Both the position numbers and the translations under genes were made by a program. Shown here piece after piece: positions 1 to 64,000 of a DNA stretch of 64,000 nt. The notes beneath the pieces were generated by a model that saw nothing but the letters and a program-made list of their open reading frames with translations, made no database searches and was not told the origin of the DNA. This DNA comes from Trichoplax sp. H2 (taxonomy: Eukaryota). The stretch covers positions 620,001 through 684,000 of the forward strand of contig NOWV01000017.1 in the NCBI GenBank assembly GCA_003344405.1, written 5' to 3'. Each line of letters begins with the position of its first letter. The stretch's first letter is position 1.

Positions 1-314
1 TTAGGTAGTGGTCGCACGCTGCTTATGTATCCACTCAGTGAAATCAGCTAATACTAATTATTTGGAGTATCATTGGCAATCGATTGCGAATATTACTAAA
101 TTACGAAATTCTTAATCTTGAAACTATTAATATCACATTGAGAATATTAATTACAGTGAGTATTAAAAAAACTATAAGAATTCTCGTCTTTTATGACATA
201 TCAATACAATATCGCCATTCATTAAAGACAGAAATTCAGTCAATTAATATTAAGAAGATTGAGACATAATTTGATCTAACCTCTTGAAGCTTCGGGTAAT
301 CCTCTCTAACAAAT

Positions 315-1877
315 ATGACGGAAAGTAAAGAAGATAACACTAGTACCATATACGATATTTTTAATCGATCAACTAGTGTTTGGAAACAAATATCGGAAAT
401 AGCAAGCAATAGCCGTAATGAATTACCTATACAACCAAGCGTGGCTATGGATTTATTAGAAAAATGCGCGAGAGAACTTGCGCGGATTGAACCAACCCCT
501 TCATCCGATACCGACGACGATGAAGCTGAAAATCAAAAACAACAAGAATTCTCAACGACAGAGATATTATCCAATGTATCATTTTGGTCATCGCAAATGC
601 TAAAAGTTATTTATAACAAGCAACTTTTACCTACTAATTTGTTGTCGCAACTAACCACCATACTATTTGGATGTATTCTGCATTCATTACGATTACTGAA
701 AGGTGATTCGTCTACACACAATCTATTGCGGCAAATTCTTACGACGATGGCACCGTCGGATACATCTAACGATAGTATTGACGAAGACGAAGATATTGAA
801 TCCAACGACGATTTTGTAAAAAATGAAACATTTCCTACCGATTCATCATCCGTTGATGACAGTGATAGCCATAGCCAATCAAGCTTAATTGCTCCAACTG
901 ATAGCACTATTTCAAATCCAACACAATCTAACGGAAACAGTGTAAGCCATTCTAACGTCACTAATTTTAGTGTCAATTGTATCCTAAGCAATAACAGAAA
1001 CACTGATGTCAAGAACCACGAGGAGTTACCAGTTGAGAAAATGAATGTTGCGGCTTGTTCGATGAATAAAGATCAAGATCATTCAGTTAAGCAAACGTTT
1101 ACCATAAATCGCGGTGTACCACTTCATCCCAATAATGTTTCATGCAATCCTGTTATTTCACCTGTTTTTATTTACGATATTACACCTGCTGGACCTCGTA
1201 TTATTCCAGTACCTCAACAACAAGCTATGCCACCAACTGCTGTAGCATATACCAATTTCGGCAATAATGTCAATGATCGCATTAACACAGTTAAACCGGT
1301 CGTCAATCCTTATCAGGGTGGCTATAATGATAACCCGCCGTTATTTTTCAAGAACAGAAATTTAGCATCACCTAATCGTAATGCATTAAATCACGATGGA
1401 CAATTTAACTATTACGATAATCATGGAGATGGCAGCAATCAAGATGGACCTTATCGATGTGATATCTGCTACAAAGCCTTTGGTCGCTCATATAGTCTAA
1501 CAAGACATAAGAGGATACATACTGGCGAGAAACCCTATCGATGCGACGTTTGCCATAAATCATTCACTCAGTCCTTTCATTTAAAAATGCATAAACGTAC
1601 GCATTCGCGCGATGTTTTATATTCGTGCGATATCTGTGGAAAAAGTTTTATCCAAGCAAATGATTTAAAGAAACATCGAAGAGTTCATACCGGCGAAAAA
1701 CCATACGTATGTATGATATGCCTAAAGCCTTTTACCGATTCCAGCCAGTTAAAACGTCATATTCGAGTTCATACTGGAGAAAAGCCATACACATGCGACA
1801 TTTGCAATAAATCGTTTTCGCAATCTGGTACGTTGGCAAAACATAAAAAAATCCATCTTAGAAACGCGGAGCAGTAA
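315..1877 (+). CDS. C2H2 zinc-finger transcription factor, 5 fingers, eh1 motif, N-terminal helical domain (cluster gene 1)
   Basis: 520-aa ATG ORF. Five CxxC-x12-HxxxH fingers from 1452, with three TGEKP linkers and one SRDVL linker. FSVNCIL at 966-986. Confidence 0.93.
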   Translation: MTESKEDNTSTIYDIFNRSTSVWKQISEIASNSRNELPIQPSVAMDLLEKCARELARIEPTPSSDTDDDEAENQKQQEFSTTEILSNVSFWSSQMLKVIYNKQLLPTNLLSQLTTILFGCILHSLRLLKGDSSTHNLLRQILTTMAPSDTSNDSIDEDEDIESNDDFVKNETFPTDSSSVDDSDSHSQSSLIAPTDSTISNPTQSNGNSVSHSNVTNFSVNCILSNNRNTDVKNHEELPVEKMNVAACSMNKDQDHSVKQTFTINRGVPLHPNNVSCNPVISPVFIYDITPAGPRIIPVPQQQAMPPTAVAYTNFGNNVNDRINTVKPVVNPYQGGYNDNPPLFFKNRNLASPNRNALNHDGQFNYYDNHGDGSNQDGPYRCDICYKAFGRSYSLTRHKRIHTGEKPYRCDVCHKSFTQSFHLKMHKRTHSRDVLYSCDICGKSFIQANDLKKHRRVHTGEKPYVCMICLKPFTDSSQLKRHIRVHTGEKPYTCDICNKSFSQSGTLAKHKKIHLRNAEQ

Positions 1878-4800
1878 ATTACAATCTAGATACTTCAATT
1901 AATTATTATGAAATAATTGCATACTGTTATAATTAAATCGATTGATTCATTACTTATAACATCAGCGAGAAAAGTATCAGAAGCCAATCTCTTATGTATT
2001 ACTAAAACTGAAATGTATCTCAAGTGGTTTTTCAGATTTAATTTTCAGTACGTTCAATTCAGTTTTTTGACTTGGCATACAATACGCCAAACATGACCAA
2101 ATGTTGGTATTAATTGTAATCTTAACAATTATTCAGTATGTTATCAGTAATGTCTTACTCTTAACATTTGCAACTCTCATGTAGCAATAATTATTAGCAC
2201 TCTAGTATCTTATATAAATCAATCTTCAAATAATTAGACTCTTAAAACTTGGTATGCTATAAAATAATCATCACAATGGTATTAGCTGTAACAATGTGAA
2301 TAATAATAGGATGATTAGTTTATAGTGGTACTCTAGTCTAAGGTTAGAACCATTTAGAGTTATACATGTAGTAAAGTCTATAAATGTAATCTTTTATTAT
2401 ACAATTTTCTGTCACGCCTACGAGAATTTAAAGTTAATACTTTTTGCCACGACTGCAAAATTGAATTACTTGATGTTTTGTATACAAAAATTTTATTAGA
2501 CAGCATTTTAAATATTCGTCCTATCTATTTTTTGTTTGTAATTCAAGCTGCTATAATCATAAATATTAGAATATAAATTGGTACCTATTTAACGCATGGT
2601 ACATTTTATTTTAAAATAGTTATATCAATGTTACTTGGTATTTTATTGATATTGTTGTGATACAATGACACTAAACTATATCACCTCCCAGGAATGACGT
2701 CTTCCTTGACCGGTAATGGAAATCGTCCCTTTTATTATCTGTTTATCGCTTATAAATTTGTACTACAGTATACAGTATATATATATATACATATATACAT
2801 GTAAACGTTAATAACTAATGATATATAAATTTATCAATTGAGCACCGATGTTCATAGGCGAATTGCAATTTTAAAACATTTCAGCATTTTTGTGGGTTAT
2901 TTGAAGGCTTTATTTAAAGTATAATCCGCATTTATACTACCATACTACATGAAGATGCAACGGCATCATTTTATTTACTTAAATGATGGAATGTATTCTG
3001 TTAATAAATTTAAATGATGTCTAAAATGAAGTGTAGCTTACCGAAAATGGATTGACTACTGTATTGGAATAATTGTACGGACTAATGTTGCACGAATAAG
3101 GTTATTCTTCTATTTATTAGCCATCGGATAAATTGAAACTTAAAATTTTTTTTTACTTAAGCTTTTATGCCAAGCAGAGATGCCTGATAGCAATACATTT
3201 CATTCGTCCCCGAACCTTTACAATTTGCTATTAATCTTTCTACTTCAAATTGCGTAGAATGATTAAACTCTTGGGTAATAAAAATTCATTTGAACTTTAT
3301 AGGCTGGCTAATTTGATATAATTTATTGTAAGTCTTGTCTAAAATTTAGTATCATTCATGATTTGAATAACAATCAGAGTTCAGTAATGTAATTAAGTCC
3401 AATCATATTGTTAATATGCATGTATTGATATATTCAAATCAGCCTATCTACATTAATGAGTATTTGAAAGTTCTGCTTACTAGGGTTATAATTAATTATT
3501 GTACATTAAATTAATTTTAAAGTAGCTTATTGATTCGTTCCGTTCTATTAACATCAGCTACTACGCAAGCTATCAATCATCGGTTTATCTCTCGTAAGGT
3601 CTCATAGCTATCAACAAATTAGAGTATTAAATTATATCTACTTACCGTATGTGCAACTTCTGAATTCTTAAGGAAATTGTAACAGATAAATAATTTCTGA
3701 CAGTCAAAAGTTAGTAGCTGACAACTAACATCATATCTTGTTTTCTCTCAGTCTTCTAAGAAATCTTACATGAACATAAATTGAAAACTTTTAGGTTCTA
3801 TAGAGATATAGTAAATAAAAATGTGAATAAAGATCATAACATGATTGTATTCCATAAAAATATGAACAGTTCCAAATAAGTACTACAAACAAAAGCAACG
3901 TATGTTTCTAGCCAATAACTAAGATAGGAGGATATGCATATTAACGTTCCGGATTAATAATAAAAGTATTAAACGTCAGTCATGAAATCGTAATTATACT
4001 AATTATGTTTTCAATTTCATCTAAAAATTATATAACAAAAAATTTACATATCACTGTCAATCTTACTGCTGCAACACGTATAGTTATATTATTAGAAGTT
4101 TGAATGGTAATCATGCTCATTAACTTACAATCAACGAATAAAAAGAAATGATAACAAAACATAATGCATTACACTCAATATGCCCTCGAAGTTCAGATTA
4201 AAATATGATATTTGGTTAAACTACACAGCCTAATCCACAGTATATTACACTTTTTATGTAATATATACTTACTGGTACTGCATAACTATCTCATAAGGTA
4301 ACAATTAAGAAAATTTTTTGACTTTCATCTTCATCGTCTTAATGGTCGTAGTAAACATGCCATAAATATTTCATGTTGTTTACTGGATGCAACGTTGAAT
4401 TTTGTGACTCAACGCTGAAATATATGCTCTAAACTATAGTATTTTTATTTTAAATTTTATAAGGTGAACACATTAATAATAAATCAAGACAATAGCGTAG
4501 GAATAATTGATCCCTAATGTAAAATAATGCGAACATGCATTGTTTTGATGATTTAGGCAATGATTAGAACCATCTTTTTTTAAAGAAAAAAATTAAAAGA
4601 TTTTAACGATGATTCATCCCTAAAATTATCATTATCCATGATTGATAGTAGCGTGGTTATTATAAACGTATCTACAACATCTGTTACTGGAAATAAACAT
4701 GTTTACAAATGAAAGCGCACTAATGCAGAGTGTAAAATATGATATATTGAAAAAATAAAATTAACGTATTAATAAAAAATGTAGTCCATATTTTAATACT

Positions 4801-7800
4801 TCCTGTTGATGCTAATCTAAAATCATTAAACTTCCTTCCGAAAATCGAAATGAATAATCCAATTAAAATTTTTTAATGCGTAACAAACATCGTAAATAAA
4901 TCTTTGAGATTTTATACGATAAGAATATAGAATGCCAAGCAATTATTAAATTCATCTAATAGTTAAGCCATCGTAGAAATAGGATGTCAAAGGATGTAAT
5001 ACAATACCAGTATCGATCGATCTATTGATCGTATTAAGTTTGCGTATATACATTTTAAGATAAAAACACTGTATTTATTCCAATGTACTGTATGTTTTCT
5101 TTCAGAATAAGTTTTCAATAGCATTATTATCTTATAGTAGTTCATAGCTATGTAAGGGGCGACAATAATAAAATAGGAACTGTAGTATGGAGATTTTTGA
5201 GTAGGATTCAATAATATATGCTAGTAGATGTTATATGACTATATTCATTATCAACCTACATCGGATTTAATCAAAATTTCAATAGATGTATTTACAAAAT
5301 TATTGTTGTCCAAGCGTAGGATTATTACATCTGTATGATGATAATATAAGAAAGGAATTAGAAGTTAATGTTAGTTCTTTAACCATGTCGAGAACATTTA
5401 TATTCAAAGAAGAATTTATGTCAAAGTTCAAGCTTGTAAATAGCTCTGATAATACATTAGAGAGTATACTTGTTATGAGACTGCTTCGTGACCGTAGTAA
5501 ATCTCTTTGACACTATAAATAATTTGTAGATGATGAAAATCATCGTAAATTCAATCTCATCCAAGTGCCTTAACTTGATACATATCAAAATTAGATTCAT
5601 ATTAATTATAATAAATGATTGATAGCTACTGTTGAAACACAATTTGCTATGTTTCCTTTTATCCATACAAGCTTTTAATAATGGAAAAGTCTATGTTGTT
5701 CATGTCATGCTTTATAAACAGTAATACTTCGTTTCTAAGTTAATTATAATCTACATAACTGTAAGCATAGGACAGGAATATATATAATAAAAACCTAATT
5801 TTAATGTTCTTCTCTACCGCAAACTATACAGTGGGATAATGACTACATTTATTTCCTTTAAATTTGCTTGTTTTCATATCTAAAGTAAAGTTAAAATATG
5901 AAAAATTTTTCTTGTTGTTGTTGTTTTATCTTGTAATTTGATAGAGTGCTACATTCAGTTCGATGAAATTTTTTTGTGCTAAAGAATGCTGACATATATG
6001 TAAAATCTAAATTTGAAAAAGGCAATTAATCATATTCTAGGTTAGTACATAATTTCTCTACGGAGTACACGACTGGGCTATTTCCTTTACACGCCTCTTC
6101 TATTATTTCCAACTGATGTACAATTGAATATAGAAAATTCAATACAAGTCAAAAAGTAAACAATAAGCAATAGCTATAGTACTGGCATTATGTAAATATA
6201 CGATAATTCTAAGAGTACTGTGTTTAGCTTATAAAATGAGTAAAAGACAGAGTAAACAAGTATGGTATACACAATTTGAACAAATAAATGACATAGCGTC
6301 GATTTTTTAGTTACGAAAAACATTTTACGTACAGTAGATCAGTTCTTACTATAGGTCAGAATTATTTAGGGCGGGATGTAAATTGGTAACCTTATCACTT
6401 GAACATACGTATTTGACAATGACAAACTTTTAAGGCAACATATCCATACTTTTATTAGTGCAATTGGTACAAGAGAAGTTCTATTAAGGATATCATCCAA
6501 GTACAATGAAGAAATCATGATACATGAGATATCTTCCATAAATACACTGGCTACCATTAATTGATTTAGTCCGTGATAAGAAGAAGACAAACATAGAAAT
6601 TGCATAAAGATACTTATTTTACTACTACAAGAAAAAATTGCCACTTAAAATCACTAAAATTGGATCTCTGCTGGTATCAAGATTTTACACCAGATAGAAC
6701 ACGGTAGTACATTTTTTATTTAATTAAAAAACTAGCTTACTGTACATCTTGTACTCTTATAAACAAAGACATTTAGTTACTCTATTTTTTATAAATATAA
6801 ATAGTAGCTTTAAAAAGTATCTGAATCAGAAAAGTTCCGTTTACAGTGCATGGAGAAATTTACTGGTATGATGACTATTATCTCTGCTTGACTATTAAAA
6901 GCACCATAGTTGTCATTGCTCACCACAAGCCATATAGTTCATTCTAGTTAGGATACACTCGTACTTCGCATAATATTAGCCTCATCTTATAAATCAGATT
7001 AAAATTTAAAGGAAAAAATAACCCCTACTAAACGGCTACGGAACTTTGGAATTGGACGACGCTGCAATTTAGATGGTTAGCAACATAGCATAAATAGACG
7101 TGTTATGATTTAGCGATGTCGTAAGGATATTAAATTAAATTTATAACAGTTAGTAAAATATTTACTATGATAAAAGCTTTACAAAAAATGGTTGATAATA
7201 ATAGTAAGTTATTTTTGCATCATGTAAAAAGGATGTGATCATAGATAATTTTTTCTTTTCTCTTTTAATCCAATTTTTAAATTTATCCCGCGATATGAAG
7301 CTTAAACGGTTATTTTCTATTATAAGTATGATGTCTAATCAGTGAATTTCCGTATAATGCTATACGTACAACGGCTTATTTCACTCAGATGTGATCTAAA
7401 TAGCGTTAAAGAGATGTTGTTTAATATCAGAGATGACATTGGATGTAAGGAAGTAGGTGATATTTCATGACTAGCTCTGTTTCTCTAGAAATGTTATGAT
7501 GTCAAACTACCATATCGTTTATCTCCGAATTTAATTAAAATGTGGTTTTGAGTAGTTTACGTAGTCGTAAACTAACTTATGACATTTATAAATATAAATC
7601 GTCACAATGGAAATATTGCATAATGCACGGGGACGGTTTCTACTCTAATTGTCATTATGTATATAATACAATTGGGGCTTGTACTCTCTCATGAAGTGCC
7701 ATCAGTATTATTACAACTTACTCAACGAAAAAATTTGTATTTAAATCTTTTTCATCATGAGGACAGCGCCGGTAATACACCATCAAGATCAATTAGTCGA

Positions 7801-8662
7801 ATCCATAGAAGGGCACCTCTATAGTTAATCATAAGTAGGTACGATGATATTTTTTACAAAGTTATTGCTTGCACGTACCAACTATTAATAACGTGTACGT
7901 TACGATTTTGTGCACTGAGTTATTTGTGTTACTCTATTCAATTTAGATTTAACGTCCAATGTGAAGCTCTTTCATTTGTTTTTAATGTAAGACTCCATGG
8001 AATAGTGTAAAGATATGGACAACTTTTTCACAAATACTTTAAACAAAAGACCCATCAATGAGTGCTAGGAGTGCTTAAAATTTTACCAGATTCTATCATT
8101 GTACTAGAAATTCATTACAAGTTATCTTTCATAACAGGTAAGACATTACATTAATAACTGAATAGATTTAGAGTAGAGTTTTATGATTTCAATTCATAAT
8201 AATTCAGTGTAACATATCACACAACAGCAAACAGAAATTGTATCGTTCATGCAAGCTGCAAATAACATAGTTTAAACACTACAAGGAATAAGTCATCTAC
8301 ATAAGAGTAATGACGTACCTGGTTAATAACCCTTAATGTTGCAACGCTTTACCGATCATGTTCATTCTAAAATCAGAAATAAGGAAGCCACAATAACAGA
8401 TGTACTTGTTAATTGACGTCTTACGATATGGCATCGCTATTTTGTGACAAATTTAATTAAGTGTTTGTGAAAGATAGTGAACATGCACTTTTAGTAACAA
8501 GCGGTAGTAGTAGGTATTGATATTTTTCTTCTTAAAAGAAGATCAAATAGATCGGATGCGTATCTTAAAATCAAATTTTACTAAGCAAATGCCTGCTCTT
8601 AATTAAGAGCTTGATTTATTTCTACCTATATGTAGTAACAATGCTGATATAGAGTTCTATTT

Positions 8663-8749
8663 GTTTATAGACGCAGCAAACTTATATCTACGCTCAGTAA
8701 TTTGATACGTTTATAGACGCAGTAGACTTATCTACGCTCAGTAATTTGA
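8663..8749. repeat. Two-copy tandem duplication, period 46 bp
   Basis: GTTTATAGACGCAG...TATCTACGCTCAGTAATTTGA starts at 8663 and at 8709. Confidence 0.85.
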
Positions 8750-11700
8750 CGCTATTCTTTTAATAATTTGAAATCATACGCTACAGTATATTGCCTGGCA
8801 AATTATGTTGTACTTTGATCTTGGAGAGTTACTTATTTGGTATGATACTGTGATGAGGAAGCGTGCTTACTTAAAATAGTGTAGTTGCTACAGTACAACT
8901 GTAAGTGGAGAGAGAGTAAAGAGATATCATTCGACGATGCAAAACTCTCTCTCTGTCTTACTATCCTAATATACGAAAAACGTGCATTTAATACCGCATA
9001 TACATTTATATATTTACCTATTCATTACTGTATTTCATCAAATCTAGACTTTAGAATTTTTGATTTTCTTTATCGAAAACGCAATATTACTGTTTGCCAA
9101 GGCCGATTTATCCATCCGATAATATAAAAGTATCGTAAGTAAACTAGAACTTATAAATATTAATTGAATACCATTATTGATGATCAGTTATAAACAGAAT
9201 TCAGTTTTTAAACTGCGGTAACTGTGCCCTTACAATTTACTGCAACATTTTAGACGTAAACAGTTTTTAGGTATTAAACTCTACTACTGCTGTAAACTAT
9301 TGCATCTTCTCATATACTACAATGATGATCAATGGTAAATTAATATTCTTGTACATTGTAAGTATTATGATAAATATATAACATACTGACTGGGATTATA
9401 TCAGAAAATATATGCCTTAAAGATTACAGAACACGTGCACATATACAATATAGTAAAACTGAGATTACACTATTGAAGCAATGAATGCAATCGGACAATT
9501 TTACTATGACTTGTATCGAGTTTCAGTAGGCAATAGCTATTGCATTTAATATTACATGTTGGTCGTAAAACAACTACACTACATAATATGCATTCGTCAT
9601 AGCATGCCACATTAGCAGCAAATTTTTATTTCAATCTGATCCTAAGATCGATAAATCGTTAGAATTATCTATTTTCCTTTCACTCATCTACTATTAGTAA
9701 CATTTGCTACTGTAGAATAAATAAATGTTGATAAGTTTATTGTAGGAATAATTATTGTAAATGACCGAATATGTATAAGTAGAAAAGGGATGACTGATAA
9801 ATTAGTACATTGTAAAACTTAGTCAATATCACAATTTCTGACGACTACTTATGTAATTATTGTTAATGCGATCATACTTGTTGACTATCGAATTTACTTG
9901 TCAATTTGGCATGAAATAATGACATCTTGTACCACTCTGTCCAACATCATGGTAGACATTCCCAGGTATAATTATCTAAACAGCAATTGCCATTCGTCCT
10001 TCATGGACTTTGATCGATTGTGGTTAGTTTATTACAATTTTACCAATTTATCATCCACAATCAGATTTTACAGAGCCATCACAGTCTTCATGGATGGATG
10101 AAAAAGTGATCATTTATGGTTATTTGTTAGTTTTCCTAAAACCTTACATGTGACTTACAGCTTCTAATAGTGGTAGTTTCACAGCCGCATAATTGATGAG
10201 TAAGCAGCAGTTGGTCACTCATTATATATTATTACTACCATCATCACCCAATTATCATCATTGATTCGCTTATTGACGATCAGTTATTTTGATCATGCAT
10301 CATCTTTGACTCTCAACAATAACTGATCTATTCGTCATACGGGCCAATATGTTAATCATTAGTGATATCTTGTATTGCTACTGTTTTATTACTCTGGCAT
10401 TTCATCACCATCTTTGACTTGCATCATAATAAATGACAGCTTTGTTTGTCATTTATTACAATAACCTGATTTCATTGGTATCTCCATTTGTCAGTTATTA
10501 ATCAATCAGATAACCGTTAGTCACCATGCAACATAAAATATATACGCTTAGGAAGGCTGAAAAATAGTAGTTTTATACACATACAGTAGTTAACCCGAAA
10601 GTATTTTTCGCAACTGAACTATGCTACAAAATCATTACAACCGGGTAGTTGTGCATAACTGCGTATAATGTACAAGTAACTGTGTAATCATTCCGTTGAA
10701 CGGAATCAGAATAAAACTTCCAATTATGTTATCTTGCTTTCCTAGAATGGATAGGCGTTAAAGCACGTATTACTGGAGTTGCATTTGTCAATTCATTTTC
10801 GAGAATTAAAACCTCTTTCTAGTAGTCAGTACTAACTGGTTCTGAATACTTCTCAGCGGATACGAATCTTCGACTTTAATTATATTATCCGTACGATAAG
10901 TAATATAATCATTATCATGGCCCCCAAATTGCTAGAGGTGCATTTCTGATGATGTGTAAGGTAGTTAATATACGAGTATACTGTACGATTGCCATCTGCC
11001 AGGGAATCGATCGATCGATAAAATGGAGCTTGATTGAGTAGTCCTCCTTAGCACTCGCAATTGTATATTAATAGTTCTCATAAAAGTTCCAGTAACAGCT
11101 AGTAAATCATTATAATATAATCCTTTAAGATGTTCGATTTAATTCGTCACTGATATATAATTGATTGTATAATTTAAAAATCTGCTTATATACTGACACT
11201 TATGCTTGTACTGTAATTTATAAGCGATTAATGAAGAATATTTCAATATTTAAATGCAGCGGATAGTTATACAAAATATGATTTACAATTTGATGTAGTA
11301 AGACATGAAATGTATCTATTGATGTACTATTCCTGGTATTATAGCGGTATACGCCACGTCAGAAATGATATATTGCTGGCTAGCATCATCAACCATTAGG
11401 GCGTCATTGCGGGGAATACTTTAGTTCATTACAGTTAATTGCACATTATAAATATACCGTATCTGCATCGTTGTACGTCCTACGACTACGCTATTGGAAA
11501 ATATAATTTCTGATGGAAATAGATAGCCCACTCCCTCTCACTGTATGCTGGCTGTCATGATCTATTACTGACATTAGTACTTTTTGAAACTTCTTTTCAT
11601 CTCCAACAACATGGCATCAATAAGTTAACAGTTGACACTCAACAGAGTAAGTTGATTCTATTATTGATCAGGCGAAGTATGGTACGGTATTACAGTTAGG

Positions 11701-12059
11701 AACTTGTGGAACACTCTCCCTTTTAGAAATGCTTATTATTTAATAGTACTGACATGGCACACAGACTACAAGATATAGTAATGCAGTGAGAGAAGAAACT
11801 GGCGACTGTTGGTTTAGCTCGCTCGATCATTCAGTCGTCGCTTGTGTCGTGTCCATAAACACAGAAACTGCTAGTAGTCCATGATTGATTCGTTCGTTAA
11901 TGTCATTTAGTAATCAAGAGATGTAGATAGACTGAAATCTGGTAAACTGACGTTGTTTTATATTCATTTCTTTCTTTATTTATTCTATTTACAATGTTTA
12001 TTTGTTTGGTATGGTATTTTTGATATGACGTCCTAAAAGTAACCAACAGTGATTATACC

Positions 12060-13200
12060 AAGGTATTACTGTACTGTACAGTGTAGAGTGTAGAGTACAA
12101 GCACCAACCGTACGCAATGTACTGTACTCACTTGTACAATTGCGTACTGTATTCTAGAATCGCTTATCACAACTGTTTGACTGCTTTTTTTTGTTTTCAG
12201 CCATCGTAAAAAGTTAAAGTACACTGCTGCAATATACAGTACAGTACTCCACAGTGGCCATTCCTCTCTCCTTTTGATATTTGATGTAAAGTACAGTAGA
12301 AGAAAACCGAGAGAAGGTTCGGTCTTATTCTAATATACAGTACTGTACAAGTCCAGTAGTCGTAGACCTGAGAAACAGTGGTCCATGACTGTCTGTGCAG
12401 TAGAGTTCAGTACTGTAGTGTAATCCCCCCCCAAAAAGGAAACCTACAGTACAGTACTGTACAGTAGGTACTGTAGGCTAGTAAGCGACCGATGATCCTC
12501 TTTTCGCGTCCAGTACTGGAACTGGTTCTTTGTTTCAATATTGATTTATCTGCAATATACTGGTACTGTACAGTGTACAGTGTGTACAGTATTACGTATT
12601 GTTATCATTGCTGTTATTGTTATTTATTGTTTAGAGTACAACATTGCAGCGCAATTTTATATATTTTTAACCTTATCTTTTACTGTATCGGTGTGGAAAC
12701 CTTGGACAGATGTATTTACCGTGTACAGGGGCTTGGGATTGCCGATTTATTGTATACTGAGTCATGGAAACCCCGGGGTTTATGGAGTAGTCCATGACTG
12801 AGTAACAGCACGATGACTAGATTGTACTCGTGTTACTGTACACTGTTACGGAGTGCAGAGTACCAATCAATTGTATGTACTGTACTGTAGACTCTAATCT
12901 AATCGACTGTCTTGTACTCCAGCACTCGTACTTGTCGTCAACGATGATTTACGACTTGAAATACAATATGTTAACAGCACATACCAAGTTCCTTATGATA
13001 ATTAATAACAGAGCGCAATTGCTGTAAACAAATAAGAGAAAAAAAAATACGGTATGGTACGATACGGTACAGTACGGTATAGTGGCATTAGATTACAGTA
13101 TAGTACTGTACTGAACAACAAAATAAATAGATGTTGTATTGAGAACAACAAAAGCGATGTTGGAAATTGTATTACAGTACTGTGTTGTACTGGATATTGA
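12060..13200. repeat. TACAG/CTGTA-rich simple-sequence region upstream of gene 2
   Basis: Many interleaved TACAG, CTGTA and GTAC units, e.g. 12445-12475 and 12563-12590. Confidence 0.8.
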
Positions 13201-13631
13201 TTGGTACGATACATGACGCGATGTATGTTGTACAGACTTGTAGTATTATACTAGTTGTAGCCGTTTTGTTAAACGTTAAAAACATTCAAACATGTACACA
13301 TACATTGTACATGGCTGATTAATGACCTTGTTTTTTTTCTCTTACAATATGCAGTTTTATGTTAGTGGAGCACCCACCGCCAATACAAGCCCAACATAGT
13401 ATACTGTATACTGGAAGTCAAGCGACATAGAGAAGTAAGACATTTTGAATCGAATCCCAGCACTTGACCGTACAGTCAGTTGTACACACTGTTGTATCAT
13501 TTCAAACTGCTGTCTCCATTCTACAGTATACTGACTGTACTGTAGAGACACATTCAATTCCGTCGGTTGGTTAATCCACTGCGCTAGAAATATTCTTTGC
13601 CTTTGAGCGCCTGACTCCGTACACATCTTTG

Positions 13632-15305
13632 ATGGCAGGAGGTATGGAGGAAGCTGTTGACATGATCCAGGCGATTAAGTCAAGCAGTACGCCATCAGAA
13701 TCCTATCAACGTTTTCATCAATTTGTTCAATGGTTGATTAAGACTATAGAAGATCACAGATTGGCCAATTCCAATATTGAAAAACTAGTCTTGATGCTAC
13801 ATGAACTGGCTCGAGAGTTAACCAATTATCGCTTAACGTTACCGCATGCAGTCGCTGAAGGCCAACGCGGCGGCATACACGTAATTTTATATAATATGAC
13901 ATGCTGGTGTATTCAATTAATTAACGCTCTAAAAGAGAATTGTTCTACAGACAAGTTAAATTTCATATTAGAAGCCACTACCCAAGCAGCGTTGGTTTAT
14001 GCTGGACTAATTACTATTGCAGCATCGGGTAGTAATAGCAGCAATATCATCGGGCCTAGCCTTGATAACACTTCTGACGTTGACAAAGATATCAACATAG
14101 ACAATTGTCAGAGTGCTTCACGGCCTGCCGTTTCGGCACAAGGTATCGACGATAGCAACATCGCTAGCAAAAGTGGAAATTCTAGTCCAAGTCAATACGA
14201 ACCTCATCAAAGCCGCACCATCGCCAATAAATATTCTAACCTTGGCCAAAAAGAGCTTACTAGCAAAACCCTTGAATCGACGACGTTAAAAGAGAACGAG
14301 GTCAATGTCACACAACCATCATGCGAGAAAGAGAAGAAGTCTCGAAAATCTGTTGAGGAAGACACCACCACCATAGTCAGTAATACGCGATCTGATGATG
14401 ACAACAGCCAACGATCCAAACGTGCATTAAAATCAAGTAAACGTGGTAATGATCGATTTGAAGTCCGAGAACCAACGAGCATCAAAACTTCCAGTAAGAA
14501 AAGCAATTTTTCTGTTAGTTACTTATTAAGCACTGCTTCTAATAAACAACGAAGTAATGTCAGTACAGGTAGCAAAAACAATTCTCCTTCAGATGAAGAT
14601 AGAGTTACAAGATCGGATACTCTACTCCGCACTACAAACGTCATGAGATTAAACACTCCTCGTGCAGTTCTACCCGGCAATAGCAACACTACACAACCAT
14701 CCACCTTTATTAATCGGCCCTTACTAACTTATCATCCATCACAACATCCGATGATAGTAAATGCGTCTAATAACAACGGACATCAAGCGCCAGTCTATTT
14801 GGCCGGCCCAAAAGTTGAAGGATTATATTACTACATGCAAACGCCAGTGGTGACATCAATTACCGGTCATACCAACATAAATACTCCAATTACCCCAAGC
14901 AGGGGTGAAATTCGTCCAGACCAAGCGAGCACAAGCAGCCAACATCATACTCCACGTGAGGAAGAGTTACGTGGAAATTTCTTTACTAGTAACAAAGTAT
15001 CGACGTTCGACGACAAGGACTATCTTCGTAAAGAAATTTCCAGTCCAGAATCGAGCTCCGCAATAACTGGACTTCGTGCTGGCGATCCACAGTCTAATGA
15101 AAGTAGAACTGGCAAATTATACCAGTGTGAAGTTTGTACAAAAACCTTTGGCCGCGCTTATTCACTAACTCGTCATAGACGTATCCACACTGGCGAGAAA
15201 CCCTACCATTGCGTCGTTTGTGGCAAATCATTCACCCAATCGTATCATTTAAAGATCCATATGAAAACCCATAGTCGTGATCGACATCGATCAAGGGAGG
15301 TTTAA
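13632..15305 (+). CDS. C2H2 zinc-finger transcription factor, 2 fingers, eh1 motif, N-terminal helical domain (cluster gene 2)
   Basis: Long ORF with first ATG at 13632 (the track starts at TTG 13629). Two fingers at 15120-15272 match fingers 1-2 of gene 1. FSVSYLL at 14508-14528. Confidence 0.9.
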
Positions 15306-18300
15306 GAAGAATCTTCGGACATGGTAACTATTACTTTATGGTAATATGTGTACAGGATACAGGATGAATACAGCACAGCCAGACTTGGAATCAGATGTAT
15401 GTACATATATACAGTATATATAGCGCTGTAAAAGTGATTTAAATTTTAATTTCAAAAATTGAAAAGTCGATTCATCAGTATTGTATTTAATATTTTGAAA
15501 AATTTTTTATGTCGATCACTTTTCTAGAAGCGATGCCCATTGTTTGGTAGTATATCGTACAGTGAACAGTATTTATATACATTTCTATACAGTATGATAT
15601 CAAATAAGTGAAGATAAATCTTTTTGATTAGGAGTTATTTATGTAAAATGAAATGAGCGATTCCCTAGCCCTTTGTACATACTGTAGTAATGTCGTAGCT
15701 TGATTTTCTACAGTATTGGCAATTACTTCTTTATCATTTATTTGTACAAGAATTAATTTAAAGTTTAAAATTTATTTGAGTTGTAAAAATCTACAACGCA
15801 CAAGCCTTCTTTTCTCGACATTTTTTGAGTAGTGGTGATCTATGCGCACAAATTTTTATTGTTGACCAGAGAGAATCTAAAATTTCTTTCTAGAAATTTG
15901 CTCTCATCGTTCGAGCAACATGTAACATATCGAAAAAGAAAATAACTCAATTCAAAATGCATATTGCTGATTTATTTACATATATTGTCCGTGTCAAGCA
16001 TTACATTGAGATAAGAAGATAATTTATCCTAAAATTAGAAAGTGACGAATTTATATACGTCATAGAAATGAATGTAAATTTTTTTGATATATAGTGTCGT
16101 TTGTACTTCACCAATGCACTCTTAAAGCTATCGAAACATTTCAAATTTTTCAATCTCACGCTATACAGCATTATAAACCTTCTGATACGGTCGTTTTTGT
16201 ACAGCAATAAATCTTATTTGTTACTTCCTAACTTCGTTCGATTTTTGTCATTAACCTTAATAAGCTAAATTGTGTTCTTGCACGCCTATCGGAAATGTAC
16301 ACAGCACTGCACAGTGCAGTATAGCGCTTTAGTCTATTATACTGTAGTGATCTACGCCGATACAATACAAGGAAATTTGTATTGTTATCTACCAGTTAGC
16401 TACCTAAATTTTGACAGTATTGGCATTAGTATCTGCACGTATTCTAAATTGTTTCTGATGCCAACCTTGTAACAATTAGAGTTTCTCTTATCACGGATCT
16501 TCAGAGAAATCTTTGATCCTCTTTGACTTAGTTTGATGGCTCTATAAAAATTACGCAGTGCATTGATGTGATATGAACACACTTTACAGTGCACTGTACA
16601 TCCCCTGTAGCAAATGTTAAGTTATACAAGTGGATAAATCAACGCGTAGTACACTAACAGGCGCCTTTTATTGCAGTCGTCACACCTCAGATACGTATTT
16701 AAGTTTTACGTTAAGAATTTGGTGATGCAGTCGATTTTGTGCCAACACAGATTCTGTTCGCGATTTCTAATAACGGTTGAACCTGCATGATTTACTGAAA
16801 TTATACAGTTTCAAATGTAATCTCGTATGTTAAACAATGAGTGAAAGTCGTCTATGCTTCTAATTATTGTTGACCGGCATGTAAGTATTACGAGAGAATC
16901 GTACGTTAAATTTACAGTATATTCCCGTTTACATCACGTACTTTAATTACCGATTACGAAATCATAACGGTCCCCTTTTTTCGACGGTAACCTGAATCAC
17001 TGATATGAAATGAAATAATGAAGTGAAATCCAATTCATCAGTAAAACAGCAATTTAAATTTGCAGTGCACATCCGTTTGTAAAGAGGCCTATATAATAAT
17101 GTTGCACAATGCACATAGTTGGAGACTGCACTGTTAATACAGCATACAGTAATTTCCAATTACTAAATGCAGACAGTCTTATTCCCAACCCTGTTTCATG
17201 TTTGTGTTGTCGAAAAAAAACACGGCAACGGTAAAAAAAATAATAATATCGAACCCATACATGTATTGGTATTTTTATACTCTTTACTTACAGTATATCT
17301 TCCACTCAGTTGTAATGTGCCATATACGAGCACGTACTGTATGTCATACAGTATCACAAATTCTGCATTTAACTCTTAATTTCAGCGATAACATTGTGCA
17401 GTCTGTCATAGCCAATTGGTAAACGACATATATACAATACGAGCATTTTGACAGAGATAAAAATAACGTGATAGATTTTTGATTTCTAAAGTATGAAATA
17501 AGGAAAGCACATGCAGATGCTCGCCACCTTGAATCAACTAACAGATAACCATACACAGTTTAGAAGGAGAAACTTCACAAGGGTACGTTTCGTTGCTACA
17601 TATGCAGAAGTAGTGCTACAATTTTTGAAGTTATACAGTAAAGTAGTTAGTTATAAGGAGGCTCTCGGAATTACGCCTTGTATATTATCATATGCGTATG
17701 CAATATGTACAGTATAGCAACATATACAACGTATTACGGCAAAGTCCTAAGCATCATAGACAACAGTAATAAGCCAGTGAACAATTTATTTCTCCCTCTA
17801 AAAGAGTACAGTACAGTATGCTGTTCAAACTGAGCTCATATTAACAATAACAAAGTATTTGCCCAATACATTCTACAGAATAGTACAGTATAACTACGTC
17901 AGTTAGAATTTTAGGAGTCGCAATTTTAACATGAGATAAGTAAAAATAATAAAAACTACTCGGATATTAAACTATAGAACTGCATGTTCTTAGCGTGAAA
18001 AGGAAAAAATTAAAAATCGTATAGTGAGTAATTCATGATCAATAATTATGATCAATTATCCAGTTATACGCTTGTGCCATGATTCCGACACAGAACTCTG
18101 CCTGATATTATTTCGAAATAAATCAGTCTATCTGCTGAAAATCAACAATACGATTTTATTATATAGAAGGAACACATTAAAATTTATATATATTTTGTAT
18201 ACGTGCTATCTGGAGCACATCGAATCCAACTGATAAATAAATTTTACAGGTAGTAGGTTACTTTCGAGATAAATTCTCATCGAGAACTGATGCAGTAAAA

Positions 18301-19104
18301 TGATACGGAGACCTTTAATGTAGGCAAATGAATACTGTAAAGAACTTCATAGTAAGAATTAAGCAATACACAGTAACCTCTAAATTGAGGTATTTTGATT
18401 TGTAATTGATAACGCTTACTTAAATAACGGATTCCAACTCTGGTGCTAAGCACAGAATAATGGTAATAAAATTAATTATATTTCTAAGTTAGAGAACAAT
18501 GTTGGCTTTTGCAGCAACCATTATGAACATACTGGGCTATATTCTTACTGTACAGTAAAATATAGCCAGTAAATTAGGATACGAATCTTCATCCTCACTG
18601 AATCACTGAATAAATAAGTAGATATATTCGAATAGCGATACTGGGTCACAGTCTAATCAACTGTAGTTCTTAACTTTTTGATTCTGTACAGTTATCGTAA
18701 TTTTCAATTTTTAAGTCTCTATCTTTATGAAGTTAACTAGCAGACTACCCCTTCAAATGAACGGGAATTAAAGTTCAAAGCAAACGCATGACTTATGCAA
18801 AAGTCATGAGGTAATCAGTACAGCATGTAAACAGTATTTAAATCGAGCAAAATGTATATATGTTTTTTGGCTACATGTAATGCTATGGTATACTAAATGG
18901 CAATTATACAGTATGTACCGCATAAGTGTAAGTTGCTGCGATCGCAAGAGAACTTACATAGTCCTCTTGTGGAACATTTCTAGATTACGAGCTAGTACAA
19001 AGATAAAAGTTCACAGTGTATACAGCCCCCCCCCCAAAAAAAAAATTGAGAAAATACAAATACTGTGTTGCAGTGATCTGAAGTATTAATACGGTACAGT
19101 AATG

Positions 19105-19121
19105 CTAACCCTAACCCTAAC
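19105..19121 (-). repeat. Short interstitial telomere-like (TTAGGG)n tract
   Basis: CTAACCCTAACCCTAAC on the plus strand. Confidence 0.6.
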
Positions 19122-20444
19122 TATATTACTGTACTTTACTGTAAAATTTTTAGAATCGTATGTTTGCAATATAGCATGACACAATTGATTGCAAACAACG
19201 CTGTGTATACCGATATGTGATAGCTATCATGGAGTAAATATGTTAGACTGTAAAAAAGTAATACAGGTATCCTTATGCTATTATCTCCTCTGCTTTTACG
19301 GTAAATGTCATTTTCATTTTCTTGTCACTGTGCATAATGAGTGATATCAGTTAATTTTTTTTATCTTTGAGCGGTGTACATCTAGTGTATTACTATAGTA
19401 GTTAACATTCACCATGATGTTTCTCGTAAGTTGATTACAATCATATTCACCACTTTTACCTATCGCACACTCGCGCGTAACTCTACGTACAGTACGTGCA
19501 CGTAAATCAAATCTTAGTTTAATCTGATAAGGGATATCAGAATATTGTAATTTCGGAAAAGCGAAATTTAAAAAAAACTTTTTTGGTGAAATTTGCATAC
19601 CTTGATGTTGTTATTAGAGTTCTACGAGTTATAAGTTAAAAAGGTTGATGCGTTGTCTTTAATGTGTACGAATGACTCAATTCACTGTCAGTAACTGTAT
19701 TCGCGTACTGAGTCGAAATGAGCAAGCGATACATCCAGACTTCTTGTCTGATTATGCAATATAGATGTACAGCCCAGTACGCGTTGGATGCATAACCTAA
19801 AAACTTTTTGCCTTATGATAGATTAAATATCTAAAATTAAGTACTTTTTATAGAATAATCTACGTGAATTGCAAATTCATTGCAATTTTTTTTTCTTATA
19901 GATATATTTTATTTATTTTATATAATGGTCATAGAAAATATAGTAAGGTATCATGGTCAGTAGCCACAATAGAAATACGCAACTATGGGGTACTGACAAT
20001 CTTCGTGAACTGTAATTAATTAGTAAACTTGCAAATTGTTTTTTAAAGCTATGTGCCTGTCAAACTATGACCGGCCCAGGCTGATAATTGTTTGCCCGAT
20101 GAAAGCATCAATAAAAACAATAGGCTGAGCTATTAAAAACATTATATTTCCCACAAGTACCTCGCCAGTATTATTGTTGTTTTGTAATATAACATACATA
20201 CTCCATTGTTTTTATGTTGTAAAGCACATGTAAAACAAGTTTAACCTGTCATTCATCCCTGTCAATTACAATTACGTATTGTTAACGTTGTAGTTGACCG
20301 GGACTTCGTGTTGTTACTGTAAATGGTACATTACTAGTGTATGACCATATGGCCATGATGACTATGACTTACTATTCTATAGTTATGGTTTCTATGGTCA
20401 CGGCGCATGCGTTTTTCGCTCAAGCATTAGACACTAGGATTGCG

Positions 20445-21300
20445 TTTACAGTACTGTACTGTAAGTGTTACTGTACAGTATGACCCGGTTACGACTTGGC
20501 TTGTACTGTACAGTACAGTACTTTTACAGAATGCGAATGGTCAACACATGGTACTTAGTATTGAGTACTGGACGCAGAATTTTTTCCTAGTATGAAAAAA
20601 TTGTGACAATACCTTTGAAAAGATCCATAGCACAGTACAAACTACAAAGTGTAAAATGAATGTCAAGATGATAGTGTGCGGTAGTCTGCTTTGCTAGTTC
20701 CAAATATTCAGTATATATTATTCTACAGATTCTTTATCCTCCACTTTATACAGTACTAGTGAATTTTTCTTTTATGGTTGAGACCATTAATTGAAGTGAA
20801 AAAATTGTTTTTTTATTCGATACGTGTGATACGATACGCTACGGTTTTCTCCTTTGTACAGTACAGTACAGTATAGTGTACCTGTATTGAAAACTCTTGG
20901 ACGGACAGATGCTATCAACCTCATCTCGTTACCAAACACTGCGCTATGGCGGTACTTTAGTAAGCAGACGGTAGATTTTGAATTGACTGATGATATCTAA
21001 ATTAAAGTAATATTACGTTGAATCTTATTATTTGTTACAGAGTTCTGCTTGAAAAAGTTATATAGAAGATTGTAAATGCTATTTAAATTAGTACCTGTGA
21101 TTTAGAAAACAGAAATGGAAAATCCATAGTAAGTAGTCATTTTTCGATATTTACGACCTCATTTGGTAAGAAAAGTCCACCTGTCCGAGGGAGTGATCAG
21201 TCCAGGTCTTGTTCTAGTTGTCTACTGTACAGTTGTACTGTATACAGTACAGTACAGTGTACACTGTACAGTACATGTACTCGTATGTAATGTACTGTTT
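20445..21300. repeat. TACAG/CTGTA arrays with no adjacent ORF
   Basis: Arrays at about 20445-20530, 20855-20885 and 21222-21298. Confidence 0.75.
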
Positions 21301-24300
21301 TAGGGTTCAACAGTCGGTTCGATTTGTCGAATCTGGTTATTATTCGGTTCGGTTCGAGAGTTTGTATGTAGAATGTGATTAATTTGAAAATTTAAATCGA
21401 AGTTTTTTGTAGTGTTCGATACGTACTGTAAGTGAAATGTACCGTAAAAAAATGTACTATAGGTTTTGATCATAAAGGTAAAAAAAGAACCTCTACCTCT
21501 ATGGATTTGATTGCTGTTGTGTTGACCACTGTTACGGCGGCGTGACTTGTATGCTGGTTGAACCGACCGTACATGTACCAGTGACTGTTGGTTTGTATTA
21601 GAATTTCAAAGAAAATGAAATAACTTAATGCTGCAGTAAAAATTAATAGAAACATCGAGAGCCAATTACTCAAGGTTGTAATGATCTATTTATGTGGAAT
21701 TTGAGCCGAATTTAATGTAAATGCCTTGAAAATTTAAAAGATCTAAACTTTCAACCAGAGAGCTCACCACGCCTCTGAAATAGTGGTCTTAAAGCAACAT
21801 CAGTACATTTTTACTTTACTGTACTTGTACTGTATGTGCGCAGAACCACGGAGCACCGTTCGAACTCAGTCCAATTTCGAGCCGCACTAGAAACATTACC
21901 ATGGCGGAGTAAAGAGAAAGAGAGGGACTAGGAAGCCATTTTCAGTACAAAATAATATCGAGGCTAATCATTTTCCCGGTCATTCCGTTAAATGGTAGCA
22001 ATGAATTCATCTATTATACTGCACAAAATCAACTTCGCAGCATGTTTGCAGCTAATTTAGATGCGAATATTGGACAGTACACTAAAGTGTACCACTGTAG
22101 ACGTGCGATATAGTTGAAATGACTAGTAAAAATAACCAGCCTCCACATTATTAGTATAGTGAACGACCATTTCTTGTCCCTCTCATTCCCTTTAGTAGTC
22201 CCTGACACTACATACTATAGAGGGGAGAAAAAAATAGAGTTCTAAAAAATCAGGGACTTACTACTAAGAAGTTCTTAAGACGGACCGACAACAGGTGTAG
22301 CGGTACTCTTATGAACTATGAATCATAGGGTATTATTACAGGACTTTATTGGACTTTATACCACTATGACACAGCAACTACAAAGTGCCGAAAGATAAAG
22401 GCAAAATAATACAAATATCATGTGATAAGTTAAAACAAAGAACAAAGATGGCGTTGTATTCCTTTGATCTATTTCCGAAACACTCCAGATCTAGAATAAA
22501 CAATAGTAGACTATTCATCATTGTTAAGTAATTTAACCCGTATTTCGAGATAGCACTCCACCAGCGACTGTATTCAGTACGCAGGGCTGTATGCTGTACT
22601 ATACTGTATTGTAGATTTATTACGAAAAACTTTGAAGATAGTATAGAGACTTAAATTAGCACCCGATTTCAATGGATATACCACCTTACTTGTTACCTAT
22701 ACTACTTAGTACAGTACTATGCAAATGTTTATCATACACGGTTGCTGACGTAGATAATTACAATATCAAAACTCGAATTGCATACATCCACGATATCGTT
22801 CAATGTTATCAAGCACTAGGATTGGCACTATCTTAACTCCTTTACGCAATTATGAACTTGATACACAATTTAGATAGATAAACGTCAAAGTTTTTATCTT
22901 CAATCTTAGTTAAGTAAAATTTAAAATTCAAACACACAGGTCTTTGTAATCCACTGATGCAACGCCCATTTGCTCGTTGGAATATTGCAGTCGTTTTAGA
23001 TTGTTCTCTATATCACTACGATATATGAGAATAGCCTTACACGTAAGTTTCGTTCTACCGCTAACATATCACTTGAAATAAAATCATGGGTCATTACGGA
23101 ATCAGCTTTCGGTATGTCAAGAACCTGATTATCGAGTATCAGATGATGTTACATCATTGGAGTTCTCAATACTACATTTTAATGAATTCATTAGTTCGTT
23201 GTCTCGAAGGCTTCTTACTATCACAAACGCTATACAGATTTGAAAACTTTCTTGGATATTATCTTTCCATCTCATGCCAAATAGCATAAAAGAAATAAAT
23301 TTAGTAATTCTTAAACTTTATCTGACGTAATTACCTTATTATCAAAATTAAGATTACAAAATATACTCGTATGTCTGAGTATAGCTCCACGTACTCGTGC
23401 ACTAAATGAGGCTTTTTATTGTGTCGAAAGGATATCCATTCAAATGTTAAAAATGTTTATGCTATAGGTGAAGAGCTCCTTAAATTGGCAATTTTGATTA
23501 TCTTAAAAGCTGTTAATGTCTACCATGTCAACAATTTGTTGATACTTTCGATACTATTCATGGCTATTAAGGTATTAAATAATACCAGTATCAATTTCTA
23601 GGTCATCTACAGTAAATGTATCACTACTCACAAGGGTTTGGTACTAGTCCGCTTAAACTCTATAAATTTCAGGTACGTAACAATAGTCCCTGATGAACAT
23701 TGTATTGTATTAACAGTCTTCACAGTTAATTAACACTGTACTGCAGCTCGTGTATGTAGCTGTGGTATGGCGATAAGTTCCGTTTAAGTCTACGTAATGG
23801 TATCTTTCAATATCCTCTCTGATATTTCTAATGACAAGTATGCTATCAGTGCTGTTAATTATCGTCAGGAATTTCAGGGGAAATTGATAGACCATTTGAC
23901 CGATATGATGACATATAAATGATTGTAACTGGTCTAGACTTTCGTTTAATCTAATCTTACCATTGAACCAATTTTAGTCAAGTGAAAAACACGAGTTTAG
24001 GGTAATATATAAGTATGTATACTTATATCCTTAAACGTTTATACGATCTGATCAACCCAACACGACAACATGTTCGATATTCATATTTCTGTTTAGTATT
24101 ATCGGACTAACCTGCAATGTTTCAGCTTGATGATTTTTCTATCATAAATATTAAAGATGGTTATCGTCACACCGTACCTTTCTTTACCGCCATTTTTTTT
24201 TCTTTTTCGTTATAATAGCATAAGCGAAATCAGAGATGAATGTCGTAAAGCATAACCGCCTAGTATCGTATCTGCTAACAAAATTAACGATATATCTAAC

Positions 24301-27300
24301 GTAAGAATTAAAATGAAATTTGGCAGCTTCTCAAGTGTTAGACGATAAAGTTGACTGACAATGTGTTAATAAGTTTCAGATACAATTAAAAATGTTAGCA
24401 TGAGAAATAAGCTCGTGCTATCAAGACGTTATTTCATGTAAAATTTATAACTATACATGCAAACCATCAAACTATGTCTTAACATAAATTAAATTCTCAC
24501 AGAAATATTGTAATTGTGCAAAATTAATAGATGTTAGCGAATAAAAAAGATTGATCAAGTTCTTAGTCAGGAACGAAATAAATCGAAGTTTTCAGCCTTG
24601 ATAGTTCTTACACTAGTGATCAAATGAAGTGTAATACATCACTTTCTAGAAAACATACATTGATGTATTTCTCTTTTTCTTGTGTAGATCATACTGTAAA
24701 CTGCATATTGTACGCTAGTAATAGTAGTAAGCGTTATGTCATCCTAGGATGATCAATTGAAGAAACATAACTTCCTAAAATAAAATTCCAAATGATAAAA
24801 TACCAATTCTAATCTTTCTAGAATTACATTAACGAATAAATTATACTGTATATTTACGTAAGGCAAGCTTCATCTTCAAAGGACAGCCAGCTAATAATTC
24901 CCAAAGTATAAAGACAATTTGAATATTTTTCGTGAGAGCCTTACAGGCTGATTACGTGCACGGAATGCTTAAAAATAGTAAAATAAAGAGAAGAGATGTT
25001 TCCCAGACAATTATAACAATACATAGAGAAATTATGACATGAGTAAACTTGCTGCTTAGTGATTACTGCTAACAATACGTAAACGATCATCTGACCCTGA
25101 CGCTGTAACGGCTTCTCTACAGTGTGTATGTACTACTATCAATAATAAATTCTTTAAAATAATATTCATAGCCAAGAATATCAATTCACTAACAATATTA
25201 TCATAAACTTTTTGGATTAAATACCAATTAATATTTCATAGAATCTCCTTTAATCAAGAAAAGGTAGCATGCCAATCTAGATAGATTGTACGTGTAAACA
25301 ATATCTGATAAAAACTTCTGTAAATACTTTGCGTTAAATAAGCAAAGAAAGTTTACTGAAAACATACTAAGCTGTCGCAATAAATCCTATACAGACTATA
25401 GGATTGAACAGGTCAAATTATTGACTATCTACTACTGGTACAAATTACTAAAGAACTTTTTGCTCACTCTCAGTGAGATGATCTTTGTCCAGTGTTAAAT
25501 AGCTTATTGTTTCTGGTCGTCGTTTATGCTAAATTAACAACGTGACTTTCTAATGTTGTTAGAGGCTCCATGAGTACAACAGCGATGTAATTTTTTTTCA
25601 ATTAACTACTTAAAGTATCTCACTAATATACATAATCGAATAAAAATGTTGTCTTACTTGGATTGAGGCATTATCGAACAACTACGGCTGGATACCAATT
25701 TCAACTGAATAATTAGTTGACCTCGACATAAAATAGCGCCAACGGTATGAAATGACAATCAAACCAACGAAAGCTTGCTGCAATCCTGTAGACTGAATTT
25801 TGCTATGATCAAGTGATAAATAAATTAATTAGAGCATGTCTGAACTTTAGACTGGTCGTTAGTTATAGTCTAAAGTAAAACATCCAGATTACATAACTGT
25901 TGACCAGTTCTCTAAGGCAAATTTGCACAACATGTTAATAAATATTTCACAAATTAGAAGCCAAACGCTGATTTATTATTAAATAAAAAATGAACTTCAT
26001 AACAGAAAATATTGATCCTTATGATCTCTTTGATACCGATATTTGTCTCCATGATTAAATTTAGTAATTATCTTTAAGAAATAGACTCGTATACCTTTTC
26101 ATTGTATTCAGACACTAAAAATGTGATTATAGCTCAAAATTCACAGCGACATTTGATAAAGCAGTTTTGATCGTGAATGCAGCAGAGTAGTGCCTTTGTG
26201 TAAGAAAAAATTATTCACACCAATTAATAGAATCTAGTTTAAAATTATTATACACTTATTGGCACTACCATACAATACGAGTACTCTAGAAGCTCACTAC
26301 GACATCAAATTAAAAACTATATCAGCTTTCATCTATTTAAATTCGCATATACGTCGATTTTGATGCTTCATAAATGTACAGTACGTTTATCTCTGCTTTT
26401 CATGATCATAATTATCAACCTTTACTCACAATTGTTAGTACATCCATAATTATTAAGTTACCTTCTCCGATATTGCAATAACTTCTTATCAATTCTTTTA
26501 TCGTATACTTTGTTACAATGAAATACACCATTTTAAAGGCATGAACAGCATTCATAGCTGTAAAGATAAAATTAATTACAAGCGTAATAAGAAAGTGGTA
26601 ACCCTACATCGGTTAATGTATAAAGCTACAGAATCTCATAAGAATCGTTTACTAACGAAAAATGGGAAAAATTTATGTTTTCCTCAAACGAATTAGTGGA
26701 AAAGTTCATTCAGTTGCATAATACACTCAATAGTATCATTGAATGTTAACTTTTCAAAATGAAATGTTTTATATAGCAACGATGCCGAATATTAAAGAGT
26801 TTTTTTTATAAAGAACGATCATAAAAAATTTATGCAAGATATTACTAGCGTTCTTCTAAGCTCAAATTATAAAACTTTAAAAACAGTTTAGTTATTGTAC
26901 TCTTAAGGTATAAATCTTACCTAGTTCTATTTTCTTTGCTAAAATATTTCGGTCCATTAAAGACACTTTTTCATTGCCTACATGTTAATATACTTATCGA
27001 AAAATTAATTAATGTACAACTTAAGAATTTTCATTCACCTTTATTTATATTACTTCGCTATCTTGATTAGGCCTTCGAGGTGATACTGTAAGTAATTCCT
27101 AACTTAGATTGTAATTTTAAATTAAAGAATACCATGTTTAATTACAGTAATGCATTGAGTCTTTTAATTAACGGCAGCTAAGTAAATATGTGATCACCAA
27201 AAACAACCGATTTCGTACCAATTGTAACCATCATTCTCTTTAGTGAACATCGCAACCCAATCGTACTTTAATCATCTCGACGGCCGGAATCTAGTGAATA

Positions 27301-29304
27301 ATGATCATGATCGATGCACCCAAATTGTATGATATTTGCACTTAGTAAATCAGCGATATTGTCAATATTAAACTCACTCATACTCAAGCTACTTCGGTTT
27401 GATTTAAGATTTCAGCCAGTGTATTGAGCATTAACGTTCTAAGATAGTTTCTCGCTATGATTTGTTAGAAAGTGAAGTAGTTTAAATCTTCTGGCTGCAA
27501 GACTGAAAAAATCTATGAATTTACGTTAGATAGCTCCTACAAGTCGAGCATATGTACGGTAATTTTCGTATATGTTAATGTAAGTAATGATTTTTCGTAA
27601 TTGGATAATCACGGTTCGTCATTGAACATTACTTGTGTTGAAAACGTGAAATAAACATTTTCTAGCGGTAAATGCATAGAATAGCTGCTATAGGGCTATT
27701 GCACAGTAATAATGACTATCGAATGAAGATAAACTAACACTATAAGCAAACAGACCAATCATAAAGAAGATATTACACAACTTAAAGCTGTCTTATATTA
27801 TGATACAGGACTAGCATTGTACAATTATAGCTGCAAACAATAGAGCTAGTATACGGTTCATTAGTTGACATTATTTTTCGTTGATATATACATGAGCCGT
27901 ATAAATATTCAGCACAATACAATCATTTATATACAGTATATACATTACCTTAGTCAGTTAGATATTGTAATACAACTTATGTTTAATAAGAATTTACATG
28001 AAAATGAAAATGAACTAGAGCGCACTACAACGTACCGCGTTTACTCATAATAATTTATAATAGAGCGCTACTACGGGTACATATGTAATCGAGTAATTTT
28101 TTGTAACAGTAGGTGTGCTGCTTAGACTATATTTGCAACTTTCCATGCCGGATCGCACAATTCGGTCTTAGCAGTAATAAATTCACAACCATTTTCCAAG
28201 TTTCAAACATGGAAAGAAAAGAGAGTAAACTAACCTGACCAGCTGGATTCAAATTAAAAGTGTAGTTTATTTTGCTATGACACTCGTGGTTTTATATTTT
28301 CAATTTGCAAATTATACAACAGGTGGAAAATGCACGCGTAAGTTCCATCTATATCGACACAGGATTATTGAAAAAATGAACAGATGGATTATTATATTAC
28401 ATACGAAATATGTCAGTCTAAGAAATGAAATTGTACAGTGATATCAATATGTCTGTTAAGGTAATTTAACGATAGGTAGAAAGTAGTAAAATTTTTAATA
28501 TATGATCTATGATACGCATATGTTAAATAAATATTATTTATATACTTTTTTAAGTTGTTCTAATAACCAATTGTCTTATTGGATTGCAATGACTATATTT
28601 TCTATACAAGTTACTACCTAAACACCATCCTCAATTTTAATTACTACGATCAGACCATATCGGAATAAAAATTAATTATTACAATCTTTTCTAAAGAGAA
28701 ATTTGCGTTTTACTCATATTGATTCCCCAATAGAGTCTTCAATTACAAATATATAGCATAGGTTTTAAGAATATAATCGATATTTTATAACATTTGCAGT
28801 ACTACAGGATAACTTAGCAAGTAATATTAGAACAATAATAGTATTCAGAAGAGAAGAAAGGTTTCTTTGTGAATATTTTCATTAATTGTAAAATTTAAAG
28901 CGCGGACATTTAAAACGCTTTAATCGAGTAAACTTTAGTTTAGAGTAAGCTAGTTTCACTGCGTAACTGAATTTATGACTGATTTAGTTCGAAAAGAGAG
29001 AGATTAGAATGTATACACAAGATGTGTTCCAACTATTTCAGGCTAGTCTCGATGCGTAGTTTACAATTTAATCGTCCATTTGAGTTTTTCGATGAGTAAC
29101 GTAGTTTTAATGTCGATGCATATGCTAATGTTAAGAGTCGATGTCACTTATTTCTCGTTCAAGCATACTTGACTAACTAATGATGATTATAGCATTAAAA
29201 TAGAAGATGATACCTACGGGTATGAGTCATGAAGTGATGTCATGATGTCATTGTTTGATTACTGTGATATATAAGCGTAAGTCCGCTCTATTCTTCTCTA
29301 CAAA

Positions 29305-30900
29305 TTATGGATTTTCGGCATCTCTTGAATGAATTCTGAAGTGGATTTTAAGATGATAACTCTGAGAAAAGGATTTTCCACACGTTGAACACTTGTAGGG
29401 CCTTTCACGAGTATGGATTCTTTTATGACGCGTTAAACTGTAGGAGCGTGTGAAAACCTTAAGACATATATTACAGCGGTACGTTTTATTGCTTGTGCTA
29501 CTTGCCAATTGAAAATATGGGAAACTTTCTTGAGTATGACGAACTTGTACGGGTGCGTATACCGGAGCAGGAAAAATATTTGGCAATTGATAGCAGTATG
29601 TGACAGGTAGCATATTTACTGCAAACTGCTGCGTGGCAATGGTATCAGAGGGAGCTGATGATGCTATTTGAGATGGGACAGATGATGCAAGGTTACCTTC
29701 AGCACTAACCTGTGTGTAATTCACATTATGCGCAACATTCCTGGCTAATGGATTTGACCCTCCTACATTTGATGACAAGACTGTTTTATAATTACTTAAA
29801 TTGGTATCATTTGAAATTTTAATTGTTGTTCCTTGTGACGAATCTCGTGCACTTTCAACATCACTACCAATGGATGTGGTTGAACTTTCGAGTAATTCAT
29901 TACTAGCATTTAATAATGTTGCTTCAGTTTCATCTGTAGGCGAGCTTAAGATACGTTTTACAGAAAAGCTGATCTTAGTGTTAGTCTTAGTAGTATTCAT
30001 AGTTAATGTAGTATCCTTGTCTAAGTTCAAGCATAAAGTGTTACGATTGTTGATTCTGGATGATCGTTTCTGCTTTTCAAATGTACCTTCTGCTACCAAT
30101 TGATTACTCCCAGATCGAGACGTGGTTAAAATTGCTATAGAGTCAATGTCGCTGCTATCGCTAGAAGATTCTCTAAATGATCCTTGGCGATGTTGTCTCT
30201 TATCGAGTCCTGAAGTAGGTAGTGAAGAAGTAATAGCTGCATTTTTTGCAGTTGGCAGCTCCATGTCGTCTCTGCTACAGCCTGCTACTGGACTATCACC
30301 TCTTAACAACGCAGACACGTTGCGGCTGGTTGTAATCTCACTATCATTGCTATCTTGCTTGATAATATTGCTTACGCATTTGTCACGGTTATTGCGTATG
30401 AAAGATGGAGTTAGGTTATCGTCTGATTGTGGAGTTCCAGATTGATTTCCGTCCCTTTCCAAAGGTTTATCGTTATAATAGATGTATTCCTTATTAGTCG
30501 ACGATATACTGGTATGGCTTCGGAATTGGTGCAATTCTAATATAATTGCAGCATAAACAGCGATCATATTGGTACAATAAGAGGGCAATGATAAATCTTC
30601 GTCGGCGGAGTTGAAAATTTTGTGTAGAAATTCCGTCAACCAAAATGTCATCTGGGATATAATTTCATCTATAGCAAAATTAGTTTTGCCAGTATCAAAT
30701 ACTGTTGACTTTTTTGATGCCGGATGAACAGGCAAATCTCCAAGCATTTCCCAAATAATTTTAAGATGAGACTTAGATAATTGCCCATAGCTAGCTGTAT
30801 TATCTCTGATAACTTGAAGCAATTTGCAAAATAATTTACTGATTGTGTATTGATCTCCACCTATTTTAATCTGTCGCAGTATATTGACTATATTTTCCAT
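29305..30900 (-). CDS. C2H2 zinc-finger transcription factor, 2 fingers, eh1 motif, N-terminal helical domain (cluster gene 3)
   Basis: 531-aa ATG ORF. Two fingers at 29329-29481 (RSYSLTR, QSYHLKI). FSVKRIL at 29947-29967. Confidence 0.9.
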   Translation of the reverse strand: MENIVNILRQIKIGGDQYTISKLFCKLLQVIRDNTASYGQLSKSHLKIIWEMLGDLPVHPASKKSTVFDTGKTNFAIDEIISQMTFWLTEFLHKIFNSADEDLSLPSYCTNMIAVYAAIILELHQFRSHTSISSTNKEYIYYNDKPLERDGNQSGTPQSDDNLTPSFIRNNRDKCVSNIIKQDSNDSEITTSRNVSALLRGDSPVAGCSRDDMELPTAKNAAITSSLPTSGLDKRQHRQGSFRESSSDSSDIDSIAILTTSRSGSNQLVAEGTFEKQKRSSRINNRNTLCLNLDKDTTLTMNTTKTNTKISFSVKRILSSPTDETEATLLNASNELLESSTTSIGSDVESARDSSQGTTIKISNDTNLSNYKTVLSSNVGGSNPLARNVAHNVNYTQVSAEGNLASSVPSQIASSAPSDTIATQQFAVNMLPVTYCYQLPNIFPAPVYAPVQVRHTQESFPYFQLASSTSNKTYRCNICLKVFTRSYSLTRHKRIHTRERPYKCSTCGKSFSQSYHLKIHFRIHSRDAENP

Positions 30901-31138
30901 TTCGTTCAGTTGAAAAATCGAGACTTGTCAAATGTTCAAAATTCGTCACTGTTTGAACTGTAAATAAAAGTCAAGATTTTTAAATTACCTGATAAACTAC
31001 GTACTGTATTAGAGTTGCTGATCACTAGTAATTCATAATAATAATAATGATAATAATATGCGTCAAATTAACTTCGTATGTAATTCATATTATTAATTAC
31101 CAGCATGCGCACGTCTCCTAGTCAATTAATTTTGAATG

Positions 31139-31157
31139 TTAGGGGTTAGGGTTAGGG
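31139..31157 (+). repeat. Interstitial telomere-like TTAGGG tract
   Basis: TTAGGGGTTAGGGTTAGGG directly abutting a TACAG array. Confidence 0.65.
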
Positions 31158-31825
31158 TACACGTACAGTGCAGTACTGTACAGTACAGCAGTACAGTACA
31201 GTACTGTACAGTAGTGTACTGTACTTTCACAGCGTACAGTACTGTACACTGTACTGTACAGTACAGTATAGTCAAACAGTTTAGGGACCAAGAGAAAATT
31301 TTCTCTTAGTACTGTAGGTCCAGTACAGTACAGTAGGACTCCCGACTGGGTTTAAGCGACGTTCACAACGAAGTCGTGTGGCGTCCAGATGTCCTTTCGT
31401 CCACCGCCAGAACATTGAAGGCTACAGTATGTACTGTAAAGTACGTACTGTGTGTATCAAAGTATTTTGTCACTTTGAAAAGCATCAACCAGTGATCTTA
31501 ATGAGCAAATACTGATTAAGAGTTGTTACATTCCATAGCATTTATCATTCTATTATAGCTTTACTGTATTTTTAAAGAAAAATATTGCCCGAAAGTGACA
31601 AAATGTTATGGTACACAGTGTACTGCAAACTCTGGACAAAGCGGTCTTCATGATCTGGTCCGATCCGATCCGGACCCTGGTCTACGGGATGCAAAGATGG
31701 GCCTACAGTACTATATTTCTAGTACTGTAATCCTTGATCCTGTACTGTACTGTACGGCATACTGTACAGTTTACAGTATGAACTGACTAACTGTGAGTCA
31801 AGTACTGCTCTACAGTACAGTACTA
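31158..31825. repeat. TACAG/CTGTA arrays upstream of gene 3
   Basis: Dense array at 31158-31270; further blocks at about 31310-31335, 31420-31450 and 31700-31825. Confidence 0.85.
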
Positions 31826-34800
31826 TACCCGTACTTTACATAGTAAGAAACCAGGAATAAACAACAAAGTTGCCGTACTTTAATACCATATTTTGGACTA
31901 TAAAATCTTCATTATCATCATATTTAGATTTATAATCAATTAATCATGATCTGGTATTACCGTATTATGATTCATGAATTATTAAATCGCGATGAATCTA
32001 TACCGTAAACATAACATGCATCTTTGTAAATAGCGTATCTACTCGTATATCAATACATGCATGAAATTGTTTTAAACATGGAGAACTACAGTAGACGATC
32101 AAAGACTGATTTTTTTTCTTTAGCTATTTCTGTTTAGATTAACTACACAGTGGAAATAATCATCTCTAGACTAGGACACTTACTGTAAGTGTATTTAAAA
32201 TTATACCTTGGCCCTCGGAATACTATACGTATAGTATTCCATTGTCACTTCCACACATTAAATTGACCAAGTACCAGTGAGTAAGGTCTATTTTACAACT
32301 GTTATTGGTAGTACTGGCGCCATTTATACTACTATACAGTACTATGAGCTTAATTATAGTGTTGAGATAAATGAGTATCAGTATTAAGTTATTACCGTGC
32401 TCACTCTATAGGAGTACTTGAACGATACTATGCTATCATTAGACAGAGTAAAATTGAAATCAATTGAAATCTATATATCTTATTAGAGGTAAAACGAGAA
32501 ATGTCCCAGTGATGCAAACCCTTCCGTTCTATCAATAAAATGATTGTATATATACTGTATACTGTACAATAGTATTGTTTAGTTTATACGTATATCCATA
32601 TCACTGCATGAAGTAGCTGTTAAAATGACTTGGTTATACCAATAGAATAGAAAGAAGTTCTAATTTGAACTATCAGTCTAATAGCACTATCATCGAATAA
32701 TCTCGGACACTTAAATCTTTTTGATCATGCGTAATGCATAGAAAGGAAATGAAAACAGTGGCCGACGACAAGGGGACATTGTCTAACTAGTAATCAAAGC
32801 ACAATATAATAATATACAGTCTACATATGTGCTTTCATTGCATATATTATATCTAAGCCTAGAAATTGATAAGTCTATATACATATATTGTAAATTACTA
32901 AACTATTGACTATTATAATACAACATAATATAGCTACGGATCACTTTCTTACCTAAATTTATGTTTGAGAAATAATTTTTTCAGTCTTTGGTAGGCCCTA
33001 GTCTTGACTGCACGCTTAAGAGAAAGGTTGGAATTTATTAAATGCCCGGATTATCCTACCATTTTATACGTTTAGATTTTGGTTATTGGTAACAACTAAG
33101 TAAATAAAAATAATAGGATAGAATCATAGCAACCAACTTCAACACTCTTACCACACGTCATCATTTCACATAATTGTAGGTATGTTGTGTATTTATGTCT
33201 GTAGCAATTCGTTATTCAGAAGCGAGTCATTCATTGGCATGTAAATCAAATTATTAACATTATCCTATGGATTGAATAATAGATTAAAATACTTTTTGCT
33301 TGTTGTCATAAGAATTGTAATATCATACATAGTAAAAAGTACACAGTCAAAATTTGGCAGTTAATTATGCTTTTAACAATACAAATGAATTAAAATAAGA
33401 GTTGTACAATAAACGCTAACGTTGCATCGCAACCCATGGACTGTATATACTAAAATTGTTTACAACTACTCACATTTACCGTAATTTTAAGTTTTTGTTG
33501 TAAACAAATTTACGAGCACTTCAAATTATTCCTGAAATACATGGATAATGATTTACAGTAATAATTCACAATGTAAATATAGCGTGTCATTCAAAAAGTA
33601 GATTTTATCATGTATGCTCCAATAACTGCTATTTAGTAGTATATAAACTGTGTTACCTCTTATAGGGATAGAAATCCTTATCATTAACAAATTGTACCTA
33701 TTACAAGAGATATAATAAGCGATTCCATTTCATCACTATACCAGTTGTAGTAATATGCATCTGTTGGGTCATTATGGTTTTAACTATGGCTTTGACTTCA
33801 GCTAGAATATGTTAATGAAATCGAATCAATCGTTTGTATACTGTACATAGTATATGAAAATTGAAATGTAAAATAGTGTATATACACCGGAATATTGATT
33901 GACCTACAGTATATGCATGCTGATCTTTTTGTACAGGGTCTGTATGTTGACCACTTTAATTCATCATTAACATTTATCAACTGTAATGTAATCATTCTGC
34001 AGTTTTTACCTATTAGTAATCGGAAATAGACTCATTCAATATCTATTTATACTACAATGCAATTGTAAAGCGCTGTACGATAATTTATATCCGTGTACAA
34101 ATTATCTATTTGACCTAGTCTACAATATTTGTCACTCAAGCGACATGTACTCTTACGATTCTGTTCTTTAGCTTAAGACAATTTTGTAGTATTTTAATTT
34201 CCTGATAAGTTTCTAATATTATCTACTTTAAAATTAGAATCTGACAAACTAAATATAGCCCTTAGTGTAATAGTTCTTACTGGGAAGATTGCTGTCTGTA
34301 TACAGATATAATAAGGCATTATTTAAAAATATTTTTATTCTTATACGTATATTAAAATAGTCATATTGTATCAAAATTTCATAGTAAAATATACGTATTC
34401 GAATGCGTATATAAATAAGTATATTGCATAAGATACTAGGATATGACTTTTGCATATTCATGATCCTGGCGAGTGCCATACGCTTTGACCAAATGCCCAA
34501 CTCTCTACGACGTCATAGAGAAGGTTTCCATGATAACCGCTTTCATAATAATGATTTACGATAATCGTATAAAATGTATGTGCCTAAGGTATTATTAAGT
34601 AAAAACACAAGGCAGAGATTAACATGTGGTGGTAAATTCAGCCCATAACAATTATTAATAGTTAATTTCCATATGACGTCAATGAAGAAGAATATATTTA
34701 AGAGGATTCTTGCTAGTACGGTATACGCCTATTAGGTGCGGGTAATATCTTATACAGAAGTAATACAACCTTGATTATGTTCTGTAGCCACAATAGTTAA

Positions 34801-35318
34801 TAAAAACATAATTATATGGTGCATGCCATTATTATTAATTTCTTCGATTACTTCAGCACTTTATTTTCGTTATATACCAGAATGAATCTATAGTAATCTG
34901 AATAGAGTCTTAGGTAAAGGGACTCAGTTAATACAGTATATTACTCATGTTGTTGAGTTGTCGAATAATGAAAAGAATATGTTGTTGTAGTCAAATAAAC
35001 AACAATATTATATTTACCAAGTACAATGTCATTACTGACGTTGTATTTCTGTAATTATTGTATTCCGGAAAAAAGATCAAAGTAAAAAGATAATACGGTC
35101 GGCGCTATGCATGCATCATATATGTTCTTTAAAAAATTCTAGGAACCGTGAGCTGGTTTATTACTGTAATATCTAAGTTAAATAGAAACATAAGGAAAAT
35201 ATTTAAATGTTTACAGTTGGTAGGTTGAACAAAAATGCCTCGATAATTAATTAATGAATTTCATAGACTTAGAGTAATTGACCTTATAATCATCTCATCA
35301 TAATGATATTAGTTAAAT

Positions 35319-35611
35319 ATTGTTCAGAACATCCAATCCTCGCTTACAGTCTTTATAGCTAAATATTATGAAGAATTTTGTATGGGGTCCCATTTCCTTT
35401 AATAATCTAAAGTAATCACTATTTTCTGAACATCTAATTCTTATCAATAGACTTTGTAGCTAAATGATATAAAAAAAACTCCGTATACGATTCCACGTTT
35501 TGCAATAATCTAAAGTAAGCACTATTTTCAGAACATCAAATGCTTACCAATAGTCTTTGCAACTAAGTATTATGTAAAATTTCGTATATAGTTCTATTTC
35601 CTGCAATAATT
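35319..35611. repeat. Diverged tandem triplication, unit about 102-103 bp
   Basis: Units start at 35319, 35421 and 35524 with ATT[GT]TC[AT]GAACATC. AATAATCTAAAGTAA recurs at matching spacing. Confidence 0.8.
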
Positions 35612-37270
35612 TAGCAAACGGCGGGTAGTTTGTAATCGTATACCTATGATATTTTATACGAGCATTTACTTTTGGGCTTCACGTACTACGACTAGGCTTT
35701 GAATTGTCAAATTTTGAGTTTAACCTTATTTTAATGAAATCCTTCAAATGAAGCATGAAGATCGTTGCTAAATTTAACAGTAAGATAAGCCTTAAATCTT
35801 AGAAGTTTCTGTCATCAAATTTTTTACGGCCAAAAAATTAACGTAAGGCTTTTTCGAGGCTAAACATTATTTGAAAATCTTTTAGCATCGATTACAGCAC
35901 CACCATTTCGCTTCTAGACCATCGCATCGATAAATATAGATAAGTGGTTTACGGGTGAAAAATTGAAGATTTAAAAATATCGGGAGCTACACATTGTCAT
36001 CCAATTACTATCTGCATCGTTTATATAGTTTGATTCTGCCACGTAAATTTGAATACTGTACTATTAAAACAATTTAAGCATAATATATATATATGAGTAC
36101 AAATATGCAATAAAGTGTTTCCCTTACGAAACTATGTTACAAACTCGTTAAGCCTATGCATTCCATTGATACAATATCATCTATAATATATCATGAGCGT
36201 AAAATATAGGGAGATAATATATTCGTATGCTATTTCGAATTTGATGTAGTTAAAAACTATTGCTTAAGGATCTATTCTCCTATCTTGCGGTGTTAAAGAT
36301 TTATCGAAGATCAGTAGCAGGTCATAGTTTACCCGTATTACCGTAAATAACTATCAAGCCGTCGCACTTTTAAGCCTCAAACATCTATACTTGTAAAGGA
36401 ATACTATATGAATGGGTCTTTGTTACAGGCACAATAACAATTTTTATTGTTGATTGATAAATTATATGCTTGTTCACAAATACGTTGCGAACTCACTGTA
36501 CATATTAAATTTCAGTATTCAAGACTGAATTTAGATTGGTACACGTTTTATTTTCAGCAAAATTTAACATGTTCTCAATATGTCATACTCCGCTATCTAA
36601 GTTAAAAATTTAAAGAAAGTTATACTACCTCGAACGAGTGATATCATTTATCAATTACTTAATCAGATTTAAACAAAGCCTTATTGAAATATATTTATGC
36701 CGCCATTGATGTTACATAAAAGTCCATTTTGAATAAATAATAGCATCATTCATCTAAATATTATAAAACTTATAAAGGATTATGTGGTAATACTGTATAC
36801 CATTGCGTATCAGACATCATTATATTACAACTAAAATTAATGTAATCGCCAAAGAATTATATAATTTGATACAATCCTTTACTCTCCCTTAGACGATTTT
36901 GTATTAAGCGCTGTACTGATTAAACTGTTCATGAAAGTCTATCTAAGGCTCAATATTTCCTGCATTGGATGCGTTAATGAGTGTTTTTATCGTAAATGAT
37001 TTCTGTAAATCGGGAATCTTGTAAGTATCCTACAATCGTAAAACAAATATATTATCAAGCGTCCTATGAATAATTTTAACTTGATGACCTTACTCATTAA
37101 TACATCATCAGCCCAGAAATTAATATCATTATAATTATTAATATATCTAGAATTTACGGTGTATATCGTTATACTGTTTTCTTAGCTGTGTTACAGGATA
37201 GAAGTCGAACATTTTTACTGCATCATTAGCTAAGTAATTAGTGTTAGTATAGTAGGGATCTATATCGTAA

Positions 37271-37730
37271 TGTCACCATCCAACTACGAAATCCAGTGAA
37301 TTCGCGAAATGCCTAGTCAGTTTGCAAAATGCTATGCATCTTGTATTATTAACCGATACAAATGCTTTAAGGCTAACGTTAAGTCAAAAACTAAATGTTA
37401 TAATCAGAGAACTTGTAAAAATGAATAATAATTTTCATAATCAGAACATTATCAATTCATTAATAACTATATAATTGATAATAGTATCTCTAAATATTTG
37501 GCAATTACTTCAGTAATTGCAAGTTACATACTTGTATGTATTGATTATCTAAATCAGTTTATTATTATTATAATCATCAAAAAAATATAGATTCTCTGTT
37601 TTTTTAGTAATATTACGCATGAATAAAGATAGTTTCTCTGATTCATGTGTTTTGATATTTTTACAATTTGCGAACTGACTGGGCATTTTGCAAATATACT
37701 GAACTTCGTACTTAAACGGGTACAGTGACA
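37271..37730. mobile_element. Decayed MITE-like element with diverged terminal inverted repeats
   Basis: 37271-37331 (TGTCAC...GCCTAGTCAGTTTGCAAAATG) matches the reverse complement of about 37664-37730; 40 of 50 nt identical in the core by manual count. No TSD seen. Confidence 0.5.
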
Positions 37731-40700
37731 CTATTATCTGTTGAATATCGGCAAAATTTTATCCACTTATTAATATTAGTATCTTTAAAATTTTGTAATT
37801 ATTCGGTAATGTTATACCATATAGCGAAAATCTTTGTTGAAAAACACTATATCTTACATGGACCATGCTTTCACTTCAGATTCTATTTAAGCCTGAATAT
37901 ATGCTATAGCCCAAAATTTCATCTACTAGATATTTATTTTCTGATTGGCACTTGGGTTTTATCCGTATCTTTAAAGCATTTTAAACATTTAATATTTTCA
38001 GATGTACGCATATATAATTGAGTGTTGTTACTGATCTTATATTCTCTGCAATAACAAAGATCATTATAACTACTATCATATTTCGGTACATGTTTACGTA
38101 TCTATTTCTGTCAGGCGAAATTAATTGATAAGTTCTATTATCAATATCAGGGTGGATTTATACAGTGATATAAAAGTACATATTCTGTCACTAACATCAT
38201 AAGATACCATTATTACATATATATTATCAATATTAATGATATATAACTGTACATATACTTATTTATTTCTAGTTGATACTGAAATGTGGTTGCGATGCTT
38301 CTTGCCTTCTCTAACGTTGCGTTATGGCTATTTAAAATATCTTCATAAATCTATAGTAATACAAGCAATATTCAACTGATATTCCTTATCTCGTAAATAG
38401 CAAGATAGTAATTGATTCTAGGATTGGAACGTACGTAACAATAAGTAGTACTATTTTAACTGGCTTTGTAATACCCCATATAAAACTCTTGATAATAGCA
38501 ATACTCATATATATCTTTTAGCAGATATTTTCATTTTGGTTATATTACTAGAAATATGTACGATACGTTGTATTTCCATAATTTACTATTCTATTAAAGC
38601 TTGGCATTAGCCAATTCAAGCTAGAGATATTGACAGTTCCGTCATCTTGTACATAATGCGATATATTTCTAAACAGCAGTAACGAAAGTTTGTAGCATTG
38701 TATTATTTCTTCAATTACAATAAGTTATGGTGATAAAAGCGTTTAAAAATATTTTAACAAGAATTGTACTTACAGTACTTGTAAACTTACGTTATTACAT
38801 ACTAGTAAATTGATTCGTCTATTAGAGTATCAATTATTATCTACTTTTAATCTAAAATTGTCTAACTACTTATTGCATCAGAATTTGCGATTTACATGCA
38901 GTGCTTACAGATCTATTTTTAGCAATATCATCACATTTTAACAATTAAGCCACAATATCAGAACTAAATTTTACTATTGTACGATCTATAAATAACTAGT
39001 GCTTTCAATTAAAGTATCATAGTAAATTTAGAATCTAATCCGTAATTTTATCACAATACTAAATTACTTAGGTGTCTATTAATGTTTCAAAGCCTAGTTT
39101 ATGTATCGTTGTGAGGGGGCTACTATTATAAGTATTATGGTTATCATTTACAAATGTAAACTTGCGTAATTTTAGAATCTGACGTACAATTTGAAGTCCT
39201 ATATTATCGCACAACCTCATAACGTTAGTCTTAAGCTAATTTTGAAGACTACACTACAGTTATTCATTACCTAATTTAGTATATCATTCTTTATAATAAA
39301 TACATTATAAATCAAATTTCTTTGTAATAGCTAATAACTCGTCACAATCCTTGCGCTATATCTTTTACACTATCTTCTTCTACAGCAGATGTATTCTAGA
39401 TATCTTTTGCCATAGGAATGTGTGCATACGCATATTTCAAATGTAATTTAACATTTTACGGTAAGTGAACGTGGTAGGGGTGGGGTGTCTTATAAAAATC
39501 TTAGTTCTTATCTGTTTTATATACTGTAATACTCGTATAAGAATTTAAATTAGAATCCTTGATTCGATTTTACTGTATTTGTTTGAGCTGAAAACTATTA
39601 ATAGTAATTCAGATTTGAGAACATGTTGAAAATGACAACAAATAATATATAGAATTAGTAACATCAGAGAATTCAGTGTAATAGTTCAATACAAGTATCT
39701 ATTTTGGAAATCTTAGGGTGAATTATTTAAAACTGTGATCATATGGTATTCGCTATTTATGTAGTTGTAATAGTAACATGATCACAATACTAGTCATTCC
39801 ACTTGTAAGCCATGTAAGAGGTAAGAGAAACCACTCTTCACGTTTACTCGTATGCGAACATCTTAACTTGTTTCTACGATTATAGGTAAGGTTAAATCGA
39901 TTAAATAAATGATGGTGTTAAAACCTATTTCATTAAAGTATTCAATTTTCAAAGGGTTAAGGGGAATAATTAAGGGCACAAAGATGAGTAAGGTACAATT
40001 TGATAAGCTATTTGATCTCGACGCCGGAATACCATTTGATATCTACTTTTAAGGATGATTTCCTCGTTTTCTGATAACTTATGAAATAAAGATGACAATT
40101 TTGTATACAAAGTACACAAGTTTTTTTATAATACGATACTGTAGTGAAATAAGCTTTGAGTTATCAACTCTTATCCCTAGCCATTTCAAGCCCTTGTTAT
40201 TACTAGAAGCTGTTATGAAAGTTAAGGCAGTACTAAATTTTTTATGGTAGTAACAAACTGTCTGCTTCTGAACTTGTAAATCTATAGTAGTTACATCCAG
40301 ATAGAGAATTATATTGTGAGACTGTGGTGCCATGGATTATCCATAGGTTTCGTAATCTATAATAATGCACCACATCAGTTATACAAGCTTATATTCTACG
40401 GTACTTGAATGGCATTATATTATCAAATTATAAGAACCATATGTTCTAGATGCTTCTATAAATTCCAGCTATAGCATAAAAGCTACAACAATAAATATTA
40501 GAGAACGCTCTTTGTAAATCTATTATAAACCACATTCAATACTAAGAATCTATTATTTTCAACTTTTAATGTAGCTAATAGTAATTCAAGTGCAGTACTA
40601 TCGATACTCATTTCGTGTTTAATATTTATTACATTCGATAAAACTAAAATTTTGTATTGATTACGTTGAAAATTTATGGCCATAAATACCTTGAAACTTA

Positions 40701-41365
40701 GTTATTGATCATACGTACATGCGTATTTAATTGAATCACCTGCCAGGTAATTTTAGTATCGCTTATCACGAATTAGAGCTACTTTATTAATGCTTTAAGA
40801 AAGATAGTTTAAAAATTTAGGTAACCCTAACTACAACATCTACAGTATATCAAATATTTAGATATACGCGTATAAGAAACAAGTCACAAAGTAACATTTA
40901 CCGCATGGTAGTAAGTGTAGAAACACTCTTTAGCAGTAATACTTTAATCAAGTTGTTACTACTTGAGATGAAGTCTGCAATACCATTGCTTCATAACTTG
41001 AAGCACTAGCTACAATATCTAGAAAACTTCAAGACAATATTATTAAAGCGAGAGTATCACCATAATTTATCACCGGACGCCCGATAAACTTATTACTCAC
41101 TCGAAATTTACTCCCTGTATTACATAGCCTTGGCTATTAGGTAATACTTTATGGGAAACATAACTCACGCAGAGCGCGATGACTTTAAAATCTAAAATTC
41201 GTAAATAAACGTTACGTAATAGTCAACAAGTACTATAGTTGCAGTTAACTACTGCAAGGAAATACCCAGAATTTGTCTCATTGAAATATTGCAATCCCTA
41301 TGATTACATAAGAATCCGTCAGAGATTATCAAATTTCAGTAAAATATTAGACTGGCAATGTAGTA

Positions 41366-42367
41366 CTAATTCGTGGCATTTCTATGTATTATTTTATGCT
41401 TAGTTAAAGCTCCCGACTGAGTAAATGATTTACCGCACACTAAACACTTATACGGCTTCTCTCCGGAATGAATTCGTTCATGTTTTCTTAGTTGACTAGA
41501 GTCTGTAAATCGTTTACCGCAATCAGAACATGAATACGGCTTTTCACCTGAGTGTATCCTATAATGCTTTTTCAGGTCATTGGCTTGCACGAATCTTTTG
41601 TTGCAAACATCACATTTATGTCTCAGATCTCCAGTATGAATTCTTCTATGGATAGTCAAATGATAAGGTTGGGTGAAAGCTTTCGTGCAAATATCACACT
41701 TGTAAGGTCTTTCACCAGTATGAATCCTCATATGACGAGTTAGGCAGTGATAACGATCAAAAGCTTTATTGCAGATTTTACAATAATGGGTTCCAGTAAT
41801 ATTAGTACCAGAACTACGGGTACCAAGGCGTTTGGTAATACTATCGTCTGACCATGTTTTGTCGTTTACAGGCTTGTCATTGTCAGAAATTTTTGTAGCA
41901 GTCACCGGTTGGATAACTGGCGAAGCAGTTTCTTTATGATGTTCAACAGGGTTCACGGGATTGGCAATAATGGCACCTGGTGACGCAGGCATGTACATTC
42001 GATTGCAAAAGAGGTAGTCAAACGGTAAACAACCAAAATATCCTGACATACCTAACTTGAAATTAACACCAAAGGTATTCATTAACGGCTGGATGGCAAA
42101 ATTCTTTTGAGGATATTGGTGGCAAAGATTACCACCTCCTTGATATTTTATCAGTGTTTTATCGTGAACACTACCCAAATTATGAAGGATTCGATCGACA
42201 GAAAATGGCAATGGACTAACTGCTTTACTAGCATCTGATTTAACCGCTACGTGATTGGGTTTACCGGTGCTTTCCAAGCCATCTCGATAGTGAGAGTTCT
42301 CATGAAGAGCTCCGATTGACGCATTATAATTGCTGAGAAAAGTGGGTCCCATGTAACTTCCTGCCAT
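41366..42367 (-). CDS. C2H2 zinc-finger transcription factor, 5 fingers, eh1 motif, N-terminal domain missing from the ORF (cluster gene 4)
   Basis: 333-aa ORF with five fingers paralogous to genes 1 and 5. FSVDRIL at 42185-42205. In-frame TAA at 42392-42394 upstream; true 5' structure uncertain. Confidence 0.87.
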   Translation of the reverse strand: MAGSYMGPTFLSNYNASIGALHENSHYRDGLESTGKPNHVAVKSDASKAVSPLPFSVDRILHNLGSVHDKTLIKYQGGGNLCHQYPQKNFAIQPLMNTFGVNFKLGMSGYFGCLPFDYLFCNRMYMPASPGAIIANPVNPVEHHKETASPVIQPVTATKISDNDKPVNDKTWSDDSITKRLGTRSSGTNITGTHYCKICNKAFDRYHCLTRHMRIHTGERPYKCDICTKAFTQPYHLTIHRRIHTGDLRHKCDVCNKRFVQANDLKKHYRIHSGEKPYSCSDCGKRFTDSSQLRKHERIHSGEKPYKCLVCGKSFTQSGALTKHKIIHRNATN

Positions 42368-42387
42368 TTCATAAAGTGCCCATACAG

Positions 42388-42780
42388 TTACTTACAATGA
42401 AAATGATTTGATATATGCGTCGGCTCTTTTACCTTTGAAAGATCTACCAGTAGCTGCAAGTAATAATAAATGATTGTCACTTTGACGTTCGTTTTAGCTT
42501 TTTGAACTGATCTTGAACCAACGGTAATACTTTTAAAAAGGTCAAGCTTCACGATGGGCGATGTAGTAAAGAGAAGGATAGATTCTATTACCAACTTGGA
42601 TTCGTTTATTAGCTAATTACATAAAATTACGCAAGATATATGTTCCAGTGGACGGAAGGCAAAGTCGTGAGTCAGACGATTTGTAATCCGTTACGATTGT
42701 ATCGTTTCGTTTCTTACGAATCGCTGATGTTCAGAGGCGTACTTATTTTGTTTTTACGTGTCGAGTATCGAATCTACAGC
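42388..42780 (-). pseudogene. Putative decayed N-terminal-domain coding relic (or partly a cryptic exon) of gene 4
   Basis: One minus frame reads AVDSILDT*KQNKYASEHQRF...RITNRLTHDFA...VILCN*LINESK, matching gene 2 motifs in order. Internal stops at 42754-56, 42691-93 and 42613-15. Confidence 0.5.
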
Positions 42781-43384
42781 AAGTACAAACAAAATATGTT
42801 TTAAAATATACATCTTTCATATTTGAAATAGTGAAATCAAGAAACAATGTGATAAAAAATACGCCTATGGTACATACAGTATAAACAAAGTGGGATCATC
42901 AAGATGTTAATTGAATGGTATACCGTATGTACTGTACATACACGTATATTACAGATTAAACTGCAAAGACATTGAAGTTCACTATGTTCTTGGTACAGTA
43001 TAGAGTACACAGATTCAATTCCTCGGTATACAGTAGTAGTATTATTTGAGTAATTTAGCGCTCTATTTGACAGTCAAATGTAAAAAGTTTGCTTCCTTCA
43101 AGCTACTTTACTAACTGTAAATTTATTTCAAATCATAGTTTATAAAAGCGCAAAATTTGATTTGAATATTCAAGTTCCATCGATAGCATGGTACGGTACT
43201 GTACGCTATACAGTAATACTTTATGTTGTATCTACTCAGTACAGTAAAATGTATCAAAGTGATCTGTGGGTGATGCCTACGGGTGTTCTCACGAGTAGTC
43301 AGTCATGTGTCCATCTACCCATTATATTGTATTGTGTATAATAATGTAGTGAGGTCGTAGGTCGCACACGTTGATCTCCAGATT

Positions 43385-46300
43385 GAATACGTACTGTACC
43401 GTGGAGTCAGGGCTGTTACGGGCTTGCTTGTACAGTATGAGAAATCTTTGCCACTACAGTGTACAGTATGAAAATTACGAAATGTACAGTAGACCTCTAT
43501 ATTCAGTATGTACTATACTGTACTGTACCCACAGTACCGTACGCAACGCTAAGGCATTGCACTAGTTTTTTTACTGTACTGTACTACAGTGCGTTTTTGG
43601 TCGAAGTTTGTTTCTATTTTTTTTTCAGTTTTTTTTTTTTATACTGTTTAGAAGTCAGTTTTTAATTTTTGTCAAAATACCGTACACTGCATAATGGTAT
43701 TTTTGGTAAGAAATACATCTAAAGTACGATATATAATGGATGAATATTAGTTGTGTATCACTACGTCAAAGTATATATTTTTACACTACTAAGTACTCAA
43801 CTACTCGTAAGTTGAAAGTTATCGTGAGGATTTCATCAAGAGAAGCTTTGGTGCTTACTTTTCTGAGTTAAGGCCAGTTATAATATTTATTTTTTTTAAT
43901 CAAGTTAGCTAGCTAGTTTAACTTTAATCTATGTTGAAATACCTGTAAAAATATCGGCACCGTTGTCAATCGTCGATTACCGGCTGGATATTCCAAGAAG
44001 TATTGAAAGTATCGAAAGGATACGTATTTTATCAAATACAAGAAAAAAAATAACTGAATGTATACTATAATTTCGCGCAACTCGCACGACTGGATTTGTC
44101 AGGACACCTTTTACAGGGTGGTGTAGTTATCCCAAAATTTACTTCTAGTGCCACAACGCCTGTCAAGGAAGGGAATTGGTTAATTTTGGACAAAATATAG
44201 CAGATGAAAAATGATTTTCATCGGCTCTAAGAATGCGAAAACACCTTACCTCCGAGAGAAAAAGGGAAAATGATCCCTGCGTACGAATGTCTAGAGGAAC
44301 GGAGAAAAACTAAGTAACCTAGAATAGTAACGCCTGCTATAAGAATGCCAATAACTCAGGAAAACTGTACAGTACTGTACTGTACTGTACAGTACAATAC
44401 ACTCTGTACACTGTACTGTACGCCCAAGAAGTGTCACGGGATGGTAAAAAGGTATACGCCCTCGAGACACTGCGTAACGATGCGCGTATTGTACAATACT
44501 GTAGTCAAACAAAAGGAAAAAGAAAAATGTGTACAGTACAGTAGTAGTCGAGTCGACTGGTGATGGCCTCCTACCGTACCTGGCTCGTACCACGTACTGT
44601 GCAGACAGTGCAGTATGACATTATACTGCACTATAAGAAAAAGCTGTACCGACCTTACAGTACAGTATGTGGTCTTCTACTGTACAGTGTACAGTACTAG
44701 TCCATAACTCTTTACAGTATAATGTTGAGTCCCTGTTGACCCAAACATTTCCCTAGGGTAATGACTGCCGTACAGTACCAGAAGAACGTCTTCTTCGAGT
44801 CCATGTAGTTTGTACTGTACGTACACCGTACAGTACAAACTAACTGGATGTTATTACAGTACTGTAATGCTATTCTTCTATCAAGGACTCTTGCAGAGAC
44901 ATACTGTATTCTCTCTAGCTCAGAATCGCTGCGGAAAATGTGGGAGATTTTTTCGTAAATAATTAGAATAAGCAGTAGGAGGGAACTGGCTGGGCTGGGC
45001 TTGAAACCCGTCCAATCTTGGGATTGATTGATTTAATAAGAGATTACAGTAGTCAAAGAAAAAGAGGAGGATTTCTTTTTTAGCTGCAGTCCTTGAGTTA
45101 AAAAAACTACGTATGAAGAGGACTGTCATATGTGTGAAAGTTAAGTAACCAATCATGGCGGTGTTCAGTGTTTACCGTCTCGCGCTCGGTAAAGTACTAG
45201 GTCAACGGGAGCTCTTAGCGCTAGGAGGGCCAAGCAGGTCTGCAGCAATGTTAAGCGCTTGATGGATATTTTTTGTTAGCCTGATTTCTTTGAAATGTAG
45301 AAAGTAAAAATGCGTTACGGATATTGGATAACCACTGTTTAAAAATGAAATACTCCATTCTTTTGTTCGACCGATCGATTACTTTCTTACCAAGTAAAGT
45401 ACTCTTGTCGTGAAGAGAGCGAGATGAAACCGTAAAGGTAAAATAAAAGATTAAAGATCCTCACCACAACTGTACTTCTATTTATTATACAGTACTGTAT
45501 TTTGCTTCGCAAATGCAGCAGTGCGGTGCAGTAGTTTACGTAGCATAGATTACTGTACTCAGTGTACTATACAGTACAGTACACTGGACACTGAGTGGAC
45601 CGTAGTCACTGACCAACTGTACGGTACGCTGTAATACTGTAATCATGTAATAAGTAGACTGACTGTTCTTTTCCAAAATGTCACCGCTCACTTTGCCAGT
45701 GATGAATTAATAAACTTAATTAAGCTCTATACGGTATCTAGGACTCTGTAGACTGCAGTTGCTAGAACGTATACATATATACATTAATCATTAATTAGTG
45801 TATGATTGGAAGTTCGCAATCTCCATTTGTAATTTTATGTACTTGTTTATTTACCTCCATGAATGTGGCATGAAATTTAGTAGTCCATGGATGGTACTAG
45901 TGTACAGCACTCTACAAATTTAGTAGTCCATGATACTACACATACCGGTGACATACGTAGTACGGTAAAAAGATAAAATTAAAGGGTTAACTAGCCTAAA
46001 AGAATAGTGTTGAGTTACCGATATTTCTGAATAAAAAAGTCCGCTTATATTATTAATTATCATTGTTGTTTGTTTGATTATTTATCTTGATTTTAAAGAA
46101 AAAATTACACAATGCTGTCCAAGAGACTGCATGCCGTTGGACCAGACTCTATTACAGTGTTATACAGTATAGTACAGTACTTTTTCCCAAAAATTTATTC
46201 CATTTCTACGACACAGTCGAAAGTTTGATGGGCGTCTGAAAGCAACAATTTTGCTGATCAAATGGGTACTTGATTAGAATCGCGTTGGAAGTTAACTTCA

Positions 46301-47020
46301 ATGAATTGTTAGCCCAAGGATCAACTTGATCCCAATTTAGGCCTTGGTGATTGAATGTAGCTAACTTCATTGCTAGACAAACTACAGTCATTGGTACAGT
46401 TATAGAGGTTTCTTAGTACAGTAAATAAGAGAAAAATTCGGGACATGGACTTGTTCAAGTAGTCCTTTCTAGCTGTCCATGGTACAGTCATAGAGGTTTC
46501 TTAGTACAGTAAATAAGAGAAAAATTCGGGACTGAAAGTCGCTGTTCAGTGGAACAAATGTGCAGGCCGTTGCTGTAAATCAGTACATAACAACAATTCG
46601 ATCAATTACACATAGTAAAACCTTCACCAGCACGTACATTTGTTTAGCAGTAGCAAATCAAGTGCCGAGTTGGCCAATGCAGCTGGGAAATTTGATTTTG
46701 AAAATTATTCTTGATGGACTCCTAATACTGTACATTACAGCAGGCAGCCATGCTTTCGATTGCTCAAATTACTCTTGAGTGAAGTGTCGTAGAGAGTGTA
46801 ATACGTACACTCACTCACTGGCCTATTACAGTAGTAAACTGTTACTCTACTCTACTGGTACTGTACCGGTATCGTATAATGCTTGAAGATATCCCTATAC
46901 TGTACAGTACTTGACACGTGTACACTGTACTGTACAGTACAGTACCAGATATCGTAGTAATAAACGTCAGTGTTCCACAGTATACTGTATTATAGTCTGT
47001 ACTGTAGATATCTACTGTAA
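43385..47020. repeat. Scattered TACAG/CTGTA arrays upstream of gene 4
   Basis: Blocks at about 43390-43590, 44363-44425, 44655-44870, 45470-45640 and 46855-47020. Confidence 0.75.
46392..46532. repeat. 53-bp direct repeat (1 mismatch) with 35-bp spacer
   Basis: TGGTACAGT[T/C]ATAGAGGTTTCTTAGTACAGTAAATAAGAGAAAAATTCGGGAC at 46392-46444 and 46480-46532. Confidence 0.9.
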
Positions 47021-47893
47021 ACGGTTTCTGTATGAACGAGTACGTACTAGTTGAATGTGTTCATGGCTTTGACGTTTCAGCTCGCTGACACCATCCTGCG
47101 CGTCACACTCTTCTCACTCTCGGGATAGGGTATTTAAACATTAATGCAGTAATTAAGTTAATTTTATTGAAGACTAATTTTATTGCATCATAATTTCGCT
47201 TGACAGTGTAGTATTAACGTTATACTTTGCCTTTGGAATAATTGGATAAAATTCATGCGAATCTACTGCACTACTAGGTTGCTTTCGCAGCGGCAATATC
47301 CGCTTCAATCGATCGAGAAAAACTTCATTCATTATACGCATACATAAGATGGAATATACACTTCTAGTATACCATAACGTTCACCACAGTGGACTGCCAA
47401 ATTTACTATACGATATATTTTAGTCAATCGTATGAAGGCGTAATTCTACAGGCAAGTGCTACAAAATAGTAACTAAAACCGATGAGCAAGTCTTGCAAGA
47501 GAAGCCAATCAACAGCATTAGCAATTACCATAGAGTTACTATTTCTCAATACATCTCGACAATAATTACGGACTGTACGTCAATTTTGGACCATTATACA
47601 AGTTAACACATAATAAATTAGTTATTGTAAATTCTCCAGATAACTTATCCTCAACAGTAACCGATTGATTGATTGACCGTAGTAATTTGGCTGTTATGGC
47701 GCTCTCACTGGAAAAATTGAAAGCTAATTTTGATAATATTGGAACGTCAATTGTTACAGTATTCATCATAAATTCATTTATTAGGGCATCGATGATTATA
47801 CGCGTACACTTAATTACTGCTAATGTGCGTTAAACAGTACGTATAAATCGATGCGCAATGTGATCAGAATAAATCAATTAACCCTACCATGGA

Positions 47894-48095
47894 TACTATA
47901 AATGATGATTATGACATATTATCACTTCTTATACTGTCTAGCTGATCTCACACATCTAACTGGGTGTTGCGGGTAATAAGTTGTTATAGTCGCAAGTAGT
48001 TAACTAGCGCCAGTACTGATGATACTATAAATGATAATTTGGACTTATATGTTTTTCTTGATATGCTACTAGTCAATCTTGTACATCTAACTGTG
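47894..48095. repeat. Diverged direct duplication, period about 130 bp
   Basis: ACTATAAATGAT[G/A]ATT at 47894 and 48024. ACATCTAACTG at about 47952 and 48083. Confidence 0.65.
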
Positions 48096-51000
48096 GGTTA
48101 TCAATAATAGAGAGTATCAGCCAGACTCAAGCATTTGTTCAGTGGCTATTTTTTATTATATAAACTCGTATACTGTTAATCTAGGAATACATAAACATAA
48201 ATATTTAAAACCTATGAATCGTGTATCAAGTCGCATCGTAGTTTTTGGCAAGTAATACAGACTTCATAATGCTAGTACTCATTTTTGAAATTCCAGAAGT
48301 GATTGTGACGCAATGAGCAAATAGTTTTATACAGTAATTACTACAGATATTAGAAGTATAGGAAACTTTGTCTTGAATATTGGTAGTAATAATGAAGATG
48401 TGGTCAGTGATCAAAATCAACAATAAGTTTATTTACCTGCTGCACCCATTTATGAAATTAAGATGACAACATCAAATATTTCATCTGATAATTATGAATT
48501 GTGTACCAAGATATCATCTCTGTATTTTATATAGCTTTATCGTTATATACTTTCCATGTACTAGCCACAACTGGTGCCCTTTCCTATATGTGTAAATACT
48601 GGTCGCTGTTCTGCACGCTCTACAGATAGTATAACTTAATGTTAGCCAGTATAGTGCTACAAATAGGGTACTAATAACTATCACTAATGATTCGAAGTTG
48701 ACACCTATCAATTATGGACTACATTTTATAAATCTTTGATATTGGCTGATAGTTTAGTGACTTAGGGAAGCAAATACATATCTCCTGATATCGACTAGCT
48801 AGGCGCCTGATACTGTATTATGCATTACCATGGCAAATGCTAATAAAAAAACCGTCATAACAGTTATATGCTATAAATTTATTAGATGAATCCATCAAAG
48901 ATAAAAACCATAAATATTATCAATAGAACACTTATTTGTACTCATGATGCAGCACTTGCTGAATGCTTTATATTCATTTTGAATTGATATATCTATCGCA
49001 TAAGTTTACGATACATCGAGAAAATATTTAGACTGTCAATTTAGACAAATCTGAATACATAATGACCCAATTTGTGACTTAAAAGATAAGATCTTATGAA
49101 GTAAAACACCCATAAATAGAGCTTTGAAAGAAGATTTTACATTCTTATTAATCATCAAAGACTTTTACTATGATCGAGAGAACTTAATGAACTATAATTC
49201 AGAGGATAACATTTGGATAATTTGGACATGATACAAGGACGTTTATTGAAATATACGACATCATTGAAAAAATGCCCAGCGTCGTATTGAAAATTATATA
49301 TATGTTATGTTAACATATATATATATATATATATAATGGTTAAGGATAATCTGATTATAGAGTTTTCAGCGGCATCTTGAGTCAAGACGCATACAATAAT
49401 TTATGCTCTTGAATACAGCTTGATTCAAAATTTGCAATGTGCACATAAATATGCGTATGTACAACGAAAATAAGATAACTACAGCTTGTTAACTACATGT
49501 GAAAGAGTCAAAGCAGATGCACTAGGCTGAAAAGTTTTCGGTGTAAGTGAACGCTGTCTGCTATACAGAGATAAAAACATATTGATACTAATGTAAAGAT
49601 AAATGAATACGAATACATAAAGGGAACATTCGAATAAAGATTGAAGGGAAATCTAACATTAGAGCAGCCTCCTTTTTCAAGAATGTAAATGAACATAACT
49701 ATATAAAATGCATCGATTTGTAATCTAGTCAACAAGATTGAATCATTTGCATTGTGCCCACTCACAGATAAATTTAATTCGGTGTCCGAGCTCATAAAGG
49801 TGTTTGCAATCGTCGAATGCTATCAGATAAATGCACTGGTACATAATTCTTAAATGAGTTAAATGCCATGCTTGCGCCTGCATTACGTACCTATCATAAC
49901 CTAGAGTTACGTTATATTTATTGCTATAGCATGTCTACCATGTAATTGAAAGGTTTATTATCTGCTTTACAATGCAGAAGTAAGAAAAAACTAAAGTTTA
50001 AAGCGATGATGACGTGAGATTTTTGCTATTTGATAAAATGTAAGAGTCGCGAACAGTATAGTTATATATCTTCTTACCAGCGAAGCAAAGATAATCAAGC
50101 AAGAAAGTAAGGCAACAAAATAAATTAAAATATCGCTAATTAATAAATTTTTATAAAAAATACTATATTAGGATTGAATTTCATCGATTCGCTTTTCATT
50201 GCCATGTTAAAACATGTTCAAATAAACAAGTTCTAGTCTAGTAATGAATCCAAAGAAATATCAATATTAAGAGTTAGTACTGGACATTACTGGACATGCA
50301 TAAAGCAGCTATCTATTGCCACCTTATATTCCATATCAGTTTAAACTTAAAATTGTAAGTACACATGTGTTGATTCGTGAATTTTTTATTCCGCTATTTT
50401 CGTAGCTATATGTGCGTTAGAGGTATTTAAACATATAAGACATTAAGAAACTCTTTATTTGAAATTATTCCTGAATTACAATTGAAATATATCTACTTTC
50501 CTATTAATGTCAATTTCGCCTTAAATTAATGCCCTGTGCAGGCCAATGTAGTTTATTTAGTACAAAAATTTACTATTCAGGTAAAATAATCATTTTAATA
50601 ATATCCTTGTTACTCAGTGTTAAAATCCCCTCCTTCTTAATGAAATGATGATCACTGACCTTATTTACCGAATTCAGAGTACTATTTCCCGTTTGTATGC
50701 TAGTAAAATATAATAAATGTTACATATTTTCACGTTTACTGATCATAGAACCAAATCAATTATTATCTCCAATAGGCAAGATTTTGCTTTAGATAGTAAT
50801 GACGATGTAATTTAAAATGCTTAAATTATATTTAATAATATACTGTTGAAAAAGTAATAAATACTACATTCTAATTTGAAGCACGAATGTATATGCAGCG
50901 CTGCTAACATTTCTTTAGTGCGGTAGACTCACTATGATAAAAACCCTCAAGAAATATTGCTTAACAGTTTATTCATATGAGAAATATCAGTTTGTTAACA

Positions 51001-52780
51001 CGAAAACCGTCAATGAAGTATATTTTATTTCATGAACTAATTTATCATATTACATTATTCATATACATTATGAATATAGTATTTTTAATATTTCAAATTT
51101 CCTTTATATCAGCGTCATGACGATTAGACATCAAATCTAAAAATTTGATATACGAATAATCTTAAATAATAATTTTTATTAGCATAATTACTCACAGTTT
51201 GACCGAGAGGCCAAATTTCTATATAGTGTTACACTACTAAACTACATACCCTCGATAATTTATAACGATCTCAACGCGATTTTAAGATTCATTGCAAATA
51301 AATATTTATACGTTATTGAAAAAACTATGTATCCACTCCATTTGTGACCACATAGATACTGGCGTGTAGCAGTGGAAGTAACCCATTTATAGATTAGTAA
51401 CTATAACATTCAAGCGATATTCCGTTTCAGTATCTATAAAGCCACAATGTATGTACTGTACAGTACATATACTATAGTCTAGACAGCTCTCCTTTAGTGT
51501 ACTGTATAGTACAATAAGTATATGGACAGATTTAAGATTTAAACAATAAAGAGACCGGTAGGTATAGATTTTAATAAACTGAAAGTGATATATATATATA
51601 CTTAGTTTTCATCGAAGTTAGGTATTATTAGAAAAGCATAGAATCTTTTCAATGATAATTGTTGAACTTTCAATTTATTCTCTTATATAGAGTTTAAAGA
51701 GTACTCAACCTACGGCTTTCTTAGATTAAATTTGTTCTTTATGAAGAAGCATACTTAATAATTCTATCATATCAAATTAGTTATTGTATATCGGTTTATA
51801 TATATATATATAGCGGTTTACAGTTATATCATTCCTAGACCTTGCAATATTAGGACAGTATTGAGTAAGAAAACTGTGCAAATTTTTTTGATTCAGATAG
51901 TATTGCTTCTACAAATACGAATGTCAAAATTTATTTTATGCGGTAATATGGGCGTTAAGGTTACCATCTCGTCAGTAGTAAAGCCCAAGGCTTTAGAGAT
52001 TAACTACTATAGTAATTAAAACCTCATTTTTAACTTTCCTTCAATATAGCACGAAAAAAACCGAAGTAGTGCAAATGGCCATAAAATAAAAGTGCGTTAC
52101 GACGTGCATCGATAGGCAATTGTTATTACTACGTAGCAATAGAAGGAAAGGGCTAGGGAAAAAGTTTACTTTTGGGACCGTTACTTCTATCGACATATAT
52201 CTGTTAAGATACGCTTAGATGTCACTTATTAACAGTATTATAACTATAGAATTTTAATATGCGCGTTTTGTTTATTAGTCTTCATATTTAAACTGTTAAA
52301 GGTATCAGATACGAAGAAATATTTACGCGGTTACGCATTTCTTATAACAATCGCCAAAAAATTAACTATGCCTATTCAATTTAGACATATTTCAGAAAGG
52401 GTTATTGGAATAACTTATTTAGTATTAAATATTGTTTAAATAAAAGATGAAAATTGTCTGCAGCGGTGAACAAGAATCATTTAGTACGCGTATATTGATT
52501 ATGAAATAAATATAGCAAGCAGATATAAGTACATTTAGCCTTGGCTGTTAAGGCTTTTAATGGTATGGTACAGAATTAATGTCATTAATGCAGGTTAGAT
52601 ATGCAGATTTATGTATATATATACTTTATCTTCACACTAAAGGCCTTACTAGACATTTATAAGGGTTACAAGTCAAGCGCTAGAGTGGTAGAATTTCGCA
52701 CATTTTTAGTTAAATTTTCAAGTATAATGATAAAAGTAGTGTCTAACTGGTTGCGACTATTCACTTTTTTTGTAATGCAG

Positions 52781-54394
52781 TTAATGATTACAAGTTTTTT
52801 TATGAATATTCTTATGTTTCATTAGGGTGCCTGATTGCGAAAATGACTTACCGCAAAGATCGCAAGAATACGGTTTATGTCCGGAATGGACACGTTCATG
52901 TTTCCTAAGCTGACTTGAATCCGTAAAACATTTTGAGCAAGTTTTACAACGATAAGGTTTTTCTCCTGTATGAGTTCTTCGATGTTTCTTAAGATCATTG
53001 TTTTGAATAAATTTTTTCCCGCATATATCACAAGTATATCGTAAATCGCCATTGTGAATACGCTTATGGATTTTCAAATGGAAAGATTGCGTAAATGACT
53101 TTTGACAGATATTACACGTGTACGGTTTCTCTCCTGTATGAATTCTTTGATGTCTTTTGAGACTGTACGCTCGCTGGAAGGTTTTATCGCAGCGTTGACA
53201 CCGATAATGCAATAAATTAGCTTCATCTTCTTGAGGTATATTTATAGTTTTCGTATTTATGCGATAGTTATCTTCAATATTGACATCGATTTTCTGTACA
53301 TTATTTTTATTTTCTTCGACGTTCGAAGAATTAACATTTTGTGGTAAATGTGAAATAGGTTGATCATTTTGAAGATTTTCCTCTTGCCTTTTAAAATTAT
53401 GCAATAAATCATTTTCTAAACATTTCCTTTGACAAATATTAGATCTTTCCTGAACTGCACTATCGATAACAGTCGAAGCTACATTGTCATTATTTATGTT
53501 AGTTGAGCAGGCATTATAATCACCTTCGTCAATAAAATGTAATTGTAGGCAATTCTTGGATCCTTGTAGTATGGTATCGATACTAAAATTCGTGAGTTGC
53601 TTTATCTTTGATAAATTTCTCTTCTTGTTTGGATGTCCATTTAGCTTTCTTCGAGAATATGATGATGACGCTTTATTACTTTCATTATCAGCATTAGATG
53701 GAATAGCAAGTAGGCTATCAGAAAGTGTAGGTATCATTACAATTTCGTTTGCTTTAATAGAATCAGTAGAATTAATCGACGTGGAGATAGAACTACTTGA
53801 GGTTTGTACATTATTTGAAACTGAATAATTTGGAGTAGCCGGATCATGTTCCGATAATTGACCGCTAAATTTCCAGTTATTTTCATTATTGATATGTAAT
53901 AAAGCTGAAGTAGACGCTATATTGTTATATTCACGAAAAATAGATGGTGGAAGTGAAGATGAATTCTTGTACAAGTGTATAGTAGGTATTTCGCTAATAT
54001 AAGAATAAAGCTTTATAGCCTCTTCAGCAGATATCTTACTAACGACAGTAGCAGCTATTGAGAAGGAAATTTTCAAAATTTTATCAACTATCTCTGTAAC
54101 CTTTTGGTTGTACGGATAAAAGCATTGATACAAAAATCGGCAATGGTCTGCCATATTACGGAGCAAACTCTTCAAGTTATTAGCTAATCTACCATCCTCT
54201 ATGTTATCAAGTAATAGTTGCTGTAGTTTAATCGAATCTTGTAATAATCGTCTAGCTATTAAATTAGTTCCCATCGGTGATACATGGTGCTTAAAATATT
54301 CCTGAAATAACTCTAATAAGATATAACAAGTCGCTACTAATTCGCAAGCTTGGAATCCCTCGATGGTAGTTGTAATGCTATGAGAGTTCTCCAT
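52781..54394 (-). CDS. C2H2 zinc-finger transcription factor, 5 fingers, eh1 motif, N-terminal helical domain (cluster gene 5)
   Basis: ORF with first ATG at 54394 (MENS...; the track starts at TTG 54406). Five fingers. FSIDTIL at 53567-53587. Confidence 0.92.
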   Translation of the reverse strand: MENSHSITTTIEGFQACELVATCYILLELFQEYFKHHVSPMGTNLIARRLLQDSIKLQQLLLDNIEDGRLANNLKSLLRNMADHCRFLYQCFYPYNQKVTEIVDKILKISFSIAATVVSKISAEEAIKLYSYISEIPTIHLYKNSSSLPPSIFREYNNIASTSALLHINNENNWKFSGQLSEHDPATPNYSVSNNVQTSSSSISTSINSTDSIKANEIVMIPTLSDSLLAIPSNADNESNKASSSYSRRKLNGHPNKKRNLSKIKQLTNFSIDTILQGSKNCLQLHFIDEGDYNACSTNINNDNVASTVIDSAVQERSNICQRKCLENDLLHNFKRQEENLQNDQPISHLPQNVNSSNVEENKNNVQKIDVNIEDNYRINTKTINIPQEDEANLLHYRCQRCDKTFQRAYSLKRHQRIHTGEKPYTCNICQKSFTQSFHLKIHKRIHNGDLRYTCDICGKKFIQNNDLKKHRRTHTGEKPYRCKTCSKCFTDSSQLRKHERVHSGHKPYSCDLCGKSFSQSGTLMKHKNIHKKTCNH

Positions 54395-57300
54395 GTTGCT
54401 GCACAATGCATAATAACAATGACTGCGTTGTTCCTAGATAACATGATCTAAATACTTGTAGTATACTTTATATATAAATATACAAGATATACAGTATAAA
54501 CATATAGATGTAGATGGTGCGTTTCTATATGCTTAACATAATGGTATGACTATTATGGATATATATTGTAATGAAATTATTCTATGAATTTGTATTGCTA
54601 GGAACCTCTGCTTTAGTAACGTTTCTGCATATTAACATAAACTGGGAGCTTATATACAGTATCCTTACTACTGTTTAACTTTATATGAAAATGATATTAA
54701 AAGAAATAAATAGTGGAACGAGTTATCACAAAAAGAGTATTTATAGGGTTTTTCCTCACGTAATACGGATATTAAATGTTATAAGACGTTAACACTACCA
54801 TCGCAACTACAGTTAGTCAATACATGTACGTGTGTTTCTATGGAAGCACGCATATGAGACAGAGGTAAAGAACGTCGTCTGATACCAGTTGTAATTAATA
54901 TTCTAGATTACAGATAAGAGTCCTGTTAAGATCTTGATAGTATCGACGATTGAAGTCTTCCCGATTTGTATATTTAAGGATGAATCTTGTTGCAAGTTTT
55001 AGAAAGAAAAATATATACTAACTCATAAACGCAGAAATTTAAAGCTCTGCAATCAGCTCTGCTTGGTAAATAAATGCGATTGTAAATTTCTACAGTTATT
55101 AATAACTATTAATAGAAATGCTTTTCTTCACAGATGGATCTTTCTCGTAATTTTAAATACCGAACAATTACCTTGTATAGACGAAGTTGATAAACACGGA
55201 AATTATAACTTGCTTCGATGATTTCATTTCTGCTGCTGTATTGTAAAATTTTATTATCTAATGTCAATGGAAGTTGCTCGATAGAATAGGTGATATTGTT
55301 AAAGTAAGTTACGATAGTAAGAGAGTCGTCTATTCTTACGTTTCATTGTAAAACTTTTATTATTTTATCAATAATAAACGAGCATTACTAAATATAAGTC
55401 TTGTACAAACCACCGTTGAATGGAGTGTTGCATTAGCTATCTACATGGTTGTTATTGACTAATACGGCAATCAATGATAGGATAGAGTAATAGCGTTATT
55501 TGGTCTGATCTGCTAATATTTAGAAGTGTTGCTTATATTCAAATGGTCTATGGAGTACCGTAACGCATGTTTTACCACAGCATCTTACTCTGTTAGAAAT
55601 CAACAGAATGGGACCCTTAATTATACAAGTGTTGACGCCTATTCCTAGTTATGTATCAGTTTTACTGTCAATGAAAGAATTTTATGCAAATTTAGTAAAA
55701 TAATGTTTATCATTTTAGGGCTGTTATTGTTTATCTATAGGTTATATATGTTAGTACGCACGTTTATATGCATAATACATATTCATTCATATGTATTTAT
55801 ACATTTAGGTTATGTAGATAACTCCTTATATCGGTAAATACATGACCATGTACCTGTAAATGGTCTTTTTTATATAAAGAGTGAAAGAAAGAGATGTGCA
55901 ATTGTGCATGTAAAAAAGATACGTATACGCGGCTCATGTAATCATTCCGAGAAGGGCATCATTTAGTAGCAGTTACTAATAGAATTGAATGAATGATAAA
56001 TGTTTTATTTTACAGGATAATTAAAACTAATTATTTCAAAGGGTTACCATTGTACGGTGAATGATTAAAATTTCTTATAAAGTCTAGATGTTATAGCAGT
56101 TATTATTTGATTGATTGGTGCGATGATTTCTTGATTTCATTCCTGTATTGTCGGGTTACAGCTAAATTATAAGAGGCCCGAAGCTAAAAATATTGCATCC
56201 TACAAGTTACTACATTAATGTAATCAATTTCATTATTTGATAAGGTAGTAACAACGTTGATCTCTATATTATTTCGGACTATTCTATTTTAAAATAGCAT
56301 TTTTCCATTCGTATGATAAAAAGGTTAATATTTATTGACCATGCCGGTAAAAATACAAAGCACATTTGGAGCTGGATTAGTTCGTACTATGGTATCACGC
56401 AAGCTGGAAGAATTGTTTTGTTCGTGCCCGCCGTAAGCAGTAAACCTAATGATTTACTCGTATACTATTTATTTAAAAACAAATAAAAACGTTAAAGTAC
56501 CTTACCGAATTGGCTATCTATTGATTTTATGCAAATCTGTTTACAAATTGTTTTTTGTTTCGGGCCTACACCTTTCTAACTTACGTCATTCTGACGTGAA
56601 ATAAAATCATTTTCACTAGATACAGTTGAATTAGTGCAGCATTCTATTCAGCTTAAGTTCCATAAAGGAAAAGATTTACGTATAGAAATTATGTTATTAT
56701 TTATCATTAATTGTTATGTGTTTTCTGGTCTTTTTTGTCTTATAAATTGGTTAAACTTTAATTAAAACGTTATTATTATCAATAAATTCAAATTTTAGAG
56801 ACATGATAGAATCGCATCATTACAACTAGTTAACTTAAATTGTTAAATATTATCGTAAGGATGACCAAGAGAATGAACTGATTAAATTTTACTTTATTGG
56901 TAGATTGTATTACAAGTAATCGCAATATATAGCTAACTTGCTACATCTGATATTGAAAGCATTAGCATAACAATTTGTCTACAGTATTACGATATTCACT
57001 GACATTAAGCTCCAGCTAAAGCATCTGAACTGAATTTCTAAAGTAATAGTTGCTACCTTGGTGTCAAATTCAGTACCGTATTGGCACAGCTACATTCTTT
57101 AGTGATACTAAATCTTACACAATATCGAGTTGATTATTAGGCTATTACAATTACAAGAATTGCCTGCAAGTTTTGTTTTTAAGTAGCCATTTATTATATT
57201 GCACTATATTATCTCAGAAAATTATGTTTGATAGCTGTACTAGAAAGAATAAACCGAAGGTTGATGCTATTTAGCGGTATAATGAATCATCCGTTTATTT

Positions 57301-59349
57301 ACCTTTTGTACCCACTTCCTAAGAATAAATAATAGTTAATAAATGAATGCGATGGAGGTAGTTTAATTTAAGGGCTATAACAATATCCAGTGCTGATGTT
57401 TGCTTCTGCATTAAGATAACATCATACGTGTCTTAATTGCAGAATATGGGAACTCACTCGATAATTATTGTCTGCAGAGATGGAATAATTAATAAAAATG
57501 ACGGCTAATAAAAAGGAAATACTACATTCTAATTTCATCAACTAACGATGTACATGAATAAATGATGGCCTACGAAGGCTACCGTATACATGTAGCGTAT
57601 TATTTCGGCACACAGCCCTAGATCTTGTCGTACTCAGCCTATGGGTTCTATCACAGTGAGAATTATCGTAAATAAAATCGTAAATAGTCTCATAATTGTT
57701 CAATAATTTACCCGCATTACTGATGATACTAATAGGGCTACACAACGAGGGATTCCAACTTGGCGTATCAAGGTCTTGACAAAGCTATGATATCGTATTA
57801 ATACCACAAAGATATGTTATAAAGGTCAGGATCGAAATAGTCCTATTTACTACACGCATGTAATGAAGGTTTTCTTAGCTCTAGTAGTAATGAAATATAG
57901 ATTTACGAGTAAAAATTTATTTAATGTACATTATATTTTGACAGTATTAGCTTAATCATGTTGTTTATAAAGGATAAAATACTGTATTTGGAGTTATTTT
58001 ATGTGTTCTGTGAAATGAATATAAAATATGCAATTTTTAGCTATGGTGTTAAAGGTAATTATCTAGTCTTGTTTTTGGATTCCGAATTGAAAATCTTCTT
58101 TTAGTAAACAATAACTGGCTCACAAGTGAGATATGAGAGGCGCTATATACTACAGTAGAGGTGTACGTACATTAACTGCTGACAACGGATATACAACATA
58201 TACAAGTTAATTGGCCTTTATTCGCTGTTTAACTTAAATATATGCAACAGCATAAAGTTATGTAATAAAAAATTGATATAATAGATAGTGGCTACAATGT
58301 GCACTTGTAGAAAACGTAAGTAAATTGATTTGGCCACCGTTAATGAATTCGTAAAGGAGAAATATTTGCTGAATCAATTTGCACTCGATCTTACTCGACG
58401 ATATAGGAAAATATAGAGATAGAACTGAGAGATTTCTCAGTTAGAATATACTGTAAAAGAATTGATGAAATTTTGATTAGAATGCTAATTTATCGTTGCG
58501 ATGGCTAATTTTATGTAGCTATATCGTGTGATAAGGAAAGCTACGAAGATGTGTAGTTAATCGTATTTTCCCTAATGATCTATCGGGCAGGAATGCGGAG
58601 GGTGTTGTTTAATGTAATACCGCACTTCAAATGTAAATTAATGTTATTTATTTACTCTGTATTTCTGAATGAAAATAATTGACTGTACACATTAGCTATG
58701 GCTATATATGATGTTGTTATTGGTTAATTAAAGAATCTTATTGATAATGTGTGAAGTTGAAAATAAGTGTACGCCAACGTGCCGGCTAAACGGATGTAGG
58801 AACCTTTATAGTAATATCCTAATTAACAACAGCAGGCACGGTCTGATGTTATTTTATCCATCTTTATTATTACAATGCAATAGCCTGCAATTAATTATGT
58901 TTATAGTAGTTACCTGCGTTATGAATCTTGATAGCTTTTATCAGTCTGTCTGTATTAATAATATATAATGTATTATAAATTACAGTTGTTGGCACATTAG
59001 TAGACAGGAATAGTTCTAGCGGCATATTAAACCGTGTATGCAGCTACTTTCCTGTGAGTACGTATATATCAATTCTCTCAATACTTATTTATTAGAGTAT
59101 AATAGTTATGGTTGTTATTTCTAGTTTTAGGCTATTGTATCTAAACCTTTACTTGTCGTGGTTGAAATTGTAAATAACAGTCTGAAAGTTATAAGTTCGA
59201 TTGCAAGCATTTGATTTTAAATCGTTATTTTAAAGGTTACTAGCGTTTGCAGCTTATATAACGTGCATTCTGAAATGAAGCGTGGACATATTTTTATTTC
59301 ATGCAATAGACAAGAAAAATGAGGCGTATTGAATAGTGAGGTATAATGC

Positions 59350-59360
59350 AAATAAATGAA

Positions 59361-59395
<35 letters not shown>

Positions 59396-59398
59396 ATA
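59350..59398. repeat. (AAAT)n microsatellite
   Basis: About 12 AAAT units with one interruption. Confidence 0.9.
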
Positions 59399-60417
59399 GA
59401 AGCAAATAAATATCAAAGTGAAGTGCAATCGTTACAAACACGCTGCCAAGATACTGATAACTTTGCAGTAGGATACATCGTACACGTAGATTGCGGGATA
59501 ATTCTCTGCTAAAGGCTTAACTACAACGTGCCCCTTCTTACTGTATTGCAAAAGACTGAATCGGGCAGGGTACCGTACTGCAAATGGATAATGGATGCCA
59601 ACATGCAGAGATAATTTTCTTAAATACTATACAGGTAGTGATGCGTGGCATAAACGTCTGAAAGTTGCCGTTATTTTGTGACGGAATAGGAAGTTGACGA
59701 TTTTCTGTAAATCATATTAAAAAGATTTCCAACTGTCGTTTGATTTCATGACATTTCATCTATGCTGTCAAGTCATACATTACATAAGAAAAATGGATCA
59801 TTTTAAGCCCATTGAGTCCTCCGTAGTTATTTAGCGGTCTTTGCTGACATTCATACTGTAGTTATGTATTTATCCGGTTAAATAGATAGATTATAATATC
59901 AGGCATACATTTTAAACGTATACTATATCATTTAAATAGTGATCACTTTGATCAATAACAGGTGCAGCTTAGCTTGTCGAAATTATCCAATTACTGTAAT
60001 TGAACATTAAATACTTTGTAAGACTGTATCACCTTATGTAAGCAGCTGCTGCATCATGGATAAGTACGCATGATGATTTTTTTTATTGGTCTTCAAAATT
60101 TACCTGAGCTGATATCTGGTATGTTCCTGATTATCGTTCTTGGCCGATTTGGAGTAGATTTATACGCCAATAAATTAGAAACACCTTGCACAATTCTAGG
60201 TACATTGACATTGGAGTTCCTAGGATCTAGTTGAGTGTCTGATGTAGTGCATATTATCTATATGATATACTCTCCTATTATTGCAGTCTCACTGTAAGCA
60301 CTATATGCACATGCATTGATATTTGTTTTGATTTTTTGAAATGGACCTTATTTGGTATGAGCTCATTTCTGCGCAAAAGCTGTGTACAGTATGTACAATT
60401 GTACATTAGGTCCAGCC

Positions 60418-60585
60418 ATAATAACCCCGATTACTCAGATACTCAGCGTAAATAGCTTAAACGATGATACATTATTCTAAGAGTCTCTTTGAATAATCGC
60501 GTGAAATTTGAGGTACAGACTCTTAGAATAATGTATCATCGTTTAAGCTATTTACGCTGAGCATCTGAGTAATCGGGGTTATTAT
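60418..60585. repeat. Near-perfect inverted repeat, 69-bp arms, 30-nt loop
   Basis: 60418-60486 is the reverse complement of 60517-60585 except for one mismatch. Confidence 0.95.
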
Positions 60586-60848
60586 TGTACATGCCAATTA
60601 TTGTCATATGCTAAAAAAATAGTTCTTTATTTACTAAAGTAAACTATGTGAGTATAACATTGTTTACAAGGGAAATGACAGCCTGCTTGGTGATATTTGC
60701 AATATAAACTCATCCGACAACTTTCGAACGTTCATTAATACCGGGCATTAGAATCTGTTTCAAAGGTCAATCCAAAGACCTCTAACCTACAGCGTCATAA
60801 TTTTGGTCATTTTGGTAGTAGCAGAGTTCGAAGCGAAAAAAGTTTTTT

Positions 60849-63480
60849 CTACAGTATAGTACTGTACAGTACAGTACAGTACGTACTGTACTGTACTATA
60901 GAAAATAGTGCTAACATACAGTACTGTACTGTAACCTACTCAGTATCGGTATGGTAGAGATGTCGCCAGACTGCACGATTGCACGTGCAACGGGGTTTTA
61001 CAGTACTGAAATGGACATTTTTAGCATACTGTACTGTACAGTACGCCGACGGGAATACAGTACTGTACACTGTACAGTACAATACAGTATTGTGTTACAG
61101 TGCACGATTACAGTATCATGTACTGTACAGTAATGTAATAACAAACTATTGTATTAACCGTGCTGTCGCTTAGCCGAAGGTGATATTACACTACAGTACA
61201 GTATACAGTACAGTACAGTACTGTACAGTACATAGTACTGTACATTATACTGTACAATATGAGTACTGTACTGTACTGTACAGTATTGTACTGTAGTGCT
61301 GTACCGTGCATTTGTACAGCATACTGTACAGTACAGTACTGTGTACAGTACACGGTATAAAGTTGCTGAACCTCTGACAGGTCTGTCAAATGGTAATACA
61401 GTACTGTACTATCTGTTAAATGAGCACATTACAGCACTTTTATTGAGCACATTACTAGTTCTAATAATATCGACAATCTTATATAACTGTCTCCAAACGG
61501 AACTGAGTAACAAATAGTAAGATTTAGCGTAATATTACTTCATTTAGAGAACATGAGTCAATTCAAAATTGACCTTCTGCATACTAAAGCACTGTCATAA
61601 TGCAGTGTTTGACACAATATTTTGACGAGATGAGGTCGTAAATGTCTGTCCATCCTAGAGTGATCAAATGCAATTTCACAGACAGAGCGTACAGACGGCA
61701 CAGTATAACTGTACAGTACTGTAAACTTGTAGAAATATTACTTACTTATTACTGTAGATTATAGTTTAGTTTATGATAAAGTATGCTGATGTCAGTCTCT
61801 GATTTATATTTCTAAGAGTTTTGCTTTAAATTGAACTCAAATTCTACGTCAACAGATCCTTACAACCTTAAGCTTAACGCCTGATATTTTTTTAAATAAT
61901 TCATTTAATTTTTACTGCAGTACTGGTACAGTATTAACTTACTGTATTTGATCACCTCTACTGTACTTTTAAACAGTGGGATGATCTGGATCTTGGGTGA
62001 TATTTCGTATGCTTGTTTACCAATTCAAGGACTATTTAATCTTCTATTGTAGTCCTTGACTAAGGAGAATAACTCTAATTTTTCGATACTACTACAACAG
62101 TATACTAATGATGGCAATCTATAGCATAATAATGTGGCTCATGTCATGAGGCCACCCATGTGGGTGTAGGCTTCGAATGGGGTGATATCGTGATATTTAT
62201 GCTATGCTAACATTGATATTATTCGACCGAAGTACAGTATTGTTATTTATTTATTATTATTATTACTAGCACCATCCCCATCGCTTTATTGACGGTCTTT
62301 ACAGTACTTATTGATACATTTTACAGTACTATACAGTACATGTTACATACTGTACTGTACACTGTACTGTACAGTGTACTGTACAGTATAGTACAGTATA
62401 ACATAGCAATTACTGTACATACTGTACTGTACAGTACAACACATACTGTACAGTACCGTAAGTACATCATTACCTTGTAGTAACTGTATACAGTACTGCA
62501 CCAAGGCTGTATTTGCTAACAATAACTTCGAACTTCTGTACAAGTATTTGACCAATCGTCTCGCTCTGTAATTTAGACGACAACTGTGCAAATAAATTGG
62601 CATTGTAAATACTACCCAATTTATTCATGTACAGTACACTTGTACATAGTAAAGCATTTCATACAGTACTGTATTATTAGTGTAATGAGAGTAAAGTACT
62701 GTACAGCATACAGTAGAGATCTGTAGTGTCGACGTGGCGGTGGATTGGGGTTACTGGGGGTTACAAGGTGTACAGTACGAAGCTGGTCAATATAAACTTC
62801 TGATGCAGCTACGCGTTCGTCTTGCTTTAATACAAAAGGAAAGATTTGTGCTGTAAAGTGTATCATTAAAATACTTGGTATATACTCATCGATGACATGG
62901 CAGTGGTTATAGATTACAACGACATTTCAACCATTCAGACTGAGGGAAAAGCCGTAAGAATTTGGTGTGACGGATGGTAATGTTAATCCATGCAAATACT
63001 TATATATACAGTATACTGTACGGTATATTAATGTAACGACAACTGACTCAACTGACTTTACAACGATGAGATAAGTTGTACTATTGTAGAGTAATAAGAG
63101 TTAAAGACAGATCATACTTTAGTGTCCATAGAAGCTGCTCTACTAAGGATAGTGAAGTAAAATCAAGGTGGATGCTTTCTTTTGATGCTATTGACTTGTA
63201 CAAAGTCTAGCTAAAATTCAGCTTTAATTAGTGTATTATATTATTAAAGGATGCGTGCCATCAATTGTATCGTCCACTACAATTTGACAATAACAATAAT
63301 ACAGTACAGTACTGTACTGTACTGTAGGTAGATGATGTGAACGGTAGGCCTGCCGTAGACATTAATGACCTTTTATACTTGAGCTGAACAGTACATTGTA
63401 TAGGAAACAGATCTGTGTATGCGCGTTTATACTGTACAGTACAGCAGTCTGTTGGTCGACTGTGCACTATACTGTAAATT
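60849..63480. repeat. Dense TACAG/CTGTA arrays
   Basis: Blocks at 60849-60935, 61025-61135, 61190-61410, 62300-62500, 62630-62720 and 63298-63475. Confidence 0.85.
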
Positions 63481-64000
63481 ATAATGTAATTGTGGTTGAT
63501 TGAGTGGAATAACATTCACTGCGAAAAATTCGAATTTAAGAGCAAAATAACCCCAATTCGCTTATTGCTTGTTAAGTGTATTTATTTTCACTTCATGAAC
63601 GGGTAAATACGATACATTGAACCACACTGAATGATTCTTATCCTACAAAGAGTAGAAAGTTAGTTGGAGTCTTGAATTTCTCAGTGTTATAATGATAGCA
63701 CAGTAATTCGTTATGCCACTAAGTTGAGTAACACTATAGTACTTATTTATCTTATTTTCACGCAGGGATTGTTAGTTAATTGACGAAAAGACTAGAGTAA
63801 CTAGATCTCGAACTATGGTACCGGCTCATATACGATAAGTTAATTTATTCATATGAATGACATTCATTACGCAGTCGTGTTTACGGTGGGATTGATCAGC
63901 ATCACACTTCATTTACACAGTGTAAAATGGATATTGGTTAATGTAGTTGGAAGCTAATTAATCCGAACAATTTCGACTAAATTAACCACTTCTTCCTGTC

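Follow-up and report, generated by a model that had tools for sequence, protein, structure and literature searches.

Five zinc-finger genes clustered in a 64-kb stretch of Trichoplax sp. H2 DNA (the whole of the sequence analyzed, hereafter the window) most likely encode a placozoan-restricted family of sequence-specific C2H2 factors that act as Groucho/TLE-dependent repressors. We put the probability of this reading at roughly 60%. The C-terminal fingers would bind DNA. The linker, disordered and rich in Ser and Asn, carries an eh1-like motif that would engage the Groucho WD40 domain and so bring the co-repressor to bound sites. A predicted five-helix bundle of no known family, at the N-terminus of four of the five proteins, may serve as a protein-interaction module. 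Because their base-contact residues are nearly the same, all five proteins should recognize one DNA motif, with the two-finger members reading only the sub-site of fingers 1 and 2. The paralogs would then differ in expression site or partner and not in DNA target.

Gene cluster

An ORF scan of the window (ATG starts, standard code, at least 150 aa) returned exactly five ORFs, which we named Z1 to Z5. The longest ATG-initiated ORF in 20 mononucleotide shuffles of the window was 125 aa.

315..1877, + strand: Z1 gene, 520 aa, single uninterrupted ORF; helical region at the N-terminus (about nt 315-755), then a Ser/Asn-rich linker with the eh1-like motif, and five C2H2 fingers
13632..15305, + strand: Z2 gene, 557 aa; five-helix domain at the N-terminus (aa 1-135), eh1-like motif in the linker, two fingers only, conserved 11-residue tail
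29305..30900, - strand: Z3 gene, 531 aa; helical N-terminus, then the eh1-like motif and two fingers, ending in HSRDAENP and a stop
41366..42367, - strand: Z4 coding exon, 333 aa; five fingers, an eh1-like motif close to the N-terminus, and none of the N-terminal helical domain of the other four
52781..54394, - strand: Z5 gene, 537 aa; N-terminal helical region (the longest), eh1-like motif, five fingers

The ORFs of all five genes are intact, and a preliminary description of this DNA had placed five uninterrupted ORFs at exactly these coordinates. All five proteins were found in NCBI nr and EukProt, and Z5 is matched up to residue 514 by an annotated model, P0124 ('Zinc finger protein 233 [Trichoplax sp. 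H2]'). The preliminary description had also given the five genes the same layout. This is true of the eh1-like motif upstream of C-terminal fingers, which all five share, but not of finger number (five in Z1, Z4 and Z5, two in Z2 and Z3) or of Z4, which has no helical N-terminus. The genes form a cluster but not a head-to-tail tandem array, because Z1 and Z2 lie on the + strand and Z3, Z4 and Z5 on the - strand. Local expansion was borne out: in tblastn searches all finger-coding DNA of the window sits in these five loci, with none elsewhere, including downstream of Z2 and Z3.

Zinc fingers and predicted DNA specificity

All five proteins belong to the C2H2 zinc-finger class by Pfam. Judged against the gathering cut-off of 25.2 bits for PF00096 and its clan, with fingers of the form C-x2-C ... 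H-x3-H, the zf-C2H2 scores of Z1 to Z5 were 104, 47.1, 45.6, 105.1 and 102.7 bits over 5, 2, 2, 5 and 5 stretches (E 1.9e-30 for the five stretches of Z1).

1452..1856, + strand: Z1 finger array, helices RSYSLTR, QSFHLKM, QANDLKK, DSSQLKR, QSGTLAK
15120..15272, + strand: Z2 fingers 1-2, helices RAYSLTR, QSYHLKI
29329..29481, - strand: Z3 fingers 1-2, helices RSYSLTR, QSYHLKI
41384..41788, - strand: Z4 finger array, helices RYHCLTR, QPYHLTI, QANDLKK, DSSQLRK, QSGALTK
52802..53206, - strand: Z5 finger array, helices RAYSLKR, QSFHLKI, QNNDLKK, DSSQLRK, QSGTLMK

The five recognition helices quoted in the preliminary description are those of Z1. The proteins extend only 4-10 residues after the last finger, and Z2 and Z3 end a few residues past finger 2. 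Two zinc fingers by themselves usually confer little DNA specificity.

Amino acid identity between paralogs is 0.56-0.73 over fingers 1-2 (10/10 pairs) and 0.62-0.73 over fingers 1-5 (3/3 pairs). Calling the fingers near identical therefore overstated the case, since identity is 56-73% and the nearly constant part is the set of base-contact residues (helix positions -1, 2, 3 and 6). These residues read RYSR in finger 1 of four proteins (RHCR in Z4) and Q[FY]H[MI] in finger 2 of all five. In the three proteins with a full array they are QNDK in finger 3, DSQ[RK] in finger 4 and QG[TA]K in finger 5.

A pairwise comparison of the dN/dS type, which had been suggested as a check, showed in all 10 paralog pairs a finger pN (0.17-0.28) far below a saturated pS (0.73-1.07), which argues that the fingers are under purifying selection. 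The saturation, along with Z2 orthologs elsewhere at 65% and 57% identity, also agrees with the description of the family as old. Among PDB structures, the Z1 fingers were best matched by generic consensus fingers, with ZNF568, Aart and PRDM9 at the top and the designed consensus 1mey at E 1.2e-26. Matches to Gfi-1 (3.3e-20), SNAI1 (7.5e-20) and OSR2 (3.1e-19) were weaker.

The eh1-like motif

Every Z protein contains FS[VI]xx[IL]L exactly once, 129-206 residues before its first finger. In 20,000 shuffles per protein, the pattern was counted 36, 15, 64, 9 and 62 times for Z1 to Z5.

966..986, + strand: Z1 eh1-like motif FSVNCIL, aa 218-224
14508..14528, + strand: Z2 eh1-like motif FSVSYLL, aa 293-299
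29947..29967, - strand: Z3 eh1-like motif FSVKRIL, aa 312-318
42185..42205, - strand: Z4 eh1-like motif FSVDRIL, aa 55-61, in the context LPFSVDRILH
53567..53587, - strand: Z5 eh1-like motif FSIDTIL, aa 270-276

Outside the fingers, the only invariant columns of the five-way alignment are M1, S177, F218, S219 and L224 (Z1 numbering). The linkers had been described as unalignable, and tblastn gave no linker or N-terminal match between paralogs at E 1e-3; the motif is their sole conserved island, with S177 as the one further invariant column in the linkers. In Z2, a 13-residue block holding the motif is invariant in 3/3 orthologs. The eh1 form F-x-[IV]-x-x-[IL]-[LM] thus occurs outside the DNA-binding domain in all five proteins, and the motif is conserved with variable flanks, as in eh1 proteins. 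A pattern search of the five proteins for WRPW, PxDLS and SNAG motifs found none.

The pattern that defines eh1 is short, and convergent origins of eh1-like motifs are known. Its conservation here speaks for importance and says nothing of the binding partner. Excerpts of PMC9890238 and PMC1310626 describe Groucho as the partner that eh1 motifs bind and on which eh1 repression domains depend, and an excerpt of PMC4943189 reports a Groucho ortholog with a significant TLE_N match in Trichoplax adhaerens. Z1 to Z5 are probably a placozoan-only repressor family, because each carries the motif that recruits Groucho in other animals, and we regard repression through this motif as a well-founded expectation from the sequences.

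N-terminal domain and Z2 orthologs

AlphaFold2 modeled residues 1-135 of Z2 as an all-helical domain of five long helices (mean pLDDT 68, pTM 0.61). Its fold matches were generic only (Foldseek best E 0.018; VIA best Z 9.7). Searching a profile of the domain against 1.84 billion representative proteins yielded four matches, three from the Z family itself and one a repeat artefact. For this domain the label lineage-specific therefore stood, with no relative outside the Z family among those proteins.

Homology of the N-termini among paralogs is weakly suggested by hhalign, in which the profile of the Z2 orthologs matched Z3 at E 0.0042 (117 collinear columns, probability 8%), Z5 at E 0.011 (17 columns) and Z1 at E 0.03. 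No KRAB, SCAN, BTB or ZAD domain was found in any of the five proteins; at E up to 0.1, only zinc-finger-type Pfam families rose above curated cut-offs. The N-terminal helical region is absent from Z4; an in-frame stop lies 27 nt upstream of the Z4 ATG, within the spliced exon.

The two-finger end of Z2 recurs in its orthologs P0122 (65% identity) and P0123 (57%). N-terminal domain, eh1 block, fingers and two-finger tail are all kept invariant in both.

Relationship to known families and alternative explanations

The helix of Fez finger 1 is of the LTRH type and that of the last Fez finger of the DLKKH type, resembling Z fingers 1 and 3. We count this in favor of an alternative that we nonetheless consider unlikely, in which all five genes would belong, as divergent members or co-orthologs, to the Fez/Fez-like family of eh1-bearing zinc-finger repressors, known across Metazoa, and the cluster would be an expansion within that described family. 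A language-model look-alike search with Z4 put 'fez family zinc finger protein 1', '...2' and 'Fez' as its top three clusters (score 0.97-0.98, 182/256 features common), with Odd-skipped-related and Gfi1B clusters below. The statistic of that search backs only the common Pfam family (zf-C2H2) and not the cluster name, and we treat the Fez link as a lead. Fez/Fezf (ZNF312, too few, Drosophila CG31670) and cnidarian 'Fezf-like' proteins, as described in part in PMC1310626 and PMC2942887, share with the Z family a C-terminal C2H2 array preceded by an eh1 motif (a position described for bilaterian Fez and found in 5/5 Z proteins) and a finger domain that is usually intronless. However, the same excerpt of PMC2942887 gives Fezf six fingers, versus five or two here, and its non-bilaterian members a SNAG domain, whereas none of the five Z N-termini has a SNAG start in the pattern search; four Z proteins have an extra helical N-terminal domain. 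Fezf finger identity exceeds 75% across Metazoa in that excerpt, and Z paralogs are only 56-73% identical to one another, so a single Fezf could not share more than 75% identity with all of them. Putative Fezf orthologs are also reported there for all metazoans studied, non-bilaterians included and with Trichoplax adhaerens among the genomes searched, so the five Z genes would be extra genes. Poly-zinc-finger proteins swamped a protein search with the finger array, which accepted 7988 of the 8000 candidates scored; no match named Fez was among the 120 listed. Odd-skipped/Bowl/Osr proteins are likewise C2H2 repressors with an eh1-like motif (look-alike score 0.96-0.97), but in Drosophila odd and bowl the motif lies at the C-terminal end, according to an excerpt of PMC1310626, not upstream of the fingers. 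Snail/Scratch/Ces-1 and Gfi/Senseless resemble the Z family in joining a short co-repressor-recruiting motif to C-terminal C2H2 fingers, and the same excerpt describes Ces-1 as having an N-terminal eh1 motif and as binding the Groucho ortholog. The SNAG N-terminus that is the hallmark of Snail/Scratch and Gfi is in none of the Z proteins, and PxDLS is absent as well.

The Z proteins could also be lineage-specific DNA-binding factors in which FS[VI]xx[IL]L has another job (another partner, a degron, an export signal), perhaps architectural or tethering factors with a self-associating N-terminus and fingers as in ZAD or SCAN proteins. We find this improbable. The N-terminal helical domain is confined to the Z family, as in other lineage-specific architectural zinc-finger proteins, and there are dense sequence arrays near the 5' ends of three of the genes (see Transcription and splicing). 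An excerpt of PMC12221973 reports a placozoan promoter-hub motif and suggests that the loop-forming factors of non-bilaterians, as yet unidentified, may be lineage-specific zf-C2H2 proteins; that excerpt does not mention the Z family, and a simple recognition-code reading of the contact residues yields no GTAC-type site. Another job for the motif sits poorly with its fit to the eh1 consensus in all five proteins and its place in a disordered linker like those of known Groucho-dependent repression domains. The resemblance to insect ZAD-ZNF and vertebrate SCAN/KRAB/BTB-ZNF proteins lies in an N-terminal non-DNA-binding domain, C-terminal fingers and lineage-restricted genomic clusters, but four of the Z proteins have a predicted five-helix bundle and none has those Pfam domains, and the contact residues of the family are conserved, not diversified. 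Both the conserved contact residues and the absence of KRAB, SCAN, BTB and ZAD domains also disfavor a rapidly evolving, KRAB-ZNF-like expansion of poly-zinc-finger genes directed against transposons, which is suggested by the clustered, intronless, lineage-specific genes and by the likeness of the fingers to the generic consensus fingers that lead the PDB list. Partly decaying pseudogenes, with the two-finger copies as truncation remnants, would account for two of the five copies (Z2 and Z3) being truncated. That account is disfavored by intact ORFs, by pN far below saturated pS, by a two-finger end of Z2 that is invariant in orthologs of 65% and 57% overall identity, and by the lack of finger remnants downstream of Z2 or Z3 in tblastn searches. 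We set both of these explanations aside as highly improbable.

Groucho and zinc fingers in placozoans

Groucho-mediated repression predates animals. If the Z motif is functional, placozoans do join zinc-finger DNA-binding domains to Groucho, through a family found in no other lineage, and this would add to the cases in which a short motif has convergently captured a co-repressor. The excerpt of a 2016 eh1 survey (PMC4943189) describes eh1-C2H2 proteins in bilaterians and none in the non-bilaterians examined, Trichoplax adhaerens included. Tentatively, the Z family could be the first eh1-C2H2 association in a non-bilaterian: a placozoan-only, Groucho-tethering family of an origin independent of Fez/Osr/Ces-1, with one DNA specificity in all five members. 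Its two-finger members would be half-site binders, or competitors or partners of the five-finger members, and the new five-helix N-terminal domain would give each paralog its specific partner. Such a family would overturn nothing, but would add a new lineage to those with this known kind of regulator.

The cluster is also a clean natural experiment: its five paralogs share a predicted DNA specificity, their N-termini and linkers differ, and two of them are naturally cut short at two fingers. With few cell types in placozoans, and single-cell atlases already published for them, a division of labor among the paralogs can be tested directly.

Transcription and splicing

Z4 is spliced as RNA. Its RNA contigs span 39692-42775, and those of runs X8 and X11 stop at 42775 with a 12-letter overhang that is the end of the upstream Z4 exon.

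42774..43942, - strand: Z4 5'-leader intron, 1169 nt, GT..AG; spanned by joined contigs of 2325 nt in X1 and 2351 nt in X3, the shorter side measuring 190 nt
43943..44158, - strand: Z4 non-coding 5' exon, in contig pieces 43943-44132 and 43958-44158
44159..44248, - strand: Z4 further upstream intron, 90 nt, GT..AG; joint 44158/44249 in 4/4 runs

The entire Z3 ORF lies within single contigs in X8 (27279-31486) and X11 (27396-31479) and is found in pieces in X3; these contigs are unspliced, and runs on record as RNA may contain DNA. The same caution applies to Z5, for which X8, X11 and X17 contained 0.86, 0.80 and 0.28 of the words sampled from a query region at 52500-54700.

The preliminary description had called the five genes the only solid ones in 64 kb. 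This is right for long ORFs but not for transcripts, since RNA contigs at 25000-26950 show at least one further spliced transcript, apparently non-coding. Z2, Z3 and Z4 have dense GTACAGTAC arrays close to their 5' ends.

Five zinc-finger ORFs

The window is AT-rich (GC 0.27-0.39 in 2-kb steps) and, with ATG starts and the standard code, five of its ORFs and no others reach 150 aa. All five lie where the preliminary description had placed them. The longest ATG ORF in 20 shuffles of the window was 125 aa, which puts the five frames well outside chance expectation. Pfam matches in the five proteins were confined to C2H2-type finger families, and Rfam gave no match in the window.

Zinc-finger ORFs of the window in coordinate order, with finger count and eh1-like motif
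Z1: 315-1877, + strand, 520 aa, five fingers, FSVNCIL
Z2: 13632-15305, + strand, 557 aa, two fingers, FSVSYLL
Z3: 29305-30900, - strand, 531 aa, two fingers, FSVKRIL
Z4: 41366-42367, - strand, 333 aa, five fingers, FSVDRIL
Z5: 52781-54394, - strand, 537 aa, five fingers, FSIDTIL

The preliminary description was largely right, yet it idealised the cluster. The common layout it proposed holds in that each protein has one eh1-type motif and C-terminal fingers, but the finger count is either five or two, and Z4 is without the N-terminal helical part, a stop closing its frame 27 nt before the ATG, inside a spliced exon. The genes are not in tandem, both strands being represented, and the fingers that had been called near identical are 56-73% identical between paralogs. 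When all five proteins were used as tblastn queries, finger-coding DNA was found nowhere else in the window, and hidden finger exons downstream of Z2 and Z3 can thus be discounted within it.

The residues at the four helix positions listed below vary little among the paralogs. Judged from sequence, this near-constancy of the putative contact residues points to a family with a single conserved DNA target and away from a poly-zinc-finger expansion that is diversifying.

Residues at helix positions -1, 2, 3 and 6 of each finger
Finger 1: RYSR in 4/5, RHCR in Z4
Finger 2: Q[FY]H[MI] in 5/5
Finger 3: QNDK in 3/3
Finger 4: DSQ[RK] in 3/3
Finger 5: QG[TA]K in 3/3

Conservation of the family

The pairwise dN/dS check proposed in the preliminary description gave nonsynonymous difference proportions of 0.17-0.28 between paralog fingers against synonymous proportions of 0.73-1.07, which were saturated in all 10 pairs and allowed a distance correction in only one of them. 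A search with the non-finger part of Z2 found two orthologs besides Z2 itself among 7999 scored candidates, P0122 (65% identity) and P0123 (57% identity). Their three-way alignment with Z2 is invariant in the N-terminal domain (residues 55-132), a 13-residue block, several short linker islands, both fingers and the tail HSRDRHRSR. Since both fingers and the tail are invariant, the two-finger form is conserved and is not a recent truncation. The Z1-Z5 proteins are present in NCBI nr and EukProt, each as the one member of its 90%-identity cluster, so the collection holds no near-identical model from the sister Trichoplax genome; the accessible text of PMC6057997 reports two Trichoplax genomes as 99.1% identical. 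The cluster is real, old and constrained.

Other searches said less about relationships. A profile of the five non-finger regions matched only Z2 and its two orthologs; it missed the window's own Z1, Z3, Z4 and Z5, so this search is blind to them and uninformative on their orthologs. A metagenome scan with the Z2 ortholog alignment returned 3 loci, each an unrelated zinc-finger gene matching in the fingers only; one of them, L001, codes for a many-fingered protein outside the family. A tree built on fingers 1-2 (54 columns, 7 rows) did not resolve: none of its four inner branches reached the support mark, and the split of (Z4,Z5) from the rest had support 74/84. Without a supported inner branch in this tree, we do not claim Z2 and Z3 as sisters.

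The eh1 motif and the proposed mechanism

Between the N-terminal region and the fingers lies a linker of 195-358 residues that is rich in Ser, Asn and Thr and cannot be aligned between paralogs. Each protein has one FS[VI]xx[IL]L motif, located 129-206 residues before the first finger; when each protein was shuffled 20,000 times, such a motif arose 9-64 times. In the five-way alignment, the only invariant linker columns are the F, S and L of the motif plus one serine. WRPW, PxDLS and SNAG motifs are absent from Z1-Z5. According to the accessible text of PMC9890238 and PMC1310626, eh1 motifs dock on the Groucho/TLE WD40 domain and repression domains of the eh1 type are Groucho-dependent, and that of PMC4943189 reports a Groucho ortholog for Trichoplax adhaerens.

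Taking the motif, what is known of eh1 and Groucho, and the T. adhaerens ortholog together, we read Z1-Z5 as sequence-specific repressors that would tether Groucho and share one DNA motif; we place the probability of this whole statement, with its predicted binding steps, at about 0.6. The target motif would be common to all five proteins, with the N-terminal and linker parts differing, and the genes would probably differ in their place of expression. Having two fingers, Z2 and Z3 would read the finger 1-2 part of the site only, and might act alone, as oligomers via the N-terminal domain, or as competitors.

Two Z2 linker islands beyond eh1, residues 355-402 and 463-476 (window ~14694-14837 and ~15018-15059), include stretches of 22 and 14 residues, respectively, that are invariant in both orthologs. 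Conservation of these islands in the other paralogs was not found in the five-way alignment. They may be additional short linear motifs.

Family placement

The homology check of the finger array suggested in the preliminary description was run and did not inform placement. Among 8000 scored candidates 7988 passed, and the best 120 of these, ranked by summed score, were poly-zinc-finger proteins; the search is uninformative because such proteins with many fingers outrank everything. Against the PDB, the best matches of the Z1 fingers were generic or designed (ZNF568, Aart, PRDM9, CTCF and the consensus protein 1mey, the last at 1.2e-26), with weaker matches to Gfi-1 (3.3e-20), SNAI1 (7.5e-20) and OSR2 (3.1e-19).

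A language-model look-alike search with Z4 placed three Fez clusters first (0.97-0.98, 182/256 features in common), followed by Osr and Gfi1B, with statistics that back only the common Pfam family and not the Fez name. We treat the Fez link as a lead. The LTRH-type helix in finger 1 and the DLKKH-type helix of the Z fingers presumably resemble those of Fez fingers as well. The accessible text of PMC2942887 describes Fezf proteins as having six fingers with >75% finger identity across animals and, in non-bilaterian members, a SNAG domain; putative orthologs are given for all metazoans studied, with T. adhaerens among the genomes searched. Z1-Z5, in contrast, have five fingers or two and SNAG in 0/5, and at their mutual identity they cannot all be >75% identical to one Fezf. 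We therefore consider it improbable that they are Fez relatives. We favour reading them as a lineage-specific family of putative repressors.

We found no description of the Z1-Z5 family in the literature. The accessible text of PMC4943189 reports eh1-C2H2 associations in bilaterians and none among the non-bilaterians examined there, including T. adhaerens RefSeq models, and the main text of the placozoan cell atlas (PMC10580291) contains no mention of zinc finger, C2H2, Fez, Groucho or Gfi. The genes themselves are already in public annotation under an automatic name. What is new is an eh1 zinc-finger family of predicted repressors in a lineage where none has been reported, together with an N-terminal domain that has no match and two-finger members that are conserved.

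The N-terminal helical domain

AlphaFold2 predicted an all-helical structure with five long helices for Z2 residues 1-135 (six-row alignment; mean pLDDT 68, pTM 0.61). The Z2-ortholog profile was collinear with the Z3 N-terminal region over 117 columns (E 0.0042, probability 8%) and matched those of Z1 and Z5 in short stretches only (E 0.03 and 0.011, respectively), which suggests weak N-terminal homology among the paralogs. When a profile of the four N-terminal regions was searched against 1.84 billion representative proteins, there were 4 matches at E <=0.001, namely Z5, Z1, a Z2 ortholog and P0126, a 2092-aa repeat protein. We rejected P0126 as a relative of the domain and regard it as a repeat artefact: its hhalign probability was 1% (E 0.055), and it had summed scores against many unrelated Pfam families, no single stretch passing.

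Foldseek found no match of the domain model in the PDB at E <=0.001, the best being fungal MP1 lipid-binding helical bundles (E 0.018). The best hits of the VIA wide fold search were generic helical repeats at Z 9.7, where the tool's mark for helical models is ~13. The protein atlas gave no feature match for the domain, and by structure it listed a mix of bacterial helical domains at TM 0.40-0.57. The modelled fold thus appears to match generic helical bundles, from which no fold family can be named. Complex prediction for two copies of the Z2 domain returned a score of 0.00, which is no answer and counts as evidence neither way.

Transcription of the cluster

In contigs from sequencing runs X1 and X3, position 42773 of Z4 is joined to 43943, skipping 1169 nt with GT..AG ends on the - strand; the shorter side of the joint is 190 nt. 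Contigs from X8 and X11, which are on record as RNA, stop at 42775 with a 12-letter overhang equal to the end of the upstream exon. The spliced contigs and matching overhangs establish that the Z4 transcript is spliced and has a 5' exon without coding sequence. In X8 and X11, single contigs of 4.0-4.2 kb span all of Z3, and X3 covers the gene in pieces; sampled words from 52500-54700, around Z5, were present at 0.86 in X8 and 0.80 in X11. Since X8 and X11 libraries can contain DNA, transcription of Z3 and Z5 is likely, short of proof. Contig cover in X8 and X11 was zero in bins 33463-36717 and 37369-38670 (the bin between was at 0.66 in X8), which fits RNA rather than DNA and proves nothing. 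The cluster is expressed at least in part.

P0124 ('Zinc finger protein 233 [Trichoplax sp. H2]'), a public gene model for Z5, shares every residue with it through position 514 and then has a different, spliced end. It leaves the ORF at donor 52852 (GGTAAGT inside finger 5, - strand) for an acceptor exon at ~51137-51096, 1.7 kb downstream, and 14 other residues replace finger 5. Because finger 5 is kept in Z1 and Z4, this end reflects either an artefact of annotation or an alternative isoform with four fingers.

Two other stretches covered by contigs lie near Z3. Downstream of its 3' end, at 25000-26950 on the - strand, X8 and X11 contigs reveal a transcript of lower depth with two GT..AG introns (25803-26094 and 26193-26460) and no ORF of at least 80 aa on either strand; it probably represents either non-coding RNA that is spliced or an extension of the Z3 3' region. 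Immediately upstream of the Z3 contig, 1.2-1.4-kb contigs from X8, X11 and X3 cover 31543-32943, parted from it only by a GTACAGTAC array, where assemblies break. They may belong to an extended 5' leader of Z3 or to a divergent transcript upstream of it.

Repeats

The repeat GTACAGTAC occurs 99 times in the window against 0.66 expected from shuffles, in imperfect pentamer arrays that mix GTACA and GTACT units.

Arrays of GTACAGTAC in the window
12071-13111
20451-21274
31157-31823
42929-46945
60850-63442

Arrays precede the start codons of Z2 and Z3 by 0.3-1.5 kb, and arrays also surround the 5' exons of Z4. In the runs compared with the window, many contigs that are otherwise unrelated break off or are wrongly joined precisely at 31210-31270 and 44364-44395, which suggests that the repeat is present in many transcripts or promoters genome-wide. 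We found no description of it in the literature on Trichoplax or promoters; it may be akin to the promoter-hub / Mutator-TIR motif described for placozoans in PMC12221973, whose accessible text gives no motif sequence. The idea that the Z proteins bind these arrays was dropped, as a recognition-code reading yields no such site.

Two intergenic two-copy tandem repeats were also seen, at 35371-35576 (103 nt, 74% identity) and 8663-8749 (44 nt, 90% matches). An inverted repeat at 60418-60486 / 60517-60585 has arms of 69 nt that are 99% complementary with 30 nt between them, and could have hairpin potential or be a small foldback element.

Follow-up and report, generated by a model that had tools for sequence, protein, structure and literature searches.

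An unnamed helical domain heads a tandem family of placozoan C2H2 zinc-finger proteins

Genes 1, 2 and 3 of a tandem set of C2H2 zinc-finger genes in Trichoplax sp. H2 (Placozoa) begin with a real, unnamed helical domain that is restricted to placozoans, and gene 5 of the same set probably carries it too. The set lies in a window of 64,000 nt, the whole stretch of DNA that was analysed, and comprises five intronless C2H2 zinc-finger ORFs (Table 1). Their fingers match the Pfam families zf-C2H2 and zf-H2C2_2 with E-values as low as 1.6e-36, and PF00096 scores 45.6-105.1 bits in all five proteins, above its gathering score of 25.2. The fingers are of the generic Krueppel type, and specific orthology to bilaterian eh1-bearing C2H2 repressors was not found for them. 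Another annotation names gene 5 'Zinc finger protein 233 [Trichoplax sp. H2]' and gives it a different C-terminus, and gene 3 is absent from the listings of both protein databases searched. Four of the ORFs stay open over 135 codons 5' of the linker at 34-40% GC, which is expected by chance with a probability of 4e-05 to 1.4e-04 each. An RNA-library contig of 822 nt spans gene 1 (positions 314-1135) without a joint, this RNA support being that of assembled contigs, in which carry-over of DNA is possible.

Table 1. Positions of the zinc-finger genes and their features in the 64,000-nt window
Gene	Feature	Nucleotides	Strand	Residues and remarks	Basis
1	ORF	315..1877	+	520 aa, intronless; helical domain at the N-terminus, eh1-like motif in the linker, five C2H2 fingers	
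1	N-terminal helical domain	321..749	+		AlphaFold2 model and three-way block
1	Core EILSNVSFWSSQML	561-602	+	from residue 83	Three-way block
1	eh1-like FSVNCIL	966..986	+		Pattern match
1	C2H2 finger array	1452..1874	+		Pfam
2	ORF	13632..15305	+	557 aa, intronless; two C2H2 fingers only; ends just past HSRD	
2	N-terminal domain	13644..14027	+	about residues 5-132	Block statistics, hhalign and orthologue conservation
2	IEDHRLAN		+	residues 39-46	Shared with gene 5
2	14-residue core	13881-13922	+	residues 84-97	Three-way block
2	eh1-like motif	14508-14528			Pattern match
2	C2H2 finger array	15120-15302			Pfam
3	ORF	29305..30900	-	531 aa, intronless; two C2H2 fingers	
3	N-terminal domain	30520..30900	-	about residues 1-127	BLASTP, leave-out HMM and block statistics
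3	Core EIISQMTFWLTEFL	starts at 30666	-	from residue 79	Three-way block
3	eh1-like motif	29947-29967	-		Pattern match
3	C2H2 finger array	29308-29481	-		Pfam
4	ORF	41366..42367	-	333 aa; eh1-like motif at residue 55; five fingers; without the N-terminal helical domain	
4	eh1-like motif	42185-42205	-		Pattern match
4	C2H2 finger array	41369-41788	-		Pfam
5	ORF	52781..54394	-	537 aa, intronless; five fingers	
5	N-terminal four-helix bundle	54005..54364	-		AlphaFold2
5	IEDGRLAN		-	residues 65-72	Shared with gene 2
5	Proposed core SLLRNMADHCRFLY		-	residues 76-89	Quoted block
5	eh1-like motif	53567-53587	-		Pattern match
5	C2H2 finger array	52784-53206	-		Pfam

Homology of the N-terminal domain in genes 1, 2 and 3

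As judged by sequence comparison, the N-terminal domains of genes 1, 2 and 3 are homologous. When the highest-scoring ungapped block of 14 residues over the three proteins was sought without bias, the result was exactly the three cores quoted in an earlier note on this DNA, whose strings and coordinates (cores at nt 561, 13881 and 30666) are all correct. The star score of this three-way block is 66, whereas shuffles average 39 (sd 4.2), and was reached in none of 2000 shuffles. BLASTP over the first 150 residues aligned gene 1 with gene 3 at an E-value of 9.6e-05 and with gene 2 at 0.055, and with leave-one-out HMMs the scores of genes 1 and 3 were each reached by 0 of 1000 shuffles and that of gene 2 by 19 of 1000. 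A comparison by hhalign of gene 2 and its orthologue with genes 1 and 3 gave a P-value of 0.009 over 96 collinear columns. The aligning of N-termini and building of an HMM that the earlier note had proposed thus yield a significant mutual alignment for genes 1, 2 and 3. The hydropathy peaks of the three proteins are also co-located, at residues 104-122, 111-129 and 103-121, respectively. We rejected a membrane anchor as the identity of this hydrophobic helix, as its maximum 19-residue hydropathy of 1.23-1.53 lies below the classical threshold of 1.6 for membrane segments and such a topology would also be implausible in a protein that binds DNA.

In gene 2 the domain is more strongly constrained than the linker that follows it, as estimated from the orthologue P0124: residues 55-132 are 84% identical (65/77) and the linker 56% (200/358; Fisher p 1.4e-06). 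The corresponding comparison for gene 5 and its orthologue found no difference between the domain (64/133) and the linker (111/256; p 0.39).

Predicted fold and the membership of genes 5 and 4

The N-terminus of gene 5 was modelled by AlphaFold2, fairly confidently (pLDDT 74, pTM 0.71), as an up-down four-helix bundle with helices at residues 11-33, 41-62, 68-92 and 97-117 and a short extra helix at 123-130. Gene 1 was modelled with low confidence only (pLDDT 58.5, pTM 0.46), with five helices at residues 3-33, 41-58, 81-102, 107-127 and 132-145, the third of which holds the core EILSNVSFWSSQML. Both models, that of gene 1 at low confidence, are all-helical and without strands, and the order of their helices is alike. 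An all-helical N-terminal region of about 120 aa in genes 1, 2 and 3, as the earlier note had proposed, is thus supported; the helices it placed at and around the core are predicted in the AlphaFold2 models of genes 1 and 5, from which their backing comes. The interval 447-700 corresponds to residues 45-129 of gene 1 and takes in helices 2-4 of its model.

The structures that best match the gene 5 model are single-chain ROP (PDB identifier 1yo7), the copper storage protein Csp1 (5fjd), pectin methylesterase inhibitor (1x8z) and designed bundles (7m5t, 7dgu), which resemble it in fold and have no functional link to its domain. VIA-align superimposed them with Z-scores of 10.8-12.8 and rmsd values of 1.9-4.3 over 97-117 residues, where a helical-bundle Z below about 13 denotes a common arrangement only, and Foldseek gave TM-scores of 0.5-0.69, depending on the target, with E-values of 0.4 or worse; the sequence identity to these structures is 4-14%. 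Four-helix bundles are very common, with 89 of 48,161 chains reaching a Z-score of at least 8. Foldseek initiated with the low-confidence gene 1 model reached a best E-value of 0.2, and among the matches listed by Foldseek and VIA-align there was no fold relative beyond generic four-helix bundles. A homodimer prediction with two copies of gene 1 residues 1-150 scored 0.01, in a run without alignment and with an uncertain fold for the partners. As modelled, gene 5 forms a closed bundle from one chain, which would need no partner for its folding; this counts against the interaction-module reading that we favour below.

The earlier note had extended the shared core to gene 5, and it is this part that did not hold: the core stands for genes 1, 2 and 3 (0/2000 shuffles), whereas the gene 5 block is not above chance. 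Its BLOSUM62 scores against the three cores are 4, 14 and -3, though SLLRNMADHCRFLY is still the top-scoring 14-mer of gene 5, and the best block between genes 1 and 5 sits elsewhere and was equalled in 1912 of 2000 shuffles. When gene 5 and its orthologue were compared with genes 1-3 using hhalign, a probability of 0.5% and an E-value of 0.11 were obtained; with leave-out HMMs, shuffles reached the score of gene 5 in 60 of 1000 cases and that of its orthologue in 17 of 1000, and the MAFFT alignment of gene 5 switches between two incompatible registers. The motif IED[H/G]RLAN, on the other hand, is common to genes 2 and 5 above chance and, as had been claimed, lies out of register with the core. 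The 14-residue stretch of gene 2 at this motif scores 40 against QLLLDNIEDGRLAN of gene 5 (0/2000 shuffles), and the match widens to 40 aa with BLASTP (E-value 0.003). IEDGRLAN is not kept in P0010, the orthologue of gene 5. Recent gene conversion was considered as the source of the motif and rejected, because the codons of genes 2 and 5 differ synonymously in this match.

A six-frame HMM scan of the 951 stop-to-stop ORFs of at least 30 aa recovered only genes 1, 2, 3 and 5, the next score being 6.8 bits. Since gene 4 is without such a region, the description of the domain as shared by the paralogs was too strong; it applies to genes 1, 2 and 3 and probably to gene 5. An upstream exon that could supply gene 4 with the domain was rejected, given that there is neither a six-frame HMM match nor a coding-looking ORF upstream. 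The case for gene 5 as a member is made by its position, by its similar number of helices and by a single local match, which is at odds with the proposed core register. The gene 5 bundle is probably a strongly diverged descendant of the domain's common ancestor, and gene 4 probably lost the domain.

Searches for relatives and alternative readings

The domain is without a match to any described family, and its relatives were found only in placozoans. Pfam hmmscan detected no KRAB, SCAN, BTB, SET or zf-AD domain in the five whole proteins (E <= 1) or in the six isolated N-termini (E <= 10), which upholds the earlier exclusion of KRAB, SCAN, BTB, SET and ZAD, and no Pfam family matched more than one of the six N-terminal members. 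The proposed novelty likewise survives, as neither Pfam nor the Foldseek matches listed include a confident match to a known family. No significant match to the PDB sequences was found with the family profile (best E-value 0.067, ROP). A profile search of 1,835,955,588 representative proteins gave five matches at E <= 0.001, of which three are family members and two are repeat artefacts. The latter are P0123 (2092 aa), with tandem repeats, and P0125 (1041 aa), with helical repeats; both were rejected as relatives because their scores add up over 10 and 5 near-identical copies, respectively, each of them weak (0.4-12.3 bits). A word-index protein search with gene 1 residues 1-150 found only the query itself among 174 candidates, and one with a five-sequence profile, over longer proteins, found four family members among 8000 candidates, gene 3 being absent. 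The ESM Atlas, queried with gene 2 residues 1-140, gave no usable feature match and only unrelated helical proteins at structure TM-scores of at most 0.50. A full-text literature search found no paper on the zinc-finger family with its N-terminal helical domain.

The reading that we favour, and to which we give about an even chance, is that the proteins of the tandem placozoan C2H2 family start with an all-helical domain, about 110-130 residues long, that folds as an up-down bundle and acts as an interaction module. That there is no domain, and that hydrophobic, helix-prone N-termini are alike by chance or composition, seems hardly credible to us and is largely refuted for genes 1-3: pairwise identities in the N-terminal alignments are 12-26%, the alignment of the six sequences sampled (one N-terminally truncated) has no invariant column and likewise no conserved cysteine pair, and gene 1 was modelled with low confidence, but the statistics for the gene 1-gene 3 pair and for the three-way block, the collinear positions of the matches, the 84% conservation of gene 2 and the confident bundle model of gene 5 all count against it. 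Only slightly less improbable is that the domain belongs, very distantly, to a known bundle family, such as the MLKL_N/HeLo-like or KNTase_C/HEPN-like ones. In language-model features, the clusters nearest to gene 5 residues 1-135 (scores 0.85 and 0.83) carry MLKL_N on 36% and 57% of their members; however, Atlas scores below 0.9 are reached by one third of shuffled proteins, 129 of 256 features are shared, and Pfam matched MLKL_N neither in the whole proteins nor in the isolated N-termini. This lead was rejected for falling under the 0.9 bar. KNTase_C matched gene 3 residues 88-146 with 16.7 bits (E-value 0.0066, or 0.00073 for the domain alone), a score that stays below the 26.4-bit cut-off and concerns one of six members, and was rejected as an identity for gene 3 on both counts. 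Neither family appears among the best 50 Foldseek and VIA-align matches listed.

Two further readings accept the domain and are doubtful rather than improbable. The domain may be common to genes 1, 2 and 3 only, with an unrelated or unrecognisably diverged bundle at the same position in gene 5. The poor hhalign probability of the gene 5 pair, the leave-out HMM result, the gene 1-gene 5 block that nearly all shuffles equal, the unstable register and the standing of four-helix bundles among the commonest folds would all suit this, which we nonetheless regard as rather unlikely: gene 5 is a tandem paralogue of like architecture whose fingers are 62-68% identical to those of its paralogues, its local match to gene 2 is significant in both BLASTP and block statistics, the synonymous differences speak against recent gene conversion, and an N-terminal ME..I..I start is common to genes 2, 3, 5 and P0010. 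Equally tentative is an effector or regulatory role, in which the domain would dock a cofactor from outside the family or mask the fingers and would not self-associate. The modelled gene 5 bundle, self-contained and monomeric, points this way, and KRAB is a precedent for N-terminal domains of C2H2 factors that can dock cofactors; yet the proteins already possess an eh1-type co-repressor motif, and the two-finger members would still be short of DNA specificity.

Possible function and comparison with known systems

The linker of each of the five ORFs bears one copy of FS[VI]xx[IL]L, and the broader pattern F[ST][IV]..[IL][IL] occurs once in each of them with two other matches in the 951 six-frame ORFs. 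The motif is kept in both orthologues, P0010 (gene 5) and P0124 (gene 2). The eh1 consensus is a heptapeptide of the FxIxxIL type. The linker motif of the five ORFs fits it and is a candidate, by its sequence, for the recruitment of Groucho (Groucho/TLE). The consensus agrees with Copley 2005 (PMC1310626). The zinc-finger set probably consists of Groucho-dependent repressors.

Under the interaction-module reading, the domain would mediate protein-protein contacts and most likely pair the factors with themselves or with one another. The two-finger proteins of genes 2 and 3 would contact about 6 bp, and pairing would give them enough DNA specificity; the paired factors would then bring the eh1-bound co-repressor to the target. 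The next most likely role is the docking of another cofactor. Self-association is suggested by precedent, as C2H2 factors self-associate through N-terminal BTB, SCAN or ZAD domains, and by the retention of the domain in the two-finger members; it is by this analogy that we infer a role in dimerisation. A more specific proposal, which we consider unlikely, is that the domain is a placozoan counterpart of SCAN or ZAD, a lineage-born module through which two- and five-finger paralogues would form homo- and heterodimers and so act as combinatorial Groucho-dependent repressors.

SCAN (PF02023), which is found in vertebrate C2H2 proteins, resembles the placozoan domain in that it is all-helical, accessory and N-terminal and belongs to a lineage-restricted tandem C2H2 family; the self- and hetero-association proposed here is modelled on it. 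SCAN has about 80 residues and five helices and forms a domain-swapped dimer, whereas the placozoan domain has about 110-130 residues and is modelled in gene 5 as a closed single-chain four-helix bundle; there is no sequence match to SCAN, and it is absent among the fold matches listed. BTB/POZ, ZAD and KRAB occupy the same slot, as an N-terminal module followed by a linker and C-terminal fingers, and share the general logic of oligomerisation or co-repressor recruitment, with no HMM match between them and the domain. BTB is an alpha/beta fold, ZAD a Cys4 zinc module and KRAB about 50 residues long; the all-helical placozoan domain, without conserved cysteines, is unlike the sheet core of BTB and the zinc cysteines of ZAD. 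Lineage-specific N-terminal modules have been gained repeatedly by C2H2 families, such as KRAB in tetrapods, SCAN in vertebrates and ZAD in insects, and decide pairing and recruitment by these factors. The combination of eh1 and C2H2 fingers is found, as in the placozoan set, in the bilaterian proteins odd/bowl, ces-1 and Fezf, for which we know of no report of such an N-terminal helical domain. Of these, ces-1, bowl and odd are named in Copley 2005 (PMC1310626).

With four genes in a single cluster, the family is very small, and it evolves fast, which makes the domain useful as an annotation and a lead of modest weight. It would give a handle on a set of unstudied, probably Groucho-dependent repressors. 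If the combinatorial proposal were true, an animal with very few cell types would possess a small combinatorial set of Groucho-dependent repressors, and this would be the first eh1 and C2H2 architecture described in a non-bilaterian. Placozoa is one of the earliest-branching animal phyla, and an independent placozoan case would mean that transcription factors have been renewed in this way since early in animal evolution, and repeatedly.

An N-terminal domain shared by genes 1, 2 and 3

Genes 1, 2 and 3 share an N-terminal domain that is homologous among them and is real beyond chance. Every sequence string quoted in the earlier note, which had proposed a helical domain common to the paralogs around a 14-residue core, is present at its position in the window. 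A prior-free search for the best ungapped 14-residue block within the first 150 residues of the three proteins returned exactly the proposed core strings, at residues 83, 84 and 79 (nt 561, 13881 and 30666) of genes 1, 2 and 3, respectively, with a three-way star score of 66 versus 39 ± 4.2 in shuffles (0/2000 reach it). Pairwise BLASTP gives E-values of 9.6e-05 (genes 1 and 3), 0.055 (genes 1 and 2) and 0.49 (genes 2 and 3). When each sequence was left out in turn and scored with an HMM of the others, its score was reached by none of 1000 shuffles for genes 1 and 3, and by 19 of 1000 for gene 2. Using hhalign, gene 2 with its orthologue P0124 could be aligned to genes 1 and 3 over 96 collinear columns, core included (P 0.009), and the hydropathy maximum falls on the same helix following the core (residues 104-122, 111-129 and 103-121 in genes 1, 2 and 3). 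A six-frame scan of the window located the domain in genes 1, 2, 3 and 5 only. The observation is partly confirmed, and its interpretation finds partial support: genes 1-3 have a real domain, its presence in gene 5 is plausible, and gene 4 lacks it.

In genes 1, 2, 3 and 5 no stop interrupts the 135 codons that precede the linker joining the domain to the fingers, where one stop per 14-16 codons is expected (chance of 4e-05 to 1.4e-04 per ORF). An RNA-seq library contig of 822 nt covers 314-1135 of gene 1 without a joint, and four small contigs from a second run all lie within the gene 1 ORF; being assembled, they show contiguity rather than expression level or proof of transcription. Gene 2 and P0124, whose model begins at gene 2 Met55 and leaves 77 domain positions for comparison, are identical at 65/77 positions in the domain, 200/358 in the linker and 58/61 in the fingers (domain versus linker, p 1.4e-06), which indicates that the domain is under constraint in gene 2. 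For gene 5 and its orthologue P0010 the corresponding identities are 64/133, 111/256 and 126/141, and the domain is no better conserved than the linker (p 0.39).

Gene 5, the predicted fold and the search for relatives

Gene 5 is the weak point of the shared-domain claim. The core block assigned to it in the earlier note, SLLRNMADHCRFLY, is its best 14-mer against the three cores, yet scores only 4, 14 and -3 against genes 1, 2 and 3, which is not above chance. The best block between genes 1 and 5 lies elsewhere and is matched in score by 1912/2000 shuffles, and hhalign of gene 5 with P0010 against genes 1-3 gives a probability of 0.5%. The IED[H/G]RLAN match of genes 2 and 5 is sound (14-mer score 40, 0/2000 shuffles), and BLASTP lengthens it to 40 aa (E 0.003); it is absent from P0010. 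The codons differ at synonymous sites, which argues against a recent conversion tract as its source. As had been noticed, this match is out of register with the core alignment: MAFFT aligns gene 5 in either of two incompatible registers, according to which sequences are included, with the two IED[H/G]RLAN strings opposite each other in three alignments and the core register in one. The local match favours a one-helix shift of gene 5, whereas the AlphaFold2 models of genes 1 and 5, in both of which the proposed core forms the third long helix, favour the helix-for-helix register. Membership of gene 5 is plausible. Within their first 13 residues, genes 2, 3 and 5 (from 13644, 30900 and 54394) and P0010 have a similar start, ME[EN]-x-[IV]-x-x-I-x-x-I/G, a short stretch that may be an extra hint of common N-terminal ancestry.

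The gene 1 model (residues 1-150, six-sequence alignment) is of low confidence (pLDDT 58.5, pTM 0.46), with helices at 3-33, 41-58, 81-102, 107-127 and 132-145. That of gene 5 (residues 1-150 plus the orthologue) has a pLDDT of 74, about 85-93 over most of the bundle, and a pTM of 0.71, with helices at 11-33, 41-62, 68-92 and 97-117 and a short one at 123-130. Foldseek searches of the PDB with both models found no match at E <= 0.001. VIA-align, run exhaustively on 48,161 chains, listed among its matches single-chain ROP, Csp1, pectin methylesterase inhibitor, designed bundles, talin rod bundles and several tetraspan membrane proteins at Z 10.8-12.8; on the tool's calibration, helical bundles with no more than their general layout in common reach such values. 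The predicted fold is thus a plain up-down four-helix bundle without a specific relative.

Pfam gave no match common to more than one of six N-termini, and a profile against PDB sequences gave a best E of 0.067. Among 1,835,955,588 representative proteins, five matched the profile at E <= 0.001: gene 5, gene 1, P0124 and two tandem-repeat proteins, the latter being artefacts whose scores sum weak copies of 0.4-12.3 bits each. In the ESM Atlas gene 2 had no match, and gene 5 pointed, with a below-bar score of 0.85, to bundles of the MLKL_N type. In the protein architecture the domain sits where SCAN, BTB, ZAD and KRAB do, but it fails the membership tests run for each, as the earlier note had anticipated. 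It represents a new accessory domain that has no name, although its architectural kind is known, and as far as the searched databases show it is confined to the present cluster and the placozoan orthologues of these genes; full-text literature searches found no description of this zinc-finger family.

Architecture of the cluster

The five genes are long single-exon ORFs on both strands, spaced 12-15 kb apart in AT-rich DNA (GC 0.27-0.39 in 2-kb steps). C2H2 fingers are the only Pfam families found in the proteins, a sub-threshold KNTase_C match in gene 3 aside, with five fingers each in genes 1, 4 and 5 and two each in genes 2 and 3.

Coordinates of the five ORFs and their eh1-like motifs in the window
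Feature	Position	Strand	Description
Gene 1	315-1877	+	520 aa, single-exon ORF
Gene 1 eh1-like motif	966-986	+	FSVNCIL
Gene 2	13632-15305	+	557 aa, single-exon ORF
Gene 2 eh1-like motif	14508-14528	+	FSVSYLL
Gene 3	29305-30900	-	531 aa, single-exon ORF
Gene 3 eh1-like motif	29947-29967	-	FSVKRIL
Gene 4	41366-42367	-	333 aa, single-exon ORF
Gene 4 eh1-like motif	42185-42205	-	FSVDRIL
Gene 5	52781-54394	-	537 aa, single-exon ORF
Gene 5 eh1-like motif	53567-53587	-	FSIDTIL

Genes 2 (15120-15305, +) and 3 (29305-29481, -) stop a few codons past 'HSRD', where gene 1 (…HSRDVLYSC…) runs on into its third finger; the shared stop point suggests that a five-finger ancestor was truncated and that genes 1-3 constitute a single clade. 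Gene 4 is a short paralogue with its eh1-like motif near the N-terminus and without the helical domain, and no candidate upstream exon was found for it at 42.4-52.7 kb. Gene 3 may lack a public annotation, as it was not among the matches listed from two large protein databases, in which genes 1, 2 and 5 were. Full-length gene 5 retrieves a 100%-identical protein, 'Zinc finger protein 233 [Trichoplax sp. H2]', and P0010 (57% identical, 98% coverage), which identifies the source of the window as a placozoan. The public gene 5 model P0002 (528 aa) diverges from the unbroken ORF close to the C-terminal end (52781-52850, -) and loses finger 5; P0010 agrees with the ORF, so a false intron in the model is probable. 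The window has 21 copies of the palindromic 12-mer TACTGTACAGTA versus 0.05 expected (12455, 18546, 20469-20515, 31174-31263, 44383, 46898-46939, 51454, 60860-61333, 62377-62455 and 63430), always intergenic and often clustered, for example directly upstream of gene 3; the element may be either a dispersed repeat or a site with a regulatory role.

Co-repressor motif and possible role of the domain

All five ORFs carry exactly one eh1-like heptapeptide, FS[VI]xx[IL]L, of the Groucho-recruiting type, within the linker, and it is kept in both orthologues, P0010 and P0124. On proteins bearing DNA-binding fingers and a co-repressor motif, the domain would plausibly act as a protein-interaction module. 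Granted that the domain is real, we tentatively favour its self- or hetero-association, at a little under an even chance, because two-finger members would alone contact only ~6 bp and yet keep it, because two-finger gene 2 has the strongest domain constraint, and because BTB, SCAN and ZAD, known N-terminal modules of C2H2 factors, are association domains. The closed monomeric bundle of the gene 5 model counts against association and speaks for the main alternative, that the domain docks a cofactor.

The finding is of modest weight, since this is a very small and rapidly evolving family restricted to one lineage. Copley 2016 (PMC4943189) reports that eh1 and C2H2 fingers were not found together in the non-bilaterians covered there; the five genes, on the face of their sequences, contradict this, and may represent the first such case in a non-bilaterian.
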